Shown here one piece after another: positions 1 to 64,000 of a DNA stretch of 64,000 nt. The stretch spans positions 55,473 through 119,472 of the forward strand of contig JBGSTK010000147.1 in assembly GCA_041736565.1 (NCBI GenBank). The letters are read 5' to 3'. Origin of the DNA: Phycisphaeraceae bacterium (GTDB taxonomy: Bacteria > Planctomycetota > Phycisphaerae > Phycisphaerales > Phycisphaeraceae). The notes below the pieces were generated by a model. That model was given only the letters and a program-made list of their open reading frames with translations. It was not told the DNA's origin and did no database searches. How positions within the stretch are numbered: position 1 is the first letter of the stretch; every line of letters starts with the position of its first letter. A program made the translations under genes and the position numbers.

Positions 1-1596
1 GGCGAAGTTGGGAAAGCTGATGATCGCCTTGCGACCGATGCGGACAATCTCGCTGACGATGCGCTCGGTGTCGATGATCGATTGGAGCGTCTGCGACAAC
101 AGCACCACGTCGAACTGCTGATCGGTGAACGATGTCAGCGGCTCGTTTAAATCCGCCTGCACGACATCCAGCCCGCGCGCCACGCAGGCGAGAATCGCGG
201 ACTCATCAAGCTCGACGCCCATGAGGCGACGGTGGCCCCGTGCCTGGAGCAGTGCCAACAGATCCCCCTCGCCGCAGCCCACGTCCAGCACGCTGATTTG
301 TGACTGGGGCGGGATGAGATCGAGGATGAGGTCGTAGTCGAGCCGTTGACCGTGGAAGATTGATTTAGGGTCGGCAATGGCGGTTTCACCCCCCGCGCGA
401 CCGCCCCCCCCAACGGATCGGGGACGAGGTTGCTCGTGGTGACCATCGAGGTGGTCGAGAAATCCGCGGATCATGCCGCCGTAGACACGCAGATTGTCTT
501 CGAGCAAAAACGCATCATGCCCGCAGGGCGATTGGACGGTGCAGTAACTCACCGCCTTATTTTCCGCGACCAGCGCCTGGGCGATCTGCTGACTCTGGAA
601 CGGCGGAAAGAGCCAGTCGCTGGAGAACGCCAACACCAGCCAACGTGCCCGTGTCGGTGCCAACGCTGCCCGCAATTTCGCCATCGAATCCCCCAGATCA
701 AACCGATCCATCGCCATCGACAGCGTGACATAGCTGTTGGCATCGAAACGTTCGACGAACTTGTGGCCCTGATGCGCCAGGTAAGAGCCGACGTTGAAGA
801 CCTTCTCAAACTCGGTGTCGATTTCCCGCGGCTCCATGCGGGCCATGTCGAACTTATCAGTCATCGCCTCGCGCGAGAGATAGGTGATGTGGCCCAGCAT
901 CCTGGCCAATGCCAGCCCTACGCGCGGGCCTTGCGGGTGGTCGTAATATTGCCCATCGCAAAAAGCTGGGTCGCGGAATATGGCGTTTCGCCCAACGATA
1001 TCGAACGCCAACGCCTGGCTGGTCAAGCGGGGCGACGTCGCCAGCGCCACCACACCGCGCACCGCATTGGGGTGGCTTACCCCCCACATCAGCGCCTGAT
1101 GACCCCCCAATGACCCCCCCACCACCGCATGCAAACGCTCGATACCGAGATGCCTCACAAGCTGCCGTTGCACTTCGACAAGATCGTTGACCGTGACCTT
1201 GGGAAAGCCCGATCCATACCGGCGACCGGTCTGCGGATCGATGCAGTTGGGGCCCGTGGTACCTCGGCAACCGCCCAACACGTTGGAGCAAATGACGAAG
1301 TACCGATCCGTATCTATCGCGCGGCCGGGGCCTACGACGACATCCCACCACCCCGGCACATCATCGTCACCGTGACGCGCCACATGCGAATCCCCGCTCA
1401 ACGCGTGGCAGATCAGAATGGCGTTGTCGGCCGAGGCGTTGAGGCGGCCGTAGGTTTCGTAGGTGACGTTGACCTCCGACAGCGACTTGCCCTCCAACTC
1501 CAGCTCCAACGCGCCAGGCAGACGAAACTGCTGGGCAAAACGCAGTGGCGCTGCGGAACGTGCATCATCGGAACTCGCGGGGGCAACGGGAGGCAT
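1..1596 (-). CDS. metX: Homoserine O-acetyltransferase (MetX) fused in frame to a MetW-like methyltransferase domain. The 3' end runs off the window.
   Basis: Manual translation from the ATG at 1596 gives MPPVAPASSDDARSAAPLRFAQQFRLPGALELE...NAILICHALSGDSHVA...GGSLGG (alpha/beta hydrolase MetX). It continues with no stop through a Gly/Arg linker into RLDYDLILDLIPPQSQISVLDVGCGEGDLLALL, a MetW SAM-binding motif. The ORF is open to position 1, which explains why it is missing from the complete-ORF track. Confidence 0.8.
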   Translation of the reverse strand, partial: MPPVAPASSDDARSAAPLRFAQQFRLPGALELELEGKSLSEVNVTYETYGRLNASADNAILICHALSGDSHVARHGDDDVPGWWDVVVGPGRAIDTDRYFVICSNVLGGCRGTTGPNCIDPQTGRRYGSGFPKVTVNDLVEVQRQLVRHLGIERLHAVVGGSLGGHQALMWGVSHPNAVRGVVALATSPRLTSQALAFDIVGRNAIFRDPAFCDGQYYDHPQGPRVGLALARMLGHITYLSREAMTDKFDMARMEPREIDTEFEKVFNVGSYLAHQGHKFVERFDANSYVTLSMAMDRFDLGDSMAKLRAALAPTRARWLVLAFSSDWLFPPFQSQQIAQALVAENKAVSYCTVQSPCGHDAFLLEDNLRVYGGMIRGFLDHLDGHHEQPRPRSVGGGGRAGGETAIADPKSIFHGQRLDYDLILDLIPPQSQISVLDVGCGEGDLLALLQARGHRRLMGVELDESAILACVARGLDVVQADLNEPLTSFTDQQFDVVLLSQTLQSIIDTERIVSEIVRIGRKAIISFPNFA

Positions 1597-1650
1597 CAGT
1601 CGTGGTTTCACTCAAACTCCGGGGTCAATGACGCCAACAGTGACACTCGC

Positions 1651-2955
1651 TCATTGCTGTGATTTCGCCAGCGCTTGTTGGAGGTCAGCCTGGATATCGC
1701 GCACATCCTCGATGCCGATCGACAGGCGAATGTACTCGGGCGATACGCCGGTCTTGCGTTGTTCATCGGGCGTCAACTGGCTGTGGGTGGTGCTGGCCGG
1801 GTGGATGACGAGGCTCTTGGCGTCGCCGATGTTGGCCAGGTGCGACAGGAGTTTGCAGGAGTTGACGAACTTTTTGCCCGCCTCCATGCCGCCCTTGATG
1901 CCAAAGCCCATGATCGCGCCTTGGCCCTGGGGCAGATATTTCCTGGCATTGGCGTAGCTCTTGTGGGACGGAAGGCCGGGGTAGTTGACCCATTCCACCG
2001 CCGGCTGCTTTTCGAGCCACTGCGCCACCGCCAGAGCGTTTTCACAATGGCGCGGCATGCGCAGGTGCAGCGTTTCAATCCCCAGCAAAAATAGAAACGC
2101 AGCAAAGGGGCTCATGGCTGCGCCGGTGTCGCGCAGCCAGTGCGTGCGGATGTGAATGATGTAGCTGATGTTGCCGATGGGCCGCAACGCTTCTTCGAGA
2201 ATCACGCCGTGGTACGACGGGTCGGGCGCGCAAACTTCGGGCCATTTGGCGGGGTTATCCGCCCACTTGAACTTGCCGCTGTCAACCACCGCCCCGCCGA
2301 TGTGAACGCCGTGCCCGCCGATGAACTTGGTCGTCGAATACACGACGATGTCAGCTCCGTGCTCGATGGGCTTGAGCAGCACCGGGGTCATGACCGTGTT
2401 GTCAACGACCAGGGGTATGCCATGCCTTTTGGCGATGGCCGAGATGCCGACAAAATCGGGCACATCGTTTTTGGGATTGCCGATCGACTCCATGTAGATC
2501 AGGCGGGTTTTGTCATCCACGAGTTTGTTGATCGAGGAGGGATCCGCCGGATCGAAGAACCGCACTTCGATGCCCAGGTTTTTGAAGGTCTGAGTGAAGA
2601 GCGTCCACGTCCCGCCATAGAGCGACGTGGCGGAGACGAAATTCTGACCGCTGTGGCAGATGGTGAGGATGGCAGCGGTGATGGCGGCCTGCCCGGAAGC
2701 GAACGCCAGCCCCGCGGCTCCGCCGTCCATTGCCGCCAGACGTTTTTCCAACACATCGTTGGTCGGGTTCATCAGCCGCGTATAGATGTTGCCGAACTCT
2801 TTGAGGGCGAAGAGATTGGCGGCATGATCCGTGTCGTTGAAGGTGTAGCTGGTGGTGGCGTAGATGGGCACAGCCCGGGAGTTGGTCGTCGGGTCGGGCA
2901 CCTGACCAGCGTGAAGGGCCTGGGTTGCCAGATGATGGATTGCAGCGTCGCTCAT
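1651..2955 (-). CDS. metY: O-acetylhomoserine sulfhydrylase (PLP-dependent, Cys/Met metabolism family)
   Basis: 434-aa ORF with [26 protein letters not shown] and the PLP-lysine motif [11 protein letters not shown]. An AAGGAG ribosome-binding site sits about 8 nt upstream of the ATG. Lies directly upstream of metX/metW. Confidence 0.9.
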
Positions 2956-3112
2956 GTCGTTTTCTCCTTTTACTGTTGTGTGCCTGGGCGGTCCCGCACC
3001 CCGCGTTTACCGCCAACGAGAGACACCATGCTAGCGGCTACCGGCGTTGCGGCAAACGCGACTTTGCCAAAACAGGCCGACAGGGCCTGCCCATCTACCG
3101 GGCGGCTCTACT

Positions 3113-3137
3113 CCTCTCCCGCGCCTCGCGGGGGAGG
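3113..3137. repeat. GC-rich hairpin repeat (cctctcccgcg-cctc-gcgggggagg)
   Basis: Near-perfect 10-bp stem. An inverted copy lies at 3217-3243. Confidence 0.5.
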
Positions 3138-3216
3138 CTGGGAGGGGGTGCTTCGAGCTAAGCGTTGACAACCATGTTCAAGCGAAGCCATTCGTAGCGT
3201 CGGCCCCCACCCCGAC

Positions 3217-3243
3217 CCTCCCCCGCGTAAAGCGCGGGAGAGG
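3217..3243. repeat. GC-rich hairpin repeat, inverted copy of 3113-3137
   Basis: cctcccccgcg-taaa-gcgcgggagagg is the reverse complement of the 3113-3137 element apart from the loop. Confidence 0.5.
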
Positions 3244-3353
3244 GAGACAAGGCGATGCCCCGAAAATTGGGCAGCCCCGAGCCGACAGGGCGTGGCCATC
3301 TTCCGAGGCACTGGTATTGCCTGTATCACAGCAGGTCAGAGTTTACACCGATG

Positions 3354-3390
3354 GACACGGATTACGGACACGGATGAACACGGATAGATG
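3354..3390. repeat. Degenerate short tandem repeat (gacacggat-type units)
   Basis: gacacggattacggacacggatgaacacggatagatg contains the cacggat unit three times, in an intergenic position. Confidence 0.4.
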
Positions 3391-3466
3391 TGGACCGCCT
3401 TGCCGCTCAGTGGCGAGCCGCGTGCGGGGCAGGACGCACAAGGCTCGAATCAAACCTCAATCGTGG

Positions 3467-3979
3467 TCACCCCGCAAATTCTCCACGCTGTGACCAAGCG
3501 TTTGGTAAAAAGTATGGGGAATGCGTAGTGGCATTCGGCAATCGCCGGCCGACCTTACGAATCCAACGCCACACGGAATCTGTAAGGCGTGCAAACGCCT
3601 CCGCATCGTAATCTAAACCATGCGGTGCAGAGAAGTCACGCGCCCAATAGATACGACCGTAACGCTTGTCGTCTAGGAAGCTCCTGTCGAACTCGAAGAC
3701 AGGCGCAGTGCTTGAGTTCACGATGTAGAACCGTCCGGCACGCTCACGTGGGCATTTCGGGCCGCCGGTCTGCGCATACGCTGGCGACCAAGGGAACGTC
3801 TGCGGCCAGATGTGAAACTGCGCGGCCGGTATCTCCCGAGTTTCCCAATCGTCGATCCACAACTCATCAATGGAAGCAGCGAAGGCTTGAAAGACGCGAA
3901 TCGGGGCGCGACTGCGGACGAAGCGCAATAGCTCAACCTCATCGGACTGCGTCGCTGCAAGTTGAAGTTGGCGTCCCAT
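3467..3979 (-). CDS. Hypothetical protein (cassette ORF)
   Basis: 170-aa ORF with an ATG start and protein-like composition (Trp/Phe-rich). No family recognised. Confidence 0.6.
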   Translation of the reverse strand: MGRQLQLAATQSDEVELLRFVRSRAPIRVFQAFAASIDELWIDDWETREIPAAQFHIWPQTFPWSPAYAQTGGPKCPRERAGRFYIVNSSTAPVFEFDRSFLDDKRYGRIYWARDFSAPHGLDYDAEAFARLTDSVWRWIRKVGRRLPNATTHSPYFLPNAWSQRGEFAG

Positions 3980-3990
3980 GTGGCGTTGCG

Positions 3991-4098
3991 GGATAACGTA
4001 AAAGGCTCTGTGCCGGCCACCTGCGGGAGCAGGCTACCAACCGACAACACTATTTTCCATCGCGACCGTCGCCGGTCAACTGCGGCCGGTGGTTAGGT
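3991..4098 (-). repeat. attC-like imperfect palindrome, family A, copy 1
   Basis: Read on the minus strand: ACCTAAC caccggccgcagttgaccggcgacgg...ggttggtagcctgctcccgcagg...gccttttac GTTATCC. Homologous to copies at 4425, 4831, 5660, 52395 and 52931. Confidence 0.5.
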
Positions 4099-4415
4099 GC
4101 TTTTTTCTTGCGGTTGGGCCACAGCCATGAGAGCGTCAAGAGTACGACACATAGTGCCGAGATAGCAGTGATACCCGTCGACAGATTAGCTTTGAATGCA
4201 CCACAGTCGCCTCCAATGCTGACCGTCCATGCTGGATGGATGGCCAGCAGGACCAACACACATATGGGCAGAGCCAAAAACCGAGGTTGAATCAACCACA
4301 GTGCCAGCGATAAAACCGCAAGGGCCGCGACAATCATTGCTTGTTCTTGAGCGTACAGGACATTGTCTAGAGTCACGTGCCCGCCGACCCATTCGATGCA
4401 CGCGAGGACGCTCAT
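4050..4415 (-). CDS. Small integral membrane protein (cassette ORF)
   Basis: The internal ATG at 4415 (MSVLACIEW...) lies about 10 nt after the GTTAGGG box. About 3 hydrophobic helices. The C-terminal 16 residues read into the next repeat. Confidence 0.55.
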   Translation of the reverse strand: MSVLACIEWVGGHVTLDNVLYAQEQAMIVAALAVLSLALWLIQPRFLALPICVLVLLAIHPAWTVSIGGDCGAFKANLSTGITAISALCVVLLTLSWLWPNRKKKAPNHRPQLTGDGRDGK

Positions 4416-4424
4416 TGACGTGGC

Positions 4425-4533
4425 CCCTAACGCAAAAGGCTCAGATGCCGGCCGCCCGCGGAAGCAGGCGTCCAACCGACCACTGGATTATCCATCGCGG
4501 GTGTCGCCGGTCAACTGCGGCTGATGGTTAGGG
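4425..4533 (-). repeat. attC-like imperfect palindrome, family A, copy 2
   Basis: On the minus strand CCCTAAC...GTTAGGG are perfectly complementary 7-mers at the two ends. Inner arms cccgcg/cgcggg and ccggc/gccgg pair with bulges. Confidence 0.55.
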
Positions 4534-4851
4534 AGCAGCTACGAGGAATTCTCGAACGAAGCTGTCTGCAAGCAGGACGACGAGTCCATAGCCACCGGCT
4601 GCCACGCAAAATAGCCCAAAACCGAGTGCCACCACCGCCTGACGAACCGCCAGTCTGTCTGCCCCAATATCGAGAGCGCGATGGCCAGGGCGGACCTTGA
4701 ACAACAACTCACGCCGCAAAATTGCACGCCCACACTTATATGTCAGCCATGTGCCCGCAACGACCATAAGGCCAAAGCACACGACCGTCGAGATGGCAAT
4801 CAACCTGACACTCGTGGGATGCACGTCGCGACCTAAACGTAAAAGCCTCAT
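4528..4851 (-). CDS. Small membrane protein (cassette ORF)
   Basis: Candidate start at 4851 (MRLLRLGRDV...). Two to three hydrophobic segments. The TAA stop lies within the CCCTAAC box of the downstream repeat. Confidence 0.5.
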   Translation of the reverse strand: MRLLRLGRDVHPTSVRLIAISTVVCFGLMVVAGTWLTYKCGRAILRRELLFKVRPGHRALDIGADRLAVRQAVVALGFGLFCVAAGGYGLVVLLADSFVREFLVAAP

Positions 4852-4940
4852 TTGTCGGCCGCCCGCGGAAGCAGGCGTCCAACCGACCACTGGATTATCC
4901 CTCGCGGGCGTCGCCGGTCAACTGCAGGCGCTGGGTAGGT
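4831..4940 (-). repeat. attC-like imperfect palindrome, family A, copy 3
   Basis: The central 60 nt are almost identical to copies 2 and 4 (ggataatccagtggtcggttggacgcctgcttccgcgggcggcc). Confidence 0.5.
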
Positions 4941-4946
4941 GCCCGA

Positions 4947-5213
4947 TCACTCAAAGTTCAAGTCACGAATCAGGTGATTATCAGCACGAATAGCGGCCGA
5001 CTGCGTAGGCGAGAGATGGAGCAGTCGGCCGAGAATCTTGCGATGACGCTCTCGGATCAAAGTCGGTTCGACGTCAGGGAGTCGAGAGCAGAGATAGCTA
5101 TCCCAAGCACCTACCGTCCAAAGATCGGCGGCATCCTTATCGGGGATCGAGATGCCGAAACCATCTTCGATCATCATCACATGCTCGACCGCGTCCATAC
5201 CCACGATTGGCAC
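4947..5213 (-). CDS. Acyl-carrier-protein-like fragment (cassette ORF) lacking the phosphopantetheine serine
   Basis: IVGMDAVEHVMMIEDGFGISIPDKDAADLWTVGAWDSYL resembles ACP helices II-III (LGxDSLDxVELVMxxEExFxIxIPDED). It has DAV where ACP has DSL, and helix I is absent. GTG start. Confidence 0.45.
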   Translation of the reverse strand: MPIVGMDAVEHVMMIEDGFGISIPDKDAADLWTVGAWDSYLCSRLPDVEPTLIRERHRKILGRLLHLSPTQSAAIRADNHLIRDLNFE

Positions 5214-5221
5214 CTAACGTA
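5083..5221 (-). repeat. 139-bp perfect direct repeat, copy 1 (5' part of the ACP-like cassette)
   Basis: Identical to 5824-5962 by direct comparison. Confidence 0.85.
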
Positions 5222-5311
5222 AGGCCGATCAGCGGCCGGGCCGGCGCCAAACGGCGCTCGACCAATGGAAACTATACCGCCGGCACGGCCCGGTGCATTG
5301 GCTGGTTATGC
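5212..5311 (-). repeat. attC-like imperfect palindrome, family B, copy 1
   Basis: On the plus strand: ACCTAAC gtaaggccg...ggccgggccggcg...cgccggcacggcccgg...ctg GTTATGC. Confidence 0.45.
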
Positions 5312-5324
5312 ACATGCTCCGCCG

Positions 5325-5663
5325 CTACAGCCAAATCTCGCCGGCGAGGCGATTGGCGCAGATGCAGAGCAGAACTCCCAAGCCGATTGACTGTGCTACC
5401 ACGTAGCGCGCCGACTTGCGATCGGTGAACTCCGGCCGCAGAAGGAACCACCACGATATTCCGCACGCCGCTGCCACTCCACACCAGAGAATAAGGTTGA
5501 AGTAGTTCGCATTGAAAAACCAATCATCCGGATTGGCAGTAACCGGTGGACAGCCGCAGCCGAACCGTTTGACCGTCCACGCCGCGTTGATCGGCTGATA
5601 CAGGGCGTGGAACACGAACGGCACGACGAACGGGAGAATGAGCAGTACCCGCCGCATGTGCAT
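5325..5663 (-). CDS. Small membrane protein (cassette ORF)
   Basis: MHMRRVLLILPFVVPFVFHAL... with about 3 hydrophobic helices and a CGC motif. The start codon overlaps the GTTATGC box. Confidence 0.5.
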   Translation of the reverse strand: MHMRRVLLILPFVVPFVFHALYQPINAAWTVKRFGCGCPPVTANPDDWFFNANYFNLILWCGVAAACGISWWFLLRPEFTDRKSARYVVAQSIGLGVLLCICANRLAGEIWL

Positions 5664-5770
5664 AACGAACAAGGCTCAGTTGCCGGCCGCCTGCGGAAGC
5701 AGGCGTCCAACCGAACCACTGGATTATCCCTCGCGGGCGTTGCCGGTCAAACTGCGGCCGGTGGTTAGGT
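5660..5770 (-). repeat. attC-like imperfect palindrome, family A, copy 4
   Basis: On the minus strand: ACCTAAC caccggccgcagtttgaccggcaacgcccgcgagggataatccagtgg...gccttgttc GTTATGC. Confidence 0.5.
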
Positions 5771-5954
5771 TGCTCCTTCGCGGTGAGGTCGGGGCGAGTA
5801 GCCACGATAAAAACTCCCCATAGCGAGAGCAGAGATAGCTATCCCAAGCACCTACCGTCCAAAGATCGGCGGCATCCTTATCGGGGATCGAGATGCCGAA
5901 ACCATCTTCGATCATCATCACATGCTCGACCGCGTCCATACCCACGATTGGCAC
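5724..5954 (-). pseudogene. Truncated duplicate of the ACP-like cassette ORF
   Basis: The first 44 codons match 4947-5213 exactly. The reading frame then diverges and runs into repeat A4. Confidence 0.45.
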
Positions 5955-5962
5955 CTAACGTA
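5824..5962 (-). repeat. 139-bp perfect direct repeat, copy 2
   Basis: Identical to 5083-5221. Confidence 0.85.
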
Positions 5963-6051
5963 TCTGCCGTTCACTGGCCGCGGCCGCGCCGACGACCATT
6001 CGAATGGATTAAACGCTCCGCGGCCGCGGTCCAGTGCAGCGGCGGTTAGCT
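5953..6051 (-). repeat. attC-like imperfect palindrome, family B, copy 2
   Basis: On the plus strand: ACCTAAC gta ctgccgttcactggccgcggccgcg ... cgcggccgcggTccagtgcaGcggcg GTTAGCT. The arms pair with a bulged T and a bulged G. Confidence 0.55.
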
Positions 6052-6639
6052 CGCCTGCGGGAACGGCTCCTTCGTGAACAGCCGCGGCGCACTTGGTGAA
6101 CCCAACGCCGCCTTCCACTCCTTCCGCCGCTCGAGTTGCCTCAGCGCCCAACGGAACGCCGTGAGCGACGTCCGCGCGTCGAGCCAACGAAGCCCGTCGC
6201 TCAGGAGAATGCTCGTGACCTCCGCCAACTCCTTCCGCATGACGCGCGGGGCCTCGCTCTGACACCACCAGTGGTCACGTGGCTCCGGACACCGCCCGAG
6301 CATGCGATTAACGATGCCACGCGCGGGAGGACGAAAGAAGCCCAGCCGCTGCACCAGATCCGAAAGGCACTCGGGCGATTGCGGCTCGCCATCCGGCGTT
6401 GGCCACGACGGCGGCAAGTGGTTGGGATTAAACACGGCCAAGTTGACCGTGAACCGACCTATCGACCACCCCTTGTGGCCGACTTGGAACTCGATGATCT
6501 GCGTCGATCGCGTCTGCTCGTGCTCGACCACTCGGCGGAAGATTCGCCACTCGCCCAACGTGAAGCCGTGGGCGGCAAGGGCCGGGACTACATCGGCCCG
6601 GAACTGTCGGTCGAACTCTCGGAGGGCTTCGGACGGCAT
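6046..6639 (-). CDS. Hypothetical protein, DUF4304-like by motif pattern (cassette ORF)
   Basis: The ATG at 6639 lies about 15 nt after the GTTAGCT box. ALREFDRQFRADVVPALAAHGFTLGEWRIFRR...IIEFQVGHKGWSIGRFTVNLAV fits my recollection of the DUF4304 pattern. The TAA stop lies inside the next TAAC box. Confidence 0.6.
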   Translation of the reverse strand: MPSEALREFDRQFRADVVPALAAHGFTLGEWRIFRRVVEHEQTRSTQIIEFQVGHKGWSIGRFTVNLAVFNPNHLPPSWPTPDGEPQSPECLSDLVQRLGFFRPPARGIVNRMLGRCPEPRDHWWCQSEAPRVMRKELAEVTSILLSDGLRWLDARTSLTAFRWALRQLERRKEWKAALGSPSAPRLFTKEPFPQAS

Positions 6640-6653
6640 ACAGCGTCGTGGCG

Positions 6654-6755
6654 AGCTAACGTACCTGACGTTCAATGGCCGGCACCGCGCCGACCGACTT
6701 TGGTTTTACCACAACGCCCGACGCGGGGCCGGTCCATTGCAGCGTTTGGTTATGC
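6654..6755 (-). repeat. attC-like imperfect palindrome, family B, copy 3
   Basis: On the plus strand: AGCTAAC gta ctgacgttcaatggccggcaccgcg ... cgcggggccggTccattgcaGcgtttg GTTATGC. The arm pattern and bulge positions match copy 2. Confidence 0.55.
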
Positions 6756-7130
6756 GGGCTCGGTGAACGCGATGAAGTATCCATCGGGATCTTTGACAGC
6801 GAACTCACGCATTCCATAGTCCATCACTTCCGGACCCCACGCGAATTCAACTTGGCCTCGCAACTCGGCGGCAAGCGATTCAACGTCATCTGGGTAGATG
6901 TAAAATGTGCCGCTGCATACGGGTGACGAAGGTGTGCCGTGGGGCGCTTGATCATGAAACTGCAGGGTTATGCCATCTCGCTTAACTTGTGCCCAATGTG
7001 GCGAGAGCTGATCCGGGAGCAGCGCGGTCACCTCGAACCCGAGCCGTTGGTAGAAGTCAATTGATGCCCGTATGTCGCGTACGAGCAAGGCCGGAACGAG
7101 GCGGCTGCCGATGTTTTGTGAAGTGGTCAT
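6750..7130 (-). CDS. VOC-family (glyoxalase/bleomycin-resistance/dioxygenase fold) protein (cassette ORF)
   Basis: MTTSQNIGSRLVPALLVRDIRASIDFYQRLGFEV...FYIYPDDVESLAAELRGQVEFAWGPEVMDYGMREFAVKDPDGYFIAFTE. ATG at 7130. The TAA stop lies within the TAAC box. Confidence 0.8.
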   Translation of the reverse strand: MTTSQNIGSRLVPALLVRDIRASIDFYQRLGFEVTALLPDQLSPHWAQVKRDGITLQFHDQAPHGTPSSPVCSGTFYIYPDDVESLAAELRGQVEFAWGPEVMDYGMREFAVKDPDGYFIAFTEPA

Positions 7131-7225
7131 TGTTTTGCCCGCATAACAGTTATTAGATGGATCCGCATAACACCCCGGAAACGCTCCTGTGGTCAGTATA
7201 AGTTTCCCGCGCACACGGGAGACGT

Positions 7226-8089
7226 TTGTCCGTAAGCCAGTTTAACATTCTCATGAGCAGCCATTGGGCAGTTGAGTTAGTTGGGTTATCGGCCAAGTGG
7301 CTTCGCCGGGGGGGCCGGGGGCTTCGCCGCGCAGTCCGTTACCTTTTGCCAGAAAGCCATTCCCTACGGCTAGAAAGCCAATACTTTCTGCCAGAAAGCC
7401 ATTACTTACGGCCAGAAAGCCATTACTTACGCGGTGATGTCGTGTGTTATTGGGACGGAATGGCTGGGCGCTTTGGCACGGCGGGTGGCCCCCGGCTCAG
7501 GGGCGTCCCTGGGCCAATCGGCCACGACGGTTCACGCCACGGGCGAGTGAGGTTGGTTGGGTTATTGGCCAGTTGGCTTGGCCGCGCGGGAGGGGGTCTG
7601 CCCATTTTCCCGGGACGGGTTCTGGCGCTCCCCTGCTCAGGGCCGGAGGCCCGGCACAACCGTAGCTCGGTCCGTCAGGGCCGAGAAAGCGACGCCCCAA
7701 AATCCCCCCTCTTTTCTTATTTCGTGAGGCCCGGAGGGCCGGCACATCTGTAGCTGGACCGTGAGACCCGGATAACGATGCCCCGCTACCTCGGGTCCTG
7801 GGCCCTGACGGGCCGAGTTAGCAACGTGCCGCCCCTCCGGGGCTCAGGACAGGGGAAACGGCGTGGGGTGGAGATACTCGCGTTCTCGGCCCTGACGGGC
7901 CGAGCTATCAATGTATCGCCCCTCCGGGGCTCAAACCATCGGCATCAGAGCCCGCCCCGGAAAATGGGCAGCCCCCCCGGACCCCGGACCCCGGACGAGG
8001 GACAGACCCGGCCGGTACATCAATTTGCGGAATGCGTTAAACTTGGGGATTCGGCCAAAGCCAGGTGTATTTGGTTGGCGGAGCAACGT
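7226..8089. repeat. Repeat-dense non-coding island holding several short repeat families
   Basis: gttgggttatYggccaRgtggcttSgccg occurs at about 7275 and 7556. ggccctgacgggccgagYtaNcaaYgt...cgcccctccggggctca occurs at about 7800 and 7885. ggcccggaGGgccggcacaNcYgtagctSg occurs at about 7648 and 7727. The supplied ORFs here translate to Arg/Gly/Pro-rich junk. Confidence 0.6.
7348..7431. repeat. Tandem repeat, 4 x 21 bp (gccagaaagccattacttacg consensus)
   Basis: Units lie at 7348, 7369, 7390 and 7411. The last two are identical. The first two differ at 2 and 7 positions. Confidence 0.85.
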
Positions 8090-11000
8090 ATGTCGTTAAT
8101 GCAGACGTGGGGGCCTCAGTTCCATATCAGTGTGCGGAACAAGGGCCGGTTGTACCAGCAGCAGGGGCGTGTGCGCCAGGTGCCGCCCGAGTCCGGGGAG
8201 ATTGTGCGTGCCGAGGTCGAGGGCTCGCGCACGTACATTGTGACGCTGGGCCAGGCCCAGGGTCAGCCGCGCGTCACCTGCACCTGCCCGGATTTTGTTT
8301 CGGGCCAATACTGCAAGCACATCTACGCCACCCTGCTCGACGTGACCCACAACGGCATCACGGGCAGCGATGACGACACCCAAACCGTGACGCCGGGCGA
8401 AAGCTCAATCTCCAGCGTGGACCTGGATGACGGTGCGCCACCGCCACCGCCCAAAGCACGCCGCCGCCAGGGGCCATCCCGACCTGCGACACCTGCGGAG
8501 CCGGAATGGGTCGGCCGCCTGACGCTGCTTCGCCCCTCAAGCACGTTGTTCGTTGACGGCGCTGCGGCTGCACCCGCCACCAATGTGCGGCAAGTCTGCT
8601 ACGTGGTGAGCGTGGAGCTTTCACGTCAGCACAATGGTCTGGTTGTCGAGTTGTTCCAGCGCACGCCGGTCCGCACGGGTTGGAGCGCGCTCAAACGTCT
8701 GCGCATTGCAGCCGGGACGTTGGGCGAACTTTACGATCCGACGGATCGCGAACTCTGTGCGTTACTGTTGGGGGCAGCTTCCGTCAGTGAAACAAGCCCA
8801 TCGTGGAGCGGCAGCTACGATCGACCGCTGGATGGCTACCGCGTGTTGCCCAGCGCTCGCCAGACCATGCTCCGCCGACTCATCGAGACCGGCCGCTGCT
8901 TCCTCGATGACGGCGACAGTCTGACCGATGAGCCCACGTCGCAGCCGATTCCGTTGAGTTGGGATGGCCCCGAGCCGTGGATGCTTTGGATGGTCGGTCG
9001 CGAGGATGAGCAGGCGATGACCGTCACCGTGGAGCTTCGCCGAGGTTCGACGGCCACGGGCTCCACCGAAGAAGGCACGCGACAGGAACGGCAAGAGCGA
9101 CAGGAACGAGCGGAGCGGCAGGAACGGGTAGAGCGCGTCGATGTGATCCAACCGCGATTGATGCTCGGCGGTGAGAACGGCCTGGTCTTCATTGGCCAAA
9201 AGGCAGCGCCGCTGGATGATCGCGATGCGTTTGCATGGGCTTCGCAGTTCCGCGATGCGTTGCGTGACAAGGGCGACGTCGAGCCGATCCGTGTGCCGCT
9301 GGCGGATGTTGAGCGGTTTCTGGATCGCCTGTACCTGCTGCCGAATTTGCCTGAAATCGAGTTGCCGCCGGGCGTGGCGCGTGAAGAGCGTCGCATGGAG
9401 CCCACGCCTCACTTCGAGCTGTTTTCGCCGCGGGTTGGTGACGGCGTTGGCGAGAGCAGGACGGCATCGAAGAATATGCTGACCGGTCGGCTGTGGTTCG
9501 CCTACGAGAATTACCGCATCAAACCCGGCCAACCCGGGCGCTTCGTGCCCGCCACGGCGACGATCGAAACCGACGATGACGCCACGGAGTCGGATGAGAA
9601 CACGCAGCTTGAAACCGACGATGAGCAAGCGACGTCAGTGTCGGCAGCAGTACCCGAGATCGACGACACCGATGGCGATGCTGATGTGCAGGACACAGAC
9701 GAAAACGCCAACGTCGACGCCGACGATCAATCGGCCGCAGCGCCACAGCAAGTCTTGCTTCGCCGCGACCTTCGGCGGGAGGAAGAGGCGCTGTCTTCGC
9801 TGGTGACTCTGGGCTACCGCCCCGACGGAGCGATGGCCACGGCCCAGTCGCTGGGTGGCACATTGGCGACCAAGTTCATGCCCCACGTCGTCAGCACGCT
9901 CCTTAGCCGCGGCTGGATCGTCAAAGCGGATCGACGCATCATCCGCCAAGCTGGGGCACCAAGCCTCTCGATCACCAGTGGCATCGACTGGTTCGAACTC
10001 CACGGCGGAGTCAGGTTCCAATCGCAAAGCGGTGACCAGACCGTCGGTCTGCCCGAAATCCTAAACGCCCTCCGCCGGGGCGAAAGCATGGTCACTCTCG
10101 GCGACGGCACCCAAGGCCTGCTGCCAGAACAGTGGCTCAAGGAACACGGACTGCTATGGAGCATCGGCGAAGTTGAAGATGACCACCTGCGTTTCCGCAT
10201 GAGTCAGGCGGCGCTGCTCGATGCGCTGCTCGATGAACAGGTGCTCGTCGATGTGGATGCACGCTTCGCTGAGGCACGCGACCGCCTGCGGCACTTCGAC
10301 GGAATCACGCCGCTCGATGCGCCACTAAGCTTCGTGGGTAACCTGCGACCTTACCAGCGCGATGGCCTGGGTTGGCTGGCGTTTTTGCGCTGGTTCGGCA
10401 TGGGCGGTATCCTCGCCGACGACATGGGCCTGGGCAAGACCATTCAGGTTTTGGCCATGCTCGACGATTATTATGCCGCGGCTCGCGCGACAATTCCCGA
10501 CGGCTCGAACGCTAGCACTAGCGACGAGAACAACGCCAACGGTGCAGACAACGGCCGATCTCCCACCCTCAGCCCGCCAACGCACCGTCCGACCCTCGTC
10601 ATCGCGCCGCGATCCGTGGTCTTCAACTGGATCGACGAAGCGCAACGTTTCACGCCTAATCTACGGGTGCTCTCGTACAACGGCACGGAACGCCAGAGTC
10701 TGCGCGACGCCTTTGCCCATCACGATCTGATCGTCACCTCCTACGGGTTGATGCGGCGTGACATCCAGGAACTGCGCAAGCATGCTTTCCACTACCTTGT
10801 GCTAGATGAAGCGCAAGCCATCAAGAATCCCGGCTCGCAGGTCGCCAAAGCTTCACGACTGCTCACAGCTGAGCATCGCCTGGCGTTGACAGGCACGCCC
10901 GTGGAAAATCATCTGGGTGATTTGTGGTCGATCTTTGAGTTCCTCAACCCCGGCATGCTGGGCAGCGCCACGCACTTCGGCGACCTGGTCAAGTGGGCCT

Positions 11001-11971
11001 CGCAGGAATCGCGCTACGCACGAAATCGTGCGGCCAACGCGACGCCTCTGGGCATGCCCGACAACGGCGAGGGCGGAGCTGAGGATGACGCTGATCTCGA
11101 AAATCTCGGCGGCGGCGTCGATGACGCGATGCGCAGCACGCAGGTGGCGACGCAAGTCGGGCGGTCCCTGCGGCCGTTCATCCTGCGACGTACCAAGCGC
11201 CAGGTGCTTGACGACCTGCCGGAGAAGACCGAGCAGACGATCCATTGCGAAATGGAGTCAGCGCAACGCAAGGTATACGACGACCTGCTGCGACACTACC
11301 GCGGCACATTGCTGGCGCAGAGCGGCGCGTCCGGAAACGCAACCGGCTCCACTCCCGCCACCGCGGGCGGCAACTCCATGATCGTCCTGGAAGCATTGCT
11401 GCGCCTGCGACAAGCGGCATGCCACCCCGGCCTGATTGATCCAAGCCGTTGCGATGAACCCAGCGCTAAGCTCGAAGCGTTGCTTGAGAATGTCCGCGAG
11501 TTGATTGCCGAGGGACACAAGGCACTGATCTTCAGCCAGTTCACGTCGTTCCTGTCGATCGTGCGCAAGCGTTTGGAAACCGAGGATATCCGCTACGAGT
11601 ATCTCGATGGCCAAACGCGACACCGTAAGCAACGTGTGCAGCGGTTCCAGACCGATCCCGATTGCCCGCTGTTTCTCATCAGCCTCAAAGCGGGCGGCCT
11701 GGGGCTCAATCTCACGGCTGCGGACTACGTCTTTATCCTCGATCCGTGGTGGAACCCCGCGGTGGAGAATCAGGCCATCGATCGCGCCCATCGCATCGGG
11801 CAGACGCAGCACGTCTTTGCCTATCGCATGATTTGCGAGAACACCGTCGAGCAGCGCATCGCCGAGTTGCAGGACAAGAAGCGCAACCTCGCTGATGCCA
11901 TCATCGGCGAACAACAGGAGAGCCTGCTGCGCTCGCTGACCCGCGATGATCTGGAAAAACTACTGAGCTAG
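8090..11971 (+). CDS. SNF2/RAD54-family helicase with an N-terminal SWIM zinc finger
   Basis: SWIM motif CTCPDFVSGQYCKH. Helicase motifs ILADDMGLGKT, LVLDEAQAIKN, LALTGTPVEN and LKAGGLGLNLTAADYVFILDPWWNPAVENQAIDRAHRIGQ. I chose the ATG at 8090 because codons 1-104 of the supplied ORF lie in the repeat island. Confidence 0.9.
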   Translation: MSLMQTWGPQFHISVRNKGRLYQQQGRVRQVPPESGEIVRAEVEGSRTYIVTLGQAQGQPRVTCTCPDFVSGQYCKHIYATLLDVTHNGITGSDDDTQTVTPGESSISSVDLDDGAPPPPPKARRRQGPSRPATPAEPEWVGRLTLLRPSSTLFVDGAAAAPATNVRQVCYVVSVELSRQHNGLVVELFQRTPVRTGWSALKRLRIAAGTLGELYDPTDRELCALLLGAASVSETSPSWSGSYDRPLDGYRVLPSARQTMLRRLIETGRCFLDDGDSLTDEPTSQPIPLSWDGPEPWMLWMVGREDEQAMTVTVELRRGSTATGSTEEGTRQERQERQERAERQERVERVDVIQPRLMLGGENGLVFIGQKAAPLDDRDAFAWASQFRDALRDKGDVEPIRVPLADVERFLDRLYLLPNLPEIELPPGVAREERRMEPTPHFELFSPRVGDGVGESRTASKNMLTGRLWFAYENYRIKPGQPGRFVPATATIETDDDATESDENTQLETDDEQATSVSAAVPEIDDTDGDADVQDTDENANVDADDQSAAAPQQVLLRRDLRREEEALSSLVTLGYRPDGAMATAQSLGGTLATKFMPHVVSTLLSRGWIVKADRRIIRQAGAPSLSITSGIDWFELHGGVRFQSQSGDQTVGLPEILNALRRGESMVTLGDGTQGLLPEQWLKEHGLLWSIGEVEDDHLRFRMSQAALLDALLDEQVLVDVDARFAEARDRLRHFDGITPLDAPLSFVGNLRPYQRDGLGWLAFLRWFGMGGILADDMGLGKTIQVLAMLDDYYAAARATIPDGSNASTSDENNANGADNGRSPTLSPPTHRPTLVIAPRSVVFNWIDEAQRFTPNLRVLSYNGTERQSLRDAFAHHDLIVTSYGLMRRDIQELRKHAFHYLVLDEAQAIKNPGSQVAKASRLLTAEHRLALTGTPVENHLGDLWSIFEFLNPGMLGSATHFGDLVKWASQESRYARNRAANATPLGMPDNGEGGAEDDADLENLGGGVDDAMRSTQVATQVGRSLRPFILRRTKRQVLDDLPEKTEQTIHCEMESAQRKVYDDLLRHYRGTLLAQSGASGNATGSTPATAGGNSMIVLEALLRLRQAACHPGLIDPSRCDEPSAKLEALLENVRELIAEGHKALIFSQFTSFLSIVRKRLETEDIRYEYLDGQTRHRKQRVQRFQTDPDCPLFLISLKAGGLGLNLTAADYVFILDPWWNPAVENQAIDRAHRIGQTQHVFAYRMICENTVEQRIAELQDKKRNLADAIIGEQQESLLRSLTRDDLEKLLS

Positions 11972-12025
11972 CGCGCATATCTGTTATGCTGTTTGCCCCA
12001 CCAACCCCCGTTAGGACCCGCTCCA

Positions 12026-12862
12026 ATGCCCCAGAAAACGCAGAATATGTTTGATCTCACTGGCCAAGTGGCCCTTGTCACCGGCGGCGCCAGTGGCATC
12101 GGCAAGGCGATTGCCGCTGCGCTTTCGCAACACGGCGCATCCGTGGCTGTGGGCTCGCGAACCATCGAGAAGGTCGAAAGCGCAGCCACCGAACTCAATC
12201 AGGCGGTCGGCGGCGATGTTCAGGAGCCCCGCGTCGCAGGCGTGGCGTTGGACGTGACCAACGTCGCCAGCGTTGATCGAGCCGTGCGCAAATGCGTGGA
12301 CCTTTTCGGTCGCCTCGACATCCTGGTCAACTCCGCGGGCGTCATGCTGCGCAAGCCGACGTTCGAGCTTGATCCCGCTGACTTCAACCGCATCTATGAC
12401 ACGCATGTCACCGGCAGTCTGCGTTGCGCGCAGGCCGCGGGCCGACTCTTCCGCGAGCAACATGCGGGCTGCATCATCAACCTCGCGTCGATTTCGAGCT
12501 TCGTCGATCTGGTGGAAGTCACCAGTTACGCCTGCGCTAAGAATGCGGTGATGGGCCTGACGCGCAGCCTCGCCAACGAATGGGCCAAGTACGGCATCCG
12601 CACTAACGCCATTGCGCCCGGCTTCGTCCCCACCGACATCAACCGCAAGATGATCGAGAACACCGACCGCGGCCGACGCATTCTGGAGCACACGCCCATG
12701 GGTCGCTTCGGCAGCGCCGAGGAAATCTCTGGGGCAGCAGTCTATCTGGCGAGTCGTGCTGGCAAGTTCGTCAACGGGCACACTATCGTCGTGGACGGCG
12801 GCTACCTCTCCAGCGGCATCGGCGAAAGCTTCGCCCCTTGGGCACGTCCGGCTGAAGCCTGA
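12026..12862 (+). CDS. SDR-family oxidoreductase
   Basis: VALVTGGASGIGKAIA Rossmann motif and YACAKNAV (YxxxK) catalytic motif. The start is ambiguous (11993, 12026 or 12047). Confidence 0.85.
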   Translation: MPQKTQNMFDLTGQVALVTGGASGIGKAIAAALSQHGASVAVGSRTIEKVESAATELNQAVGGDVQEPRVAGVALDVTNVASVDRAVRKCVDLFGRLDILVNSAGVMLRKPTFELDPADFNRIYDTHVTGSLRCAQAAGRLFREQHAGCIINLASISSFVDLVEVTSYACAKNAVMGLTRSLANEWAKYGIRTNAIAPGFVPTDINRKMIENTDRGRRILEHTPMGRFGSAEEISGAAVYLASRAGKFVNGHTIVVDGGYLSSGIGESFAPWARPAEA

Positions 12863-12880
12863 ACTACGACGATCTCCAAA

Positions 12881-12925
12881 AGCCACCAAAAATCGCGCGG
12901 CCCTCGGCACCTCGTCGAGGGCCGC
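12881..12925 (-). terminator. Rho-independent terminator candidate downstream of the ABC ATPase gene
   Basis: 10-bp GC stem gcggccctcg/cgagggccgc (12897-12925). On the minus strand it is followed by gcgatttttggtggctttt. Confidence 0.5.
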
Positions 12926-12972
12926 GGTGCGTTGCGTGGTAGCACGTTGTGCTTTGTGTGGCAGCCCGCCGA

Positions 12973-13743
12973 TCAATGTGCTTCGAGCGTGCCGACTTCG
13001 ATGTCCAACTCATCACGTCGCTGGAGCCGATCCACCTGGCCGTCCTTGATCCACAGCACGCGGTCGGAGTTGGCCAGCATCTTGTGGTCATGCGTGGCGG
13101 TGATGACCGTCACGCCGGTCTCAGTCGAGAGGGCTTTGAGCAGGTTGATGATGTCGCCGCCGGTTTTGAAGTCGAGGTTAGCCGTCGGCTCATCGGCCAG
13201 AAGAATGGCCGGCTCATTGACCAGAGCGCGGGCGATGGCCACGCGTTGCTGCTGCCCACCCGAGAGTTCATCGGGGCGGTGAGTAACGCGGTTGCCCAAG
13301 CCGACCTGCTCCAACACCTTCATGGCCTGCGCCTCGGCATCGACTTCGCTAAGACCCGCAAAAACCGCGGGCAGCGCGACGTTGCGAAGCGCGGTGAGTG
13401 AGGGAATGAGGTTGTATGCCTGGAAGATGTAGCCGATGTAGTTGCACCGCACGAACGCCAATTGACTGGATGTCAGCTTGGTCAGTTCCAACGGGCCGAT
13501 GCTCACGCCGCCTTTGGTCGGGTGATCCAGCGCACCGACGATATTAAAGAGCGTGGATTTGCCTGATCCCGACGGGCCCATGATCGAGAGGTATTCGCCT
13601 CGGAAAATGTCGAGGGTGACATCACGGAGGGCATAGACCTCGCCGTGCTTGATCTTGTAGACCTTCGACACGTTCTTGACGCCGATGAGCTTGGCGCCCA
13701 GCGGGATGAGGTCCTTCATGGAGTTGGCTTGCGGTTGAGGCAT
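12973..13743 (-). CDS. ABC transporter ATP-binding protein (MacB/LolD/FtsE-like)
   Basis: Walker A GPSGSGKST, signature LSGGQQQRVAIARAL and Walker B ILLADEPTANLD. Confidence 0.9.
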   Translation of the reverse strand: MPQPQANSMKDLIPLGAKLIGVKNVSKVYKIKHGEVYALRDVTLDIFRGEYLSIMGPSGSGKSTLFNIVGALDHPTKGGVSIGPLELTKLTSSQLAFVRCNYIGYIFQAYNLIPSLTALRNVALPAVFAGLSEVDAEAQAMKVLEQVGLGNRVTHRPDELSGGQQQRVAIARALVNEPAILLADEPTANLDFKTGGDIINLLKALSTETGVTVITATHDHKMLANSDRVLWIKDGQVDRLQRRDELDIEVGTLEAH

Positions 13744-13795
13744 TGGCGTGAGGTTTCATAATGCGGCCAAGGCCGCGGTTGATCGAGGTCGGGGG

Positions 13796-15922
13796 TCAGA
13801 ACGGCAACTTGAAGACGGCTTTACTCAGGAACGTGAAGCCGATGGAAAGCGTCCCGATGAGGCCCATGCCGCAGGAGAACCCGGCGAAGACCACGGGAAT
13901 GTACTGTCGCCACTTGAGTCCCAGGCGTTTCTGGAAGTAGAAGCGTCCGATGAGTGCGCCGATGAACTGGATGATGATCGAGTGCGGTTCGCTCTGTCCC
14001 AGTCCGCGAACAATTCCGTAGACCAGGAACGTCGGCCAACCCAGCCAACTCATGCAGGTGAACGCAACGGTGCCCAAGCCGAAGCCCAAGCCGACGTAAA
14101 GCGGTCGGAACGCCTTTTCAAAGAGCGAGTAGCCGCCCAGGGTGGACGAGAACACGACCGACTGATTCTCAGCCTGTAATTCCCACATCACCTGTGCGTA
14201 GGGATACTGCGGCCCGGGCACCTGCCCCAGACTCCAGATGAACTGCGCAAAGAGCAGACTCGACAAAATAATGATGGGCGTGAGGATGATCTCGGCTTTC
14301 CAGATCGACCAGAAGCTCGTGCCGGTCAGTTCAGCCTGGCGATAGAAGACGGTCATGCGGCCATAGTCGTGGATTGGCACGGGCAGGAACCACACTGCCA
14401 CGCCCTGATAGCCCGAGAGGATAAACCCGGCTTCCTTTACAAAGGGGATCGACACCACCTGCCCGGCGATGCCTTCGAGTCGCGCGGTGGCGTAGCTGAT
14501 CAGTGGCGTATAGACAAAACCGTAGAAGAACATAACCACCAGCACGCCGGTTTCATTCCATCCGATGAGCGTCATCGACACGGTGATGTAGAGCAGCGTT
14601 GAGACGAGATAGGTGACGATGATCCAGCGGGTCTTGATGTCGCCGCGACCCTCGGGCGTGGTGACCATGCCCTCGGCCTGGACCTCGTCGTTCTTCTTCA
14701 TCTTCCGGAGCTTCAACATGCCTTTGACGACGGCAACGATGCCCGTCACGGCGATGGCCAACGAGATGCCGATGGTGAAGCTGAAGTAGAAATCGACGTT
14801 GTTCTTGAAGATGGTGGCGACTGTGCTGTCGCCGACGTTCCAAGCTTTGAGGACGGTACCGCCTTCAAAACCCAGCCAGGCGACGGCGGGGAAATTGACG
14901 TTGTAGAGAATCGGGTTGAGGATGAAGGTGATGATGAGCCCGATGAACGAGCCGACCATGGCGAAGAACGGCAGGACCATGCCCACCAGGAGTTGCCCGA
15001 GGTCGAAGGTCAGGCCCGTCGCCACCGCGTGAAGCCATTCGCCAGTCTGCGGGGTGAAATCCACCCAGGGAATGGGCAGGATGATGATCGGCTTTCCGAG
15101 CATGGCGCCGGTGATGGTGGGGATACCGAGGTAGACGACGCCAAAGAGCAATCCGATGACGCCGCCGACGGAGAAGACACGCCAGCGCCACGAGCCCTGG
15201 GTAATTTCGTTGCCATCGTCATCGACATTCTTGCGTGATTCCTCTGCCTGTTCTTCGGACAATGCGAGGATGCCCTGGGCGCCGACGGGAGCCATGGGGA
15301 ACGGGAGTCGTTCGACGTCGCTGGCAAGTCGGAAAAGTCCGTAGCCCAGGATCATGTTGTCGATGCGGGCCATGAGCGTTGAGAAGACAACGAGCCCCAG
15401 TGCCGGGAGCCACTCCGCGCGGAACAATGATCGCACCGCCAGTACGTCGGGGTCGTTGGGGGCGTACCAGTGGGGGAGGAACTCGGCGATGCCGTGAGCT
15501 TGGGCGGCATTGGACTGGACGTAGAACTGGTTCCAGAGGATGCCCGAGAAGGGCGAGGCCATTGCGGCAGCCGCCAGATAGAAGAGTGTGAAGATTTCCG
15601 CGTTTTTGAGGGTCTTGTTGGCGCGACGTGCAACTTCGATGAAGAGGATGACCGTCACCCATTTGGCGGCTTCACTCATCGAGCCGGCATGCCCGACTAG
15701 CAGACTCATATACATCGTGCCGGGCACCATCAGCACTGCCACGAACAACGCTCCGAAGAACGCCGGCCATGTGAAGCCGTTCTCGAAAGTCGAGGGCGGC
15801 TGCATCAGGCTGCGGAACTCCTCGAGTTCACGATCCTGTCGCTTGGTGCGGATCGACGCCCCGATATTCGCCGGTTCGCGGCGATGAGGCGGGGTCGCAT
15901 TGGGATTCAGTTCATCAGCCAC
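13796..15922 (-). CDS. Large polytopic membrane protein, possibly related to OPT-type transporters
   Basis: 708 aa with more than 12 hydrophobic segments. ERLPFPMAPVGAQGILAL resembles the OPT-family FPSG motif region. Family assignment is tentative. Confidence 0.7.
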   Translation of the reverse strand: MADELNPNATPPHRREPANIGASIRTKRQDRELEEFRSLMQPPSTFENGFTWPAFFGALFVAVLMVPGTMYMSLLVGHAGSMSEAAKWVTVILFIEVARRANKTLKNAEIFTLFYLAAAAMASPFSGILWNQFYVQSNAAQAHGIAEFLPHWYAPNDPDVLAVRSLFRAEWLPALGLVVFSTLMARIDNMILGYGLFRLASDVERLPFPMAPVGAQGILALSEEQAEESRKNVDDDGNEITQGSWRWRVFSVGGVIGLLFGVVYLGIPTITGAMLGKPIIILPIPWVDFTPQTGEWLHAVATGLTFDLGQLLVGMVLPFFAMVGSFIGLIITFILNPILYNVNFPAVAWLGFEGGTVLKAWNVGDSTVATIFKNNVDFYFSFTIGISLAIAVTGIVAVVKGMLKLRKMKKNDEVQAEGMVTTPEGRGDIKTRWIIVTYLVSTLLYITVSMTLIGWNETGVLVVMFFYGFVYTPLISYATARLEGIAGQVVSIPFVKEAGFILSGYQGVAVWFLPVPIHDYGRMTVFYRQAELTGTSFWSIWKAEIILTPIIILSSLLFAQFIWSLGQVPGPQYPYAQVMWELQAENQSVVFSSTLGGYSLFEKAFRPLYVGLGFGLGTVAFTCMSWLGWPTFLVYGIVRGLGQSEPHSIIIQFIGALIGRFYFQKRLGLKWRQYIPVVFAGFSCGMGLIGTLSIGFTFLSKAVFKLPF

Positions 15923-16020
15923 GCAATCGTCCTCTATTCGTTATGGGCCGCCCACCTCAGACAGCGCCGCTTTACCGATCTTTCCATACCGACTCACCGC
16001 CACACTACCAGCGGCCAACC

Positions 16021-16055
16021 TCTAATCTCTAATCTCTAATCTCAAATCTTCAACC
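16021..16055. repeat. Heptamer microsatellite (tctaatc x3 plus two degenerate units)
   Basis: tctaatctctaatctctaatctcaaatcttcaacc lies in the 150-bp gap between two genes of the cluster. Confidence 0.6.
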
Positions 16056-16072
16056 GCTAACCGCCGATCGCC

Positions 16073-19000
16073 CTAGAAGGACCGGTCGGGCTTCTTCTGT
16101 TCGCTTGCCCCTTGGCCCGGGACTTCTCCGCCCAATTCCTGCAACGTGCGCAGGCGATACTCTTCGATGACTTCCGCTGAAAGCGTGCGCCACAGCAGGA
16201 ACTGCTTGCGCAGGTCGCTCACAAAGACGCGGTTGGCACGGTACCAGTCACCGCTGGCGCCGCTGTCACGATTGGTTTCGATGAAGACTTCGTCAACGCC
16301 GGGGATCTCGGATGGCCGGGCTGTGAGTGCAAATCCCTGAGTCACGCCAAGGTCAAACGGCGCCAAGGCCATGTGGGCATTGAGGCGGAGGTGCCCCGTG
16401 TCATCTTCACGCAGGATGCTGACATTCTGCGCAGCGAAGTGGCCGAGGCCAGCATCGTTGTGAGCGCGGAAGTGTTCAGCCAGGAAGCTCATCACGCCCG
16501 TGATGTCATAAGCACTGACGGTGAAGGGGAAGGTCATGGCCAGCTTGTCGCCTTCGGGCTTAGGCAGTCGCCATGTTCGCGCCAGGCCGGGGTTGGCACT
16601 CTTGGATGCGCGAAGGGCCGGGTAAATGGCGCTGATGAGCACCGTGGACATGACCAGGCCGATGGCAAAGAGCGAGTTGGTGGAGGAGTAGTTGATGTCG
16701 GGCGCCTGGATGACGTTCCACTTGGCCAGTTGTGCTGCAGCCAGCGCCACGGTTTGGGCCAGCAATTGCCCGCCCATGCCGCCGACCACCGCGTAAACCG
16801 CAGCCTCGGCGAAGAACAGGAACCCGACGTGCGCCGGGGCCAGGCCCAGAGCGCTGAAGGTGTAAATCTCTTTCTGGCGATCACTGATGGAGCCCAGCAG
16901 TGTGCCGAAAATGATCAGACCGCCGAGCACCACCGGCACGACAAGCGCTGTGCCGCCCGAGAAGTCCGTGAGGGTCGTGAAGATCATGCGTTGCACGCCC
17001 TGAGGCCCGCGCGCCCAGACGGGCACGTTGACGAGTTGGGCGATGCTCTGACCCATGACCATCGGGTCGCCCTGGGGCGGATAGACGTTTACAACATAGA
17101 GACCGCCACCGGCTTCCCGCACCAGTTCATTGGATGCGATGGCCAACTGGTCCGGCGAGAGATGGACGAAGTCACGCTCGATCTCGTCAGCCTCGACGCT
17201 GTCAGCCTGAATGTTGGCCTCGGTCAGATCAGACGCCGCCGCCAGTGGATTGACCGGCGCGATGGTGCGCCCGTCGAGTTGCTCAAGGCGTTGGAGGTTG
17301 TTGGCCTCGATCACGCCGGCGAACACAGCCTGCTTGCCGTTGATGAGAATCGGGTCGCCGACCTGAAGTTCGAGCTTGTCGCGGATAATCGCTGGGAGAT
17401 AAACCCCGCGATTGTCCAAGGCCTTGACCTTCACTTCGATGTCGTCGCCCGCCACCGCCAGCGCCAACTGGGGCCACTGGCGGAACTCCTGGCTTGACAC
17501 GCCCAGGATGCCTTCGATCCACAGCGCTCGAGGCGAGTCTGTTCGCGCCACGCTGAAGGGGTCCTCATCGGCAGCGGGGCGAATGAGCCACCACTGCGGC
17601 GCCATGTACCCGCCTGGCCCTGCCGTTTCACCCAGAAGCGTCAGGAGGTGAGGCGACAGCGCCTTGTAGTTAAGGTGCCTGACCATGACCGAACCGGCCA
17701 CGTCCTGGTTGACCGGGCCTTCATAGATGCTGCGAACGCCCACGCGATTGCTCACCGAGGCAAAGCACAGGATGGTGAAGGTGAGCATGACCACGGTCAC
17801 AGCCGTGAGGAAGGTTCGGGTAGGTCGGCGGCGCATGGTGCTCATGCCCATCGAAACCGCAGCCAGCAACGTGCCCATCCGCGAGACTTCCGCCTGATGC
17901 ACCGCGGTGCCCTGGCCCTGCATGGCGGCCAGCTCAACTTTGAACTTCCGCACGATGATGTAGATCACCAGACTCGAGAGCAGCAGAATGGTAAACGCCA
18001 GGAAAATGATGATCGGCGTCGAGGCGATGGCAAAGCCCGGGTGCATGAAAAACAGCAGGCCGAAGGTGATGAGAAACACGATGGCAAAGCCCGCGAGCCG
18101 CTGGTAAATCGTGGTGGCCGCTACCAGCAGACGCTCCATGGCAAAGGCAAAGGGGATGGCCAGAAGCAACAGCACGACGATGGCATACACCAGGTCGTCC
18201 ATGGATTGCCGCAGCGGGTTATAGACAGCGCGGGACAGCGCCTCGCTCTGCTTGAAGGCAGCTTGCCGACGCGTCACCCAGTTGTCACCCAGACTGCTGG
18301 TGTCGCCTGCGGATATGGCCGCGGCATGCTCAGCGTTGAGACGATCGGCCTGCTCCAGGCGTTGCTTGGCACGGCTGTGGAGCACCTCCAGATCGGTACT
18401 CGTCACGCCACGCTCGCGCAGTGCCTTAAGCCGCGATTCGTTGAGCTGCCAGAGGTCCGGGGCAGTGTAGCTGTCAAGCAGGGGCGGGAAGCGGATGAGC
18501 GTGTCGAGGATGCCCCGCCCGAAGGGATCATGCTCGACATCTTGAATATTGAGCAGCACCGGGCCCTTGTCCTGGAAGATCTTGATGCGTTCCGGGGGCA
18601 CCAGCGTCGAGGTGTAGAAGAAGGTGAAGTCGTTCTGTTGGCCGTAGAGACTTCGGGCTTCGGGATAGGCGGCATCCGCCGCAGCCGAGAGCACCTTGAG
18701 GGTCGCGGGCGTCGGAGTGTTGACCAGCGATGTGACGACGCTGTGGCCTCGGGCTGGGAAAAGATTGGCTCGCAGCGTTCCGGTGAAGCCGGCACCGATG
18801 GTAATGCCGTTGCTGATGGCGCTGACCTCACCGCGGTAGTCATCCATCAAGGCGCCCAGGAGCATGGTGGCGGAAAAGACGTCCTTGCGTACACCCACGA
18901 GCGGGAATCGCCCGTTGCCATCGACCACTTCCATCACGAAGGGGTCAAAATCTGCCAGGGTTCCGGGTCGCTCGAGGAACTGCCAGTTGTGGGTCTTGAT

Positions 19001-21079
19001 GTTCGTGGCCTTCGGAGCCACAGCCAGCAGCGCGCCGCTGGCGGGGCGATCTTCCGAAAGGCTGCCTGTGATCTGCAGCCCGATATAGTCGCCTGAAGCG
19101 CGCTCGCCGCTCCAACCGGGCCGTTTGGTGCCTGCCAGATTCGAAAAGACGGGGACCAGCGATGTCTCGGGCACATCAGCGGCGTTGGCGATCAGCACGC
19201 GTGCTTCGAGGCTCTGTGCCAGAATGTGACGCCACCGCAGGTTGGCCACCGTGTCAGCCGGATGACCATCGCGCGGGCGACCGTCGAATGCCGTCGCCAG
19301 GGTGACGTTGTGAATCTTGAAAGCACCGGCGACCGTGCCGCTGACGACGAACTTGCCGGGCACGTAGCGGCTGGCCAGCGTGGGATCGGCGAGCCTCTCC
19401 GGCACCAACCCGGTCAAGCCGTCGCTGCGGGCAGCCGCGGCACGGAAGGCCGTGAGCACCCGCGTGTAATAGCCCGGCGAATCGCCCTTGGTGTTCTTGT
19501 CACCGTAGGACCGCTCCGTCCACTCGCCTGCGATCACGCCCCAACCCGGCCCGCGATCCGACAGGTTGTAACTCACATGCAGAACCACCGCAGCCTTACC
19601 CAGACGCTTGCGCAACCCCAAGCCCTGTTGAGCGGAGCGCAGCAGGCCATCAAGTTCCCTGGCGCGATTTTCCAGTCGGGCGATGGCAGCACGCGACAAT
19701 TGGCTGAAGATCTCCTCGCTTACCTCCGTCACTTTGCGGTCATGCAGCGATCGCCGAGCGTTGTCCCAGGCCCTGATCTTGACCATCAATTCCGCCTTGA
19801 GCTCTCCAAGTCGCTTGGCCTCGTCGCCGACGTTATCGAGGTCCCGAGCCGTCAAGCGTGCTTCAACTGCCGCCTGGTTGATGTCGGAGCGAATGAACTC
19901 CGCCTGGCGCTCCAGAAGATCAAGCAACTTGGTGCGGGTGGCGATGCTCGCATCCTCAGGCATCGGCGGCATACGCTTGAGGAGATCGAGCATCTCCGTG
20001 ACGAAGGCCGACTCGGTCTGATATCCCGTCTGACGCGACTCGATATCCGCGACCGATGCGTTAATCACGTCATAGAGGTAGCGGGCGCCCTGGTGGTAAC
20101 GAGCCTGGTTATCCACGAAGGTGATGAGAACATCGCGGCGGGGACGATTAGTCTGGATGTATTTAGCTGTCTGAAGCAGTGCCGCGATGTTGGCTGCGCC
20201 CCTGGCACCGGCCACACCGTGGGGCACGGTCCCGAAGCTATCGTAGTTGACGGCCAGTACCACCACTTCCGGCAGGCCTTTGGTATCCCCCTTTGGAAAC
20301 ACCGGGTCCGATCCGGGCAGGTACGCCAGGATATTCCGCCCCACAGCCTGGCGCCATGCGACGGCTGAGGTGACCGTGGCGTTGACGTTGCCGGGCTTGC
20401 GGAAGTCGAACGCTTTCTGTGCCTCAGGTGAAGCGTAGAGGCGCACCAGGTTCATCGGCACCGTGGCGTGCTTGGGCTGCATCGGCGTGGCGTCGCTACC
20501 CAGGAAGATCACGGCCTTGGCACCCAGGGCAAACGCCTGCTGCCAGGCTTCACCGCTGTCATATTCAAGCACGACGATCGCATCGCGAGTATCGCGTTGG
20601 GCGTATTCCTCCAGCGTACCTCGACCGACATAAACCAGCGGGCCTGTCAGACCACCCTTGGGCGTCGAGGGGGTGATGATGATATTGGGGCGCATCGGCA
20701 GCAAGCTGATCTTCTGACCGCCCACCTCGATGTGGCTCTCGTTGATGACCGTCTGGACCACGGGAATTTCCAGCGACATCACCGATTCGATGCCCATGTC
20801 AAAGAGGCGCTTTTCGATGTAGGCGGCTGCAGCCTGATTCTCGGGCGTGCCCGACAATCGGTGAGCACCGGCGGTCAGGGCCTTGAGGTCATCCTCAAAC
20901 TGTCTGGCGGCGGCGGCATCGATCGCAGCGGCCGCATCGGCGGAACCGGCGCCAGCCGTCTGCCCCTGCAACGCGGCGGGAACGAACATCAGCATCACCA
21001 CCGCCAAAACCGTCGCCAGCAGCGGCCAGGCCCAGCAGCGGGAAGACACAGGCAATATTTGGGATCGCAGCGGGATCAT
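16073..21079 (-). CDS. Giant (1669-aa) FtsX-family ABC permease fused to an N-terminal extracytoplasmic M28-peptidase/PA-like domain
   Basis: The ATG at 21079 overlaps the upstream ATPase stop (ATGA). N-terminal signal/TM segment. PA-like segment GPLVYVGRGTLEEYAQRDTRDAIVVLEYDSGEAWQQAFALGAKAVIF. M28-like segment GRNILAYLPG...VVVLAVNYDS...GARGAANIAALLQTAKYI. Two FtsX modules (MRRRPTRTFLTAVTVVMLTFTILCF...; ...IYTFSALGLAPAHVGFLFFAEAAVYAVVGGMGG...YPALRASKSANP), followed by a C-terminal domain of about 250 aa. Confidence 0.8.
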   Translation of the reverse strand: MIPLRSQILPVSSRCWAWPLLATVLAVVMLMFVPAALQGQTAGAGSADAAAAIDAAAARQFEDDLKALTAGAHRLSGTPENQAAAAYIEKRLFDMGIESVMSLEIPVVQTVINESHIEVGGQKISLLPMRPNIIITPSTPKGGLTGPLVYVGRGTLEEYAQRDTRDAIVVLEYDSGEAWQQAFALGAKAVIFLGSDATPMQPKHATVPMNLVRLYASPEAQKAFDFRKPGNVNATVTSAVAWRQAVGRNILAYLPGSDPVFPKGDTKGLPEVVVLAVNYDSFGTVPHGVAGARGAANIAALLQTAKYIQTNRPRRDVLITFVDNQARYHQGARYLYDVINASVADIESRQTGYQTESAFVTEMLDLLKRMPPMPEDASIATRTKLLDLLERQAEFIRSDINQAAVEARLTARDLDNVGDEAKRLGELKAELMVKIRAWDNARRSLHDRKVTEVSEEIFSQLSRAAIARLENRARELDGLLRSAQQGLGLRKRLGKAAVVLHVSYNLSDRGPGWGVIAGEWTERSYGDKNTKGDSPGYYTRVLTAFRAAAARSDGLTGLVPERLADPTLASRYVPGKFVVSGTVAGAFKIHNVTLATAFDGRPRDGHPADTVANLRWRHILAQSLEARVLIANAADVPETSLVPVFSNLAGTKRPGWSGERASGDYIGLQITGSLSEDRPASGALLAVAPKATNIKTHNWQFLERPGTLADFDPFVMEVVDGNGRFPLVGVRKDVFSATMLLGALMDDYRGEVSAISNGITIGAGFTGTLRANLFPARGHSVVTSLVNTPTPATLKVLSAAADAAYPEARSLYGQQNDFTFFYTSTLVPPERIKIFQDKGPVLLNIQDVEHDPFGRGILDTLIRFPPLLDSYTAPDLWQLNESRLKALRERGVTSTDLEVLHSRAKQRLEQADRLNAEHAAAISAGDTSSLGDNWVTRRQAAFKQSEALSRAVYNPLRQSMDDLVYAIVVLLLLAIPFAFAMERLLVAATTIYQRLAGFAIVFLITFGLLFFMHPGFAIASTPIIIFLAFTILLLSSLVIYIIVRKFKVELAAMQGQGTAVHQAEVSRMGTLLAAVSMGMSTMRRRPTRTFLTAVTVVMLTFTILCFASVSNRVGVRSIYEGPVNQDVAGSVMVRHLNYKALSPHLLTLLGETAGPGGYMAPQWWLIRPAADEDPFSVARTDSPRALWIEGILGVSSQEFRQWPQLALAVAGDDIEVKVKALDNRGVYLPAIIRDKLELQVGDPILINGKQAVFAGVIEANNLQRLEQLDGRTIAPVNPLAAASDLTEANIQADSVEADEIERDFVHLSPDQLAIASNELVREAGGGLYVVNVYPPQGDPMVMGQSIAQLVNVPVWARGPQGVQRMIFTTLTDFSGGTALVVPVVLGGLIIFGTLLGSISDRQKEIYTFSALGLAPAHVGFLFFAEAAVYAVVGGMGGQLLAQTVALAAAQLAKWNVIQAPDINYSSTNSLFAIGLVMSTVLISAIYPALRASKSANPGLARTWRLPKPEGDKLAMTFPFTVSAYDITGVMSFLAEHFRAHNDAGLGHFAAQNVSILREDDTGHLRLNAHMALAPFDLGVTQGFALTARPSEIPGVDEVFIETNRDSGASGDWYRANRVFVSDLRKQFLLWRTLSAEVIEEYRLRTLQELGGEVPGQGASEQKKPDRSF

Positions 21080-21873
21080 TCTTCCATGCCTCCGATGCGG
21101 CCGACCTTGACAGTGACGTTGGCGCGTTCCTCGAGACGCTCGACACGACCATCGCGAATCCACATGATGCGGTCGCAGATGTTGAGCAGACGGTGGTCGT
21201 GCGTGGAGCAGACGATCGTCACGCCCCGTTCCTTGTTGATGCGTTGAAGGATATTCAAGATTTCCTGGCCGGTTTTGAGGTCGAGGTTGGCGGTGGGTTC
21301 GTCACAAAGCAGGATGCGAGGCAGGTTGCACAGCGAGCGGGCGATCGCCACACGCTGCTGCTGGCCGCCTGACATTTCGATGGGTCGGTGGCTCCAACGG
21401 TCGTCGAGCGCGACCAGCTTCAGCAGTTCCATGCCGCGCTTTCGCGCCGCCTCCGGAGGCACCCCGGCAAACGCCATGGGAACGGTCACGTTCTCCAAGG
21501 CCGTCATGTAGCGAATGAGGTTGTAGCTCTGGAAGATGTAGCCGATTTTGCGGCAGCGAAGGAATGCCAGTTCCACTGCCGAAAGCTGTGCCACGTCCAC
21601 TTCGTCAATGAGGATGCGTCCCTTGGTGGGCGAGTCCAACGCACCGATCATGTTGAAGAAGGTGGACTTGCCGCTGCCCGACGGGCCCAGCACGCTAATG
21701 AACTCGCCACGGTAGATCGACGCATCGACGCCGCGAATCGCGTAGGTCGTGGTCTCCCCCATGCCGTAGCTCTTTTCGAGGTTGATCGTGCGAATGATGA
21801 CCGCCTTGTCGGGCGGTGCATCATTCAAAGGCTTCGAGGTTGTGGTGGCGGTTTGGGTCACTTCACTTCTCAA
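21076..21873 (-). CDS. ABC transporter ATP-binding protein (MacB/LolD-like)
   Basis: GPSGSGKSTFFN, MSGGQQQRVAIARSL and ILLCDEPTANLD. TTG or GTG start, exact start uncertain. Confidence 0.9.
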   Translation of the reverse strand: MRSEVTQTATTTSKPLNDAPPDKAVIIRTINLEKSYGMGETTTYAIRGVDASIYRGEFISVLGPSGSGKSTFFNMIGALDSPTKGRILIDEVDVAQLSAVELAFLRCRKIGYIFQSYNLIRYMTALENVTVPMAFAGVPPEAARKRGMELLKLVALDDRWSHRPIEMSGGQQQRVAIARSLCNLPRILLCDEPTANLDLKTGQEILNILQRINKERGVTIVCSTHDHRLLNICDRIMWIRDGRVERLEERANVTVKVGRIGGMEE

Positions 21874-21965
21874 TCTGCATGGGCTGCGGTTTCCGGTTCA
21901 AACTGCCTGCTCTTCTCAACTTCTTCTCAACGTCGCGTGCAACAACGGTCGTTGGCTTTTGGGGA

Positions 21966-23435
21966 CTACTCGACGCGCATGGCTTCCATGGGCGCCAGTC
22001 GTGAGGCGACCCACGCCGGCCAGACCGCGGCGATGACCGCCAGGATGATGCCAGCAATGAGCGAGATCACCCCGCCGATCACCAGTTGACCCAGGACGTC
22101 ACCGGCTCCGAAGATCAATCCGCCGTACTCCACGAGACCGCGCAGCACCGCCAGGACCAATCCCAGCACGACGCCCACGATCCCGCCGAAGAGACCTTGG
22201 AGCATGGCTTCAAAGACGAACATCAACATGACGAAGCCGTCCATGGCACCCAGGCACTTCATGGTGGCGATTTCACTGAAACGCTCGGTGACGCTCATGA
22301 GCATGGCATTGGCCACGCCCACGGCACAGACCAGAAACGAAAGGCCGATGAGATACATAGTGGAGGTGGTGAGGCCCAGGAAGCCCGGGTCTTCACTCGG
22401 CACGGTGCCGCCCAAAGCATTCTGGAGCCGTTGATCCCTGCGGAAATGCCCAGCGACTTCCACCATCCGCTGAGGTTCGAGCGGATTGCCGCCAGCCTTG
22501 CGAATCGTCTCCGCCAGCCAGGCCGCATCGCTCTCGTCGCCGATCCAGTAAAGCACCGCAGCAGTGTTGACCAGCGCCACGGGCGAACCGAGTTTGCGTG
22601 CCACGAGGTTCTTGATTTCCCGGGGATCGATGTCCCGGCCCAGACGCTCGATGTCACGTTGCACGGCTGCGAGTGACGCCAGCGCGGGCAACTCGCCGGG
22701 CTCGACGACGAACCCGCTGTCACGGAGGGTCGCCTCCAACGTCGCTGGTGGCTCGGACATCAGCAGCAGCGGCGGCACGTTGCCGACGTCCTGGCGAACT
22801 TTCACGATGGCTTGACGGTGCCCCTGCTGAACGCGGCGGATCACATCCATGAGCCGGGGAACCTGGACTTGGACCAATTGCTCAAACGCCGCCTGATCGC
22901 CATCGAGCACATGCAGTTTGAGTTGACCCAGGCGATCGTTGAAAAGCTGGAACTCGCGCGGGGCGTTCAACGACGCAGCCACCGCCAACGTGTCCTGCCC
23001 GCCCGTAAGCACCGCACGAGAGGCGGGGATGAGCGTGTCAAAGTAAGCGCCCAGTTCGGCGACGGCTTTGGCGTCCTGTCGCGATTGAGCCAGCGCGGCG
23101 TCGTCGAGATTGGCCCAGCGTTGATACTCCGCGTGCTGTCGGGGCATGTCGCGGTGCAGATTTCGCATGACCACGGAATCAGTATCCGCGGCGGTGAGTC
23201 GGCCGACCCATTGACCAAGGGCACGACTCGGCGCCAGTTCGTCGTAGGCTTGCTGCGTGACGTGCGACGCCAGGAGGCTGTGCGCCAGCACCTGCACCAT
23301 GAAGGCCACGGCCAGCGCCAGGATCGAGACGGTCACCGCTGAGCGGAACATGCGATAGCCCATACCCGCCATGGCCAACTGCAAGCAGCGCCGGGCTCCG
23401 AGTTTGACCTGATCCTGAACAATGATGGGCTTCAC
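21966..23435 (-). CDS. FtsX-family ABC transporter permease with a large (about 300-aa) extracytoplasmic domain
   Basis: N-terminal TM1 (FRSAVTVSILALAVAFMV). C-terminal FtsX domain SVTERFSEIATMKCLGAMDGFVMLMFVFEAMLQGLFGG...WVASRLAPMEAMR. GTG start preceded by aaggaaaa. Confidence 0.85.
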   Translation of the reverse strand: MKPIIVQDQVKLGARRCLQLAMAGMGYRMFRSAVTVSILALAVAFMVQVLAHSLLASHVTQQAYDELAPSRALGQWVGRLTAADTDSVVMRNLHRDMPRQHAEYQRWANLDDAALAQSRQDAKAVAELGAYFDTLIPASRAVLTGGQDTLAVAASLNAPREFQLFNDRLGQLKLHVLDGDQAAFEQLVQVQVPRLMDVIRRVQQGHRQAIVKVRQDVGNVPPLLLMSEPPATLEATLRDSGFVVEPGELPALASLAAVQRDIERLGRDIDPREIKNLVARKLGSPVALVNTAAVLYWIGDESDAAWLAETIRKAGGNPLEPQRMVEVAGHFRRDQRLQNALGGTVPSEDPGFLGLTTSTMYLIGLSFLVCAVGVANAMLMSVTERFSEIATMKCLGAMDGFVMLMFVFEAMLQGLFGGIVGVVLGLVLAVLRGLVEYGGLIFGAGDVLGQLVIGGVISLIAGIILAVIAAVWPAWVASRLAPMEAMRVE

Positions 23436-23503
23436 GCGGTGATTTTCCTTGGACTACGAATGACGTTAAGGGCCAGCCGGGGACTCCGCTTTCGATGTCG
23501 GGG

Positions 23504-23953
23504 CTACGAACCGGCAGCTGCCTCCAGTCGAGCACGCTCCAGTTTCCGTCGCCGACGGCGCGATGGCCCGCCACGACGAGGCGGCGCCTCCGCCGGTCCG
23601 ACGATGACGATCAACCCCCGCTGCGTCAAGTCGCGGAGGAACTGCGTCACGCTCATCCTCGCTTCATGAAATCGCACATGGTGGGCCGCGGCAAAACGCT
23701 CAACGATGCCTTCCACATTGGTCTGCCCGTCACAGAGCTCCCACACAGCCTCACCCAAGGCATCAAACTCCACGCCACGCTCCGACCGAACAGGCAGGAA
23801 GAACGAGAACGGCCGCCGGTGGAACAAGCCCTTCCGCAGTGCCACGTATGCCACCAGCTTCCCGCCCTTTCGCACGACCCGCGCCGCCTCGTTGCGCAAC
23901 GGCACTGCATCGAGGATTTCACCGGGGCCGAGGTTGGAGGGCGTAACGGTCAT
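23504..23953 (-). CDS. PqqD-family (RiPP-recognition-element-like) protein with an Arg-rich C-terminal tail
   Basis: EFDALGEAVWELCDGQTNVEGIVERFAAAHHVRFHEARMSVTQFLRDLTQRGLIVI fits the PqqD pattern (LN..g..iW.l.dG..t..ei...l...y.v....a..dv..fl..L...gli). Confidence 0.55.
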   Translation of the reverse strand: MTVTPSNLGPGEILDAVPLRNEAARVVRKGGKLVAYVALRKGLFHRRPFSFFLPVRSERGVEFDALGEAVWELCDGQTNVEGIVERFAAAHHVRFHEARMSVTQFLRDLTQRGLIVIVGPAEAPPRRGGPSRRRRRKLERARLEAAAGS

Positions 23954-23977
23954 GGTTTTATCTGGCGGTATCCTCTT

Positions 23978-24832
23978 CTATCCACAGCGCACGGCGAATT
24001 CCGTGGGCTCCACGGGGTCCTTGGCGTGCGACAACGTCGTGATCTGATAAACGGCGTGATCCACGGGGCAGTGCCAAACCAGGTCGCGTCGTTGCCGGGC
24101 ACGGCCGATGATTTTGGTGAAGCGAGTTGTCGGTTCCAGGCTCTGACCCAAGCAAGCCTGGTGGCCCCGGTGGCGAAGCATTTCGACCCGATCAGGGGCT
24201 GCGGAAAGGTCCTTTTCCAGCCACGCGTCGGGCTGACCATCATACCACATGTCCGTCGCGCCCAGACGGCGGCAAACCGCCTGCCGTCGCTCATTTTCAA
24301 AGGTAAATCGCGCTTGCCCGGGCTGAATCTTGGCACGCTGCAGCGTCCACCCGCTCGGTGCCACCACATCCAAACCAAACGCACGCCAGGGCGTTGGCGA
24401 ATCCTCTTTAAGGTCCAGCACCTCGAAGCCCGTCAGCACCAAGTCCTCGACCTCCTGCTCTACCCCCAGCGGCCAAGGCAGCACCAGTTCGATGAGCCGC
24501 TTCAGGCTCGGCTCGTAGCGCAAGGCGCGGGTGATGCTGTTCTCATCGCGCGTCCGCCGCAGCGAGCGCCAGCCGTTGACTCGATCCAATTCCGTCACCC
24601 GGGCGTTGGGGCGTTCCTGGGCATCGCGACTCTTGTAGTCGGCGATCATCTGTCCGAGGTCCGCGGCACGTTGCAGCGTTCGCCAAGTCAGTTGCAGACG
24701 CTGGCGGCGACGGTCGATCATCACCAGCGAGCCGGTTTTCGGAGAGACGGCATGGCGCACGATGTCCCACTCGGCGGGCGTTGTCAGCCGCATGCCAAGC
24801 CAGACAATTTCTTGTGTCAGCGCCTCTGCCAT
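23978..24832 (-). CDS. Hypothetical protein (284 aa), probably cytoplasmic
   Basis: Tightly packed between neighbouring genes (gaps of 21-24 nt). Protein-like composition. No family recognised. Confidence 0.65.
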   Translation of the reverse strand: MAEALTQEIVWLGMRLTTPAEWDIVRHAVSPKTGSLVMIDRRRQRLQLTWRTLQRAADLGQMIADYKSRDAQERPNARVTELDRVNGWRSLRRTRDENSITRALRYEPSLKRLIELVLPWPLGVEQEVEDLVLTGFEVLDLKEDSPTPWRAFGLDVVAPSGWTLQRAKIQPGQARFTFENERRQAVCRRLGATDMWYDGQPDAWLEKDLSAAPDRVEMLRHRGHQACLGQSLEPTTRFTKIIGRARQRRDLVWHCPVDHAVYQITTLSHAKDPVEPTEFAVRCG

Positions 24833-24853
24833 ACCGTCAAACGTCCTTACGAA

Positions 24854-27346
24854 CTAGCCCGGGAGGATCGAATAGTTGGGCGGACTTTCACCCATATTGA
24901 AATAGTAGATTGCACCGATGGTCATCCACACCAGCCCGGCGAAAAGCTCACCGGCGATGATGCCGACCATCACCGGTTTGATGCCGTTGAATCCCTTGGC
25001 ACCGGTCAACCGCACAACTGCGGCCTTGATGGCCCAGCCGACGAGGAATGACGCCGCGAATTGGGCAGCCGGGTAGGAGCCCCAGAATACGAAAATCACC
25101 GGGTGCAGTGGCCACCAGGGCAGTCGCAGCCGGGCCACGGTGAATACAAAGACCAGCCCGACTCCCAATGCAAACCAAGGCCATAGTTCGGTAATCCGGA
25201 TCTGTCCCAGCCGATCCAGCCCCGACACCTGGCTGGCGCTTTCCAGGGTGCCCGCCGACGCCATCTGCCCCAATTGCTTGGACAAGGTGTCAAACGGCAT
25301 GGTCGAAACGCTGTTGGACATCCACAGGTCCTGAATATTCATGCCGTAGCGGTACTGCAATGACAGTCCCACAAAAATCGTCGTCGCCAGACCCACCAGC
25401 ACCATGATGCCAATGAGCGGTGCGATCCGTTGCGGTGCGGCGTTGCCCGTGCGTTCGCCGATCTGGAGTCCATTGACCAGGAAGGGCATGATCGCTTCGC
25501 GCGGGTCGATGACGAGCATGACACTGGCAATCGCCATGATGACAAAGGCTGTTGGACCGATGGCCTCGATGCCAATGAACCCCGCGATCATCGCCATGGG
25601 CATCCACCCGGCCTGCACAAAGAAGACACCTGTCTCAGCATTGACGCGGGCGATGACGGTGAAGATAAGCAGCACGATCAGGATCAGCGGCACACCCAGC
25701 ATCCAATCCAGACCCTGGGCCGCCAGCAGCGCCACAGCCCCGACAAACGCCAGCAGCGCCAGTCGACTGCCCCAGACGGAGTACCCGGGGGTTTCGAGCC
25801 GCTTGGGCAGACCCACGGTGGCTTTTATCACGTCCCAGTAATGGCGTCTCCCGGTATAGAGAATCACCATCCCGATACCCACCCAACCACCGAAAAACAG
25901 GAAGTTCTGGTTCTCGGCTCCCGACCAGTCATGCCGCAACGCCACACCGTTGGCCACGAGAAGGGATCCGAAAAACACCCAGATAAACAACGATAAGCCC
26001 AGCGACAGCGAAACTTCCGTCGTCAGGAAGAACGCGAACGCCACCACACTCAGATATATCCTGGGCGAAAAGAGGCCCCAGTTCGAGCTGACTTTGGCAG
26101 CATTGGGGAAAATAGTTCGCAGCGGGCCGAAGTCAAAGGACAGCGGGATTGACAGGAAGAAGCTGGGGTACCAGGCCTTGAGGCCGTTAACCAGGTGAAG
26201 GACCGACACCGCCAGTACGCCGTACCAGAACAGGCGGTTTCTCGCGATATCGGGCAGCCAGTGACCCTTGGTTCGCTGGGCCGACTCCTCGACGAAACGG
26301 GCGATTGGGTACGCCAGCAGTTCGCGACGGGACCATTGTGGATGGACCACCATCACGATACCCAGCGATGCCAGGCCGATGCACGCGGCAATACCTCCCC
26401 ACAAAACGATGGCCGGTGCCCATGCACCCCAAGGCACCTGCATGGGCGGCAACTGCTGCAACCACGTGACGCCCTCGCCCTTAGGCGGGCTTACGCCACC
26501 TTGCATCAGAGGATCAACCACTGCCGTGTCGCCCCGACCACCCAGCAGCAGCACACCATCGCCCTGGGGTTGAGGCAAGATGAACTCGGGAAGTGCCGCA
26601 ACCATCGCAGCCCGGTTGATGCGATGGATGTCATCAGTCGTCAACCGCCGATCGGTTGTCGTCGCCAAATCAGCCTCGGGCTGCCGCAACGTCAGGCCAG
26701 CAAACTCCGGGCGGGGTGAACCGACGCCACGAGCCGGATCGATTTCGAGATAGAGATCGGGACGATTGAGTACCTCGTTAAGGCTGTTGACGATGGTGCG
26801 ATGATGGTCCAGAGGCACATGCCCGGCAGTGACGTTCTGTCGCAATGACCGCTGGGTTTCCAGCGGGAGCACCGACCAGACTCGCCCCGCCAGAGTCGGC
26901 TGGCCAAAGCCCTCGCCCGCCTTGACCAGCGTCGTGGCCAAGCCGTTCCAATTCCGCACGTGGCCCTCGCCCAGCAGTGCCGATCCGCCCGGAAGATAGG
27001 AAAGGACGTTGGCCGCCTGCCAGTTGGCCTTGGTCTTGATGTGGTGGGCCGGCATGGCGAGGTTGCCGGTGAAGTATCGGTAGTAGCCCGACCCCGGCCA
27101 GCCGCAGACCGCCAAACCCAGAGCCGCGATAATCGCCAACTCCGAGGCCTTGAGTGCCAGCCGCGAACTGATCATCGCCAGCAGGGGGTTGAGGACGATC
27201 ATCAACAACACCAGCACGCCGAAAATACCAATGGGCAACAGGTTGCCCACCAGCATCGTCTGACGGATGATCTGGTCGTTGAAATACGTCGCGCTTGCGA
27301 CGAAAAGCCCCAGAAGCACACCGATGATAACCGCGCGAATTGTCAC
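24854..27346 (-). CDS. Large polytopic membrane protein of unknown family
   Basis: More than 14 hydrophobic segments interrupted by a soluble loop of about 200 aa. I prefer the GTG at 27346 (VTIRAVIIGVLLGLFVASATYFND). The ORF could extend to 27508, but that extension is Arg-rich and looks non-coding. Confidence 0.7.
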   Translation of the reverse strand: MTIRAVIIGVLLGLFVASATYFNDQIIRQTMLVGNLLPIGIFGVLVLLMIVLNPLLAMISSRLALKASELAIIAALGLAVCGWPGSGYYRYFTGNLAMPAHHIKTKANWQAANVLSYLPGGSALLGEGHVRNWNGLATTLVKAGEGFGQPTLAGRVWSVLPLETQRSLRQNVTAGHVPLDHHRTIVNSLNEVLNRPDLYLEIDPARGVGSPRPEFAGLTLRQPEADLATTTDRRLTTDDIHRINRAAMVAALPEFILPQPQGDGVLLLGGRGDTAVVDPLMQGGVSPPKGEGVTWLQQLPPMQVPWGAWAPAIVLWGGIAACIGLASLGIVMVVHPQWSRRELLAYPIARFVEESAQRTKGHWLPDIARNRLFWYGVLAVSVLHLVNGLKAWYPSFFLSIPLSFDFGPLRTIFPNAAKVSSNWGLFSPRIYLSVVAFAFFLTTEVSLSLGLSLFIWVFFGSLLVANGVALRHDWSGAENQNFLFFGGWVGIGMVILYTGRRHYWDVIKATVGLPKRLETPGYSVWGSRLALLAFVGAVALLAAQGLDWMLGVPLILIVLLIFTVIARVNAETGVFFVQAGWMPMAMIAGFIGIEAIGPTAFVIMAIASVMLVIDPREAIMPFLVNGLQIGERTGNAAPQRIAPLIGIMVLVGLATTIFVGLSLQYRYGMNIQDLWMSNSVSTMPFDTLSKQLGQMASAGTLESASQVSGLDRLGQIRITELWPWFALGVGLVFVFTVARLRLPWWPLHPVIFVFWGSYPAAQFAASFLVGWAIKAAVVRLTGAKGFNGIKPVMVGIIAGELFAGLVWMTIGAIYYFNMGESPPNYSILPG

Positions 27347-27634
27347 GTCGTTTTCAGCCTCGGGGCGGGGTTGGTGGGGCCACGATAACGATGCGTGGCG
27401 CGACAGCCTAACGGGGGCGACACACGATAACCGATCATCGCGTCTTTTGGAAATCTGACACCGGCGGATCTCCCCCACGGATCGCTGGTGGCCCGCTAGT
27501 CGCCCCACGCCCCCGCCATCGCCTTGCCAATCTAACCCTCTCGATTTGCCCAGCCGTTAATCCGGGCTAAGCTAAAGGGCGCACTCCTGCGTCGTCCATG
27601 CAGGGGGGAAACGAACTTTCACACGGAGATTCCC

Positions 27635-29452
27635 ATGAACAGACTTCCCAAACCTTGGTTTCGAGCCTGCCTGCTGGCGCTTTGTCTCATCGCCTCGCCC
27701 CTGCTGACGACGATTTCCCGCGCTGACGAAGCAGCCTTGAAAAATGCGTTGGACCAGGTGGCCTCCGATGCCCCCATCGCTGTCATCGTGCCCAACCTCA
27801 AAGCCTTCAGCCAGCGCATGGCGACGCTCAGCAAACAACTCGGCCTGCCCAATCCGGACTTGGCCGATCTGGCGGGCTCCATGCAGCGAAAGACGGGGCT
27901 CGAAGGGGCGCTCCGCGAAGACGGCCCCATGCTCATCGTGATCACCGCCCTTCCCGCCGAGCGCGCCCAGGGCGCACCGCGCGAGTCCGGCGAAGCCAAC
28001 GTCGTCATGATCATGCCCGTGACCGACTACAGCAAGGTCACCGCCAGCCTCCGCGGTGCCAGCACGCGTGAGGGCGTAACCGAGGGCGTAACCACCGAAG
28101 GTGAAACCGTCTACGTCAAGCAATTGGGCAACTTCGCCGTGACAGGCCCCGTCCGCGCTACCGTGGCCGGCTATCAGGCTGGCGGCGCGGGCGCCAACTG
28201 GCTTACGGCTTCGGGCAAACTCGGGGGCCAGTACCTCGACAAGAGCCAGGCAGCCGTCTTCTTCAACATGCCCGTCATGCGCCAGCGCCTTCTCAGCGGG
28301 ATCGACAAGGGCATGGCCCAGATGGAAAAACAGATGGGCAGCGCCCCCGCCAACACCGCCGACCAAGCCGCCATGGCCAAGGTCATGATGGCCGCCTACG
28401 CCGATGTGGCCAAGAACTTCGTGCGCGATGCGGAGATGGCCGTCGTCACCCTCGACGCCAGCGAGATGGGCGTGGCGCTGACCGGTGCCGCCCAGTTCAC
28501 CGCCGGGAGCAAACTGGCGGGCTACACCGCCAAGAGCTCCGCAGCAGCGCCCCTATTTAACCAACTGCCCAACCGACCTTACATCATGGCATGGTCCGCC
28601 AACGCCGATGGTCTGGACCTCAAAGCCCTGGTCACCGATGTCGTCAAAGACCTGCCCGACAACGCTGGCCCCATGGTCGCCCTGATCAAGAGCAAGCTCC
28701 CGCTGTTGTCGGATGTCACCAGCTACGCCCAGGCGATCTATGTCCCAGCCAATGTCCAGCCCATGGCGGGCGGCGGATTGATCCAAGCCGCCAGCGTCAT
28801 CACCACACGTGACCCAGCAGCATTCAAAGTCGCCGTTCAAGACTACCTCGCCGCCATGGGCACCATGAGCCAGCCCGGCGGCGTGACCATCAAGAGCACC
28901 TACACCAAGGACGCCATGCAGATTAACGGCGTCAACGTGGACCGCTACGCCGTCGACTACCAGATGCCGCCCGAAGCCATGCGTGGCAACCCCATGGCAC
29001 CGATGATGGCGATGATGGGCCTTAACGCTCAACAGGGCTTCATCGCGCAACAGGGCGACAAACTGGTCATGACCAGTGTGTCGGATGTCGAGCTGATGAA
29101 GGCAGCCTTGGAAGCAGCCAAGAGCGACAAGGGCCTGGGGCAGGACAAACTCATCGGCCAGGTCCGCACCGAGGCACTACCCAAGGATGCCGCGGCCGAG
29201 GCTTATCTGAACATGGCGGGCGTGGCGCAGATGGCCAACATGTTCGGCATGATGTTCGGTATGCCGCCGATCAATGCACCGGCCAACCTCCCGCCCGTCG
29301 CCTGGGGCATGTCCGGCCAGGACAACGGCGCTGCCCTGCGAATGTACGTACCCGTCGCGGTGATGACCTTCGTCCGCGACACCGCCATGCAATTCCAGCA
29401 GCCCCGCCCCGGCATGCAGCCCGGCACCGCCCCCCCGCCGGATTTCAACTGA
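27635..29452 (+). CDS. Secreted protein with Met-rich C-terminal motifs, function unknown
   Basis: Signal peptide MNRLPKPWFRACLLALCLIASPLLTTISRADE. C-terminal MAPMMAMMGLN and MANMFGMMFGMPP. Divergent from the ABC/FtsX cluster. Confidence 0.75.
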   Translation: MNRLPKPWFRACLLALCLIASPLLTTISRADEAALKNALDQVASDAPIAVIVPNLKAFSQRMATLSKQLGLPNPDLADLAGSMQRKTGLEGALREDGPMLIVITALPAERAQGAPRESGEANVVMIMPVTDYSKVTASLRGASTREGVTEGVTTEGETVYVKQLGNFAVTGPVRATVAGYQAGGAGANWLTASGKLGGQYLDKSQAAVFFNMPVMRQRLLSGIDKGMAQMEKQMGSAPANTADQAAMAKVMMAAYADVAKNFVRDAEMAVVTLDASEMGVALTGAAQFTAGSKLAGYTAKSSAAAPLFNQLPNRPYIMAWSANADGLDLKALVTDVVKDLPDNAGPMVALIKSKLPLLSDVTSYAQAIYVPANVQPMAGGGLIQAASVITTRDPAAFKVAVQDYLAAMGTMSQPGGVTIKSTYTKDAMQINGVNVDRYAVDYQMPPEAMRGNPMAPMMAMMGLNAQQGFIAQQGDKLVMTSVSDVELMKAALEAAKSDKGLGQDKLIGQVRTEALPKDAAAEAYLNMAGVAQMANMFGMMFGMPPINAPANLPPVAWGMSGQDNGAALRMYVPVAVMTFVRDTAMQFQQPRPGMQPGTAPPPDFN

Positions 29453-29478
29453 TCTCCAACAACATCGCGACCAATCTC

Positions 29479-29513
29479 AAGGCCCCGTGCAAATGCGCGG
29501 GGCCTTTTCTTTC
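29479..29513 (+). terminator. Rho-independent terminator
   Basis: 9-bp stem aaggccccg/cggggcctt with a 10-nt loop, followed by ttctttc. Lies 27 nt after the stop at 29452. Confidence 0.6.
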
Positions 29514-29519
29514 GCGGCA

Positions 29520-29576
29520 CGTTCGTAGTGTGCCCGTAAAGGCATCATGAAAGTAACGTCTCACGGCGTTACTACG
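29520..29576 (-). repeat. Structured REP-like element with two inner hairpins, inverted copy of 45725-45794
   Basis: The reverse complement reads gtagtaacgccgtgagacgtt...catgatgcctttacgggcacactacgaacg. The other copy reads gtagtgacgccgtaaggcgtt...gatcatgccctaacgggcacactacaaacg. Confidence 0.6.
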
Positions 29577-29599
29577 CCAAGCATGCGTTTGCGCTGCGT

Positions 29600-30928
29600 C
29601 TACCCCGGCCGCCTGGTTTGACGGCTTAGCCATGGCAGGATCGCCATGCCTGGGGCCGCTGCCAGGACGCTCAGCAGGAAGAAGGTGACGTAGCCTAACT
29701 CCGCCACCATGAAACCGGTGAAGCCGCCGACCAGGAGCCCGGCCCCGTACATCAGCGAGGTGAACAAAGCGTATTGAGTCGCGCTGTAGCGACGATTACA
29801 CAGGCTCATGAGATACGCGATGAAGCCCGCCGCTACCAGGCCCGCACAGAAGCTCTCGACAACAACCACCGCAGCCAGGAGTGGCACGCTCGGCTTGTTC
29901 ATGGCCAGGATCAGAAAGCCCAGATTCGACAGCGCTTGGAGGGCACCGAAAAGCCACAGTGAAGGAACCAGGCCGATGCGGGCAGTGATGCCGCCGCCGC
30001 AGATGGCGCCGAGCATGATCAAGGCCAGTCCCATCCAGTCGCGCACCAGGGCGATGGTCTGTTTATCGAACAGCAGTTCTTTCTGGAGCAGGGGCATGGT
30101 CATGGCGTTGGCCATGGCGTCGGGGAGTTTGAAGAGCACGATGAAGAGGAGAATGGCTAACGTGGCCATGCGATGTCGATTAAAGAGATCCTGCAGGGGT
30201 TCGACGATGGCGGAATGCAGCGTGGCGGGATGTTGTTGATCGCGTGGCGGATCGGGTGCCAGCAGCGTGGCGATGATGCCGACGCACATGAGCCCGGCAA
30301 GGATGAAATAGACTTCGCGCCAGGACATGTATCCCGAGAGCATCAGCGCCCCGCCACCCGCCGCGAGCATGGCGATTCGGTAGCCGTTGACAAAGACGGC
30401 CGCACCAGCCCCCAACTCCGCATCGGGCAGGATATCCGTGCGGTAGGCGTCGGCGACGACATCCTGAGTCGCCGCCAGGAACGCCACCAACACCGCCACG
30501 ATGACAAAAGCGTGAAGCGCTTGGCCCGGCGCCGTCGGCCCCGCCAGACCCATCCCGGCGATGGCGACCACGAGAGCCAATTGAATCAGCAGCAGCCAAC
30601 CTCTTCGTCGGCCCATGAACGGCGGGACGTAGCGATCCAGCAGCGGCGCCCAGACGAAGTTGAAAGCAAAGGGCAAACTCACCAGCGTCACGAGACCGAT
30701 GTCCTTAACGTTGTATTTAAGGTCGCCCAGCCAGGCTTGCGGTGTCGAACCCAGCAGTTTGTAGGCTGAGGGCAGACCCGCGGCGAAACCCAGACCCAGC
30801 AGTGCCGCCATGCGACGGTTGAGGTAGAGCGACTGAACGCCTCGCTTCGTCACACGGGCGTCGGCCGCGCTGGGGTCCGTCGCGCTGGCATCGGTCGCGC
30901 GGGGTTCTGTCGCAGGGGTGTCCGCCAT
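29600..30928 (-). CDS. ampG: AmpG-family muropeptide MFS permease
   Basis: From the ATG at 30928: ...LYLNRRMAALLGLGFAAGLPSAYKLLGSTPQAWL...LPFAFNFVWAPLLDRYVPPFMGRRRGWLLL is the typical AmpG N-terminus. The 152-codon upstream extension in the track overlaps anmK and looks like a shadow. Confidence 0.8.
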   Translation of the reverse strand: MADTPATEPRATDASATDPSAADARVTKRGVQSLYLNRRMAALLGLGFAAGLPSAYKLLGSTPQAWLGDLKYNVKDIGLVTLVSLPFAFNFVWAPLLDRYVPPFMGRRRGWLLLIQLALVVAIAGMGLAGPTAPGQALHAFVIVAVLVAFLAATQDVVADAYRTDILPDAELGAGAAVFVNGYRIAMLAAGGGALMLSGYMSWREVYFILAGLMCVGIIATLLAPDPPRDQQHPATLHSAIVEPLQDLFNRHRMATLAILLFIVLFKLPDAMANAMTMPLLQKELLFDKQTIALVRDWMGLALIMLGAICGGGITARIGLVPSLWLFGALQALSNLGFLILAMNKPSVPLLAAVVVVESFCAGLVAAGFIAYLMSLCNRRYSATQYALFTSLMYGAGLLVGGFTGFMVAELGYVTFFLLSVLAAAPGMAILPWLSRQTRRPG

Positions 30929-30947
30929 GGGTATGCTTATCGGTCGA

Positions 30948-32135
30948 ATGAACACCACACGAACAAGATGGGTTGTCGGCTGCATGACGGGCACGAGCCT
31001 TGATGGCCTTGATGCGGCCTTGGTGGCAATCGAGGGCAGCGGACTGAGCATGACCGCTCGCGCGGTGGAGATGGTTTCGATGCCTCTGGGCGCGCTGCGC
31101 GAATCTTTGGCGAAGTTGGCGCGGGGCGAACCGGCTGAGCCATTGGTGTACATGCGGGCGGCACGCGCGCTGGGCCAGTTGCACGCGCTGGCCATCGAGC
31201 AGTTGATCAAGCAGGCGGTGGACCAAGGGCACCTGCACGATGCGCGGGCCATCGATTTCGTCGTAGCACACGGCCAGACCATTCGCCATGAGCCGCGAGA
31301 TGTGAGTGGCGATGCGGCGGTTGGCGACGCAGGGGGCCGGGGCGCCGGGGCGATGTCGTGGCAATTGATGGACCCCTGGCCCATCGTGCGAAACCTCGGC
31401 CTGCGCGTCTGCTACGACCTGCGGCAAGCGGACTTGATCGCTGGGGGACAGGGGGCGCCCATCACACCACTGGCCGACTGGGTGCTCTACCGTCATGGCC
31501 AGCGACGTCGCGCCATCGTCAACCTCGGGGGCATCTGCAACCTGACTCTGCTGCCAGCCGCGGATTCCGCCACGCCCGCTCAAATCACCGGCGGGGACAT
31601 CGGGCCATGCAACCTGCTGCTCGATGGACTCGTCGCCCGAGCCTTCCCCGGCCTGACCTACGACCAGGACGGCAAACTCGCGGTGCGTGGCGGATCGACC
31701 AGCCTCATCCACCGACTCCTCCGTCAGGCCCCGTACTTCTCACGCCCTCAACCACGCTCCACTGGACGCGAGGATTTCAACGACGCCTGGCTCGATGCGC
31801 TGCATCGCGATGCTGGCCTCCAACCCCACGACCTCATCGCCTCAGCTGTCGAAGCGGTGGCCCGGCTTGTCGCCGATGAGGTGACGGGGCGTTGTGATGA
31901 GGTGATCCTCGCGGGTGGCGGTGCGCGGAATCCGGTGCTGGTTCGCGCCATTGCCGACCATTGCCGAGGGAAGGCTGCGGTGACGCTTTCGGATGATGTG
32001 GGTATCGCTGCGACCGCTCGCGAGGCTGCGGGCTTCGCGGTGCTCGGCGCGTTGTCGCAGGATGGTGTGCCCATCACCTTGCCACAGATCACAGGCTCAA
32101 CGAACCCCGGTGTCGCGGGCGTCTGGGCTGGGTGA
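30948..32135 (+). CDS. anmK: Anhydro-N-acetylmuramic acid kinase
   Basis: VVGCMTGTSLDGLDAALV (the GxMSGTSxDGxD motif) and ILAGGGARNPVL. Divergent from ampG. Start is 30918 or 30948. Confidence 0.85.
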   Translation: MNTTRTRWVVGCMTGTSLDGLDAALVAIEGSGLSMTARAVEMVSMPLGALRESLAKLARGEPAEPLVYMRAARALGQLHALAIEQLIKQAVDQGHLHDARAIDFVVAHGQTIRHEPRDVSGDAAVGDAGGRGAGAMSWQLMDPWPIVRNLGLRVCYDLRQADLIAGGQGAPITPLADWVLYRHGQRRRAIVNLGGICNLTLLPAADSATPAQITGGDIGPCNLLLDGLVARAFPGLTYDQDGKLAVRGGSTSLIHRLLRQAPYFSRPQPRSTGREDFNDAWLDALHRDAGLQPHDLIASAVEAVARLVADEVTGRCDEVILAGGGARNPVLVRAIADHCRGKAAVTLSDDVGIAATAREAAGFAVLGALSQDGVPITLPQITGSTNPGVAGVWAG

Positions 32136-33161
32136 GTCCGGGGCTGGTGATGGCGATGTTGGCGGAGTCGCGGCTGGCGACGGCGATGTCGGCATGATCG
32201 GCTCGACTGAGATCAACAGCACCGTCTGGATGGTCCGATTGAAGCGCTTCATGCCGAGGATCATTTCACCCAGTCGCATGGGCGGCGGTGGCGGCTCCTC
32301 AGGCTCCTCCGCTACCCCCGGTGCAGCTTCATCGCCGACGCTGGTTGGGTCGGCTGGGTCATCGTTGGCGGCGTTGGCGTCTTGGGGCACTGCCGAAGCA
32401 TCGTCCGCGGATGGGTCCGAGGTCTGCGGGGGAGGAGGAGGTGGAGGAGGGTCAATTCCCACCACCAAAACCTGCCCCGGCGTCAGCGCCAGCCGCAACG
32501 TCAGGTCGTCATAACTTCGCCCATCCAGCGATTTTTTATGCGGTAAACGCGGCTCCAGCGACGGCTCGGGAAAAAAATGATGCGGCGTCAGCGTGATCGG
32601 AAGCCCGCTCCCCGATGCATCCGCCCCTGCCGCACCCACGGTCAGATGAAACTGCAGCCGCCCGCGACTGAGCCGCTGCGTCTCCACAACGTCCCTCGAC
32701 AATAGATCAAACACGATCGTCGTGTTCCGCAGCGGCGGCGCTACCTGCAGTGGAACCGTACCCGCGACCATCACGATGCGATCACGATGCACAGCCGGGG
32801 CATCAGGCAGCGCCGCGATAAACGCATCAAACTCGGGCCCCTCCAAAGTCCCTGCAAATAGGCCGTTTTCTTGCCAGAGGTCCACGCCCGCCGCCATCGG
32901 TGTCGCCACCGCCAGTAGATGCTGGCGCGAGGCGGTGAGATCGCCGACCATCGGCAAATCCAGCCGCACTAATCGCACCATGTACTTCGCCGTCGCCTTA
33001 ACCTGCGGATCGACCTCGGGCCCGATCGCCACGCCCGGCGCCATCTCGGCCCACGAAGGCAAATCGTCGCCCTGGCCAAGCCCCGGCCGATCACCACAGC
33101 CCGCCAGCGGGAGCAGCAACAGCGTCAGCAGCATCACGGCCAAAAGACGAACAGCCTGCAT
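32097..33161 (-). CDS. Lipoprotein with poly-Pro and acidic low-complexity regions
   Basis: The ATG at 33161 gives MQAVRLLAVMLLTLLLLPLAGC (lipobox LAGC). Contains a PPPPPPPP run. Confidence 0.65.
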   Translation of the reverse strand: MQAVRLLAVMLLTLLLLPLAGCGDRPGLGQGDDLPSWAEMAPGVAIGPEVDPQVKATAKYMVRLVRLDLPMVGDLTASRQHLLAVATPMAAGVDLWQENGLFAGTLEGPEFDAFIAALPDAPAVHRDRIVMVAGTVPLQVAPPLRNTTIVFDLLSRDVVETQRLSRGRLQFHLTVGAAGADASGSGLPITLTPHHFFPEPSLEPRLPHKKSLDGRSYDDLTLRLALTPGQVLVVGIDPPPPPPPPQTSDPSADDASAVPQDANAANDDPADPTSVGDEAAPGVAEEPEEPPPPPMRLGEMILGMKRFNRTIQTVLLISVEPIMPTSPSPAATPPTSPSPAPDSPSPDARDTGVR

Positions 33162-33169
33162 TACTTTGC

Positions 33170-34480
33170 TCACTTGCCAACAATCACATCCAACAACACA
33201 TCCAACCCGCGATCGATCTCCGCCTGCGTGATCGTCAGCGGCGGCGCCAGGCGCAGCACCACATCCTGCGTGGCGTTGATCATCAGCCCGCGTTCCAGGC
33301 ACTTGTTGACAATCTCGCTGCCAGTCTTAAACCACGCGCCCTTGGCCGTGGGATCAACGACGATTCCCAAGAACAGGCCCTTGCCTCGCACGCCGGTGAT
33401 CGTGGGATGATCCTTGGCAAACGTTTCGACACGCTGCGTGATGTGCTGTCCCAGTTTCGTCGCGTGTTGCAGCAGGTTGTCGCGCGCGATGATCTCGAAG
33501 ATTTTCGCAGCCACCGCCATCGCCAGGCAATTACCGCCCAACGTCGTGCCGTGTGCGACGATGCCCTGGTTGTGCTTGGCCTCGAAATACTTGGCGACCT
33601 CTCGCCGAGCGTTGACCACACCCACCGGCAGCCCGCCGCCTACACCTTTGGCCAGCGTCATGATGTCGGGGGTAATGTTCCAATGCTGGTGGGCAAAATA
33701 CTTACCCGTGCGACCACAGCCGGTCCAGACTTCATCGCAGATCAGTAGCATGTCGCGCTGATCGCAGAGTTTCCGCAGGCCGGGCAGATAGCTGTCGCCG
33801 GGCACGTTGATGCCGCCTTCGCCCTGGATCGGCTCGACCATGACCGCGATCGTGCGATCATCAACCGCCTTCTCCATCGCGGCAAGGTCGTTGAAGGGAA
33901 CATAGTCAAAGCCTTCGAGCAGCGGCTCGTAACCGTGTCGCACCTTGTCCTGACCCGTCGCCATCATCGAGCCGAAGAGGCGGCCGTGAAAGCTGTGATG
34001 GGTCGTGACGATTTTGTAGCGATAGCCGGCCTTGCCGGGTTTGGCCTTGCCGTAGAGTCGCGCGAGCTTGATGGCGGCTTCGTTGGCATCAGAACCACAG
34101 TGGCAGAAGAACGACTGGCCGTCGAACCCGGCTTGCGCCAGGAGTTGGGCGAAGCGTGTCTGCGGCTCGGTGTGCAGCAGGTTGCCGACGTGCCAGAGCG
34201 TCTGGGCCTGCTGCGTGACAGCCGCCACGAGTTCGGGGTTGCAGTGGCCCAGAATCGCGCCGCCGAAACCCGCGAAAAGATCGAGGTATTCCCGACCCGC
34301 AGCATCCCAGAGCTTCACGCCCTGACCGCGCGTGACAGCGACGGGGAATCGGCCGTAGTTGCGAATCAGAAACGCATCATGGCGATCCATGATCGCCTGC
34401 GTGGCATCGGTGGTGGGTTGGTCGGTTGACTTAGCGGTGGTCATGGTGGTCATGGCAATGGCCCTAAAAGTAAACGCCAA
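33170..34480 (-). CDS. argD: Acetylornithine aminotransferase-type class III PLP aminotransferase
   Basis: NYGRFPVAVTRGQGVKLWDAAGREYLDLFAGFGGAILGHCNP and ICDEVWTGCGRTGKYFAHQHW...MTLAKGVGGGLPVG. The start may be one of several nearby Met codons. Confidence 0.85.
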   Translation of the reverse strand: MAFTFRAIAMTTMTTAKSTDQPTTDATQAIMDRHDAFLIRNYGRFPVAVTRGQGVKLWDAAGREYLDLFAGFGGAILGHCNPELVAAVTQQAQTLWHVGNLLHTEPQTRFAQLLAQAGFDGQSFFCHCGSDANEAAIKLARLYGKAKPGKAGYRYKIVTTHHSFHGRLFGSMMATGQDKVRHGYEPLLEGFDYVPFNDLAAMEKAVDDRTIAVMVEPIQGEGGINVPGDSYLPGLRKLCDQRDMLLICDEVWTGCGRTGKYFAHQHWNITPDIMTLAKGVGGGLPVGVVNARREVAKYFEAKHNQGIVAHGTTLGGNCLAMAVAAKIFEIIARDNLLQHATKLGQHITQRVETFAKDHPTITGVRGKGLFLGIVVDPTAKGAWFKTGSEIVNKCLERGLMINATQDVVLRLAPPLTITQAEIDRGLDVLLDVIVGK

Positions 34481-34541
34481 CAGACGAGTATATCGCGCCC
34501 CCGGGCATCGGCATCGCGTGGTGGACTACAATAGCCGCTCC

Positions 34542-35336
34542 ATGACCCCGCGCAACCCCGATCCCGCTGATGGCTCGCTGTTTACCGAGGCACGCCTGCG
34601 TGAACTCCTGGCGGAGGTCGCGCTGGGCAAGTGTGATGTCGAGGGTGCGATGTCGCGGCTGCGCAGCCTGCCCTATGACGATGTGGGTTGTGCTGCGCTG
34701 GACCATCACCGCGAGTTACGAAAAGGCTTTCCCGAGGTCGTTTACTGCCAGCACAAGAAGCCCGCGCAGGTGGCGCAGATCATCGCCCGGCTGGCCCAGC
34801 ACGGGGGCCAGGTTTTGGGCACCCGCGCCGATGCTGAGCATTTCGCTGCGGCGAAGCAGGTCGTCCCCGAGTTGTGTTACGACGAGGCAGCGCGCTGCAT
34901 CTTCTGGGACCGTCAGTCGGACCAGCCTCGCCAGCAGGGCATCGCTTTGGTCGCGGCTGGCACGAGCGATCTGCCCGTGGCGCAGGAAGCAGCCGTGACC
35001 CTGCGGCTCATGGGGCAGGAACCGCTGCGTATCACCGATGTGGGCGTCGCAGGGTTGCATCGGCTCATGGCTCATCTGTCGGCCCTGCAGAAGGCCAACG
35101 TGATCATCGCGGTGGCAGGCATGGAAGGTGCCTTACCCAGTGTCATCGCCGGGCTCGTGTCGGCACCCGTCATCGCTGTGCCCACCAGTGTCGGCTACGG
35201 CGCCAGCTTCGGCGGCATCGCGGCACTGCTGGGGATGCTCAACGCCTGCGCGCCGGGCATCAGCGTGGTCAATATCGACAACGGCTTCGGTGCCGCCTTT
35301 GCCGCTGCGGCGATGAATCGACGGATGAGGACTTGA
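34542..35336 (+). CDS. larB: Nickel-pincer cofactor biosynthesis protein LarB (PurE-like carboxylase/hydrolase)
   Basis: LDHHRELRKGFPEVVYCQHK...ALVAAGTSDLPVAQEAAVTLRLMG...IIAVAGMEGALPSVIAGLVSAPVIAVPTSVGYG. Confidence 0.8.
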   Translation: MTPRNPDPADGSLFTEARLRELLAEVALGKCDVEGAMSRLRSLPYDDVGCAALDHHRELRKGFPEVVYCQHKKPAQVAQIIARLAQHGGQVLGTRADAEHFAAAKQVVPELCYDEAARCIFWDRQSDQPRQQGIALVAAGTSDLPVAQEAAVTLRLMGQEPLRITDVGVAGLHRLMAHLSALQKANVIIAVAGMEGALPSVIAGLVSAPVIAVPTSVGYGASFGGIAALLGMLNACAPGISVVNIDNGFGAAFAAAAMNRRMRT

Positions 35337-35539
35337 GGTGCAGCGTTAACTACAAAGAGCGTTAACCACGGAGAGGGTTAACCACAACGAGCACAAAGGA
35401 CACGAAGAATACGAAGGACACGAACGATACAGAGGCCAGTGAACATTAAAGCAATTCGGTGGCTGCTTCGATGCCTTCCTTTGTGATCTTTGTGACCCTT
35501 GTGGTTCACTCAGCCCCCCGCCAAAAGAGAACTGCCAAC

Positions 35540-36379
35540 GTGAACGTGCAAGCAACCGACAAACTCAACGCCCTGCGACAGTGGATCGATGCCCTCGATT
35601 CGGCGCTGGTGGCATACTCCGGCGGAGTGGACTCGGCGCTGGTCATGGCGGTGGCGCATCAGCAACTGGGCGAGCGTGCCCTGGCGTGCATCGGCGTATC
35701 GCCCAGCTACCCCACGCGCGAGATGCGAGATGCCGTGGCCTTGGCGCGGGAGTTGGATGTGCCCTACCGGCTCATCGACACCGAAGAACATCTCGACCCC
35801 AACTATGCCGCAAACCCCGCTAATCGCTGCTATTTCTGCAAGAGCGAGCTTTTCGGCCGACTGGCGAAAGTGGCGCTGGAGGAAGGCTGGGCCGCGGTGC
35901 TCGACGGCTCCAACGCCAGTGATGTCGGCGATGATCGACCCGGCCACATCGCTGCGGGCGAAGAAGGTGTGCGCTCACCGCTGATGGAGTTGGGCATCAC
36001 AAAGTCCGACATCCGCGACATCGCTCGCGAGATTGGCCTGCCCGTGTGGGACAAGCCCGCCATGGCGTGCCTGTCGTCGCGCGTGCCTCACGGTGTGGCG
36101 ATCACGCCTGAGTTGCTGCGGCAAATCGAGACGGCTGAGGATGCGCTGGTCGCACTGGGCTTCCGACAATTCCGCGTGCGACACCACGGCGAGATTGCCC
36201 GTATCGAACTACCCACTGAAGATATGGCCCGCGCGTTGGAACATCGTCAGACACTCGATGCTTACATCCGGGCTGCGGGGTACAAATACGTGGTGCTGGA
36301 CCTCGCAGGATTCCGCAGCGGCGGGCTTCACCAAACTACCGCCAGCCAACTCGTCACCCTCAACGTGCAACACCCATGA
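35540..36379 (+). CDS. larE: ATP-dependent sacrificial sulfur transferase LarE
   Basis: PP-loop AYSGGVDSAL, NRCYFCK, and the sacrificial Cys context PAMACLSSRVPHG. GTG at 35540 chosen; the ORF is open from 35459. Confidence 0.85.
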   Translation: MNVQATDKLNALRQWIDALDSALVAYSGGVDSALVMAVAHQQLGERALACIGVSPSYPTREMRDAVALARELDVPYRLIDTEEHLDPNYAANPANRCYFCKSELFGRLAKVALEEGWAAVLDGSNASDVGDDRPGHIAAGEEGVRSPLMELGITKSDIRDIAREIGLPVWDKPAMACLSSRVPHGVAITPELLRQIETAEDALVALGFRQFRVRHHGEIARIELPTEDMARALEHRQTLDAYIRAAGYKYVVLDLAGFRSGGLHQTTASQLVTLNVQHP

Positions 36380-37731
36380 TCGGCTACCTCGATATTCCCT
36401 CGGGCATCTCCGGCGACATGTTCTTAGGCTGCCTCGTCGATGCGGGTTGGCCCATCGAGGCACTGCGACAAACACTGCGGCAACTCAAGGTGCCCAGCGA
36501 TGAATGGACCGTCGAGAGCAGTGTCGTGATGAAAGGCCCGATGCGGGCCACCTTCGTCGATGTGCGTGTTGCGCCAGGCCAACACCACCGCGGGCTTTCG
36601 ACCATCACCGACATTATCCAAAACGCGGACCTACCCGAGCAGGTGCAGCGCCAGGCGGTGGCGGTCTTCACCCGGTTGGCGCAAGCGGAGGCGAAAGTTC
36701 ACGGCACCACGGTCGAGGCCATCCACTTCCACGAAGTCGGCGCGATGGATGCGATCGTGGATATCGTCGGCACGTGCGCGGGGCTGACCGCGCTGGGCAT
36801 CGAGCGGCTTTACTGCTCAGCGTTGCCCATGGGCAGCGGTTGGGCGCAGACGGATCACGGCCAGATTCCACTGCCCGCGCCTGCGACGTTGGAGTTGCTG
36901 GCGGCTGCGGGTGCGCCAACGCGACCAGCACCGGGCCCCGGCGAGTGGGTGACGCCCACGGGTGCGGCACTGGTGGCGGAGTTGGCGTCGTTCGTGCAGC
37001 CCATCATCACTGTCAAACGCATCGGCACAGGTGCGGGGCAGCGCGATTGCGCCTGGCCTAACGTCGCGCGGCTGTGGGTCGGTCAGGCCACGCCTGTTGA
37101 TGGCGACAGTCACAGTTCCACCGGCCTGCTGCAGATCGACACCAACATCGACGATATGAACCCGCAGCTCTTTGCCGCCGTCAGCGAAGCACTTTTTGCA
37201 GCCGGGGCACGCGATGTTTGGCTCACACCGATCCAGATGAAGAAGAACAGGCCGGCTGTGGTGTTGAGCGCCTTGACCGATGCAGCGCGTGAAGCGGCGC
37301 TGGCGGACATCATCTTGCGGCAGACGACGACGCTTGGGCTGCGGGTTCATCCCGTTCATCGCCACGAGGCGCGAAGAGAATTGCGCCAAGTTGATACAGA
37401 TCATGGGCAAGTCACGCTGAAGCTCAAGTTCATTAACGATGAGTTGGTGGGTGCGATGCCCGAGTTTGATGATGTGCAGCGCCTGGCGCGGGAAGTCGGA
37501 CTGGATGTCAAGCGTGTTTATGATGCCGCGATCATCGCCGCCAATCGGCTCGTCAGTGAAAACGCTCCTGCTCTAATACTGCAGGCGCCGGCGCCCGTTG
37601 CCGCCGCTCATAGTCACGATCATTCACACTCGCATGATCATGGGCACTCGCATGACCATGCCCACGATCACAGGCATGATCACGGCCATAAACACGATCA
37701 CAACCACGGTAAGAAGCCGCGGGGCAAGTGA
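36376..37731 (+). CDS. larC: Nickel insertion protein LarC with a His/Asp-rich C-terminal tail
   Basis: MIGYLDIPSGISGDMFLGCLVDAG (DUF111/LarC N-terminus). The start overlaps the larE stop (ATGA). Tail: AHSHDHSHSHDHGHSHDHAHDHRHDHGHKHDHNHG. Confidence 0.85.
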   Translation: MIGYLDIPSGISGDMFLGCLVDAGWPIEALRQTLRQLKVPSDEWTVESSVVMKGPMRATFVDVRVAPGQHHRGLSTITDIIQNADLPEQVQRQAVAVFTRLAQAEAKVHGTTVEAIHFHEVGAMDAIVDIVGTCAGLTALGIERLYCSALPMGSGWAQTDHGQIPLPAPATLELLAAAGAPTRPAPGPGEWVTPTGAALVAELASFVQPIITVKRIGTGAGQRDCAWPNVARLWVGQATPVDGDSHSSTGLLQIDTNIDDMNPQLFAAVSEALFAAGARDVWLTPIQMKKNRPAVVLSALTDAAREAALADIILRQTTTLGLRVHPVHRHEARRELRQVDTDHGQVTLKLKFINDELVGAMPEFDDVQRLAREVGLDVKRVYDAAIIAANRLVSENAPALILQAPAPVAAAHSHDHSHSHDHGHSHDHAHDHRHDHGHKHDHNHGKKPRGK

Positions 37732-37770
37732 TGTCAACGTTGCATCGCAGGCACAATATCGTGGCGAATC

Positions 37771-39153
37771 TCACGCCTTTCGTTTCATGGCCTGACCGCC
37801 GAGCTTTTTGCCGACTTCCCAAGCCGGGCCGGGGAACTTGTGGCAGTTGCCGATGACTACATCAAATGCCGCGACGATGGTATCGACATCCTCGGCTGTG
37901 ACGACCAGCGGGGGGATGAGCTTGATGACATCCATGTGATGCCCCGCCACCTGCGCCAGCACGTGATGATCCTTGAGAAGCGGGATGAGCACCGCTTGGG
38001 GAAACAGGCTCGCGTCGAGTTTGTGGAGCATCGACCAACCCATGCGAAGCATCATGCTTTTTGGCGCACCGAATTCCAGAGCGACCATGAGGCCCTTGCC
38101 GCGCACGTCCTTGACCATCTCGTACTTCTGGCCTAATGCTGCCAGCCCGGTCATCAGGCGCTGGCCCATGGCCGCGGAGTTCTCGACAAGCTTCTCCTCG
38201 CGCAACACCGCCAGTGTTGCCAATCCCGCAGCCATCGCAAGATCGTTCTGACCAAAGGTCGTGGAGTGAACGACGCAGCGTTCCATGCTCGAAAAACATT
38301 TTTCGTGAATCCATCGTTTGCTCAGCACCGCGCCGACGGGGACATAGCCGCCGCTCAACCCCTTGGCGGTGACCATGATGTCCGGCTCGATGCCCCAATG
38401 CTCACACGCGAACATGCGGCCGGTGCGACCATAGGCGGTCTGCACCTCATCGACGATCAGGAGCGTGCCCGCCTTGCGGCAAAGCTCCGCAGCGCCCGCG
38501 AGATAGCCGTCGGCTGCGACGTTGACGCCCTTGCCCTGGATCGGCTCGACGATGAACCCGGCGACATCCTTAGCTGCAAGCTCGCGCTCCAGTGCTGGCA
38601 GATCGTTAAACAGCACGCGGGTGCATGGCTCGATGAGTGTGCCAAAGCCGTCGCGGAACTCGGCGTTGCCGTTGACGGAGAGAGCGCCAAGTGTCAGGCC
38701 ATGGAACCCGTGATCGCAGTAGATGATGCGCTGGCGACCGGTGGCGATGCGCGCGTACTTGATCGAAGTTTCCACGCCCTCCGCCCCGCTATTGGTGAAG
38801 AAGACCGTGTCCAGATCGCCCGGCGCGAGTTTCACCAGTTCCGCTGCGAGCATGCCGCTTAATCGGTAGGCGCCCATTTTGATGAGGTTGGGCAGGTCCA
38901 GGTCCATCGCATCTTTGAGGGCCTGGCGCACGGTCGGGTGATTGCGGCCGACGTTGAACACGGCGTAACCGCCAAGGCAGTCGATGTATCGCGTGCCGTG
39001 CTGGTCCCACAGGTATGCGCCCTGCCCCTTGGTATAGAGCACATCAAAGCCAATGGTCCGCAACACCTTGGCGAAGGCGGGATTGATGTGGGATTCGATG
39101 AGGTCGAGTTGCCGTCCTTCGTTGGCGGCGACGGCTGCTTTGAGATCGAACAT
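37771..39153 (-). CDS. Class III PLP-dependent aminotransferase (putrescine/ornithine aminotransferase-like)
   Basis: GGYAVFNVGRNHP, FTNSGAEGVE, IVDEVQTAYGRTGRMFACEHW and VTAKGLSGGYVPVGA. Confidence 0.85.
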   Translation of the reverse strand: MFDLKAAVAANEGRQLDLIESHINPAFAKVLRTIGFDVLYTKGQGAYLWDQHGTRYIDCLGGYAVFNVGRNHPTVRQALKDAMDLDLPNLIKMGAYRLSGMLAAELVKLAPGDLDTVFFTNSGAEGVETSIKYARIATGRQRIIYCDHGFHGLTLGALSVNGNAEFRDGFGTLIEPCTRVLFNDLPALERELAAKDVAGFIVEPIQGKGVNVAADGYLAGAAELCRKAGTLLIVDEVQTAYGRTGRMFACEHWGIEPDIMVTAKGLSGGYVPVGAVLSKRWIHEKCFSSMERCVVHSTTFGQNDLAMAAGLATLAVLREEKLVENSAAMGQRLMTGLAALGQKYEMVKDVRGKGLMVALEFGAPKSMMLRMGWSMLHKLDASLFPQAVLIPLLKDHHVLAQVAGHHMDVIKLIPPLVVTAEDVDTIVAAFDVVIGNCHKFPGPAWEVGKKLGGQAMKRKA

Positions 39154-39278
39154 AGTGGACTCGGTTCAGGCGGGGGACCGGATGGCCCGGGCGGGGTGCG
39201 AAGGAAAGATTCTACCACGACCCTGCGCCCACGACCGCGCGCCGCGACCATACGCCACGACGCGGTAAACTATGGCCC

Positions 39279-41171
39279 ATGAACCACGTTAATCATGATT
39301 GTGAAGTCTGTGTCGTCGGTGGCGGAATGGCGGGCTTGTGCGCGGCCTTGGCGTCGGCGCGACGCGGCGCACGCACCACGCTGGTCCACGATCGACCCGT
39401 GCTGGGCGGCAATGCATCTTCCGAAATCCGCATGTGGATCTGCGGCGCCCACGGCGGCCACAACAAGGAAGCCGGGCTGCTCGAAGAGATTCAACTCGAC
39501 AACCTCCACCGCAATCCCTCGGGCAACTATTCGATCTGGGACAGTGTGCTGTGGGCCAACGCTGCGCTGCAGAAAAACCTCACGCTGCTGCTCAACTGTT
39601 CGTGCAACGATGCGACGATGGCGCCGCCCGCAGCCGATGGAACTCGGCGAATCCAAAGCATTCGCGCCTGGCAGCTCACAAGCCAGACCTGGCACACGAT
39701 CAACGCTCGCACGTTCATCGATTGCTCGGGCGACAGCATTCTCGCGCCGCTGACGGGTGCTGATTTCCGCGTGGGTCGTGAAGCGCGCGACGAGCATCAG
39801 GAGGACATCGAGCCGCAAGTTGGCGACAAGCGCACGATGGGCAATTCGCTGCTGATTCAGATTCGTCGCACGGATGAGCCGCAGCCGTTTGTCGCGCCGC
39901 AATGGGCTTACAAGTTTGAGACGCCCGATGATCTGCCCAACCGGATCAACGGTGTGCAGGGGACCAACTTCTGGTGGCTGGAAGTGGGCGGGTTGCACGA
40001 CACGATCGCCGATGCTGAGGGGATCCGCGATGATCTGATGCGTGTGGCCTGGGGTGTGTGGGACCACATCAAGAACCGTAGCCCCAAGCGTGACGAGGCC
40101 ACCAACTGGGCGTTGGAGTGGCTCGGCTCACTGCCCGGCAAGCGTGAGAATCGTCGCTACCTGGGCGATCACATTCTGACGCAGAACGATGTTACCGCAG
40201 GCGGAATCTTCGACGATGTCGTCGCCTACGGCGGATGGTCGATGGACGACCACCACCCGGCGGGCATCTACTATCCCGGTAAGCCCACTATCTTCCACCC
40301 CGCGCCTTCGCCCTACGGCATCCCCTACCGCAGCCTCTATTCCCGCAATGTCGCCAACCTCATGATGGCGGGACGCAATATTTCCGTCACGCATGCGGCA
40401 CTTTCATCGACGCGTGTCATGGCAACCTGCGCGATCATCGGCCAAGCTGCGGGAACAGCCGCGGCGCTGTGTGCAAGGCATGGCTGCACGCCGCGCGAGT
40501 TGTACCCCTCGCGCATTGCGCAGCTTCAACAGGCGTTGATGGACGATGATTGTTGGTTGCCGAGTATTTCGCGACCGATCTCCAAGCTCGCGCTCGCCGC
40601 CACGCTCACGAGCACTGGTCGCGATGAGGCGCTGCTGCTTGATGGTCTGGATCGCGATCGCCCCGATGAATCGCACGCATGGGTCGGCCCTGTCGGCGCA
40701 TCCGCTGGCCAGATCGAATATCGCTGGGCTCAACCCATCGCCATCGCCGGGGTGCGCCTGGTGCTCGACAGCAATTTGCAGCACACCAAGCGGATGCCCT
40801 GCAGTTATCCGCAGAAAGGTGATCGCTGCGCAATGCCGGGGTCGCTGCTGAAACATTTCCGCATTGAGTCGCTGGATGATCGTGGGCAGTGGCAGCCGGT
40901 GGCGGAGGTGCGGGAGAATCATCAGCGTCTGGTGCGGCTACCGTTTTCTGCGCGGACGACGGGGCTGCGACTTACCGCTCTCGAAACCTGGGGCGATGAT
41001 GTGGCGAGGGTGTTCGCATTTGAGCCCGTCGATGGATTTGACGTGGACATGACGCCGCCAGTGCAAGGCCTGACGTTTGCTGAGGCGCGTGCGACAATTG
41101 CCCCTCGTGACTTGGCACCACCAGCCAAGGACGATGAGAAGCCCGCGACTCGCCGGACCATCTCCGCATGA
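39279..41171 (+). CDS. FAD-dependent oxidoreductase (FAD_oxidored-type)
   Basis: N-terminal dinucleotide fold DCEVCVVGGGMAGLCAALASARRG followed by LGGNASSE. 630 aa. Confidence 0.75.
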   Translation: MNHVNHDCEVCVVGGGMAGLCAALASARRGARTTLVHDRPVLGGNASSEIRMWICGAHGGHNKEAGLLEEIQLDNLHRNPSGNYSIWDSVLWANAALQKNLTLLLNCSCNDATMAPPAADGTRRIQSIRAWQLTSQTWHTINARTFIDCSGDSILAPLTGADFRVGREARDEHQEDIEPQVGDKRTMGNSLLIQIRRTDEPQPFVAPQWAYKFETPDDLPNRINGVQGTNFWWLEVGGLHDTIADAEGIRDDLMRVAWGVWDHIKNRSPKRDEATNWALEWLGSLPGKRENRRYLGDHILTQNDVTAGGIFDDVVAYGGWSMDDHHPAGIYYPGKPTIFHPAPSPYGIPYRSLYSRNVANLMMAGRNISVTHAALSSTRVMATCAIIGQAAGTAAALCARHGCTPRELYPSRIAQLQQALMDDDCWLPSISRPISKLALAATLTSTGRDEALLLDGLDRDRPDESHAWVGPVGASAGQIEYRWAQPIAIAGVRLVLDSNLQHTKRMPCSYPQKGDRCAMPGSLLKHFRIESLDDRGQWQPVAEVRENHQRLVRLPFSARTTGLRLTALETWGDDVARVFAFEPVDGFDVDMTPPVQGLTFAEARATIAPRDLAPPAKDDEKPATRRTISA

Positions 41172-41220
41172 ACCAAACTCGCTCGTATCAATACCACGCC
41201 GCCAATCACCACGGAGCCCG

Positions 41221-41682
41221 ATGATCAATCTCGTCAATGTTCCCATCATGCGTTTGCCCGGTAACGACGATGTGCCGTTGCCCGACTATCAGAGCCAGCA
41301 CGCTGCGGGCATGGACCTTCACGCCGCGGTGCCTGTTGGCGAGGAAGGCTTGAGCATTCCGCCGGGTGAGATTCGCCTCATTCCCTGCGGTTTTGCGATG
41401 GCGGTGCCCTTGGGCTTCGAGGCTCAGGTGCGACCACGCTCGGGCCTGGCGACGAAGTTCGGCATCTCCATGCCCAACGCGCCGGGCACGATCGACTCAG
41501 ACTATCGAGGTCAGGTGCAGGTGCCGCTGATCAACCACGGCAAGGCTGCGTTCGTGGTGACGCGAGGCATGCGGATCGCGCAAATGCTCATCACACCTGT
41601 GCCTCGCACGCAATGGGAAGTCGTCAGCGAACTGCCGACGACGTCGCGCGGCGAAGGCGGCTTTGGACATACCGGACATTGA
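41221..41682 (+). CDS. dut: dUTP diphosphatase
   Basis: AAGMDLHA, RPRSGLA, GTIDSDYRGQV and SSRGEGGFGHTG. ATG at 41221. Confidence 0.9.
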   Translation: MINLVNVPIMRLPGNDDVPLPDYQSQHAAGMDLHAAVPVGEEGLSIPPGEIRLIPCGFAMAVPLGFEAQVRPRSGLATKFGISMPNAPGTIDSDYRGQVQVPLINHGKAAFVVTRGMRIAQMLITPVPRTQWEVVSELPTTSRGEGGFGHTGH

Positions 41683-41730
41683 CCCGGCGGCCGGACACTA
41701 ACCCTGGCTCGTCGGCCTGATGATTCGTGA

Positions 41731-42696
41731 TTGGGGGCGATCGTGTTCTATCGACTCAAAAATCTGAGAAACCGGATTCGCATTGAACGGCACCTGCGCC
41801 CGTTGCGCGACTTGCCGCCCAAGCCCGTGGCGACGCAGAATCTCGCTGCCGAGGCGCACCTGCTGGTGGGACGAGCACACCTGTCCATGGCCGGGGCGTG
41901 CCTGCACACCTTCTTCGCCCACAGCGGCTTAAGCAATCGTGTGGGGCTGACCATTCACCTCGACGCCACCGTGGGCTCGCGTGGCCGCCGCTGGCTCGAG
42001 ATGCGCTTCCCGGGCGTGCGATGCATCCCCCACCACGCACCCGACCCCAAACTCCCGGCCATGCTCGCTCCCTACCCCGTCTGCCGCAGCTACTACCAGC
42101 GTGTGCTGATGATGACCAAACTCTTTCAGGTTCTGGCGCTTTGTCGCCATCGCCGCGTGATCCTGCTGGACTCGGACATGATTTTTCATTGCAGGCCTCA
42201 GGCGTTGATCGACTGGGTTGACGCCCCCGAATCGCAGCCGTCGCCGCCGCGCTACTTGCGGGAGAGTGACGATGCGACGGATCGCGACCCCGGCACCGCC
42301 GCCCGCGAGAAGTTCGATGAAATCATCAGCCGCATCTCGCTCGTGGCCCCGGACCTGGCGTCGAACTTGCGCATTCCGCATTTCAGTTTCAATGCAGGGC
42401 TGCTGGCCTTCGACACCACGCGCGTTTCGCTGCCAATCGTGGAAGCCTGGCTGGGTTGGCTCGAAGCGAACCCCAACCTCAAACTCGGGCGATGGTTCAC
42501 CCCCTGGTGCTGCGAACAGACCGCCTACATGCTCAACTTCGCCACCTGGCGCGATGCGCTGCCGTTCGACATGGCTGACTACGCCTGCGGCCCGGGACCG
42601 GCCCGCATCTGCAACCACTTCCTGAGCCCGCACTACCACAAACCGCAATGCCTCCAACGCGTCACCGCAGCACTCGAGGCGTGCAAGTCGCTGTGA
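41731..42696 (+). CDS. Hypothetical protein, possibly a nucleotide-sugar transferase
   Basis: 321-aa ORF. VILLDSDMIF resembles a DxD motif. The functional assignment is weak. Confidence 0.5.
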   Translation: MGAIVFYRLKNLRNRIRIERHLRPLRDLPPKPVATQNLAAEAHLLVGRAHLSMAGACLHTFFAHSGLSNRVGLTIHLDATVGSRGRRWLEMRFPGVRCIPHHAPDPKLPAMLAPYPVCRSYYQRVLMMTKLFQVLALCRHRRVILLDSDMIFHCRPQALIDWVDAPESQPSPPRYLRESDDATDRDPGTAAREKFDEIISRISLVAPDLASNLRIPHFSFNAGLLAFDTTRVSLPIVEAWLGWLEANPNLKLGRWFTPWCCEQTAYMLNFATWRDALPFDMADYACGPGPARICNHFLSPHYHKPQCLQRVTAALEACKSL

Positions 42697-42798
42697 CGCC
42701 GAGCGCGGCTTGGGGATGAGCGGAATACTGATGTGCCCGTGCTTATCGCCTTTGCGTTGAGTCGGGCCGCGTTGGGTTGCGTTCGGTATGCGCTGGGC

Positions 42799-43377
42799 TC
42801 AACGCCGACGCTTCGGTGCCCGGCTCAATTCCTTGTGACGGGGACACGTCACGAGGTGATCGTTGATCATGCCCACCGCCTGCATGAAGGCGTAACAGAT
42901 AGTGGTGCCTACGAAGTTGAAGCCGCGTGCTTTGAGGGCTTTGCTCATGGCGTCGCTTGCATCACTGCGGGCTGGAAGTTGCGTCTGGACTTCGAAATGA
43001 TTGACCTGCGGTGAGAAATCGACGAACTGCCAGAGAAACTGATCGAAGCTGCCGACCTCTTGGCGCAGCGTGAGAAACGCGTTGGCGTTGCGGATGGCTG
43101 AGGCGATTTTGAGGCGGTTGCGAATGATGCCGGGGTTCGCCATGAGCCGCGCGACCCGCTGGGCGTCGTATCGCGCCACCTTCTCCGGATCGAAATTATC
43201 GAACGCCAGCCGATAGGCCTCGCGCTTCTTGAGCACCGTCTCCCACGACAGCCCCGCCTGCGCGCCATCGAGTATCAGATGTCCGAACAACTCCACATCA
43301 TCGTGGACGGGCACGCCCCACTCCTGATCGTGATAGTCAATCAGCGGCTGACGATGCGCCCAGGGACATCGCGGCAT
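42799..43377 (-). CDS. tag: DNA-3-methyladenine glycosylase I
   Basis: CPWA...DYHDQEWGVPVHDD..LFGHLILDGAQAGLSWETVLKKREAYR...FVGTTICYAFMQAVGMINDH. Confidence 0.9.
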   Translation of the reverse strand: MPRCPWAHRQPLIDYHDQEWGVPVHDDVELFGHLILDGAQAGLSWETVLKKREAYRLAFDNFDPEKVARYDAQRVARLMANPGIIRNRLKIASAIRNANAFLTLRQEVGSFDQFLWQFVDFSPQVNHFEVQTQLPARSDASDAMSKALKARGFNFVGTTICYAFMQAVGMINDHLVTCPRHKELSRAPKRRR

Positions 43378-43463
43378 GATCGTCCTCCCTTAATAGGTCT
43401 CGCGCGGTGGAGTTACGACGCCGACCCTCGTCAGCGTTCGCACCCAATGCCCAACAACCTTCC

Positions 43464-44576
43464 TCACTCCGGCTCAGCCACCACGCCATCATCATCCACC
43501 GCCGACGCCACGCCCTTGACGCCCTTGAGTTCCATGACCTTCGCCAGAATCTCCTGGAACAGGTCCTTGTTTTCCTTAAGGAATCGCTTGGCGTTTTCAC
43601 GCCCCTGACCCAGGCGGACTTCGCCGTAGTTAAACCACGCACCGGACTTCTGCACGACTTCACTGGTCACCGCGAGGTCCAGCAGGTCGCCCGTGCCGCT
43701 GATGCCCTCATCAAACATGATGTCGAACTCCGCCATGCGGAACGGCGGGGCGATCTTGTTCTTGACGACCTTGGCCCGCGTGCGGTTGCCCACCGCCACT
43801 TCGCCTTCCTTAATCGAGGCCGTGCGACGAATGTCGATGCGAACGCTGGCGTAAAACTTCAACGCGCGACCGCCCGGCGTGGTTTCCGGATTGCCGAACA
43901 TCACGCCGATCTTCTCACGAATCTGGTTGATGAAAACCACCGAGCACTTGCTCTTGTTAATCGCGCCCGTCAGCTTCCGCAGCGCCTGACTCATGAGCCG
44001 TGCCTGCAGGCCGACATGGGTGTCGCCCATTTCGCCTTCGATTTCCGCCTTAGGGATCAACGCCGCCACCGAGTCCACCACGATCACGTCAATCGCATTG
44101 GAGCGCACGAGCAGCTCGCAAATTTCCAACGCCTGCTCGCCGGTGTCAGGCTGGCTGACCATGAGGCTTTCGAGGTCCACGCCCAGCCGCCGCGACCACG
44201 ACGGGTCCAGTGCATGTTCAGCATCGATAAACGCCGCCACGCCGCCCGCCGCCTGCGCACTGGCGATGACGTGCAGCGCCAGCGTCGTCTTGCCCGATGA
44301 CTCAGGCCCGAAAATCTCGACGACTCGCCCGCGCGGAATACCTCGGCCACCCAGCGCCAGGTCCAGACTGATCGACCCCGTCGAGATGCCCGGCACGACC
44401 ATGCTGGGGTCATCATCAAGCCGCATGATCGAGCCTTTGCCGAAGCTGCGCTCAATCTGCGACACCGCCTGATCCAAGGCACGCTTGCGGCCGGCATCCA
44501 TCGACGCGGCTGGACCGCTGCCGTTGGTGGGTGACGCGGTGGACGACTCGGACACGGTTGCGGATGATCGGGCCAT
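43464..44576 (-). CDS. recA: Recombinase RecA
   Basis: [42 protein letters not shown] and [23 protein letters not shown] at 44576. Confidence 0.95.
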
Positions 44577-44613
44577 TGGTTTTTTACCCCTGTCGGTTAT
44601 GCTGACGGATGCC

Positions 44614-45696
44614 ATGAAAGACAATAACACGCCAAGCGACACATGCGATCTGCCCCACGATAACGCGGCCACTAAGCCCCGTCAAAGTTCGGGCGGTGTT
44701 AGGTTACCCGATCAGCCCCGCCAATGCAAGTCCCGCGTCGCGTTATCGCTTCTGACAGCCGCAATCCTCGCTGCGACAATCAGCCTCATCACCATCGCCA
44801 ACGCGCAGCCGGGGACGCCGCCGGCGACAGCTCAACCTGCCACCACGCGACCCGCCGCGAATCCGCCCGCAGCACCCGATGCACCTTCCGCCCAGCGAAT
44901 CTTCACCGTCTTCGATGCCACGCTGTATCAGGACAAGCCCGATCTGAGCGAGTACTGGGTCAAGCCGATGGTCAGCCTGGGGGCTTCGCTCTTTGCCACC
45001 AATCGCCGCCCCACGCCCGCCGAGTTGGAGAACCCTGATGAGGGCCACATCCGTGCCGTGGCGCGATCGCTGGCGCGGCGAAAGACGGTCATCGTGTGCC
45101 TCGATATCGAACACTGGCCCACCCGTGGTGATGATGCCGAGGTGGCTGCATCGGTCGAAAGATACACCCGCGTGGCGCAATGGATGCACGACGAAGTGCC
45201 CGGCCTGCGCCTGGGGTTTTATGGTGTGCCCCCGCTACGACGCTACTGGGATGCCATCTTGCCCGCCGATTCGCCCCGCTACCAACGCTGGCAACAGGAA
45301 AACGATGCACTGGTGGAAATCGCCCGCCAGGCGGATGTCCTTTTTCCGAGCCTCTACACTTTCTACGAAGACCAGCAGAGCTGGGAGAAATTCGCCACCG
45401 CCAGCATCGCCGAAGCCCGCCGCCTCAACAAGGTCGTCTACCCGTTCATCTGGCCTTACTACCACGATGGTGGCCCGCCCGAACTTCGCCTCAAACCCAT
45501 CCCGCGCGAATTCTGGCGCAAGCAACTCGAAACCATCCACGCTCAGGCTGATGGTCTGGTCATCTGGGGTGGCTGGACCGACGCACAAGGTCGCCGCATG
45601 ACCTGGGACGACAACGCCCCGTGGTGGCAGGAGACCGTGCAGTTCCTCAAAGACAAAGGCATAAAGCCACCACCCGCCCCCCCGCGAGCGGAGTGA
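44614..45696 (+). CDS. Secreted hypothetical protein
   Basis: TM/signal segment [22 protein letters not shown], then a Pro/Ala linker, then a Trp/Tyr-rich globular region. No family recognised. Confidence 0.65.
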
Positions 45697-45724
45697 AGCC
45701 AGCGAGTCGACAAACGGGATCGTC

Positions 45725-45794
45725 TGTAGTGACGCCGTAAGGCGTTTTCTCGATATTCAAACGCCGATCATGCCCTAACGGGCACACTACAAAC
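45725..45794 (+). repeat. Structured REP-like element (outer stem TAGTG/CACTA, two inner hairpins)
   Basis: Hairpins acgcc-gtaa-ggcgt and tgccc-taac-gggca. An inverted copy lies at 29520-29576. Confidence 0.6.
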
Positions 45795-45834
45795 GGGCCT
45801 TGCGAATCCCTCCCGCGCTCACGCTCGCGGCTCG

Positions 45835-47271
45835 TCAACAACTCTCGCGGGAGAGAGAGTCGATGCGTTCCAAACCGTGCATGTGGGGCCGCAACGCTGC
45901 GGGGATTGTCACAGAACCATCCGCGTTCTGATACAGCTCCAGAATCGGAATAAGTATCCGCGGGCTCGCAGCTACGGTGTTGTTGAGCGAGTGGCAAACC
46001 ACGGTCTTGCGCGTCTCGGGGTCACGATACCGCGTGTTGAGCCGCCGACATTGATAGTCGTAGAGCCGCGATGCCGAGTGCGTCTCGCCATAGTCGCCCC
46101 CGGGCAGTCCCGCAGCATCCATCTCACCCCGGCCGGGCATCCACGTCTCGACGTCCACCATGTCCGCATTCTTAGGCCCCAGGTCACCCGTGCAGCACTG
46201 CAACAACCGATAAGGCAGCTCGAGCTTCTGAAGCAGCGCTTCGACATACCCCAGCATCTTCTTGTGCCACGCCCTGCTTTCGTTTTCATCAGCCTTGCAG
46301 ATCACGACCTGTTCGACCTTCTCAAACTGGTGGATGCGGTAGAGCCCGGCTGTGTCCTTACCTGCTGCCCCAGCCTCGCGACGAAAACAGGTGCTCACCG
46401 TAGTGTAGCGCAGCGGTAGTTTCTCAACGTCGATAATCTCCCCCTGATGCAACGCCATCAAGCCGACTTCGCCCGTGCCGGTGAGGAACAGGTCCTGCCC
46501 GCCCTTACCCTCAGCATCGTCCGCATCGCGGCGCTGACTCTCGGGGATGTGGTAGGCCTGCTCACGCCCGCCCGGAAAAAAGCCCGTGCCCACCATCATC
46601 TCCTCGCGGACCAGCACGGGGACGTAGGCTGCGGTGAAGCCGTTGTCGTGGACCATAAAATCAAAGGCGAAGCGCAGCACCGCCTGCTGCAGCGCCATGC
46701 CCAGGCCGGTCAGCACATAGCTGCGCGACCCCGCCATTTTCACGCCACGCTCAAAATCGAAAAGCCCCAACGCCTTGCCCAGTTCCAAGTGGGTTTTGGG
46801 CTTAAAACCCTTGTTGGCCTCGAAGCTCTTGGAGGGATCAAACCAGGTCGGGCTCCACCTGCGGAGTTCGACGTTGTCCGCTGCACTGCGTCCAACAGGC
46901 ACCTCAACATCAGCCGGCTGCGGCACCGCCAACCACAACGCCTGCCGCTGTGCTTCGAGTGTGCGCACCTGCTGCGCTAGCGCTGCCTCACGCTCCTTGA
47001 TGGCGGTGGGTCGGGCCTGCAGTTGCTTCATCGCCTCCTGCATCGCCTCGCGCTGGTCAGGCGTCGCTTTCTTAAGCTGACCAGCAAGCTGGCCAATCTC
47101 CTTGCCAATGCGATTCTTCTCAGCGGTCAGTTCCTGCAACTCGGTCTGAGCCGCGCGAAGCAAGGTGTCAGCTTCGAGGAGTCGATCAATAGCCGCAGCA
47201 TCGCCGCCCTTATCAATCATGCCCTTGCGGTACCGGTCGGGCATCTCACGCAGGTGGTTAAGGTCAATCAT
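45835..47271 (-). CDS. serS: Seryl-tRNA synthetase
   Basis: MIDLNHLREMPDRYRKGM..., a coiled-coil N-terminal arm and the class II core (FRREAGAAGKDTAGLYRIHQFEKVE, LNNTVAASPRILIPILE). Confidence 0.92.
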   Translation of the reverse strand: MIDLNHLREMPDRYRKGMIDKGGDAAAIDRLLEADTLLRAAQTELQELTAEKNRIGKEIGQLAGQLKKATPDQREAMQEAMKQLQARPTAIKEREAALAQQVRTLEAQRQALWLAVPQPADVEVPVGRSAADNVELRRWSPTWFDPSKSFEANKGFKPKTHLELGKALGLFDFERGVKMAGSRSYVLTGLGMALQQAVLRFAFDFMVHDNGFTAAYVPVLVREEMMVGTGFFPGGREQAYHIPESQRRDADDAEGKGGQDLFLTGTGEVGLMALHQGEIIDVEKLPLRYTTVSTCFRREAGAAGKDTAGLYRIHQFEKVEQVVICKADENESRAWHKKMLGYVEALLQKLELPYRLLQCCTGDLGPKNADMVDVETWMPGRGEMDAAGLPGGDYGETHSASRLYDYQCRRLNTRYRDPETRKTVVCHSLNNTVAASPRILIPILELYQNADGSVTIPAALRPHMHGLERIDSLSRESC

Positions 47272-47386
47272 GCCCGCCATTACACCAGCGAGAGCGGTTG
47301 TGAGCAAGATGAGACGTTGATCTGCGTGTGATCATGGGTCTGCCCATCTTTCGGGGCCACCGCGCGAGCGGGCGAGCGATTGGGGC

Positions 47387-47413
47387 GAGCCGGACGCGTT
47401 AGCGACGGGGTTC
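47387..47413 (+). repeat. Short dispersed repeat gagccggacgcgtYagcgacggggttc, copy 1
   Basis: Matches 58377-58403 at 26 of 27 positions. Confidence 0.6.
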
Positions 47414-47711
47414 GGGTGGGCGCTGAAGTAACTTGTACGTCCGTTCTTCGCCGACCTCATCGACGAGTGGCTCCCGTAGAAATTGCTTAACCATCCGTTT
47501 GACCTCGCCCCAGGAATGGGCATAATGTTCCTTTCCCGAGCGAGGTACCGGCGTTACATGCACAAAACGCCAGGCGTGGGTCGGCGGGAGCCTTTGGCCT
47601 CATGTGACTCCGAAGGACAGCACTCCACGCCTGTCCCTGCGGGTCAACTGAGGCTGATTTTGTTTTCACCTCACGTCCGCCAACCACTTGCACACACCAC
47701 GGAGCCCGACC

Positions 47712-49196
47712 ATGGCCGATCAGGAACTCGAAACCACCCACGACCATAGCCACGATCACAGCCACAGCCACGACCATGGCCACACCCACGATCACGATGC
47801 GGAAGCGACGGCTGAGACGCCCAAGGAGCGGCCGCCGCAGACTGTGACGGTCACCGATGTCGGACCCGCCCGCAAGAGCCTGACCATCGAGCTGCCGCCC
47901 GAGCGAATCGCCAAAGCGATCGAAGACAGCTTCGGCAAGCTCAGCACCGAAGCCCAGATACCGGGCTTCCGTCGCGGTCGGGCGCCTCGTCGGCTCATCG
48001 AGAGGCGATTTGGGCAGGCCATGCGCGACGATGTCAAGAGCCAGTTGCTCGCCGAGTCGTACCACCAGGCCATCGAGGATCAGAAGCTCGATGTGCTGGG
48101 CGAGCCTGATGTTAAGGATGGCGACAAGATCACGCTGCCCGACAGCGGGTCGTTGACCTACACCGTCGAGGTGGAAGTGACGCCCGAGGTGACCCTGCCC
48201 GCGTTTAGCGATCTGCAGATCAAGAAGCCCAAGGTCGAGGTCACAGCGGACAAGGCCCAGGAAGAGATCGACAAGCTGCAGACGCGCTTCGGCAAGCTCT
48301 CGGCTCAGGCGGAGGGTGCGGGGCTGGAGCCGGGCGACTATTTGTCGGCTGATGTGAAGATTTTGGCGGGCGAAAATGCCGGGGACGACGCCACGGTCAT
48401 CAGCCATCTGCCTGAGACTTACGTGCTCATCAACGGCGAAGCAGCCCAGTTCAAGGGCCACGTCGCAGGCATCGTCGTGGGCGACCTCGGTAAGCGATTG
48501 GCGGGTAAGAAGATCGGCCACGTCGAGCGCGTCAGCATGACCGGCCCGACCGGCCACGAAGACGAGGCCATCAAGGACAAGCCCATCACCATCGTCATCG
48601 AAGCCCGCAAAATCGAGCGCGTTGAGAAGGCTCCCCTCGAGGAACTGCCCGCGCACCTGGGCGTCGAGAACGTCGAAGCCCTGCGAACCCGGCTTGATGA
48701 GATGCTCAAAGCCCAGGCGGAGCGGACGCAGGTTAACGCGATGAATGAGCAGATCACAGCTCAACTTATGGAAAAAGTGACGCTGGATCTGCCCGTCAAC
48801 CTGAGTCGTCGCCAGACGTATCGCCTGCTGCAACGCCAGGCTATGGAAATGGCCTACCAAGGCGTGCCCGAGCAGGAGATTCAGCAGCGGGTGGCGGAAC
48901 TGCGTGACAACAGCGAAAAGGAAGCGGCCCGGCAGCTCAAGCTGTTCTTCATCCTCAACAAGGCTGCCCAGGACCTTGAGATCGAAGTCGCTGAAAATGA
49001 AGTCAACGCAACGATTTACAGCATCGCCATGCAGCAGGGCCGACGGCCGGAGAAGCTGCGGCAGGAGATGCAGCGAAACGGCCAAATCGAGCAGGTTTAC
49101 CTGCAGGTACGTGATACCAAGACGCTGGCCAAGATTCGCGAGCAGGCCAAGGTCGAGGAAGTTGACAAGCTGCCCGAAGCTGCGCCCAAGGCGTGA
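47712..49196 (+). CDS. tig: Trigger factor with a His/Asp-rich N-terminal extension
   Basis: Ribosome-binding signature IPGFRRGRAPRRLIERRFG and trigger-factor domain order. N-terminus MADQELETTHDHSHDHSHSHDHGHTHDHD. Confidence 0.85.
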   Translation: MADQELETTHDHSHDHSHSHDHGHTHDHDAEATAETPKERPPQTVTVTDVGPARKSLTIELPPERIAKAIEDSFGKLSTEAQIPGFRRGRAPRRLIERRFGQAMRDDVKSQLLAESYHQAIEDQKLDVLGEPDVKDGDKITLPDSGSLTYTVEVEVTPEVTLPAFSDLQIKKPKVEVTADKAQEEIDKLQTRFGKLSAQAEGAGLEPGDYLSADVKILAGENAGDDATVISHLPETYVLINGEAAQFKGHVAGIVVGDLGKRLAGKKIGHVERVSMTGPTGHEDEAIKDKPITIVIEARKIERVEKAPLEELPAHLGVENVEALRTRLDEMLKAQAERTQVNAMNEQITAQLMEKVTLDLPVNLSRRQTYRLLQRQAMEMAYQGVPEQEIQQRVAELRDNSEKEAARQLKLFFILNKAAQDLEIEVAENEVNATIYSIAMQQGRRPEKLRQEMQRNGQIEQVYLQVRDTKTLAKIREQAKVEEVDKLPEAAPKA

Positions 49197-49304
49197 ATCC
49201 TGGCGGTCAAGTGACTTGCGAGAGACGCCGCCCGGGGGCTCTGCCGACGCCCGTCGAACTGGCATCGGCGGGCAGGGCGACCGGCGGCAAAGTGAAGGTG
49301 AGGC

Positions 49305-49784
49305 ATGATCATCGCTCAGAACGATGTCGTGGCCAACACGCGCGATATCTACAGTTTGCTGTTGATCCTCATCGTCGTGGCGGCGGCTATAGGTCTATTC
49401 GGGTTCTGGCTTTATCGCCGCCTGACACGACCCCTAACCGAGGACGAGCCCGAGGCGGGTTTCACCCTCAGCGACCTTCGCCGGTTGCACAAGGAAGGGC
49501 AGATCAGCGATGAGGAGTTCGCCCGCGCCCGGGGTCGGCTCATCGCCGGGGTCAAGCTCGATGCTGCGGACGGGGGGGTTGATGCGGGGGTGAAGCTTGG
49601 TGTTGTGGAGGTTGACGCCACCAACATTTCACCCGAAAACGACGATTTTGGCGGTCTCAACTCCCCCATCCATCCCCCCGACCCCCCCCTCAACCCCCCC
49701 TCTACCCCCCCCCAACCACCCTCAACCACCCCCCTACCTCGCGTGCCTCCACCGGACGAAAATCCGCCCCGACCCGAGGTGTAG
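49305..49784 (+). CDS. Single-pass membrane protein with a SHOCT-like motif and a Pro-rich tail
   Basis: TM segment IYSLLLILIVVAAAIGLFGFWLY. LSDLRRLHKEGQISDEEFARARGRLI resembles a SHOCT motif. Confidence 0.6.
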   Translation: MIIAQNDVVANTRDIYSLLLILIVVAAAIGLFGFWLYRRLTRPLTEDEPEAGFTLSDLRRLHKEGQISDEEFARARGRLIAGVKLDAADGGVDAGVKLGVVEVDATNISPENDDFGGLNSPIHPPDPPLNPPSTPPQPPSTTPLPRVPPPDENPPRPEV

Positions 49785-49850
49785 CGCCACCTGCGCGAGC
49801 CACCCGCTCACTCACGTTCGGGGCTATTCAAGCATCGATCATCACCCCAC

Positions 49851-50873
49851 TCAACCCATCGCCATCGTGGACTTGTGCGCGGTGTGATCCGTCGGCTTGC
49901 GGAACTGCGAGAGGTCGAGGCTGCGGAAGTATTCGATGGTCTTGGTTAGACCTTGCCGCAGGTCCACCGTCGGCGACCAGCCGAGGCGCGCCTTGGCCAG
50001 CGTGATATCAGGCCGACGCTGCGACGGGTCATCGGCGGGCAGCGGCATGTAATGCAACTTGCTCGATGAGCCCGTCAACTCAATGATCAACTCCGCCAAC
50101 TGCTTGATCGTGAACTCACCAGGATTCCCAAGGTTCACCGGGCCGACCCAGCGCTTGCCTTGCGCATCGACATCAGGCGAGTTCATCATGCGGATGATGC
50201 CTTCCACCAGATCATCGACGTAGCAGAATGATCGCGTCTGCTGACCTTCGCCGTAGATGGTGATGTCCTGATTCGCCAATGCCTGGATGATGAAGTTCGA
50301 CACCACGCGGCCGTCGAAGGGGTGCATGCGTGGGCCGTAGGTATTGAAGATTCGCACCACGCGGATGTTGACGCCGTTGGCGCGGTGGTAATCGAAGAAG
50401 AGCGTTTCGGCGGCTCGTTTGCCTTCGTCGTAACAGGCACGCACACCGATGGGGTTGACGTTGCCACGATAGCTTTCGGGCTGCGGATGAATCTCCGGCT
50501 CACCATAGACTTCACTCGTCGAAGCCTGCAGCACTTTGGCGCGGCAGCGCTTGGCCATGCCCAACACATTGATCGCACCCATCACGCTGACCTTCATGGT
50601 CTTAATGGGGTTGTACTGGTAATGCACCGGCGAGGCGGGGCAGGCCATGTTGTAAATCTCATCGACCTCCAGCCAGATCGGATGCGTCACATCGTGGCGC
50701 ACGAGTTCGAAGTTGGGGCGGCCCAGCAGGTGCGCGATGTTCTGCTTCTGGCTGGTGAAGAAATTATCCAGGCAGATGACATCGTGGTCCTGCGCCACGA
50801 GACGATCGCAGAGGTGCGAGCCCAGGAACCCGGCCCCGCCGGTGATGAGAATGCGTTTGAGTGATTTGGACAT
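49851..50873 (-). CDS. UDP-glucuronate decarboxylase (UDP-xylose synthase), extended SDR
   Basis: [35 protein letters not shown] and [13 protein letters not shown] at 50873. Confidence 0.9.
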
Positions 50874-50941
50874 GGGCGGAGTAAGCCTTGTTTGGTTGAG
50901 TGAAGGTTGGCGATGACCCGCGCCCGTGATCGGAGGCTGGT

Positions 50942-51361
50942 TCAATGAACAACCGTAGGCGTCCAGGTGGCGCCACGTTCGAGATCGAAGCTAACAAGTT
51001 GATCGACCGCAAAGTCGCTCGCCTTTTGTCGGGCATCGCTGAGCGTGACGGTTACCGGAGCAGCGCCGCAGTGGACCGTCAGCGTGTTGGCGGCGGAGTC
51101 GGTGGCGACGATCCAGCCCTGGAGTCGGCGTGGGCGGCCGTAAACTGGCTCGATGTACCGGCCACCTGCGGGTACTACATCCACTCGCCGCGCCACGCCT
51201 TGGATGGTGCCGCTGACGCGGTCGCCGGGCTTGCCGACGTTGGCTGCTGGGTCGCTGACCAGATGCAGCCGATAATCCGAATGGGGTACTGCGAGGATGA
51301 TGGTGCCCTGACCGACCTCGTGGAGCGTGCCGTGGGCATGGATGGTTGTCGCTTGGGTCAT
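50942..51361 (-). CDS. Hypothetical protein
   Basis: 139-aa ORF with protein-like composition. No family recognised. Confidence 0.5.
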
Positions 51362-51441
51362 GGTCGTTGTCCTGAGGGATTGCGTTTGGACAAGCCCGGC
51401 GGTTTAACCCGGGATCGATCCCTTGTCATAAGATAGCAGGC

Positions 51442-52044
51442 GTGGCGGGCGTGCCACCACTCCGCCGCCGCGGTCGTCCCCGCCGGGCGACCCGCCCTGC
51501 CTGCCCGAAGCCCACTGCTGGATACACCGTGGATGCAGCCCTGTCCATCAACACGCACTATTGCACCGACGAGTTGCGCGTCGACTATGCCCACGTGGGG
51601 CTGCTGGATGTGACGGACATGCGGCTGTGGATCGCCCGTCGTCGCCGCCTCTCGACCCCCGCCATTCGACTCTCGCACGCCCGCCTGCTCACCGGCGGAT
51701 CGCAGGACTCATCGACCGCTGACAAAGACAAGTTCATCTGCTTCTGGTTCCACACGCCCAACACGGGCGAGGGCTACGTGCATGGCTACCCCATCGAATG
51801 GGAGGAAGGCCACCTGCTCATCCGCCTGGACCCCAACTGGAACTACCAGACGCGACAATTCATCCCATCCATCGAAACCGCCAAGGTTGAGCACAATATC
51901 GAGCAGCAGTTCAAATGGGGTCGGCGAATCTTCGAAGCCTACGCCTCCCGCCGCCCACCGTTTCCCATCAGCTACCACATGATCGGCCCGCGTGCAGCGG
52001 ATTCGATGTTCTATGTGCAGCGCATCGAGGCGTCGCCGCATTGA
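51442..52044 (+). CDS. Hypothetical protein, start uncertain
   Basis: The C-terminal two-thirds looks coding (FICFWFHTPNTGEGYVHGYPIEWEEGHLLIRLDPNWNYQ). The N-terminal Arg-rich part may not be translated. Confidence 0.45.
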   Translation: MAGVPPLRRRGRPRRATRPACPKPTAGYTVDAALSINTHYCTDELRVDYAHVGLLDVTDMRLWIARRRRLSTPAIRLSHARLLTGGSQDSSTADKDKFICFWFHTPNTGEGYVHGYPIEWEEGHLLIRLDPNWNYQTRQFIPSIETAKVEHNIEQQFKWGRRIFEAYASRRPPFPISYHMIGPRAADSMFYVQRIEASPH

Positions 52045-52238
52045 GCTGACTAAGGGGGTTGCTTTGGGCAAAGGTGCTGCCGAAGGAGGTGTGGCCGACG
52101 GTAGAGTGAGTTTGGTACAATGTGACAGCGCACCTTGAATGAACAGCACTCCGGTTCAGACAGTAGCAGACAGCCTGCATTCCCCGGATCAGTCCGTTTG
52201 TAGGTTCATTGTTATCCCCTAACTCCGGGAGATTTCCA

Positions 52239-52394
52239 GTGATCAAGTGGTTCCTTTTCGTTCTCGCATTGATCGCATCATTGATATCTATCGCCCCGGA
52301 CGCCAACAGCGCTGGCGGATCTGCTGCCGGCCTTTGGATCGGCTTCGCTCTTCTTCACGTCGAAGACAAGCGATCTAAGAGGCCTCACGGGTGA
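52239..52394 (+). CDS. Small two-helix membrane protein (candidate cassette ORF)
   Basis: A GTG start gives VIKWFLFVLALIASLISIAPD...GLWIGFALLHV. Short, so low confidence. Confidence 0.3.
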   Translation: MIKWFLFVLALIASLISIAPDANSAGGSAAGLWIGFALLHVEDKRSKRPHG

Positions 52395-52470
52395 GTAATC
52401 GATATCCATGCGTTGTCGGTTGACCTGCTACGAACGCGGGCGGTCGACTGGTAAGCCCTTTACGTTAGGG
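52395..52470 (+). repeat. attC-like repeat, family A homologue
   Basis: gcgttgtcggttgacctgctacgaacgcgggcggtcgactggtaagccctttacGTTAGGGG aligns with gtgttgtcggttggtagcctgc...gcgggcggccggcatctgagccttttgcGTTAGGGG of the main array. Confidence 0.5.
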
Positions 52471-52476
52471 GTCACT

Positions 52477-52740
52477 GTGCTCAACCCACGCAGCCTGATC
52501 TTTATCATTCCAGCCACTTTGATATCGCTTCGCTTCGCAAATCTGATCGACGGGGGTCCCTTCGCGTTGCATTTTACGGTGGACAGAGACCTTGTCGCCT
52601 ACCATCCGCGAACTCTGGCGTGGAACCGCATCGGTCATGAGCCTCTCACTTGTACCAAGTGTGGCTACGATCTCCGCGGTTCGCTCGACAGTGCCACCTG
52701 CCCTGAATGTGGTGAAGCGTTTGATTGGCTCGACGATTAA
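52477..52740 (+). CDS. Small protein with a C-terminal zinc ribbon (CxxCGYDLRG...CPECG)
   Basis: The GTG at 52477 lies 6 nt after GTTAGGG. One TM-like segment. Contains CTKCGYDLRGSLDSATCPECGEAF. Confidence 0.45.
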   Translation: MLNPRSLIFIIPATLISLRFANLIDGGPFALHFTVDRDLVAYHPRTLAWNRIGHEPLTCTKCGYDLRGSLDSATCPECGEAFDWLDD

Positions 52741-52930
52741 GGCAACGGTGCAAGCCTGGGGATGGCAACAGACTTGGGAGGGCGACGCTCCGCGGAGCCG
52801 GGACGCGGGGAGGTGCCAACGTTGGGCAGTGGCCTTCGCGGCTCGAAAGAACCTCGCCCTCCTGGATTATTGGTTTAAGCGAATTTTGCCGTGGGATGCT
52901 TTTGCCCAGCTCTGGCCTTTGCGTTGGGTA

Positions 52931-53019
52931 GACACGGCGACGGTCACGATGGATAATCAGCCTTCCGGTTGGGAGCCTGCTTCCGCGGGCGGCCGGCGAA
53001 TGAGCCCTTTACGTCAGGC
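52931..53019 (+). repeat. attC-like repeat, family A homologue with a degenerate core (GTCAGGC)
   Basis: gacacggcgacggtcacgatggataatcagccttccggttgggagcctgcttccgcgggcggccggcgaatgagccctttacGTCAGGC aligns along its whole length with repeat A1 read on the minus strand. Confidence 0.5.
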
Positions 53020-53025
53020 CAACAC

Positions 53026-53403
53026 ATGAACTGTCCAAAATGTCATAACGCAACGCACGCTGTATCCGTCGGCGAGTTCACGGTGGATCGGTGCGGCACC
53101 TGTGAAGGCATCTGGTTCGATCTTCGCGAACATGATCACCTCGTTAAGGTCTCCGGGAGCGAGGCAGTAATCGATACCGGGGACCCGGAGCGCGGAAGCC
53201 GAACCAATTTGATTCGTGACATTATCTGCCCGCGGTGCAATGTAAAACTCGTGAAGCTGACGTTCCCGGACCAGCCGCACATCAAGTACGAGCAGTGCTC
53301 CACGTGCGGCGGTGTGTTTCTCGACGCTGGCGAGTTCACCGACCTTAAAAAGTTCACGCTTGCCGAACGCTTAAAGCACCTGTTCGCAACATTCCATCGA
53401 TAG
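53026..53403 (+). CDS. Double zinc-ribbon protein (zf-TFIIB-like)
   Basis: MNCPKCH...VDRCGTCEGIWFD and ICPRCN...YEQCSTCGGVFLDAGEF: two CxxC...CxxCxGxWxD modules. The ATG lies 6 nt after the repeat. Confidence 0.7.
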   Translation: MNCPKCHNATHAVSVGEFTVDRCGTCEGIWFDLREHDHLVKVSGSEAVIDTGDPERGSRTNLIRDIICPRCNVKLVKLTFPDQPHIKYEQCSTCGGVFLDAGEFTDLKKFTLAERLKHLFATFHR

Positions 53404-53472
53404 ACTTCGCGGCTCGGTAGAACATCGCCCTCCCGGGTTCGTGGTTCGTCGTCGTTCGCGGCGCGTCGCCGC

Positions 53473-55311
<1,839 letters not shown>

Positions 55312-55413
55312 TCGTTACCTCGTGGATAAAACGTTGCGTGTCGTGGGGGTCGTGGGGGTTGCGTGGTCGTGGTCGTTATTTCGTGTTGCTTCGCTGCGTT
55401 TGTCGTCGTGCTG

Positions 55414-57552
55414 TTACTGCCAGTTCCTCACCATGGGGAATCGCTTTGGCGATGGTGTACGGTTGTGTTCGACGGCTCTGCGGAGGGCTTGTTCCATTTG
55501 GGCTGGGTTGTCGGGGCTGGCTGGGGCTGTTTGGCGGTAACGCTGTTCACTGTGGTGCCGCAGGAGCGTCTCGGCTGCACCCTTGAGCATGGCCTGAAGC
55601 CGCTCGCTGTCGCCGAGTGACGCCCGCTCGACCTCTTCCTCGGCAGCGGTCGCCAGGGGTGTCAGGTCGCCCCGTTCCCGTTCCGCCAGTGTCGCCAGGA
55701 TGCCTCGCAGGGTGGGAGGCGGACCTTCGAGCAGGTGTTCGTAAATCACGCCGAAAAGCTGCCGACCGGGTCGCGTGACGAACTCTGCGGGGCTGATGGC
55801 CTCATCGAGGGTGGAGCCGTCGCTGAGCGTCAGGTGGAAGAGTTCCGGTGCCCGCATTAAGCAGCCCATCAGGTGATTCTCCGCCACCCTCAGAGCCTTA
55901 ATCCTAGTAGCGCCCAGCGTTAAAACAAGAGATTCCTCGTCATTTTGGATCAAATCGTCGGATGATTGTTCGTGATCCTCGCCTGCGGGGGGGTTAGGCA
56001 AGGTGGGGCGTTGGCTTGACGCGGGGTAGTCCGGGTTTTGGGAGGCTTGAGGGCCTTGGCTTGCTTGGGCGCGGATCGGGGCACGCGGTGCCAGCTTGGC
56101 CATCGTGGCGGTGATCTGACTTTCGGGCAGGTGCAGCAATTGGCTCAACCGCTGGAGGATCATCGCCCTGCGAACCACCGTTGTGCCGGTGCCAGTTCCA
56201 CCCGTTCCGCCGCCCGGGGTCGCCTTGGCCAAACCGAGTTGCGCGAGCTTGCGCAAATAATCTTCGACCAACTTCTGCCGACCTGTCAGCGTTTCGCTCT
56301 GGCTCATCTGCTCGCTGACGCGCTTGAACTGGTAGTCCAAGGCATCCGTCGCTTTCGCCACCGCCTCGTTCCACGCTTCGAGCCCGTCGGCCCGCTCCAG
56401 CAGATCCGCGGGGTCCAGCTCATCGGGGAGCACCGCGATGGCGACGTCAAGCTGCTCGTTAAGGAACACCTCAACGGCGCGGTCGGCTGCCTTGATCCCC
56501 GCGACGTCAGCGTCGTAGATCAGCACCACCTTCTCGCAGTATCGCCGCAGTTCCGCGACGTGCTGCGATGTCAAAGCGGTGCCCAGAGTCGCCACCACAT
56601 TCTTGACCCCCGCCTGATGGCAGGCGATGACATCGGTGTAGCCTTCGACGATCACCGCCACTCGGCTGTCGATGATCGCCTTCTTCGCCAGGTGCAGGCC
56701 GTAGAGTGTGGCGCTCTTGTTAAACAGCGGCGTCTCGGGGCTGTTGAGGTACTTGGGCTCATCCTCCGGTCGAAGCTTGAGGCCACCAAAGGCGATGGGG
56801 CGCCCCAGCGCATCGCAAATGGGGAAGATGAGCCGATGCCGCAGGCGGTCGTAATGCGATGATGCCGATGGCCCTGCACCCGCGCCCTGTGCCTCCTGCC
56901 CACGATCACGGCGGGAAACCAGGCCCGCGAGTTCAAACGTCCGCGCATCCCATGCCTTGTCACGGATCATCGTCGCCAAGCCGTCCCAGCGATCCGGCGC
57001 GTAGCCCAGACCAAAGGCAGCGACCATCTCGGCACTGACGTGGCGCAGTTCGATGTACTCCCGCGCCACCCGGCCATGCTCAGCGTGCTTGAGAAGCGTC
57101 TGGAAAAACGCCATGGCTTTCTGGTTGGCCTGGCTGATGAGCTGACGTTCGGTCGGACCTTGCTGTGCAGCGCCATCCTCCCGGCCGCGCTGGGGCAACG
57201 TGATCCCCGCCCGTTCCGCCAGGTGCTTGAGCGCCTCGGGGAAGGTCATCTTGTGGTAGTTGGTGACAAACGCAAAGACATCGCCCCCCGCGCCGCAGGC
57301 AAAGCACTTGTAGATTTGCTTGATGGGTGAAACGTACATCGAGGGGTTTTTGTCGTCGTGGAAGGGACAGACGCCGATGAACTCCTTGCCTCGGGGGCGC
57401 AGCGCGACTTGCTCGCCGATGAGTCGGACGATGTCGGTGGCCTGCTGGACTTGGATTTTGGCGTCGTCTCTGTTCAAAGCGTCGCTCTCAGATGGCACGC
57501 CGGGGTCTGGCCGGGCCGATGCAATCCGCTTCTGGGGTTCACGCAATGACAA
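55414..57552 (-). CDS. dnaG: DNA primase
   Basis: Zinc finger CPFHDDKNPSMYVSPIKQIYKCFACGAGGDVFAF and Toprim segment VIVEGYTDVIACHQAG...VLIYDADVAG. Confidence 0.9.
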   Translation of the reverse strand: MSLREPQKRIASARPDPGVPSESDALNRDDAKIQVQQATDIVRLIGEQVALRPRGKEFIGVCPFHDDKNPSMYVSPIKQIYKCFACGAGGDVFAFVTNYHKMTFPEALKHLAERAGITLPQRGREDGAAQQGPTERQLISQANQKAMAFFQTLLKHAEHGRVAREYIELRHVSAEMVAAFGLGYAPDRWDGLATMIRDKAWDARTFELAGLVSRRDRGQEAQGAGAGPSASSHYDRLRHRLIFPICDALGRPIAFGGLKLRPEDEPKYLNSPETPLFNKSATLYGLHLAKKAIIDSRVAVIVEGYTDVIACHQAGVKNVVATLGTALTSQHVAELRRYCEKVVLIYDADVAGIKAADRAVEVFLNEQLDVAIAVLPDELDPADLLERADGLEAWNEAVAKATDALDYQFKRVSEQMSQSETLTGRQKLVEDYLRKLAQLGLAKATPGGGTGGTGTGTTVVRRAMILQRLSQLLHLPESQITATMAKLAPRAPIRAQASQGPQASQNPDYPASSQRPTLPNPPAGEDHEQSSDDLIQNDEESLVLTLGATRIKALRVAENHLMGCLMRAPELFHLTLSDGSTLDEAISPAEFVTRPGRQLFGVIYEHLLEGPPPTLRGILATLAERERGDLTPLATAAEEEVERASLGDSERLQAMLKGAAETLLRHHSEQRYRQTAPASPDNPAQMEQALRRAVEHNRTPSPKRFPMVRNWQ

Positions 57553-57965
57553 GAGCCGCGTCGAAGGGCCGTTGATCTATCGGGGCGTTGGTGCCGGTCG
57601 CGTCGGGTGTTTTTCCGAAAGCCGGGAGGCCGCCAATAGTGGTTCTTCGCTGGTGCTCGATTTTTCCGCTCCGAAACTCTGCTTGCTCTTCTTCCGCCGA
57701 AATCGCCATCAGAAGGTCTTGGACCCGCAGGTCGCTCGATCTTGGGATGTGCTGCTTTTTTGGCAACCATCAGGCCTGGCGTCGCCCGATGGTTCGGATG
57801 ATTGTAGCGCGGTCCGACGGGGGTCGTCGCCTCACGCAGCAAATCCGTTTGTTACGCCGGTGACCATCGGGTCACCACCAGCTGGGGCCGCAGCGAAACG
57901 TTGTTCGAAGGCAGGGGATACGCCCGTTCGTTGGCGTCGCGTCCCAACGTTCAGGCGACCCGCGA

Positions 57966-58244
57966 TCAGGCAGCCTGCTCACCCGCGGCTTCGGCACGGT
58001 AAGCAAACTTCCGCTTGAGGGGCTTGACGATCATGCCCATGCGCATGGCCTTGGTCGAGACCTTGATCCGCTGCACCGAGCCATCGATGACCGTGGTGAC
58101 GGTATGGATGTTGGGGCGGAAGGTCCGCTTGGTCTTGCCGGTGATCTTGGTACCCACGCCGCCGAGGTACTTGGCCTTGCCGCGGTGGGTGTAGGTGCGA
58201 CCGGAGGTGGTCTTTCGGCCGGTGAATTTGCAGACTCGGGGCAT
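57966..58244 (-). CDS. rpmB: 50S ribosomal protein L28
   Basis: MPRVCKFTGRKTTSGRTYTHRGKAKYLGGVGTKITGKTKRTFRPNIHTV. Confidence 0.9.
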   Translation of the reverse strand: MPRVCKFTGRKTTSGRTYTHRGKAKYLGGVGTKITGKTKRTFRPNIHTVTTVIDGSVQRIKVSTKAMRMGMIVKPLKRKFAYRAEAAGEQAA

Positions 58245-58376
58245 GATCAAACCTCGTGCTTTCGGGGCTTAGCTGACGAAACGAGCCCGCCGGGGACAAC
58301 CCCGATCAGGCGCAGTCCGGTACTCTACCACAATCCCGCCCAATGGCAAACGGCCATATTTCGCCGCGCGAATGAC

Positions 58377-58403
58377 GAGCCGGACGCGTCAGCGACGGGG
58401 TTC
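58377..58403 (+). repeat. Short dispersed repeat gagccggacgcgtYagcgacggggttc, copy 2
   Basis: See 47387-47413. Confidence 0.6.
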
Positions 58404-58737
58404 AAGCCTTAAGGAGTCCCAACAAGCTGCGAACGCCACAGGTGATGAGAATGGCCGCCCCTACAACACACGAAAAAGCCAGGATGTACAGGACCACCAG
58501 CAGGAATCGCGAATCCAGGGACCACCCCTCGGAGTCGGGCTCACCCAATGCGTGCGCCCCGATCATGATCCAAGCGCCGATCAGGAAACACCCGCCCAGC
58601 ACGATCAACCCCAGCCCGCCCGAGACCAGGACGCCGCCCACCCACATCCGCGGCGCTCCTACGACGGATATCGCTGTGGAACTTGATGTGGCAACGGCTG
58701 ATTCAGGAGTCTGGCCCATCGGAATGTCCTTGGTCAT
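58402..58737 (-). CDS. Small membrane protein
   Basis: ATG at 58737 (MTKDIPMGQ...). Three hydrophobic segments. Confidence 0.5.
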   Translation of the reverse strand: MTKDIPMGQTPESAVATSSSTAISVVGAPRMWVGGVLVSGGLGLIVLGGCFLIGAWIMIGAHALGEPDSEGWSLDSRFLLVVLYILAFSCVVGAAILITCGVRSLLGLLKA

Positions 58738-58780
58738 TTGGGATGGCGACAGTATATCACGCGTAAAGCCCCCAAAAAAC

Positions 58781-58853
58781 AAAGGGGATAAGTACATTTG
58801 TTTTGATCGAATCAGCGGAACATCTGGCCTCGGTAAATGTACTTATCCCCTTT
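58781..58853. repeat. Perfect 19-bp inverted repeat with a 35-nt spacer
   Basis: aaaggggataagtacattt (58781-58799) pairs with aaatgtacttatccccttt (58835-58853). AT-richer than the surroundings. Lies in a divergent intergenic region. Confidence 0.85.
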
Positions 58854-58957
58854 TGCTCCCCCCATTTGCTCCCCTCCCCTTCTGCCGGCAGTTTTTCGGC
58901 GGCAGGCTGGCGCGGTAGTATGGTCGCCCGGGTCCTTTACTACTCCGAGGGTCAAAA

Positions 58958-59611
58958 ATGCTGATTCCCTATCAGGTGGACGTGCCCATGGCTCGATGGC
59001 CAGTGTGCAACTTCGCCTTGATCGCAGCGATTACACTGGTATCGCTGGCGCTTGTTTTCGATCCGCAATTGACCGTGGACCATCCGCTGGTACTCAACGG
59101 CTGGAATTGGCATGGCATGCTGGGCCATATATTCGTTCATGGGGGCCTGATTCATCTAGCGGGCAACATGATTTTCCTCTGGGTCTTTGGCAATGCCGTG
59201 TGCGCCAAGATCGGCAATCTCGCCTATCTGGCGGCATTCCTGGTATTGGGCGCGATTGCCGCGGCCGCACACAATGCGTTCGATGGCTCGCCCGCCGTCG
59301 GCGCCAGCGGTGCCATCAACGGCATCGTGGGCATGTATCTCATCTTCTATCCGCTCAACGATGTGCGCTGCTTTTGGGTGTTTGCCCTGCGTGCCGGAAC
59401 GTTCGAAGTCTCGAGCATCTGGATGATCCTGCTGTGGCTTGTGTTTGACATCGCCGGGGTAGTGCTGGGCGGCGAGGGCGTGGCCTACTGGGCTCACCTG
59501 GGCGGCTTCGCGGCCGGGGTTGGTCTGGCTGCGGCCATGCTGCAGGTTCGCTGGGTTGAGATGAGTCCTGTGGAGCGGTCTCTGCTGGATGTGATGGCGG
59601 GCAGAGCGTAG
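58958..59611 (+). CDS. Rhomboid-family intramembrane serine protease
   Basis: HGGLIHLAGNMIFLWVFG, the catalytic GASGAINGIVG and the downstream AHLGGF. Confidence 0.85.
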   Translation: MLIPYQVDVPMARWPVCNFALIAAITLVSLALVFDPQLTVDHPLVLNGWNWHGMLGHIFVHGGLIHLAGNMIFLWVFGNAVCAKIGNLAYLAAFLVLGAIAAAAHNAFDGSPAVGASGAINGIVGMYLIFYPLNDVRCFWVFALRAGTFEVSSIWMILLWLVFDIAGVVLGGEGVAYWAHLGGFAAGVGLAAAMLQVRWVEMSPVERSLLDVMAGRA

Positions 59612-59652
59612 GCCGCCAATGGCGATGGCTCTGGCGTGAACGGTTCTATATC

Positions 59653-60666
59653 ATGCCCACTATGGCCACAGCGAAACTTCCGGGCGAGGGGGCGGTTCCG
59701 GTCGATGCCCAAGGGCGCTTCGCCAATGATGTGCCCTGCATTCGCTGCCACTACAACCTACGCGGTTGCCTCGCTGACGGCCGTTGCCCCGAGTGCGGCC
59801 TGGCGGCTGGTCGATCCGCCTATGGCCACTGGCTGCGTTACTGCGAGCCCACCTGGGTCGCCAACGTCTGGGTTGGCTATAACTACTTCGCCGCCATTCC
59901 CCTGGGCGCCGGCCTGATGTTTCTGGTCATGTGGTTGACCACGCAGGAAAGCGTCGTGGCCCTGCACTCCGACGTCATCGACCTGCTGGTGCCCGCGGCC
60001 GTTTTCAGTGCCACCGTCGTCGTGGGCCTCTTTGGCATCTGGCGCATCGGTACACCCGATCCCGCCAAAGTTGACATCGAGGGGGTGATGAGCCTCCGAC
60101 GCCTCACACGCATCAGCCCGTTCCTGGTCGTCGGCAATTACGTCGCCTTGGGTTTGATCGGACAGACTCTGGAACCGCAGTTTGCAGTGAGGCTCCCCGC
60201 GTGGGGCGATACGATCCTGGATGCGATGGCGCGGTGCGTGATGTTGTTACCTTTGGCCTTGCCGGTGCTGACCTTGTGGTACGGCCGCCGCCTGGCGCTG
60301 CGCGTGCCGGCCCCCAAACTCGCCCGGGCCTCGTGGATCGTGATCGTCCTGATCTTGTTCGGCGCCACCGGCAGCCTGGCGGTGGACTTCGTCTGGCAGC
60401 ACTGGCAGGATGACATCGCGATGTGGCTTTTTTACTACCAAAACCCCCATCTGCGCATGGTCCCGTACATGGGCCAACCGTGGTTCTTTCTCGCTCAACT
60501 CAACCGATGGGAGGAACGAATCCTCTACACGCTCATCGGCACCACCATCTTCGGCCTGCTGGCGATGAGCGGCGTCTTCATCGGGTACTGGCGGGTCATG
60601 CGCACACAGGCGAAGCTGGCGAGGGAATCGTGGGCCGGGACCGCAGCGCCTTCCGCCACGTCCTAA
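59653..60666 (+). CDS. Polytopic membrane protein with an N-terminal zinc ribbon (CxxCxYNLRG...CPECG)
   Basis: CIRCHYNLRGCLADGRCPECG followed by about 7 hydrophobic segments. Confidence 0.65.
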   Translation: MPTMATAKLPGEGAVPVDAQGRFANDVPCIRCHYNLRGCLADGRCPECGLAAGRSAYGHWLRYCEPTWVANVWVGYNYFAAIPLGAGLMFLVMWLTTQESVVALHSDVIDLLVPAAVFSATVVVGLFGIWRIGTPDPAKVDIEGVMSLRRLTRISPFLVVGNYVALGLIGQTLEPQFAVRLPAWGDTILDAMARCVMLLPLALPVLTLWYGRRLALRVPAPKLARASWIVIVLILFGATGSLAVDFVWQHWQDDIAMWLFYYQNPHLRMVPYMGQPWFFLAQLNRWEERILYTLIGTTIFGLLAMSGVFIGYWRVMRTQAKLARESWAGTAAPSATS

Positions 60667-60847
60667 CCCCGGGCATGCGCCCGAAGCCCGATATCGACTT
60701 GGGGCAATAAAGGTCGGATGGTATTATGACGGGCATGGCGACGTCGGGTTCGGGGCGTTTTCTGCTCCCTGCGGCAATTGACGCGTGCGTGTGGCACGAC
60801 CCGTATGGAGCGGCAACCGACTGGCGTGGCCTCTTTCGGAGTGACCC

Positions 60848-61597
60848 ATGAGCATGTCCAGATGGTTGATGTCGGTGGCGTTGATCGCATCGCTGGTGCT
60901 GATAACCCCTGCCCTTCGTGGCGAGGACGCAGCTCCGGTCAAAGAAGAGAAGCCCGCGAATAAGAAAGTCGAGAAGGCTGAGAAGGCTGAGAAGGCTGAC
61001 GAAGCCAAGGCTCCCGCCCTGCCCATGCCCTATCGCATCATGGTCGGCGAACTCCAACTCACCGAGCAGCAGGTGGCGGACATGCTGGTGAAGGTCGCAG
61101 CGGTCAAGGAAGCCGAGGTTGCGTACGACAAGGAACACGGCGAGGCGATCGCGGCCGCCAAGAAGGCCACAGCCGACGCCAAGGCAGGCGGCGATGAGGC
61201 GGCGATCAAGGCGGCGACGGCCGAGGAAAAGAAGCTCGTCGCTCAACGTGATAAAGCGCTGGCGGAGCCCAAGGCTGCGGTCATGGCGGTGCTCACACCA
61301 CAACAGGCTGCCAAGTGGAAGTGCTACTACATGTGGACCGGCGCCCTCAACTCCTTTAAGAAAGCCAACCTGAGCGACGAGCAGAAGGACAAGGCCAAAG
61401 CCATTTGCTACAGCTACAGCGCGCAGGTTGAAGGGCTCAAGGCTGACGACAAGAAAGGCATGGAGCAGATTCGCGCCGCAGCCAAGAAGCGCATCGTCGA
61501 TGAAGTGCTCAGCGATGAACAGAAAGCACTGCTGCCCCAGGACGCACCGGGCAAGGAAGCCAAGCCCGCCCCCGCCAAGGAAGAAAAGAAAAACTGA
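60848..61597 (+). CDS. Secreted Lys/Ala-rich protein with repeated LTxxQ-like motifs (Spy/CpxP-like)
   Basis: Signal peptide MSMSRWLMSVALIASLVLITPALRG. Motifs LTEQQ, LTPQQ and LSDEQK (twice). Confidence 0.65.
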   Translation: MSMSRWLMSVALIASLVLITPALRGEDAAPVKEEKPANKKVEKAEKAEKADEAKAPALPMPYRIMVGELQLTEQQVADMLVKVAAVKEAEVAYDKEHGEAIAAAKKATADAKAGGDEAAIKAATAEEKKLVAQRDKALAEPKAAVMAVLTPQQAAKWKCYYMWTGALNSFKKANLSDEQKDKAKAICYSYSAQVEGLKADDKKGMEQIRAAAKKRIVDEVLSDEQKALLPQDAPGKEAKPAPAKEEKKN

Positions 61598-61631
61598 GTT
61601 GATGTAGTCGCTGTCCCGCTACTTTCAACCC

Positions 61632-61668
61632 ACGCCGATCATGTTCACATGGTCGGCGTTTTCTTTGT
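61632..61668 (+). terminator. Hairpin terminator shared by convergent genes
   Basis: acgccgatcatg-ttca-catggtcggcgt followed by tttctttgtt. The minus-strand GT gene's stop codon lies in the loop. Confidence 0.5.
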
Positions 61669-62871
61669 TCCGGGATGTCGCTCGGCTACGACGACGTGGA
61701 GCAGGTCCTCCAACTCCGCGACATGCCTGGCCATGGACAGCCCTGCGCCGACCTCGGCTGCACGCTTTGCCATACGCTCCCGCAGCGTGATGGATGTCAT
61801 CGCCGCCATGGCATCGCGCCAGGCTTCGACGCTCTGGTGCTGATCGATCAGCAATCCCGCCGCAGCGGAGTCAAGCCCGATCAATGCCGCGAGCACCTTG
61901 ACCGGGCTGGCTGTCACGACAGGTCGGCCCAGCGTCAGGGCATCGACGACCGCGTGGTTCAACGTCGGTGCGGAGGCGGGCGCCAGGATGACATCGGCCG
62001 CAGCCAGCACATCGCCGGGGTGTCGCGTGGCAGCGAGGATGCGCACGCGTTCACGGATGCCCAGGGCTGCGGCTTGGGCCTGATGGGCATAGCACGTCTC
62101 GCCCGCCAGCATCAGGGTGACATGAGGCGACTGCACCACCATCGCGGCAAAGGCACGCATGACGGTGAGGATGGACTGTCGCTGTGCATCGATGACGTTG
62201 AGCACGAACAGCGTGTTCTCCGCTGGGACATGGAACCCTTCGCGCACTCGCCGCCGTGCTGCCTCAGCATCGTGGAGTTCCTGAGGTGACAACGTGCCGG
62301 CCAGCGGCAGATGCGCCAGCTTTGGAGCAAGATGCGGATCACTGGCCTCGAAGCCACCTGCCATCTCATCGGTAACCGTCACCACGCGCTGCAGCCGGAG
62401 ATCAGCCAGTGTCGTCCGTTGCATTCGCGCGAGAGTTCGTGACCGAGGGCTCAACCATGTCCGCATGCTCCTGAGCATGCCGCCAAAGCCGTCGCCCCCC
62501 CACTGCACCGGCGCTGCCCATGTGTGCAGCACCTGCGCGGGGATGAGTGCTGAGGTCGAAAGGCTGACATCCACATGCAGGCGTGGGACCTGCATCGAGG
62601 CCCAGGCGGCAAACTTCCGGAGCTGTCGCGTTCCCCCGTAGTAGGTTTTGCCGGGCATGACGTGCAGCGTCACCCCAGCCTTGGGCGGTGCATCGGGCGA
62701 TGGGCTCGGCAACAGGTGCGGCTCATCGCATCGCGCCGCAAGCAGGTGAACCTCGTGGCCCCGCTGCACCAATTGCCGTAGCAACGCCAGATGCCAACGC
62801 TGAGGTCCGGGATCGCCGCCGGGACCGCTGGCCACCGGATCACAGCGTTCGAGAATCACCGCGAGTTTCAT
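61645..62871 (-). CDS. Glycosyltransferase (GT4/GT1-like)
   Basis: 408 aa with a GT-B-like N-terminus MKLAVILERCDP...GG...LLRQLVQRGHEVHLLA. Overlaps the upstream GT9 gene by 4 nt. Confidence 0.7.
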   Translation of the reverse strand: MKLAVILERCDPVASGPGGDPGPQRWHLALLRQLVQRGHEVHLLAARCDEPHLLPSPSPDAPPKAGVTLHVMPGKTYYGGTRQLRKFAAWASMQVPRLHVDVSLSTSALIPAQVLHTWAAPVQWGGDGFGGMLRSMRTWLSPRSRTLARMQRTTLADLRLQRVVTVTDEMAGGFEASDPHLAPKLAHLPLAGTLSPQELHDAEAARRRVREGFHVPAENTLFVLNVIDAQRQSILTVMRAFAAMVVQSPHVTLMLAGETCYAHQAQAAALGIRERVRILAATRHPGDVLAAADVILAPASAPTLNHAVVDALTLGRPVVTASPVKVLAALIGLDSAAAGLLIDQHQSVEAWRDAMAAMTSITLRERMAKRAAEVGAGLSMARHVAELEDLLHVVVAERHPGTKKTPTM

Positions 62872-63980
62872 GGGCGTTGCGTCGGCGTCGGGAGATTGGC
62901 GTTCGTGGCGGCTTTGAGCAATTCGACAGCGGGCTCATAGACCATCTCGGGTGTGATCTGCGTCATGCAGCGATGGTCCAGCGGGCAACGCTTCTTCTGA
63001 CACGGCCCGCAGAAAACCTTGACCATCACCTGCCGTTCATCAGCAAAACCGATATCGGTCCAAGCTGGATCCGTCGGGCCGAAGATGGTGACGACAGGCA
63101 CGCCCAATGCCGCGGCGATGTGGCGCGGGCCGGTGTCGTTGGTCACCATGAGCTTGGCACGCTTGACCATGCTTTTGAGCAGTGACAAGTCGCTGCCCAG
63201 GCGAGGCAGATCGAGGACGGGCGACTTCATCGCAGCGATGACTTCATCAAGAATCCCCCGCTCGCGCGGCGCGCCGCTGATGGCGATGACCGCACCCAGC
63301 TCCCGGGCGCAGCGGTCGCCCACCGCAGCGAAGCGGTCGGGATACCACATCTTGGCATCGCCATAGTTGGCACCGGGATTGAGCAGCACCAGCGGCCGGG
63401 GGTCATTCGGCGCATAGCCCGCTTTCTCAAGAATGCTCGCCGCCTTCTGATCGTGATCCGGGCGGGTGAAAACTTCCATTCGCGTCTCGGGGTCCAATGC
63501 TCCGAGATAGCGTGGCAGGCCCAGGTAATACTCGACGGCTGGGACGGGGACGAAGCGGCCCTGCGAGCGGCGCGGAAGCAGACGATCCGTGAGCAATCCG
63601 CCACGACCATCGCGGTCGTAACCGATGCGGCGTGGGATGCCCGCCATGCGCGTCAATAGCGCGGTGCGAAAGCTGTTGGCCAGGAGTACTGCGGTGTCGA
63701 ACTTGGCGGAACTGAGTCGCGCTGAGAGGGCGAAGATATTTTTGCGGCGACCGTCGGCCATGCCTTCGCGGGGCGAGCGGGTGGTGATGATGCGATCGAT
63801 CCACGGGCACGCGTCAATGATGGGTCGCACGGGGCTTTTGGCCAGGGCGGTGATACGCGCCTGGGGGTAGAGTTGGCGAAGCGCGCGAAGCGTGGGCGTG
63901 GCCATCACCGAGTCGCCGACCCAGGAGGGCATGACCACCAGGAGGCGTTGCGAGGTTTGATGTTGGGCAAGACGCGGCAT
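62868..63980 (-). CDS. waaF: GT9-family heptosyltransferase (WaaF-like)
   Basis: RLLVVMPSWVGDSVMATPTLRALRQLYPQARITAL, NDTGPRHIAAALGVPVVTIFGPTDP and a CGPCQKKRCP motif. Confidence 0.75.
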   Translation of the reverse strand: MPRLAQHQTSQRLLVVMPSWVGDSVMATPTLRALRQLYPQARITALAKSPVRPIIDACPWIDRIITTRSPREGMADGRRKNIFALSARLSSAKFDTAVLLANSFRTALLTRMAGIPRRIGYDRDGRGGLLTDRLLPRRSQGRFVPVPAVEYYLGLPRYLGALDPETRMEVFTRPDHDQKAASILEKAGYAPNDPRPLVLLNPGANYGDAKMWYPDRFAAVGDRCARELGAVIAISGAPRERGILDEVIAAMKSPVLDLPRLGSDLSLLKSMVKRAKLMVTNDTGPRHIAAALGVPVVTIFGPTDPAWTDIGFADERQVMVKVFCGPCQKKRCPLDHRCMTQITPEMVYEPAVELLKAATNANLPTPTQRP

Positions 63981-64000
63981 GGCGGGGCGTGGTTCTCGGG

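Follow-up and report, generated by a model that had tools for sequence, protein, structure and literature searches.

The row of small genes on the minus strand at 3390-7156 of the 64-kb stretch of DNA analysed here (the window) is, with a probability of roughly nine in ten, a CALIN, that is, a cluster of attC sites lacking an integron integrase, composed of eight head-to-tail gene cassettes between a SNF2 gene and metY. The observation of an eight-cassette array is confirmed: all eight minus-strand ORFs listed in an earlier note on this DNA were recovered (Table 1), and each cassette consists of a short ORF and a planctomycete-type attC. Six of the eight attC remain intact, another is damaged in its core boxes and the remaining one is an eroded remnant. 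Orphan cassette arrays without an integrase are well known, and for this reason we regard the present one as genuine yet ordinary, a further case of a known kind. By definition a CALIN has two or more attC on the same strand, separated by less than 4 kb, and lacks an intI in the vicinity (PMC4889954); here each of seven co-oriented attC, spaced at 293-697 bp, lies at an ORF 3′ end and has RYYYAAC/GTTRRRY ends, so that the integrase-less, integron-type array proposed in the earlier note is supported.

The same note had named three outcomes that would speak against such an array, namely an attC model without hits, repeats scattered in the manner of a REP/MITE family, and ORFs syntenic among relatives. 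All three were looked for and none refutes the CALIN reading, which is supported. A model built from IntI-linked attC of another genome matches all seven sites, while a second such model and a published profile match the B-type sites. Within the window, attC-type repeats are confined to the array and to a small decayed cluster at 52.4-53.0 kb, which is not REP/MITE-like. The array, like attC sites of any kind, is missing from relatives with an 83%-identical metY, and homologues of c2 and c8 are attC-flanked cassettes in unrelated contexts of other genomes; the ORFs are therefore not syntenic housekeeping genes.

Table 1. Features of the cassette array and of related elements in the window
Feature	Coordinates	Strand	Description
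Local-repeat island	7214-8090	.	Non-coding; sits where intI would be expected
attI-like junction	7141-7156	-	CTAATAACTGTTATGC; GTTATGC core 10 nt before c1 start codon
c1	6750-7130	-	VOC/glyoxalase/bleomycin-resistance-fold protein, 126 aa; stop is TAA of a1 inverse core
a1	6654-6756	-	B type, GCATAAC ... GTTAGCT; R1 81, R3 40.2, R2 20.7 bits
c2	6046-6639	-	Function-unknown protein, 197 aa; stop is TAA of a2 inverse core
a2	5953-6052	-	B type, GCTAAC ... GTTAGGT; R1 75.7, R3 46.9, R2 22 bits
c3	5724-5954	-	Chimeric truncated copy of c5; frame runs on into a3
a3	5660-5768	-	A type, CCTAAC ... GTTATGC; R1 110, R3 88.8 bits
c4	5325-5663	-	112 aa, three hydrophobic segments; start ATG within a3 core GTTATGC
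a4	5212-5312	-	B type, GCATAAC ... GTTAGGT; R1 81.6, R3 39.8, R2 15.6 bits
c5	4947-5213	-	88-aa ORF without family; GTG start overlaps a4 core GTTAGGTG
a5	4831-4940	-	Damaged A type: inverse core CCTACCC, core GTTTAGG with 1-nt insertion; R1 110, R3 94.4 bits
c6	4528-4851	-	Small protein, two hydrophobic segments; stop is TAA of a6 inverse core
a6	4425-4534	-	A type, CCTAAC ... GTTAGGG; best-preserved; R1 115.5, R3 100.7 bits
c7	4050-4415	-	121 aa, three hydrophobic segments; crosses a7 inverse core, stops in attC apex
a7	3991-4099	-	A type, CCTAAC ... GTTATCC; R1 96.3, R3 73.3 bits
c8	3467-3979	-	Conserved uncharacterised family, 170 aa; start codon 11 nt past a7 core
a8	about 3390-3466	-	Eroded terminal attC remnant after c8; 3′ half CCCCGCACGCGGCTCGCCACTGAGCGG recognisable
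Second cluster	52395-53019	+	Two decayed A-type attC copies flanking small plus-strand ORFs

The attC sites and their structure

Sites a1-a7 are imperfect palindromes of 100-110 nt, and their division into two families, A (a3, a5, a6, a7) and B (a1, a2, a4), is real, as the earlier note had it. Its account of a palindrome behind every ORF holds for seven of the eight but not for c8, which is followed only by the remnant a8; likewise, the end motifs (C/G/A)(C/A)TAAC ... GTTA(G/T)(G/C)N apply except at a5, which is probably a poor substrate. Three covariance models were used: R1, whose window scores (76-115 bits for the seven sites) set these attC apart from all other sequence in the 64 kb; R3, made from nine attC of a Phycisphaeraceae MAG (L008), all in physical linkage with an integron-integrase gene; and R2, made from a second, unrelated IntI-linked array. 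R3 returned exactly a1-a7, scoring 40-101 bits with E from 1e-10 to 4e-29, plus a decayed copy in the second cluster (52909-53019, 37 bits), the next match in the window scoring 15 bits. With R2 the B sites ranked as the top three in the window, and the four A-type sites received about 10 bits (E about 1). The HMM (sequence) component of the published Planctomycetes attC covariance model (Ghaly et al. 2021, PMC8352920) matched the three B sites and no others, on the cassette strand, with a4 alone significant (full length, E 6.7e-5) and a1 and a2 marginal (for a1, E 0.14 with the whole window searched, 0.01 with the array alone). This sequence profile did not reach the four A sites because they carry GCC-G-CAG in place of the GCT-G-CAG of the planctomycete attC class.

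Site a7 keeps intact R and L boxes around an eroded inner stem, and a8 has lost its core (GGTCCAC) and, by deletion or divergence, its 5′ half; the latter escaped R1, R2 and R3 and was recognised by alignment with the GCTCGC/GAGCGGGGAGAC attC subtype of three other loci (L028, L025 and L003). In the second cluster, a half-site at 52395-52470 has the core GTTAGGG and the site at 52909-53019 the core GTCAGGC (R1 34.6, R3 37.1 bits), and both pieces show blastn similarity to the A-type attCs of at least eight loci.

Pairing is conserved across the family. Compensatory changes occur at nine of 24 pairs among the seven sites and, as double changes, at 12 of the 24 among 78 family members, in which 95.5% of cells are paired; none of 500 shuffles reached this level, and slid controls were 23-41% paired. 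The extra G of GCT-G-CAG (5′ arm, cassette strand) falls on position 16 of the published Planctomycetes model. Folding the repeats as single-stranded DNA, a check proposed in the earlier note, gave z-scores of -3.55 for a1, -5.23 for a2 and -2.6 for a6 (with a 7-bp R box), but only -1.5 to +0.3 for a3, a4, a5 and a7, the last being no better than shuffles (+0.31), and thermodynamic folding alone is unconvincing for these four. Strand asymmetry of G.T against A.C was not significant (48 vs 33, p = 0.12).

The cassettes

Assignment of c1 to the VOC/glyoxalase proteins was correct (Pfam PF00903, 4e-11; 43.8 bits, cut-off 20.6), and the DUF4304-like label suggested for c2 holds only remotely, through a PF14137 match on one 45%-identical homologue; an ACP-like fragment found no Pfam support at E<=0.1. 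There are 25 homologues of c2; one of 85% identity in a Tepidisphaeraceae MAG has attC at both flanks (61.8 and 44.7 bits), and the c2 homologue in L117 sits in a short array without intI. About 100 homologues were found for c8, and one of these, 65% identical, belongs to a cassette that has its own attC and lies two cassettes from an integron integrase (L040). Pfam gave no match for c3-c7, c4 among them; the exact c4 protein is present in the public annotation of the contig. A 139-nt perfect repeat (5824-5962 = 5083-5221) joins c3 to its source copy c5 and covers the first 131 nt of the c3 ORF; it begins at the cores of two different attCs, the identity setting in at TACGTTAGG and ending abruptly, as expected for a cassette junction.

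The stop codons at 4528, 6046 and 6750 are indeed the TAA of a TAAC box. Start codons lie 0-14 nt after the GTTA box or overlap it in c1-c5, c7 and c8, in line with the earlier proposal, but not in c6, where the ATG at 4851 is doubtful because it falls inside a5; translation may instead begin at a GTG or TTG past the a5 core. The C-terminal 20 aa of c7 are attC-encoded. Codon composition is of the coding type (GC1 > GC2 < GC3) in all cassette ORFs. Lower GC than in neighbouring genes, as claimed previously, is seen at third positions in six of the eight cassettes (GC3 0.57-0.66, with 0.61 in c1, vs 0.74-0.79 in housekeeping genes), but c2 and c4 do not differ from host genes and the overall drop is small (array 0.595 vs window 0.618). 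Given the decay in the a5 cores, the a7 inner stem, a8 and the truncated c3, the array may have ceased to be mobilisable.

The head of the array and its origin

In agreement with the earlier note, no tyrosine recombinase was found near the array, nor was one found anywhere else in the window, and five IntI queries across the 64 kb found neither IntI nor an intI pseudogene. Ahead of the first cassette stands an attI-like junction, CTAATAACTGTTAT, with a second GTTATGCGG 23 nt upstream of it (about 7165-7171). This junction resembles the attI crossovers of IntI-linked arrays (CTTAATCACTGTTAGGC in L053/L050 and TCTAATCATAGTTAGCC in L008), and the pattern YTAATCAYWGTTAG, allowing up to two mismatches, matches it alone in 64 kb, with 0.39 matches expected window-wide; the motif derives from three IntI-linked junctions and the attI-like match rests on three or four references. 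The island beyond includes a 21-nt tandem repeat in four copies (7348-7431), and an IntI-like coding remnant was not found in it. Similar DNA was absent from the loci compared, among which the public copy of the contig (L036) covers only 7131-7181, below the island.

Because an attI-like junction precedes c1, we lean towards a lost intI as the probable origin: the array would be the remains of a sedentary chromosomal integron in which intI was replaced by the repeat-filled non-coding stretch, c1 still abutting the junction. By analogy with established integron biology, the attC bottom strand (the plus strand of the window) would fold into a hairpin in which the R box (TAAC/GTTA) is paired, the spacer is unpaired, the L box has additional L'' arm bases and the tip varies; an integron integrase would cut the core between G and TT, excise circles of ORF plus attC and reinsert them. 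As the 64 kb encode no integrase, the array would be static unless IntI came from elsewhere in the genome or from an incoming element, and until then it would constitute a cassette reservoir.

Some observations would also suit a chromosomal rearrangement that divided a still-functional integron and left the array as one of its halves, with an intact intI, attI and further cassettes elsewhere and exchange continuing, and we hold this as a tentative alternative. The window covers 64 kb of a 120-kb contig from an incomplete genome, the 139-nt perfect duplication from a core site suggests recent integrase activity, and the cluster at 52.4-53.0 kb implies that more than one locus received cassettes. 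At least two separate arrays (L008/L021 and L028) occur in the Phycisphaeraceae MAG that supplied R3, and about half of CALINs are found in replicons encoding IntI (Cury et al., PMC4889954). A simple split should, however, leave attI with intI, whereas here the attI-like junction is kept at the array head, and several attC are decayed.

It is unlikely that an integrase instead placed the cassettes at a secondary, non-att site of the GWT type beside metY, where an integron platform was never present. Eight cassettes in the same orientation are many for such events, documented though IntI insertion outside att is (bioRxiv 10.1101/2022.09.11.507474; PMC4889954), and the head junction (...TAATAACT/GTTATGC) is closer to the attI of IntI-linked arrays than to a random GWT or to an attC 3′ end (...TTTAC/GTTAGG), which tells against what the lack of a detectable intI pseudogene and the short intI-less array around the c2 homologue in L117 would otherwise allow.

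That the palindromes are REP, MITE or terminator repeats unrelated to integrons, and the small ORFs chance products of GC-rich DNA, is highly improbable and was rejected: the repeats do resemble such elements in being imperfect palindromes, repeated, GC-rich and intergenic, two degenerate copies lie 45 kb off, several sites fold no better than shuffles and five of the eight ORFs (c3-c7) have no demonstrated family or homologue on the basis of Pfam only, but the sites are strictly co-oriented, one per ORF 3′ end, with integron core and inverse-core boxes, the remaining roughly 55 kb of genic and intergenic DNA holds no copies, the family occurs elsewhere only in co-oriented arrays, twice beside integron integrases, c1, c2 and c8 have the Pfam match or homologues given above, all ORFs have coding-type composition, and a terminator scan stayed at background level.

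Comparison with known arrays, and expression

Integrons have been reported in Planctomycetes (PMC4889954), and in other planctomycete genomes the present attC family forms dense co-oriented arrays with a spacing of about 300-700 bp, and one such array abuts intI. In L008 a divergent integron integrase, scoring 339 bits on TIGR02249 (cut-off 265), lies 152 bp from the GTTAGCC at which a long array of the family begins, and in L053 the family adjoins a second IntI, 47% identical. With the IntI-linked array of the former (MAG MFD03250.bin.1.191, L008/L021) our array shares its attC family, the A sites scoring 73-101 bits with R3, and with planctomycete chromosomal integrons and the attC class of the published Planctomycetes model the R''/L'' layout (CCTAAC, 5-nt spacer, G(C/T)T-G-CAG) and the ORF-attC packing in cassettes of 300-700 bp. 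It differs from them in lacking intI and a Pc region and in mixing the A and B sub-families within one short array. Nothing essential separates it from the CALINs published with IntegronFinder (Cury et al. 2016, PMC4889954): these average five sites, against seven to eight here, 95% of them likewise have no recognisable intI pseudogene, and the cargo is again mostly of unknown function and free of antibiotic-resistance cassettes. The retained attI-like head junction, the eroded terminal attC and the truncated duplicated cassette are features of its own. As in the VCR arrays of Vibrio cholerae, the attC are homogeneous, typical of a species or clade and longer than 100 nt, stops lie inside the inverse core and the cargo is mostly ORFan. 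The V. cholerae superintegron, however, belongs to another phylum, has unrelated attC sequences and about 180 cassettes rather than eight, and neither an integrase nor toxin-antitoxin cassettes were detected here.

Transcription start sites have been mapped within at least one attC of Vibrionaceae (PMC11014356). Since there is no Pc promoter, cassette expression may rely on putative sigma-70-like promoters within the A-type attCs. Such promoter-like sites occur in all four (a3, a5, a6 and a7), among them 5750-5723 in a3 (TTGACC-N16-GATAAT), 4921-4894 in a5 and 4514-4487 in a6.

The metY-SNF2/SWIM cassette array

The minus strand of the interval that separates metY from an SNF2/SWIM helicase gene carries eight head-to-tail ORFs of 76-197 codons (c1-c8, c1 being promoter-proximal), and in seven cases an imperfect palindrome of 100-110 nt (a1-a7) comes after the ORF. 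The earlier note had described such a palindrome after every ORF; this is correct for seven, while the last ORF (c8, 3467-3979) is followed by an eroded remnant instead. The seven sites are all on a single strand and in ORF orientation, one at each ORF 3' end, with a spacing of 293-697 bp. Read on the ORF strand, six of the seven begin with (C/G/A)(C/A)TAAC and end with GTTA(G/T)(G/C)N, which provides the complementarity between inverse core (R'') and core (R') that is characteristic of attC sites, here (C/A)TAAC ... GTTA(G/T); a5 deviates, with CCTACCC ... GTTTAGG. The TAAC/GTTA pairs are preserved in 65-71 of 78 family members. Comparison of the seven sites bears out the proposed division into two sequence families, A and B, which resemble each other over no more than the outer 20-25 nt at either end.

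The ORF boundaries are closely tied to these boxes. Three stop codons (4528, 6046 and 6750) had been placed in the TAAC box, and those of c6, c2 and c1 are indeed its TAA and hence lie inside R''; the c3 and c7 ORFs run through the box and end in the palindrome apex. Start codons had likewise been expected just past the GTTA box, and in seven of the eight ORFs they are found 0-14 nt beyond it or overlapping it. The exception is c6, whose proposed ATG is inside a5 and is therefore doubtful.

A cluster of attC sites lacking an integron integrase (CALIN) is defined by at least two same-strand attC sites less than 4 kb apart with no intI within 4 kb (PMC4889954). Seven sites are present here within 2.8 kb, and no intI was found within 4 kb by tblastn over the window, which extends 3.4 kb on the distal side. 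The locus is a CALIN by the published definition. This was also how the array had originally been read, and the reading is supported both by matches to attC models untrained on the window and by the lack of an integrase in the 64 kb.

Coordinates of features in the window
Feature	Position	Strand	Description
metY	1651-2955		Pfam Cys_Met_Meta_PP 9e-136
SNF2/SWIM helicase gene	7778-11971		ORF as called
a1	6654-6756	minus	imperfect palindrome, B
a2	5953-6052	minus	imperfect palindrome, B
a3	5660-5768	minus	imperfect palindrome, A
a4	5212-5312	minus	imperfect palindrome, B
a5	4831-4940	minus	imperfect palindrome, A
a6	4425-4534	minus	imperfect palindrome, A
a7	3991-4099	minus	imperfect palindrome, A
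Promoter-like sites	5723-5750, 4894-4921, 4487-4514, 4052-4079	minus	sigma-70-like, in a3, a5, a6, a7
Tandem repeat, 21 nt x4	7348-7431		unit GCCAGAAAGCCATTACTTACG
Direct repeats in island	7260-7323/7536-7599, 7639-7667/7727-7755, 7801-7846/7888-7933
Inverted repeats in island	7663-7692/7878-7907
Half-site, second cluster	52395-52470	+	A-type, core GTTAGGG kept
Degenerate site, second cluster	52909-53019	+	A-type, core GTCAGGC
Small ORF, second cluster	~52239-52394	+
Small ORF, second cluster	52476-52740	+	weak zinc-ribbon matches
Small ORF, second cluster	53026-53403	+	Zn_ribbon_TFIIB, 2e-23

Recognition and folding of the attC sites

Three attC models untrained on the window recognise the sites. 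The covariance model R3, trained on only nine sites of L008 (a locus in a Phycisphaeraceae MAG), gives each of the seven between 40 and 101 bits (E 1e-10 to 4e-29), followed by the degenerate A-type copy near rpoD at 37 bits and a next match at 15 bits. The model R2 was trained on 17 sites of L040, which adjoin another integron integrase (TIGR02249, 462 bits); its top three matches in the window are the three B sites (22, 20.7 and 15.6 bits), and it scores the A sites weakly (~10 bits). The third is the published Planctomycetes model (Ghaly et al. 2021, PMC8352920, supplement 3), applied as its rebuilt profile-HMM (sequence) part only. In the window this part matches a4 (E 6.7e-5), a1 (0.14) and a2 (0.22) at full length on the ORF strand, and none of the A sites; its matches in L040 (17 sites) and L008 (9 sites) are likewise confined to the ORF strand. 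A near-invariant T in the model is the likely reason that the A sites were missed, as these have GCC-G-CAG at that place. The published consensus (GCCUAAC-AAuGC-GUU-G-CAgC ... GCUGAaC-UucGuC-GUUAGGC) and the window sites have the same layout, including an unpaired G on the 5' arm. The locus belongs to the attC class of planctomycetes for which a model has been published (PMC8352920).

A degenerate A-family motif scan of one genome per species returned 31 loci, among which the planctomycete ones with the same repeat come from Phycisphaeraceae MAGs, Pirellulales, Planctomycetaceae and Adhaeretor mobilis; loci with at least two copies are dense, co-oriented arrays. The head of the L008 array lies 152 bp from a divergent 371-aa tyrosine recombinase, for which the NCBIfam model TIGR02249 'integron integrase' gives 339 bits (cut-off 265), and the first cassette of the array starts at GTTAGCC. 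A metagenome scan with this integrase revealed a second, 47% identical, in the locus L053, where it adjoins an A-type attC scoring 99 bits. Against Rfam, no part of the window reached the gathering score of any family; to our knowledge, attC is not an Rfam family.

The sites also have the hairpin architecture of attC (R box, unpaired spacer, L box and variable tip), with structure kept over sequence. An RNAalifold consensus of the seven sites on the + strand (the cassette bottom strand) contains 24 pairs, nine of them with compensatory changes between A and B. It starts with a TAAC/GTTA helix of 4 bp and continues through an unpaired spacer, a helix of 13 bp and an inner GC-rich helix to a variable tip. 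Across the 78 family members (the window plus 16 loci of other genomes) pairing holds in 95.5% of cells and 12 pairs have changed on both sides; none of 500 shuffles reached any of five measures, and slid partners were 23-41% paired. Folding energy is convincing for a1, a2 and a6 only (z = -3.6, -5.2 and -2.6), with no convincing excess stability for a3, a4, a5 and a7, and so it is not our main argument. Single-base bulges, at alignment columns 94, 96 and 102, break the 13-bp helix on the 3' arm of the bottom strand (equivalent to the 5' arm of the cassette strand) and supply the extrahelical bases typical of the L'' arm of attC, by which its two strands cease to be equivalent. The G of GC(T/C)-G-CAG coincides with a base that is also unpaired in the published Planctomycetes model, position 16 (GUU-G-CAGC). 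The extrahelical base of attC-aadA7 is a G; the bottom-strand counterpart in the window would be a C. Counts of G.T versus A.C, which bear on the folding strand, are 48 and 33 (p = 0.12), and are biased by the construction of the model.

The ends of the array and its origin

At the promoter-proximal end, c1 is preceded by CTAATAACTGTTATGC at 7141-7156, which resembles the IntI-linked crossover junctions of L053 and L050 (CTTAATCACTGTTAGGC) and L008 (TCTAATCATAGTTAGCC), in a comparison that has only 3-4 reference junctions. The corresponding junction in L040 is TCTACTACTAGTTAGGC, and attC 3' ends contrast with all of these (...TTTACGTTAGG). A motif derived from L053, L050 and L008 has, with up to two mismatches, a single match in the 64 kb, at 7143-7156, where 0.39 would be expected anywhere. 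attI sites are poorly conserved.

The adjacent intI of a complete integron is missing, and its place is held by non-coding repeats and the SNF2/SWIM gene. Searching the 64 kb by tblastn with five integron integrases gave nothing better than E 0.2, the sequence searched reaching 57 kb past the promoter-proximal end of the array and 3.4 kb past the distal end. With the search space reduced to look for an intI remnant in 7100-8200, five IntI proteins yielded only short, non-collinear matches of at most 22 bits. Nor did a consensus scan find a sigma-70-like site that could serve as Pc upstream of c1 on the minus strand (7131-8200), which is weak evidence; planctomycete promoters are poorly known. 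Where intI would lie, at 7214-8090, there is ~0.9 kb of purely local repeats, which recur neither in the rest of the window nor in the fetched loci; nor did those loci hold anything informative that resembles the island or the metY-proximal spacer. The long ORF called for the SNF2/SWIM gene passes through the island repeats, and its true start is therefore probably near 8090.

At the distal end, the sequence that follows c8, CCCCGCACGCGGCTCGCCACTGAGCGGCAAGGCGGTCCAC, aligns with an attC subtype of three other loci (L028, L025 and L003) over its 3' half, CCCCGCGGGCGGCTCGCAACTGAGCGGGGAGACGTTAGG. This terminal attC remnant has lost its core and its 5' half is gone. Just past it towards metY, at 3330-3390 on the minus strand, ATCCGTGT-like units (catctATCCGTGTtcATCCGTGTccgtaATCCGTGTccatcggtgt) form short direct repeats.

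With an attI-like junction at its head, no intI and an eroded attC at its tail, the array looks like a chromosomal integron from which the integrase has been lost, an origin to which we assign a probability a little above one half (about 0.55). A split integron, with its intI elsewhere in the genome, is a less probable alternative, and insertion of cassettes at a secondary site is less likely still. Dispersed repeats of the REP/MITE type, raised in the earlier note as the competing view, are rejected, as copies within the window are confined to the array and one decayed two-copy cluster and those in 15 planctomycete loci stand in co-oriented arrays. With loss of the integrase as its origin, the attI-like junction and eroded distal attC would make this locus a readable example of a chromosomal integron decaying into a CALIN. 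For Planctomycetota, a phylum that has received little study, it contributes a well-documented cassette array that lacks an integrase; the source is probably Phycisphaerae-like.

Cassette exchange, possible promoters and a second cluster

The c8 family is uncharacterised and comprises ~100 proteins, one of which, 65% identical, is encoded by an L040 cassette that has an attC of its own, lies two cassettes from intI and has its stop codon inside the CCTAAC box. Among 25 homologues of c2, one from a Tepidisphaeraceae MAG is 85% identical and lies between attC sites of 61.8 and 44.7 bits, in a chromosomal context that differs from that of the window. Since c2 and c8 occur in different arrays and one attC family is common to Phycisphaeraceae, Pirellulales, Adhaeretor and Tepidisphaeraceae-type genomes, cassettes circulate among these bacteria. 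A tblastn search with all cassette proteins against the attC-bearing loci found no shared cassette, the only matches being to the attC-encoded tail of c7. For the locus itself, c1-c2 is also carried by a 1.2-kb Logan contig. As the earlier note required of cassettes, the ORFs are not a case of conserved synteny: relatives with 83%-identical MetY, which are too distant for a cassette presence/absence comparison, have neither the array nor any attC and have different array-side neighbours. GC3 is 0.57-0.66 in six of the eight cassettes versus 0.74-0.79 in metY, SNF2, rpoD and the epimerase gene. The 'ACP-like' label once given to c3 and c5 is without Pfam support.

Within the array, 5083-5221 and 5824-5962 form a perfect 139-nt duplication covering the 5' end of a cassette. 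Identity starts at TACGTTAGG, the core of a4 and a2, which are otherwise dissimilar attCs, and stops abruptly within the ORF; the second copy (c3) is cut short and joined to 55 nt of unrelated sequence before a3. This has the look of a cassette copy inserted at a second attC and later truncated by deletion, and would imply that the copying that gave rise to c3 was recent. Judging from established integron biology, the attC bottom strand would fold, and IntI would cut it between G and TT, excising and reinserting cassettes. The start of the duplication at the cores and the homologous cassettes in different arrays are indirect indications that an integron integrase may have acted here by bottom-strand attC recombination.

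Of the other arrays, L040 (JASCQV010007449.1, 6048-16340) represents a complete integron. It has at least 17 attC sites, and IS110-family transposase genes are inserted in the array (9863-10822 and 13300-14259). L117 (DATBFY010000491.1, 5276-7870) is another integrase-less attC array and includes the Tepidisphaeraceae c2 copy.

All four A-type attCs contain TTGACC-N16-GATAAT (GAAAAT in a7), directed into the next cassette and matching 9-10 of 12 sigma-70 positions in a consensus scan; sigma-70-like sites in cassette direction occur only inside A-type attCs, the B-type being without them. The -35 TTGACC, which takes in the bulged A, is part of the L''-proximal stem, and the -10-like hexamer (GATAAT, TAGAAT or TATAAT) is in the apex. 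Such a hexamer is found 15-19 nt from TTGAC in 49 of 66 family members of other genomes (L003-L031) versus 1.7 in shuffles, these members being related by descent and their commonest spacing a suboptimal 15 nt. The -35 is explicable otherwise, as it belongs to a conserved stem. We consider it rather unlikely that the A-type attCs of this planctomycete family double as portable promoters; were they to do so, each cassette would be transcribed from the preceding attC, and arrays, including CALINs, would be expressed without Pc. Transcription starts have been reported inside the attC of a Vibrionaceae cassette (PMC11014356). The current understanding of integrons is unchanged by the locus, and this possible attC-embedded promoter, which touches on the open problem of expression in distal and CALIN cassettes, is the sole lead with a wider reach.

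A decayed second attC cluster is found on the + strand at 52200-53450, between an epimerase gene (49851-50945) and rpoD (53473-55311). At 52211-52223, GTTATCC is directly followed by CCTAAC. A 29-nt motif, CTTCGCGGCTCGnnAGAACnTCGCCCTCC, occurs twice (52834-52862 and 53405-53433, versus 0 expected), each copy shortly past a small ORF of the cluster. The first copy forms the 3' arm of an imperfect palindrome of ~85 nt (GGAGGGCGA ... TCGCCCTCC), which is distinct from the A- and B-type attCs.

Follow-up and report, generated by a model that had tools for sequence, protein, structure and literature searches.

Eight minus-strand genes in a Phycisphaerae-like genome may together encode one conserved inner-membrane machine that works by the mechanotransmission of Type VII (MacB/FtsX-type) ABC systems on a peptide-like cargo, a tentative reading to which we give a probability of about 0.35. 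The arrangement of the genes goes well past what chance would give, as 50 of 52 informative loci show this set again (below). An earlier note on this DNA had described the cluster as uncharacterised and fitting no described system, and this has held: no description of the gene combination was found in curated family models or by literature search, and the profile searches that the note had proposed place generic parts only (ABC_tran, FtsX, PqqD, a pair of DUFs and, weakly, OPT) and no characterised pathway, with every equivalog-level NCBIfam score of the eight proteins far under its cutoff. The note's ABC ATPase, FtsX and PqqD calls are upheld by Pfam and NCBIfam, and its OPT call at the family level only.

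An ORF check of the window (the whole 64,000-nucleotide stretch of DNA that was analysed) found all eight minus-strand reading frames where they had been placed. The features of the cluster and of its largest product are as follows:

12888–12925, minus strand: intrinsic terminator with a 10-bp GC-rich stem, a 9-nt loop and a T5 run, after ATPase 2, closing the cluster
12973–13743, minus strand: ABC ATPase 2, LolD/MacB/DarD type (ABC_tran 1e-32; LolD 2e-66)
13796–15922, minus strand: OPT-superfamily-like polytopic protein, 708 aa (OPT at family level only)
16073–21079, minus strand: giant membrane protein, 1668 aa (Pfam FtsX 2e-8 at aa 1406–1521; weak M28)
16076–16606, minus strand: giant cytoplasmic C-terminal domain, aa 1492–1668 (alignment of homologues)
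16607–17821, minus strand: giant FtsX unit, aa 1087–1491, with TM5, a 260-aa periplasmic domain and TM6–8 (hhalign, Pfam, PDB)
17933–18208, minus strand: giant TM bundle 1, aa 958–1049, three TM helices (inside the PADLOC PDLC01991 match)
18209–20953, minus strand: giant ectodomain 1, aa 43–957, PA-domain M28 aminopeptidase fold (AF2 and Foldseek)
21076–21873, minus strand: ABC ATPase 1, LolD/MacB/DarD type (ABC_tran 1e-30; LolD 6e-63)
21966–23435, minus strand: four-TM FtsX-type permease, 489 aa (Pfam FtsX 4e-12)
23504–23953, minus strand: 149-aa PqqD-like (RRE-type) cytoplasmic protein whose tail is Arg-rich (Pfam PqqD PF05402, 4e-11)
23978–24832, minus strand: 284-aa cytoplasmic protein, two tandem PsbP/Mog1p-like alpha-beta sandwich domains (AF2 and Foldseek)
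24854–27346, minus strand: DUF6785 + DUF6784 polytopic protein, 830 aa, GTG start (DUF6785 7e-71; DUF6784 2e-18)

The intergenic gaps in the window are 52, 150, −4, 92, 68, 24 and 21 nt, and an ATGA at 21079–21076 (minus strand) sets the stop of ATPase 1 on the start of the giant gene, so that the tight packing (gaps of 21–150 nt) and single ATGA overlap that had been claimed are both present. Exact-sequence look-up shows that six of the eight gene models (OPT-like 708 aa, giant 1668 aa, FtsX 489 aa, PqqD 149 aa, the 284-aa protein and DUF6785 830 aa) are independent gene calls on record, and the matching call puts the start of the DUF6785 gene at the GTG at 27346; for both ATPases the start calls on record differ from the window models. 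The terminator that the earlier note had placed after the second ATPase is likewise there, with arms GCGGCCCTCG and CGAGGGCCGC at 12925–12897 and TTTTT at 12892–12888 of the minus strand; it is absent from the output of the terminator scan because that scan tolerates loops of at most 8 nt and this one has 9, and it was found by reading the sequence. The divergently transcribed Met-rich gene that had been listed with the cluster is real (6.9% Met), but it stands outside the conserved set, and conservation alongside the cluster was looked for across related loci and not found. An AmpG-like MFS gene and AnmK adjoin the cluster in the window.

Conservation of the set was measured at 52 informative loci, that is, related loci whose upstream flank is 9.5 kb or longer, and downstream ABC genes were counted in 80 loci. 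The FtsX, ABC, giant and OPT-like genes lie together on one strand in 50 of the 52, and the carriers belong to Planctomycetota, Verrucomicrobiota, Kiritimatiellia, Lentisphaerae, Chitinivibrionales and Myxococcota. PqqD is present in 49 loci, and a 284-aa homologue is detectable in 39, where it adjoins PqqD. A DUF6785 homologue is present in 37 (upstream of the 284-aa gene in 25, between PqqD and FtsX in 8 and downstream in 4) and absent from 15. The OPT-like gene is always directly downstream of the giant gene, and an ABC gene follows it in 71 of 80 loci. One locus, L090, keeps all eight families in a shuffled order; there an ATPase overlaps the giant start by 4 nt, as in the window, and the second ATPase gene lies upstream of the FtsX gene and overlaps its start. 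The neighbourhood check suggested in the earlier note thus found an order strongly kept across phyla, together with a shuffled version holding all eight genes, and speaks against a chance juxtaposition. The set is nonetheless divisible, since the 284-aa and PqqD pair stands on its own at L003, on a Phycisphaera-like contig, and the giant–OPT pair, in its usual order, on its own at L089. Constraint is strong, and between phyla ATPase 1 has a median identity of 74%, ATPase 2 of 66% and the OPT-like protein of 58%.

In these neighbourhoods no further gene family recurs in more than 6 loci, and no small ORF (18–110 aa) lying inside the cluster or up to 1.5 kb from it is conserved in more than 3 of ~80 loci. 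A peptide-modifying enzyme was sought among the eight proteins and their conserved neighbours without success, a membrane-fusion (HlyD-type) adaptor or outer-membrane factor is found neither among the eight proteins nor among recurring neighbours, no two-component regulator, linked hydrolase, CRISPR or defence gene recurs in the cluster neighbourhoods, and a search for the OPT-like gene on plasmids found none carrying it.

The two ATPases are 50% identical to one another, and their best NCBIfam matches are LolD, MacB and DarD (DevA also matched). They match the MacB N-domain at 8e-65 and 2e-58 and the darobactin exporter subunit DarD at 3e-64 and 9e-60, under the 375-bit cutoff of the latter, and their LolD scores of 224 and 212 bits do not reach the equivalog level of 308. 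ATPase 1 reads with a canonical Walker A, signature, Walker B-Glu and H-loop, and the catalytic motifs are intact in both. Hydropathy of the 489-aa FtsX protein gives TM1 at 28–59, a periplasmic stretch of ~290 aa at 60–351, for which a family match was sought and none found, and TM2–4 at 352–482. Its best PDB match is the Streptococcus pneumoniae MacB-like permease 5xu1_M (3e-15), followed by MacB, LolE, YtrF, LolF and FtsX, all of these matches being confined to the TM region.

The giant protein (72 homologues, 1483–1913 aa long, one of them carrying MacB_PCD, PF12704) runs from an N-terminal anchor through a 915-aa ectodomain, a three-TM bundle and one complete FtsX unit to a cytoplasmic C-terminal domain. 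The AF2 model of the ectodomain (pLDDT 93.9, pTM 0.93) shows an M28 fold broken by a four-helix coiled-coil insertion, with a beta-rich domain and a helical stalk after it, and Foldseek matches the model to 2ek8 (2e-17), BSAP, PaAP, transferrin receptor and GCPII. The M28/PA-like ectodomain of the earlier note therefore stands as a fold but not as an active peptidase: the 2ek8 motifs ‘SHHDS...GANDDASG’ read ‘VNYDS...GVAGARGA’ in the window (HHDS becomes NYDS, and GANDDASG becomes GVAGARGA), and the family consensus ‘AxxDSFG...PGARGAAN...DNQAR’ also lacks the zinc-binding His/Asp/Glu ligands. Because these ligands are lost, the M28 domain is predicted to be a catalytically dead pseudo-peptidase. 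In this it resembles dead M28-fold receptors such as transferrin receptor, likewise membrane-anchored PA-domain M28 folds without their metal ligands (nicastrin is another catalytically dead receptor of this fold), but unlike them it is bacterial, interrupted by a coiled coil and fused to an ABC-coupled permease.

The note had also called the giant a double-FtsX protein, which is true of its topology but not of its detectable homology. Its FtsX unit matches the 489-aa FtsX protein with an hhalign probability of 98.1% (E 1e-13) and 5xu1_M, LolF, YtrF and MacB in the PDB, and the motif ‘RRRPTRTFLT’ before TM5, read by eye, is typical of FtsX-family N-termini; the 260-aa periplasmic domain of this unit in the window protein has no family match. 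By the same method TM bundle 1 reached a probability of 0.6% when compared with the FtsX region of the giant itself and of 0.1% with the 489-aa protein, so that a search for two FtsX units in one chain, as in ADOP or YbbP, detects only the one in the second half, and the ADOP model matches aa 1423–1523 only, at 27 bits against a cutoff of 622. The best-conserved part of the giant is its cytoplasmic C-terminal domain, which has no match in either PDB or Pfam; an alignment of the final 185 aa of 36 homologues, spanning this domain, averages 56% column identity, and 41 of its positions are invariant. Two candidate CRISPR-ancillary families of PADLOC resemble the core at aa 960–1541, PDLC01991 ‘CARF_m8--CARF_LolE_TM’ at 4e-50 and ‘CARF_Beta-galactosidase_LolE_TM’ at 1e-20, and the shared part comprises the three-TM bundle, TM5, periplasmic domain 2 and the FtsX TMs; the length of the second profile (~1800 positions) suggests a large head joined to the same core. 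The giant differs from the CARF_m8 family in that its C-terminal domain matches PDLC01991 only at positions 541–599 and misses 600–810, which we infer to be the CARF part, and in having no linked CRISPR or defence genes.

The OPT-like protein has more than 2600 homologues with 55–79% identity across phyla, an unusually conserved subfamily. Its length (~700 aa) and polytopic form are those of OPT proteins, and 13 of 16 close homologues match Pfam OPT (PF03169; best E 2e-10), but the window protein does not match it at E ≤ 1 and has no PDB relative by sequence. Some homologues carry the NCBI name ‘peptide transporter’. We know of no other context in which OPTs lie next to a giant FtsX-type gene and an ABC ATPase gene. 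The DUF6785 protein has a ~220-aa loop after its first TM cluster, no PDB relative by sequence, and an hhalign comparison with the OPT-like protein detects no relation (probability 1%).

The two soluble proteins are sometimes fused. The PqqD-like protein resembles PqqD/RRE proteins in being small, cytoplasmic and paired with a partner to which it is fused in some genomes, but that partner is the tandem PsbP/Mog1-like protein and not a radical SAM enzyme, protease or cyclase, no precursor accompanies it, and it scores far under the cutoff of every specific NCBIfam PqqD subfamily (27 against 80 bits for the lasso-peptide PqqD). The 284-aa protein has no Pfam or NCBIfam match and no TM segment; its family has 987 representatives at E ≤ 1e-3, and all five of the 422–445-aa members tested are fusions with a C-terminal PqqD domain. 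Foldseek matches its AF2 model (pLDDT 87, pTM 0.77) to PsbP (8e-5), BT_1490, Mog1, the immunity protein Tsi3, PA94 and the T6SS Eag-type chaperone SciW; none of these PDB matches is an enzyme fold, and each half resembles the PsbP/Mog1p/DUF1795 fold. As modelled it is a tandem PsbP/Mog1-like binding module, and it differs from known proteins of this fold in being tandem and cytoplasmic, in having no sequence-level match and in its tie to PqqD and an ABC system.

Among described systems the closest are the Type VII ABC systems (MacAB-TolC, LolCDE, FtsEX-EnvC and YbbAP-TesA), with which the cluster shares LolD/MacB-type ATPases with intact motifs and a four-TM FtsX unit with a large periplasmic TM1–TM2 domain (once in the 489-aa protein, once in the second half of the giant); like LolC/LolE it has two different FtsX-unit proteins. 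It departs from them in having two distinct ATPases, in fusing to one permease a 915-aa pseudo-M28/PA ectodomain, an extra three-TM bundle and a conserved cytoplasmic domain, and in its tie to OPT-like, DUF6785, PqqD and tandem PsbP-like proteins. It has no gene for a MacA-like (HlyD-type) adaptor or an outer-membrane factor, the linked partners in the tripartite MacAB-TolC efflux pump, nor for a LolA-like or EnvC/TesA-like partner; the lolCE score of 41 bits against 362 and the LolD scores (above) set it apart from LolCDE.

The same parts could instead carry out ATP-assisted capture and uptake, the M28/PA head being a periplasmic receptor for peptide termini, mechanotransmission passing the ligand to the OPT-like importer and the 284-aa/PqqD pair receiving it, which we consider rather unlikely. 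The family has an OPT signal and, to our knowledge, characterised OPT transporters are all importers, so uptake fits better than export, which counts against the machine reading. The giant–OPT adjacency is invariable even without the rest of the set, the pseudo-peptidase head is receptor-like (transferrin receptor and GCPII bind ligands with the same fold), an adaptor or outer-membrane factor such as efflux pumps have is missing, and the carriers are mostly from lineages of hydrolytic heterotrophs. However, the characterised Type VII ABC systems include no importer (PMC12646458, PMC5985334), nutrient import does not usually involve a dedicated chaperone-like pair in the cytoplasm, and the second FtsX protein and DUF6785 are left without a role. 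Somewhat more doubtful is an envelope-remodelling regulator like FtsEX-EnvC, with the giant as FtsX plus coiled-coil pseudo-peptidase, ATP-driven movement uncovering the dead M28 domain so that it binds and activates a periplasmic hydrolase encoded elsewhere, and the permeases recycling products. A pseudo-enzyme with a coiled-coil insertion on an FtsX-type transducer speaks for it, EnvC having a degenerate LytM domain and a coiled coil. FtsEX systems are listed among Type VII (PMC12646458), SweC/SweD set a precedent for additional membrane cofactors of FtsEX (PMC6705773), and the AmpG-like MFS and AnmK genes lie beside the cluster. These peptidoglycan-recycling neighbours are not, however, conserved with it, a linked hydrolase gene is lacking, M28 does not count among the cell-wall hydrolase families, the NCBIfam equivalog scores for FtsX and FtsE fall far short of their cutoffs, and the PqqD/PsbP-like pair has no role.

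Sensing and detoxification of antimicrobial peptides of the BceAB, Spr0694-0695 or MacB kind, in which amphipathic peptides would be stripped from the membrane, imported by the OPT-like protein and sequestered in the cytoplasm, is quite improbable: 5xu1_M, which we take to be linked to peptide resistance, is the best PDB match of the FtsX protein, and PqqD, the M28 head and OPT share peptide-binding ancestry, but the cross-phylum conservation of the ATPases and OPT-like protein looks like housekeeping and not an arms race, and neither a linked two-component regulator nor a plasmid with the OPT-like gene was found. We hold it very improbable that this is a RiPP maturation and export cluster with the PqqD protein as leader-peptide recognition element. 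The PqqD/RRE domain and the resemblance of the ATPases to DarD (though under its cutoff) would suit that role, but neither the set nor its conserved neighbours include a modifying enzyme, be it radical SAM, YcaO, lasso or another, ~80 loci share no conserved small ORF, and the scores are far under all specific RiPP PqqD subfamily cutoffs. To a chance juxtaposition of independent transporters we give next to no credence: each part alone belongs to a common transporter superfamily, but linkage in 50 of 52 loci from at least six lineages, its retention after order shuffling, the translational coupling and the 284-aa–PqqD fusions all oppose it, and synteny across the 52 informative loci contradicts it.

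Several observations also weigh against the single-machine reading: there is no conserved cargo or precursor gene nearby and no linked adaptor or outer-membrane factor, the window OPT-like protein has no Pfam OPT match, DUF6785 is missing in 15 of 52 loci, and the set is divisible. If the eight genes do form one machine, each ATPase would dock on an FtsX unit of its own: ATPase 1 would pair with the giant, because of the ATGA coupling in the window and in L090, and ATPase 2 with the 489-aa permease, because an ATPase gene overlaps the FtsX start in L090. The result could be either a single asymmetric, heterodimeric transporter like LolC/LolE or a pair of homodimeric engines; both forms stay proposals, as TM bundle 1 has no detectable FtsX homology. 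The 284-aa/PqqD pair may act as a cytoplasmic adaptor, a role suggested by its PsbP/Mog1/Eag-like non-enzyme fold and the PqqD fusions, binding either a peptide or a hydrophobic stretch of protein that is exposed, and the OPT-like and DUF6785 proteins might offer this cargo a route to the membrane's outer face. ATP hydrolysis would drive movement of the periplasmic ectodomains, and the zinc-less M28/PA head on its helical stalk could hold or receive the cargo without catalysis, extracting it and releasing it on the periplasmic side, given the confident M28/PA/transferrin-receptor model and the family-wide replacement of the zinc ligands. An inside-out logic is suggested because the giant's membrane core is homologous to a PADLOC family named for a cytoplasmic CARF sensor and the C-terminal domain is the best-conserved part. 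The characterised E. coli Type VII systems all do periplasmic work with cytoplasmic power (PMC12646458); with its two ATPases, two FtsX-unit proteins, two permease-like proteins and two soluble cytoplasmic proteins, the eight-gene set appears to build an undescribed ATP-driven machine of the inner membrane.

The eight minus-strand ORFs that the earlier note had placed across 12973-27346 were all recovered at the same positions, and the tight packing described for them is borne out by gaps of 52, 150, 92, 68, 24 and 21 nt and by an ATGA overlap of the ATPase 1 and giant genes at 21079-21076. In the order of their transcription they are:

24854-27346, minus strand, DUF6785 protein (830 aa, GTG start at 27346)
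23978-24832, minus strand, 284-aa protein
23504-23953, minus strand, PqqD-domain protein (149 aa)
21966-23435, minus strand, FtsX protein (489 aa)
21076-21873, minus strand, ABC ATPase 1
16073-21079, minus strand, giant membrane protein (1668 aa)
13796-15922, minus strand, OPT-like membrane protein (708 aa)
12973-13743, minus strand, ABC ATPase 2

Six of these models (all except the two ATPases) are identical, residue for residue, to independent public gene calls found by exact-sequence look-up. The intrinsic terminator proposed 3' of the last gene is present: its 10-bp GC stem (12925-12897) encloses a 9-nt loop and is followed by a T5 run (12892-12888). The automatic terminator scan allows loops of up to 8 nt and missed it for that reason. 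The G+C content stays at about 61-63% across the window and shows no break in composition where the cluster lies, and an Rfam search of 12500-30000 for a riboswitch or leader gave no match that reached the gathering score. The 150-nt giant/OPT-like gap contains a 7-nt tandem repeat at 16020-16049 (CTCTAAT x4.3 as read on the plus strand, GAGATTA in the coding orientation), and this intergenic region, repeat included, is not conserved among related loci. The same gap in two related Phycisphaeraceae MAGs (L010:9728-9850 and L015:5953-6060) holds a conserved stretch of about 100 nt, absent from the window, that appeared as matching pseudo-ORFs on both strands and may be a lineage-specific regulatory element.

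Both ATPases are of the LolD/MacB/DarD/DevA type (for ATPases 2 and 1, respectively, ABC_tran 1e-32 and 1e-30, LolD 2e-66 and 6e-63), and they are 50% identical to each other; their scores fall below every NCBIfam equivalog cutoff, and their translations show the canonical motifs (Walker A, signature, Walker B-Glu, H-loop). The 489-aa FtsX protein consists of a 4-TM FtsX unit, whose nearest PDB relatives in the TM region are 5xu1_M (the S. pneumoniae MacB-like permease) and then MacB, LolE, YtrF and LolF, and a periplasmic domain of about 290 aa with no family match. The call of a PqqD-like protein was correct, as the 149-aa protein carries a PqqD domain (4e-11), yet it scores far under the cutoffs of all specific PqqD subfamilies. 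The 830-aa protein is made up of DUF6785 (7e-71) and DUF6784 (2e-18). The "OPT-like" call holds for the relatives of the 708-aa protein, of which 13 of 16 close homologues match Pfam OPT (best E 2e-10) and some are named "peptide transporter" by NCBI, but the window's own protein has no Pfam match. Sequence searches of the PDB, by profile or single sequence, found no relative of either the OPT-like protein or DUF6785. These two share just a short E-x-L-x-F/Y-P-x-A motif, and paralogy between them was rejected (no relation by BLASTP; hhalign probability 1%). One Phycisphaeraceae contig, CBDCBB010000010.1, carries the full cluster and also a second OPT-like paralogue (58% identity; loci L029 and L034) with no other cluster members beside it, so the OPT-like family can exist outside the module. 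Plasmid or mobile carriage was also considered, and a search with the OPT-like protein gave no plasmid match.

Searches with the 284-aa protein led to loci of the same gene order, and searches with the OPT-like protein reached a Verrucomicrobia isolate, a complete Phycisphaeraceae chromosome and a Chitinivibrionales MAG that share it. When one genome per species was scanned, 401 OPT-like relatives were obtained, the best 80 of which were used for the locus tallies below; gene content was determined by ORF calling and phmmer in the 52 loci whose upstream flank is 9.5 kb or longer, and the ABC gene after OPT was counted in all 80.

Table. Distribution and gene content of the best 80 of 401 OPT-like loci
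Planctomycetota: 46/80
Verrucomicrobiota: 10/80
Kiritimatiellia: 9/80
Myxococcota/"delta": 8/80
Lentisphaerae/Victivallales: 3/80
Chitinivibrionales: 2/80
Anaerolineales: 1/80
Unclassified: 1/80
FtsX-ABC-giant-OPT on a single strand: 50/52
PqqD: 49/52
284-aa homologue detectable: 39/52
ABC gene 3' of OPT-like gene: 71/80
DUF6785 upstream of the 284-aa gene: 25/52
DUF6785 between PqqD and FtsX: 8/52
DUF6785 downstream: 4/52
DUF6785 absent from the fetched flank: 15/52

The PqqD-DUF6785-FtsX variant occurs in Kiritimatiellia, Verrucomicrobiota and one Planctomycetota locus. Median identities to the window proteins are 74% for ATPase 1, 66% for ATPase 2, 58% for the OPT-like protein, 44% for PqqD, 43% for the giant, 39% for FtsX, 35% for DUF6785 and 31% for the 284-aa protein. 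No other protein family lies near the cluster in more than 6 loci, and small ORFs are conserved in 3 loci at most. A distant Planctomycetes MAG has all eight families, each verified by phmmer, in the order ABC-FtsX-ABC-giant-OPT-DUF6785-unknown-PqqD; retention of the full set despite this reshuffling is strong evidence of a functional unit, and with its recurrence over several phyla it answers the earlier note's question of whether the gene order is conserved elsewhere. In this reshuffled locus the two ATPase genes each run 4 nt into the start of one permease gene, which suggests that ATPases and permeases are paired. Another distant locus has the giant and OPT-like genes and no other members, and this pair is the tightest link in the set.

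The topology of the giant protein, derived from hydropathy, is as follows:

aa 13-42, TM1
aa 43-957, ectodomain 1 (915 aa)
aa 958-1049, three TM helices
aa 1087-1111, TM5
aa 1112-1371, ectodomain 2 (260 aa)
aa 1372-1491, TM6-8
aa 1492-1668, cytoplasmic C-terminal domain (177 aa)

For ectodomain 1, 66 homologues yielded a very confident model (pLDDT 93.9, pTM 0.93), and its top structural matches are the PA-domain M28 aminopeptidases 2ek8 (2e-17), BSAP and PaAP, the transferrin receptor and GCPII. In the model the M28 fold is broken by four long helices and is followed by a beta-rich domain and a helical stalk. The M28/PA-like ectodomain that had been proposed is therefore right as to fold, but the catalytic zinc ligands are absent (2ek8 SHHDS...GANDDASG versus window VNYDS...GVAGARGA). 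The family consensus (AxxDSFG...PGARGAAN...DNQAR) lacks them as well, so the loss is ancestral and the head is a pseudo-peptidase, in other words a binding domain. The description "double FtsX" fits the second half of the protein (hhalign probability 98.1% to the 489-aa protein) and fails for the first 3-TM bundle (probabilities 0.6% and 0.1%). The last 185 aa, which span the cytoplasmic C-terminal domain, are the best-conserved stretch (56% mean column identity, 41 invariant positions); this domain has no PDB relative and, searched with 36 homologues, no Pfam match. Unexpectedly, two PADLOC profiles match the membrane core (aa 960-1541): PDLC01991 "CARF_m8--CARF_LolE_TM" at 4e-50 and the 1791-position PDLC01990 "CARF_Beta-galactosidase_LolE_TM" at 1e-20. 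The C-terminal domain gives no match to the other 210 positions of the former profile, so the part shared with the PADLOC family is the membrane core, and the cytoplasmic module appears to us to be exchangeable between lineages. The PADLOC entries are catalogued as CARF-domain fusions to a LolE-like permease, and the ~1800-aa variant is named for a beta-galactosidase-like head; these similarities hint that giant FtsX-type proteins form a broader superfamily in which periplasmic heads and cytoplasmic sensor domains can be swapped. The PADLOC match that pointed to CARF is thus confined to the membrane core, and a defence system was rejected because PADLOC gave just generic ATPase similarity and the LolE core.

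The 284-aa protein lacks TM segments and matches no family. Its confident AlphaFold2 model, made with 12 homologues (pLDDT 87, pTM 0.77), has two tandem alpha-beta sandwich domains, for which Foldseek against the PDB returned PsbP (8e-5), BT_1490, Mog1p, the immunity protein Tsi3, SciW (an Eag-type T6SS chaperone) and PA94, and a viral structure library returned phage lipoproteins of the same general fold and nothing else. The predicted fold is that of PsbP/Mog1/DUF1795, which is protein-binding and not enzymatic. An exhaustive profile search found 987 representatives of the family at E<=1e-3 and 333 at E<=1e-30, and all five of the 422-445-aa members tested have a C-terminal PqqD domain; by the Rosetta-stone argument this fusion indicates that the two proteins work as one unit. 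Their genes adjoin in every locus where both were detected, and this cytoplasmic pair resembles a receptor or chaperone for cargo. A Phycisphaera mikurensis-like contig (L003:915-2293) has the 284-aa homologue and PqqD as an isolated pair amid unrelated genes, so that this genome has a split module or else the two proteins have a role of their own.

The Met-rich gene at 27635-29452 is divergent from the cluster as had been reported; its 605-aa product, whose model is likewise matched by an independent call, starts with a signal-anchor-like segment and contains 42 Met (6.9%), clustered in runs (for example MAPMMAMMG and MFGMMFGM). It matches nothing in Pfam or NCBIfam, and a strong 12-bp hairpin terminator (29479-29506) lies 3' of the gene. 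Met-rich periplasmic proteins often bind copper. We rejected this gene as a ninth member, since a homologue is absent from every related locus. Beyond it, an MFS transporter with a weak Acatn/AmpG-like signature (29600-~30850, minus strand) and AnmK, anhydro-N-acetylmuramic acid kinase (30918-32135, plus strand, 4e-68), form a divergent couple that looks, from these matches, like a peptidoglycan-recycling pair. The minus-strand MFS ORF is 594 aa long with its MFS domain beginning at residue 212, and its overlap with AnmK is due to an over-long upstream extension. On the other side, a 1397-aa SNF2-family helicase with a SWIM zinc finger (7778-11971, plus strand) and a short-chain dehydrogenase (11993-12862, plus strand) converge on the cluster end and are seemingly unrelated to it.

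All characterised Type VII systems, the MacB/FtsX-type ABC mechanotransducers (MacAB-TolC, LolCDE, FtsEX-EnvC, YbbAP-TesA), use cytoplasmic ATP hydrolysis to do periplasmic work (PMC12646458; PMC5985334), and the cluster's engines are, as predicted from their sequences, Type VII parts. Like LolC/LolE, the cluster has two different FtsX-unit proteins, along with two different ATPases whose genes are each coupled to a single permease gene; such an arrangement suits either one asymmetric LolC/LolE-like transporter or two homodimeric engines. The M28/PA head, the OPT-like protein and PqqD all have peptide-binding ancestry, and together with the cargo-receptor-like cytoplasmic pair this leads us to infer an assembly, a cargo and a direction, from inside to out, to which we give a probability of about 0.35. 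The 284-aa/PqqD pair would bind a peptide or exposed protein segment in the cytoplasm, the permease-like proteins would hand this cargo to the membrane's outer face, and the ectodomains, driven by ATP and gripping the cargo with the dead aminopeptidase head, would extract it and release it in the periplasm. What the analysis shows directly is the list of parts, their folds, the loss of catalytic residues, the co-inheritance of the genes and the 284-aa/PqqD fusion.

Uptake in the opposite direction, for which OPTs provide an importer precedent and with which the absence of adaptor and outer-membrane genes agrees, is unlikely in that it would be at odds with all Type VII precedent. Control of a hydrolase in the manner of FtsEX-EnvC suits the pseudo-enzyme and coiled-coil design, but it is a still weaker candidate, as no hydrolase is linked, the cytoplasmic pair would be left without a role, and the neighbouring AmpG-like and AnmK genes do not recur with the cluster in other loci. 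Less likely than these are peptide detoxification, which we consider improbable, a RiPP cluster, which is very improbable given that neither a precursor nor modifying enzymes were found among the conserved neighbours and small ORFs, and chance juxtaposition of separate genes, which is scarcely credible.

The profile searches that the earlier note had called for matched the parts just to generic domains and DUFs; beyond these, no NCBIfam equivalog, PADLOC system or Pfam family covers the set, and literature searches found no description of the combination, of DUF6785 or of DUF6784. This large, conserved set is wholly uncharacterised, and we rate it as a putative machine of the Type VII ABC kind whose partner set is unprecedented. 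Type VII ABC proteins serve key processes of the envelope (lipoprotein sorting, cell-wall hydrolase control, efflux and lipid extraction); just a handful of partner sets is known, and this would be the ninth or so kind. It is unusual in its 1668-aa permease with a dead aminopeptidase head, its cytoplasmic PqqD-plus-PsbP-like adaptor, and its obligate linkage to an OPT-like and a DUF6785 protein, with identities of up to 74% across phyla with poorly understood envelopes (Planctomycetota, Verrucomicrobiota, Kiritimatiellia and Lentisphaerae) as well as Myxococcota and Chitinivibrionales. A slightly more doubtful possibility is a new class of envelope machine, in which a MacB/FtsX-type mechanotransducer is physically coupled to permeases of secondary-transporter fold (the OPT-like and DUF6785 proteins) and to a cytoplasmic RRE-type peptide receptor as a dedicated peptide or protein pathway across the inner membrane. 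If true, it would move or present peptide or protein cargo in PVC bacteria, Myxococcota and Chitinivibrionales, and would be the first case of a PqqD/RRE domain serving a transport machine rather than a peptide-modifying enzyme. Cultured carriers exist (Verrucomicrobia bacterium LW23 and Phycisphaerales bacterium AB-hyl4), so the question is directly testable; working the cluster out would tell what two Pfam DUFs and three unnamed domains do, would test whether RRE domains act outside RiPP biosynthesis, and may reveal a new envelope pathway in PVC bacteria.

Follow-up and report, generated by a model that had tools for sequence, protein, structure and literature searches.

The minus-strand gene at positions 16073..21079 of the window (i.e., the whole stretch of 64,000 nucleotides that was analysed) encodes a 1,668-residue protein, referred to below as the giant, that joins a pseudo-M28/PA ectodomain to three conserved transmembrane (TM) helices, a single FtsX unit and a C-terminal cytoplasmic domain. 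The giant is an inner-membrane subunit of a MacB/LolCDE-type (type VII) ABC system, and its N-terminal 920 residues are periplasmic and built on a PA-containing M28 aminopeptidase fold. As the best explanation overall, we consider it most likely, with slightly better than even confidence, that the system works by mechanotransmission of the MacB/Lol type, acting on a binding module without catalytic activity. All features below lie on the minus strand unless indicated otherwise.

The open reading frame of the giant spans 16073–21163, and the ATG at 21079 was taken as its likely start (yielding 1,668 residues plus the stop codon), since it overlaps the stop codon of the adjacent ATPase gene ABC1 in a 4-nt ATGA arrangement and since the relatives align from that same ATG. 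The ATGA overlap is present in the window as well as in loci L001 and L086. The relatives are of near-constant length (1,480–1,913 residues), and the window protein is predicted to have eight TM helices. Scans for tRNA genes and Rfam families across the whole window were empty, and a promoter and terminator scan of positions 12000–29000 gave signals no higher than the shuffled background.

The giant is part of an eight-gene cassette, ordered as DUF6785/6784, u284, PqqD-like, FtsX (489 aa), ABC1, giant, OPT-like permease and ABC2. Specifically, these are a polytopic membrane protein with DUF6785 and DUF6784 (24854..27508, its true start probably being located downstream of the first GTG), u284, a conserved soluble 284-aa protein that matches no known family (23978..24832), a 149-aa PqqD-like protein with the peptide-chaperone fold (23504..23953; PqqD model, 43 bits), the single-unit FtsX permease FtsX489 with 489 aa and a periplasmic domain of ca. 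300 aa (21966..23435), the LolD/MacB-type ATPase ABC1 (21076..21873), the giant, an OPT-superfamily-like polytopic membrane protein of ca. 700 aa (13796..15922), and a second LolD/MacB-type ATPase, ABC2 (12973..13743). The OPT-like protein is the most conserved protein of the cassette; the Pfam OPT model (PF03169) does not match the window protein itself, but matches 12 of 25 orthologs (best E 4.4e-11), and "weak" precomputed OPT matches are on record. Searched against PDB sequences, the OPT-like and DUF6785 profiles and the FtsX489 periplasmic domain gave no match, nor did a u284 profile, for which Pfam searches over 20 orthologs returned scattered chance matches only. Kinship between the OPT-like and DUF6785 proteins was rejected (profile-profile probability 0.7%), as was a recent paralogy of FtsX489 and the FtsX unit of the giant, for which the BLASTP match was only marginal (E 0.11). 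Two further open reading frames were judged spurious, i.e., 12011–12976 (minus strand), which is antisense to a strong SDR gene, and the 518-aa frame at 23495–25051 (plus strand), since the conserved u284 and PqqD genes occupy the strand opposite to it.

At least 561 species-level genomes carry the cassette, distributed over the Planctomycetota, Verrucomicrobiota, Myxococcota and Fibrobacterota, with Phycisphaerae, Kiritimatiellia, Lentisphaeria, Opitutales, Polyangiaceae and Chitinivibrionales among the carriers, and the giant family comprises ca. 1,300 clusters at 50% identity. Among the 51 loci with enough flanking sequence, ABC1, FtsX and the OPT-like gene were present in all 51, ABC2 in 49, and PqqD and u284 in 47 each. 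Even a relative that is only 22% identical keeps all eight genes, in a different order, with the ABC1 ortholog still immediately before the giant. Neither Pfam nor NCBIfam holds a family for the giant, and literature searches for the combination of FtsX with an M28/PA pseudo-peptidase, for DUF6785, and for bacterial nicalin or nicastrin homologs returned nothing on this family.

The fold of the ectodomain is evident from the family profile (72 members), which matched the PA-containing aminopeptidases 2ek8 (E 1e-20) and YwaD/BSAP 6hc6 (E 3.8e-20) in the PDB, followed by PaAP/keratinase KP1 (7e-9), nicastrin (1.8e-7), nicalin (5.7e-6 to 7e-6) and transferrin receptor 1 (ca. 1.5e-4). Moreover, an AlphaFold2 (AF2) model of residues 36–965 (mean pLDDT 93.7, pTM 0.93) retrieved 2ek8 as the best Foldseek match (7e-18), then BSAP, TfR1, GCPII and PaAP. 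The PA/M28 fold proposed in the preliminary description is thereby borne out, although its Pfam signal in the window protein alone is faint: Peptidase_M28 (PF04389) reached 17 bits against a gathering threshold of 21.3 (residues 265–337, covering only profile positions 9–78 of 193), and the Pfam PA model gave no match up to an E-value of 1. A precomputed PF04389 match is on record for about a third of the relatives.

Profile alignment to 2ek8 and 6hc6 placed a first part of the M28 fold at residues 44–125 (20705..20950; R74 invariant), followed by the PA domain at residues 126–255 (20315..20704), which aligned to the PA regions of both structures. This PA domain of ca. 130 residues carries a G-[AK]-x-A-V-I motif, of which G186, A187 and A189 (in GAKAV) are invariant in the family. 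The first half of the M28 core (residues 256–342, 20054..20314) holds three of the five former ligand motifs, and is separated by a four-helix insertion of ca. 150 residues (residues 343–493, 19601..20053, as delimited by the secondary structure of the model) from the second half (residues 494–640, 19160..19600), i.e., the second matched stretch in the profile alignment, with conserved T596, P607 and D609 (PxDT motif). In the AF2 model a beta-rich domain and then long helices entering TM2 follow (residues 641–950, 18230..19159). Rather than preceding the M28 domain, as had been described earlier, the PA domain is thus inserted within it and the core is itself split, while the DNA range first assigned to the M28 core (ca. 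20075–20269, about residues 271–335) covers part of its first half.

The metal site was compared with the ligand set of AAP, i.e., H97, D117, E152, D179 and H256 (His, Asp, Glu, Asp, His), with E151 as the general base. Positions N278, R293, Q325/A326 and N505 were mapped by profile alignments, and T582 by hand, with the conserved PxDT motif as a gap-free anchor to P0218, an active M28 protein. N278-Y279-D280 (20240..20248) replaces the H-x-D motif, so that the first His ligand is lost and its Asp, D280, is kept in all family members (72/72). R293 (20201..20203; Arg in 61 of 72 members) replaces the bridging Asp ligand (AAP D117), and the stretch SPGARGAAN is devoid of acidic residues. Q325-A326 (20102..20107) replaces the pair formed by the general-base Glu and the ligand Glu; the family column at 325 contains Q 44, H 13, E 5 and D 4 times, and position 326 is acidic in no member. 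N505 (19565..19567) replaces the fourth ligand (AAP D179; column N 22, D 20, L 18), and T582 (19334..19336; G581 if shifted by one residue) occupies the position of the last His ligand, with no His in residues 578–589 and a family column of E 34 and T 6.

This loss of ligands agrees across four independent alignments, and the complete zinc-ligand set is kept by none of the 72 relatives. With none of the five zinc ligands and no general base left in place, the ectodomain cannot be a canonical zinc aminopeptidase and, judging from its sequence, the family is one of pseudo-peptidases in the canonical sense. The preliminary description had called the peptidase dead on the basis of three by-eye substitutions (in AHxDS, GAxDNASG and the EE pair); all three hold under profile alignment, which does not shift the register in such a way as to restore the His, Asp or Glu ligands in the window protein, and N505 and T582 add two further lost ligands to them.

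The M28 scaffold might nevertheless have been repurposed as an enzyme with a new metal-independent or differently liganded catalytic site, given that conserved polar residues surround the old site (the invariant D280, together with R293, N297, D323, H329, H501 and D508) and that in a deep-branching clade (P0063–P0071) four of the five ligand positions are occupied by Glu, His, Asp and Glu, which could still form a metal site there. However, the clade of the window protein has Asn, Arg, Ala, Asn and Thr at these five positions and Gln at that of the general base; position 278 shows no fixed residue in the family (N, H, P, A, Y or D); and, by a hand count, conserved polar residues cluster only modestly around the former ligand positions (9 of 28 within four residues vs. 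ca. 5.5 expected). We therefore regard such a new catalytic site as very unlikely.

Within the ectodomain, conservation is highest in the PA domain (0.52) and the first half of the M28 core (0.56), which fits a functional constraint on the PA/M28 cleft, and the four-helix insertion is the least conserved part of the protein (0.29), apart from the poorly conserved N-terminal hydrophobic segment (0.11). The ectodomain as a whole evolves faster (0.29–0.56) than the membrane and cytoplasmic parts (0.63–0.80), as might be expected if it were a passive spacer, oligomerisation or envelope-tethering module without a specific ligand; related ectodomains in the transferrin receptor and GCPII serve partly for dimerisation. 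Yet the different phyla share the PA and M28 motifs, with R74, G186, A187, A189, D280 and G331 invariant, and all relatives maintain this 920-residue three-domain module at near-constant length, which makes a purely passive role improbable. When residues 44–342 were used in a word-indexed search for ectodomain relatives that stand alone, the only hits were three fragments from the family and a single ordinary M28 protein.

The membrane part starts with a hydrophobic segment at residues 14–40 (20960..21040; signal anchor or TM1, from the hydropathy scan), followed by a flexible Gly/Ala linker with low pLDDT at the start of the model. TM2–4 (residues 951–1055, 17915..18229) are strongly conserved, F977, P1014, F1016 and F1029 being invariant and E982, R983 and H1013 nearly so. 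A complete FtsX/MacB/LolC-type unit then spans residues 1056–1496 (16592..17914), and consists of an N-terminal amphipathic helix, TM5, a 265-aa periplasmic domain and TM6–8. Pfam FtsX matched it with 35 bits (gathering threshold 25.5; residues 1378–1493), the unit also had matches in the PDB, and with an AF2 model of residues 950–1668 (pLDDT 88) Foldseek retrieved LolC/LolE, MacB and HrtB (3e-9 to 3e-6) as well as YtrF and FtsX, LolC and LolE being the best structural matches. The motif SDRQKEIYTFSALG lies between TM6 and TM7, and this short helix probably represents the coupling helix, given its position and conserved motif. The proposal that the ectodomain is fused covalently to an FtsX-type permease is thus confirmed within one polypeptide, whereas the accompanying "double FtsX module" had to be abandoned. 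Although the N-terminal membrane part (the hydrophobic segment and TM2–4) has an FtsX-like topology, the AF2 model has only a 4-residue loop where the coupling helix would sit, Pfam finds one FtsX domain, and the TM2–4 and TM6–8 profiles show no similarity (hhalign of 945–1060 vs. 1365–1500, probability 0.1%), for which reason a second unit was dropped. The model for the duplicated ADOP permeases (TIGR03434) scored 26.6 bits on the giant against a cut-off of 622, and the FtsX_Gneg model did not match it.

Both ATPases have canonical motifs, are 50% identical to each other, and score highest against the LolD, MacB and DevA models, with LolD as the best. ABC1 is the likely direct partner of the giant, since its gene directly precedes that of the giant with the 4-nt overlap. 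The ATPase is therefore encoded next to the giant, as a gene of its own, instead of being part of a single polypeptide as first described.

The coupling of a pseudo-enzyme to a type VII ABC permease also invites an EnvC-like reading, in which the FtsX-driven dead peptidase would switch on an unlinked periplasmic hydrolase such as a cell-wall amidase or peptidase. The long helical insertion in the M28 core would then loosely resemble the coiled coil through which EnvC reportedly binds FtsX. Against this, the conserved cassette includes no periplasmic hydrolase, the ATPases (191.6 and 196.9 bits) stay below the FtsE family cut-off of 264.85, the insertion is the least conserved region named above, and the constant partners are polytopic permease-like proteins that would be superfluous for such a regulator. 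We consider it unlikely.

At its C-terminus, the giant carries a cytoplasmic alpha/beta domain (residues 1497–1650, ca. 155 aa) with a disordered tail (together 16076..16591). The domain is highly conserved and specific to the family: in the best 150 of 1,336 hits, it occurred nowhere but at the C-terminus of family members. The preliminary description, which recognised no family for this domain, had overestimated its size (ca. 250 aa). Foldseek linked it weakly to helix-grip proteins of the START, Bet v 1 and PYL types (E 0.02–0.05, target-normalised TM-score 0.32–0.45), and at the sequence level neither Pfam nor the family profile searched against the PDB matched the domain to the SRPBCC/START/Bet v 1 helix-grip fold. 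Taken together with the LolC/LolE-like FtsX unit and the LolD-like ATPases, these matches could speak for a Lol-like extraction, in which a lipid-anchored or hydrophobic molecule would be pulled from the inner membrane and received or handed off by the ectodomain, the C-terminal domain binding a hydrophobic ligand. However, the helix-grip matches are weak, the scores fall far under the LolCE and LolD equivalog cut-offs, and the cassette lacks any LolA-like periplasmic carrier, so that extraction of this kind seems quite unlikely to us.

For the favoured mechanotransmission to a non-catalytic binding module, the following sequence of events can be envisaged. The FtsX unit couples the giant to a cytoplasmic LolD-like ATPase, likely ABC1, and ATP binding and hydrolysis would shift the TM helices together with the parts that extend from them into the periplasm, as happens in MacB, LolCDE and FtsEX. 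This helix movement would reposition or gate the dead-peptidase module, which would provide a platform to which a ligand from the periplasm or the outer leaflet, or else a partner protein, could bind, and the giant would work jointly with the co-conserved OPT-like and DUF6785 membrane proteins. The connection between anchor and ectodomain counts against this mechanism: since the N-terminal anchor reaches the ectodomain through the low-confidence, flexible Gly/Ala-rich linker, only one rigid helical connection (into TM2) is available to transmit movement. So do the modest clustering of conserved polar residues given above and the lack of an adaptor, an outer-membrane component or a periplasmic enzyme in the cassette. 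Regarding assembly, the giant could form a homodimer, or a giant–FtsX489 heterodimer with ABC1 and ABC2.

The weakest step, a guess from context, is that the ligand of the ectodomain may be a peptide or a protein N-terminus: aminopeptidase folds accommodate free N-termini, oligopeptides are the substrates of OPT-superfamily transporters, and PqqD-like proteins act as chaperones for peptides. By extension, and more tentatively, the eight-gene cassette might constitute an unrecognised ATP-driven envelope machine with peptide or protein cargo, in which the dead aminopeptidase is a type VII-driven substrate receptor for the polytopic partners; we see this as possible but rather doubtful. If true, bacteria would thereby have a counterpart, in terms of use, to nicastrin in gamma-secretase or to nicalin at the ER translocon.

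MacB, LolCDE, FtsEX and BceAB all perform work outside the membrane that is paid for by ATP spent inside. To our knowledge, type VII systems have so far relied for their outside effector either on a Porter/Sabre domain of small size or on a protein encoded separately, as EnvC is, and the giant represents a new build of such a system, with a 920-residue dead enzyme wired directly into the permease. M28-fold pseudo-peptidase receptors in membrane complexes have eukaryotic examples in nicastrin, nicalin and the transferrin receptor, and we found no report in the literature of a bacterial one joined to an FtsX-type permease. An uncharacterised envelope cassette centred on the giant is common to several bacterial phyla, and its carriers are poorly studied but environmentally important degraders whose envelope biology is largely uncharted.

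Compared with the PA-M28 aminopeptidases of Aneurinibacillus (AM-1, 2ek8), Bacillus subtilis (YwaD/BSAP, 6hc6) and Pseudomonas aeruginosa (PaAP, 8ac9), the giant has the same fold and domain order, with the PA domain inserted, and shares the Asp of the HxD motif, the GA...A..LLE helix and the PxDT motif. In contrast to these secreted enzymes, it has its zinc ligands and general base replaced and a helical insertion in its core, and it is membrane-tethered and fused to an ABC permease. Nicastrin, nicalin and TfR1 resemble it in combining a catalytically dead, membrane-anchored M28-type ectodomain with polytopic membrane partners, and nicalin shares its YDxFGvxPxLxxGA loop. Nevertheless, these proteins are not its orthologs, and the bacterial aminopeptidases match far better. 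The eukaryotic proteins are anchored by one TM helix and lack ABC coupling; the parallel is one of use and no evidence for a shared function.

In FtsEX-EnvC (and likewise with PcsB, RipC or CwlO), ATP hydrolysed in the cytoplasm drives a type VII ABC system whose FtsX subunit acts on a degenerate, non-catalytic protein of enzyme fold outside the membrane, and by reasonable analogy the giant may work in a like manner. Its degenerate domain is of the M28/PA type, however, instead of LytM or CHAP, and is part of the same polypeptide; its ATPases and FtsX unit miss the FtsE/FtsX family cut-offs; and its cassette has OPT-like and DUF6785 partners in place of a linked hydrolase target. The FtsX unit of the giant is built like those of MacB, LolCDE, HrtBA and YtrEF, with four TM helices of which the first two flank a periplasmic domain, and the second and third enclose a short helix bearing a conserved motif. 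It also has a LolD-like ATPase partner, and, as in LolCDE, two different FtsX-type proteins are encoded together. The fused forms YbbP and BceB contain two FtsX units in 10 TM helices (PMC5985334), whereas the giant has one detectable unit in 8 TM helices. Finally, the peptidase-fold ectodomain and the C-terminal cytoplasmic domain set the giant apart from MacB, LolCDE, HrtBA, YtrEF, YbbP, BceB and ADOP alike.

The minus-strand open frame of the giant runs from 21163 to 16073, and its start codon is likely the ATG at 21079, both because this codon and the stop codon of the ATPase gene upstream share the sequence ATGA and because relatives align from that methionine. In two distant loci the ATPase and giant genes were likewise called with a 4-nt overlap. 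On the basis of hydropathy and of a pair of AlphaFold2 models, the 1,668-residue product divides into an N-terminal hydrophobic segment (residues ~14–40), a periplasmic module (~44–950), three TM helices (TM2–4; 951–1055) followed by a cytoplasmic loop, a complete FtsX unit (1056–1496; i.e., TM5, a 265-aa periplasmic domain, and TM6–8), and a C-terminal cytoplasmic domain (1497–1650) that ends in a disordered tail. Between the hydrophobic segment and the ectodomain's first helix lies a Gly/Ala-rich stretch for which model confidence is low. A database search provided a family sample of 72 full-length relatives (1,480–1,913 aa); the source databases label family members merely as "FtsX-like permease family protein" or "hypothetical protein".

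The preliminary description had read the ectodomain as a PA domain followed by an M28 aminopeptidase core. Taken alone, the sequence of the giant scored 17 bits against Pfam Peptidase_M28, i.e., under the 21.3 threshold. When the profile of an alignment of the 72 relatives (A1) was searched against solved structures, it matched the PA-containing M28 aminopeptidase 2ek8 (E 1e-20), YwaD/BSAP 6hc6 (E 3.8e-20), and PaAP/keratinase KP1 (E 7e-9), as well as the pseudo-peptidases nicastrin (E 1.8e-7), nicalin (E 7e-6), and transferrin receptor 1 (TfR1; E about 1.5e-4). Moreover, a Foldseek search with the AlphaFold2 model of residues 36–965 (built on A1; pLDDT 93.7, pTM 0.93) returned 2ek8 as the top match (7e-18), followed by BSAP, TfR1, GCPII, and PaAP. 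The M28/PA fold and the presence of both domains were thereby borne out, but their order was not, as the M28 fold begins near residue 44 and contains the PA domain (~126–255) as an insertion. According to this model, the core resumes at 256–342, is split by four long helices (343–493), and ends with 494–640, after which a beta-rich domain and long helices lead into TM2. Within the ectodomain, conservation is highest in two parts, the PA domain and the M28 core's first half, and lowest in the helical insert.

The substitutions previously proposed at the metal-ligand positions held up as well, with a register that was steady across independent alignments. Using the M28 aminopeptidase AAP as numbering reference, the Zn ligand H97 corresponds to N278 (HMMER alignments to 2ek8, 6hc6, and KP1; BLASTP and profile alignments to the active M28 protein P0218), while D99, the Asp of the HxD motif, corresponds to D280, which is invariant in 72/72 relatives. 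The bridging Zn ligand D117 falls on R293 (alignments to AAP and P0218), and since the SPGARGAAN stretch contains zero acidic residues, this loss is independent of the exact register. Profile alignments, including that to P0218, place the general base E151 and the Zn ligand E152 at Q325 and A326, respectively, and an M28-core profile from which the helical insertion had been spliced out (A4) aligned the Zn ligand D179 of AAP with N505. The last Zn ligand, H256, lies outside every profile alignment and was anchored by hand, gap-free, via a conserved PxDT motif shared with P0218, yielding T582 (or G581 with a one-residue shift); no His occurs in residues 578–589 of the giant. The secondary structure of the model agrees with these assignments, with N278, Q325/A326, and N505 following beta strands and R293 beginning a helix.

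Across the 72 relatives, position 278 is most often N (24), followed by H (12), P (10), A (8), Y (8), and D (4), position 293 is R in 61 and E in 8, and position 326 is acidic in none. Because the ligand positions never form a full zinc-ligand set in any of the 72, the whole family is, judging from sequence, a non-peptidase homologue in the canonical sense. In a deep-branching clade (proteins P0063–P0071; e.g., at locus L002, 10001–15220), the former ligand positions are occupied by Tyr, Glu, His(-His), Asp, and Glu (motifs YYDS, GAE, GAHH, LDLTS, and DSE), and in the reduced neighbourhood the giant is accompanied by the OPT-like gene and/or DUF6785. Since four of the five positions hold metal-capable residues, members of this clade might bind metal via a swapped ligand set. 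These residues also speak for a repurposed catalytic site, especially in this clade, although we consider that reading very improbable. Conserved polar residues are mildly enriched near the old active site of the giant (by hand count, 9 of 28 lie at most four residues from it, vs. ~5.5 expected), and no preserved pocket is claimed; a purely structural role of the ectodomain serves as the null hypothesis.

With regard to the membrane part, the earlier proposal of a double FtsX module could not be upheld, and a single FtsX unit is demonstrable. Pfam recognises one FtsX domain (residues 1378–1493, 35 bits), and Foldseek matched the model of residues 950–1668 (pLDDT 88) to LolC/LolE, MacB, HrtB, YtrF, and FtsX over ~470 columns, which, going by the layout of the model, would comprise TM5, the second periplasmic domain, and TM6–8. 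As is usual, the unit opens with an amphipathic helix (MRRRPTR...), and between TM6 and TM7 it has a short helix that bears a conserved motif, DRxKEIYTFSALG. The TM2–4 bundle is itself strongly conserved (with F977, P1014, F1016, and F1029 invariant), but a duplicated unit is unsupported because hhalign revealed no profile similarity between this bundle and the FtsX unit (probability 0.1%) and because, in the model, the bundle has a mere 4-residue loop at the expected place of the coupling helix. Membership of FtsEX, LolCDE, MacB, or the duplicated ADOP permeases was likewise rejected, with scores below the curated cut-offs of those families (for ADOP, 26.6 bits vs. 622).

The C-terminal cytoplasmic domain measures ~155 aa instead of the 250 aa first estimated, and belongs to the most conserved parts of the giant, with 38 positions at ≥90% and invariant residues including P1518, F1519, G1546, P1574, D1576, and G1578. 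HMMER, run in full over 1.84 billion representative proteins, gave 1,336 matches, and in the best 150 of these the domain was always C-terminal in family proteins or their fragments; as far as these 150 show, it appears specific to the family. In Foldseek, helix-grip proteins of the START, Bet v 1, and PYL types matched weakly (E 0.02–0.05), a possible likeness that we treat as a lead only. This weak signal, together with the best structural matches of the membrane part, suggests a Lol-like extractor as one alternative function.

The giant (21079–16073) lies within a minus-strand cassette of genes for a DUF6785/6784 membrane protein (27508–24854), u284 (a soluble 284-aa protein without known family; 24832–23978), a PqqD-like protein (23953–23504), a single-unit FtsX permease of 489 aa (23435–21966), the ATPase ABC1 (21873–21076), which directly precedes the giant with a 4-nt overlap, and, beyond the giant, an OPT-like polytopic protein of ~700 aa (15922–13796) and the ATPase ABC2 (13743–12973). 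Both ATPases are of the LolD/MacB type with canonical motifs and are 50% identical to each other. The ~700-aa protein may be placed loosely in the OPT oligopeptide-transporter superfamily, as 12 of 25 orthologs match Pfam OPT (best E 4.4e-11); no match was found to sequences of solved structures. Its mean column identity is 59% over 25 orthologs (vs. 25% for the giant), and its more than 100 invariant residues make it unusually conserved across phyla. The u284 gene is always paired with the PqqD-like gene, and its product has invariant residues W22, G34, D40, A151, W196, and W253, with many orthologs ending in CC. The two look like a peptide-handling couple; no precursor-peptide gene was seen.

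Two further open frames are probably high-G+C artefacts, i.e., 12011–12976 (minus), antisense to a short-chain dehydrogenase (SDR) gene (11993–12862, plus; E 2e-60), and 23495–25051 (plus), on the strand opposite the conserved genes for u284 and the PqqD-like protein. Just outside the cassette, past the SDR gene and on the opposite strand, 7778–11971 (plus) encodes a SNF2-family helicase of 1,397 aa that carries a SWIM zinc finger at its N-terminus (domain matches SNF2-rel_dom, E 5e-62; Helicase_C; SWIM). Adjoining the other end are a 605-aa ORF without Pfam match (27635–29452, plus) and an MFS transporter gene with a weak acetyl-CoA-transporter-like match (29600–31384, minus). No tRNA genes and no Rfam families above gathering score were found in the whole 64-kb window (1–64000).

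A scan of one genome per species revealed at least 561 loci, carried by Planctomycetota (Phycisphaerae, Planctomycetaceae), Verrucomicrobiota (Opitutales, Puniceicoccaceae, Kiritimatiellia, Lentisphaeria, Victivallales), Myxococcota (Polyangiaceae), Fibrobacterota (Chitinivibrionales), and Sumerlaeia; the closest among the matches listed is from a Phycisphaerales MAG (80% identity), which makes an origin of the window in this order probable. Among 51 loci with enough flanking DNA, ABC1, FtsX, and the OPT-like gene were present in all 51, ABC2 in 49, PqqD and u284 in 47 each, and DUF6785 (same strand, upstream) in 35. Locus L086, whose giant is 22% identical, retains all eight genes in the order ABC2, FtsX, ABC1, giant, OPT-like, DUF6785, u284, PqqD, with the ABC1 ortholog again directly 5′ of the giant and overlapping it. 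In deeper branches the giant still adjoins DUF6785 and/or the OPT-like gene, as in L084 (FtsX, ABC, giant, DUF6785, OPT-like), L085 (giant, DUF6785, and, at 16450–17820, a gene for an Rce1-like, CPBP-type intramembrane protease), and L002 (giant, OPT-like). Because the gene set is kept despite rearrangement across phyla, this conservation argues strongly that the cassette proteins work together.

The giant combines a dead M28/PA fold, located in the periplasm, with one FtsX unit, and its cassette consistently carries two LolD-like ATPase genes and a second FtsX gene. In MacB, LolCDE, and FtsEX, the TM and stalk helices move as ATP is bound and hydrolysed, and mechanical work is thereby done in the periplasm (review: PMC5985334). 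By analogy, the same sequence of events may operate here; the pseudo-peptidase module would then be repositioned or gated by this work, and would serve for binding, as a platform, and not as an enzyme. A guess from the descent of the fold, its OPT-like partner, and the peptide-chaperone fold of the PqqD-like protein is that the ligand could be a peptide or the N-terminus of a protein. Each giant has one FtsX unit, and the cassette adds a further single-unit FtsX gene and a pair of paralogous ATPases; this inventory would suit a heterodimer like LolCDE and, equally well, two separate homodimeric systems. The giant could also be an EnvC-like activator of an unlinked hydrolase, a possibility that we do not favour because no hydrolase is linked to the cassette and scores fell short of the FtsE/FtsX cut-offs.

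We rate the system as a type VII ABC mechanotransducer whose effector is a fused pseudo-enzyme. No paper on this architecture, on the cassette, or on DUF6785 turned up in a literature search. The family is large, and its tightly conserved cassette is uncharacterised. By descent, the ectodomain is nearest to the bacterial PA-M28 aminopeptidases; in use, it is most like the eukaryotic membrane pseudo-peptidases nicastrin, nicalin, and TfR1; and in system logic, the closest counterpart is FtsEX-EnvC.
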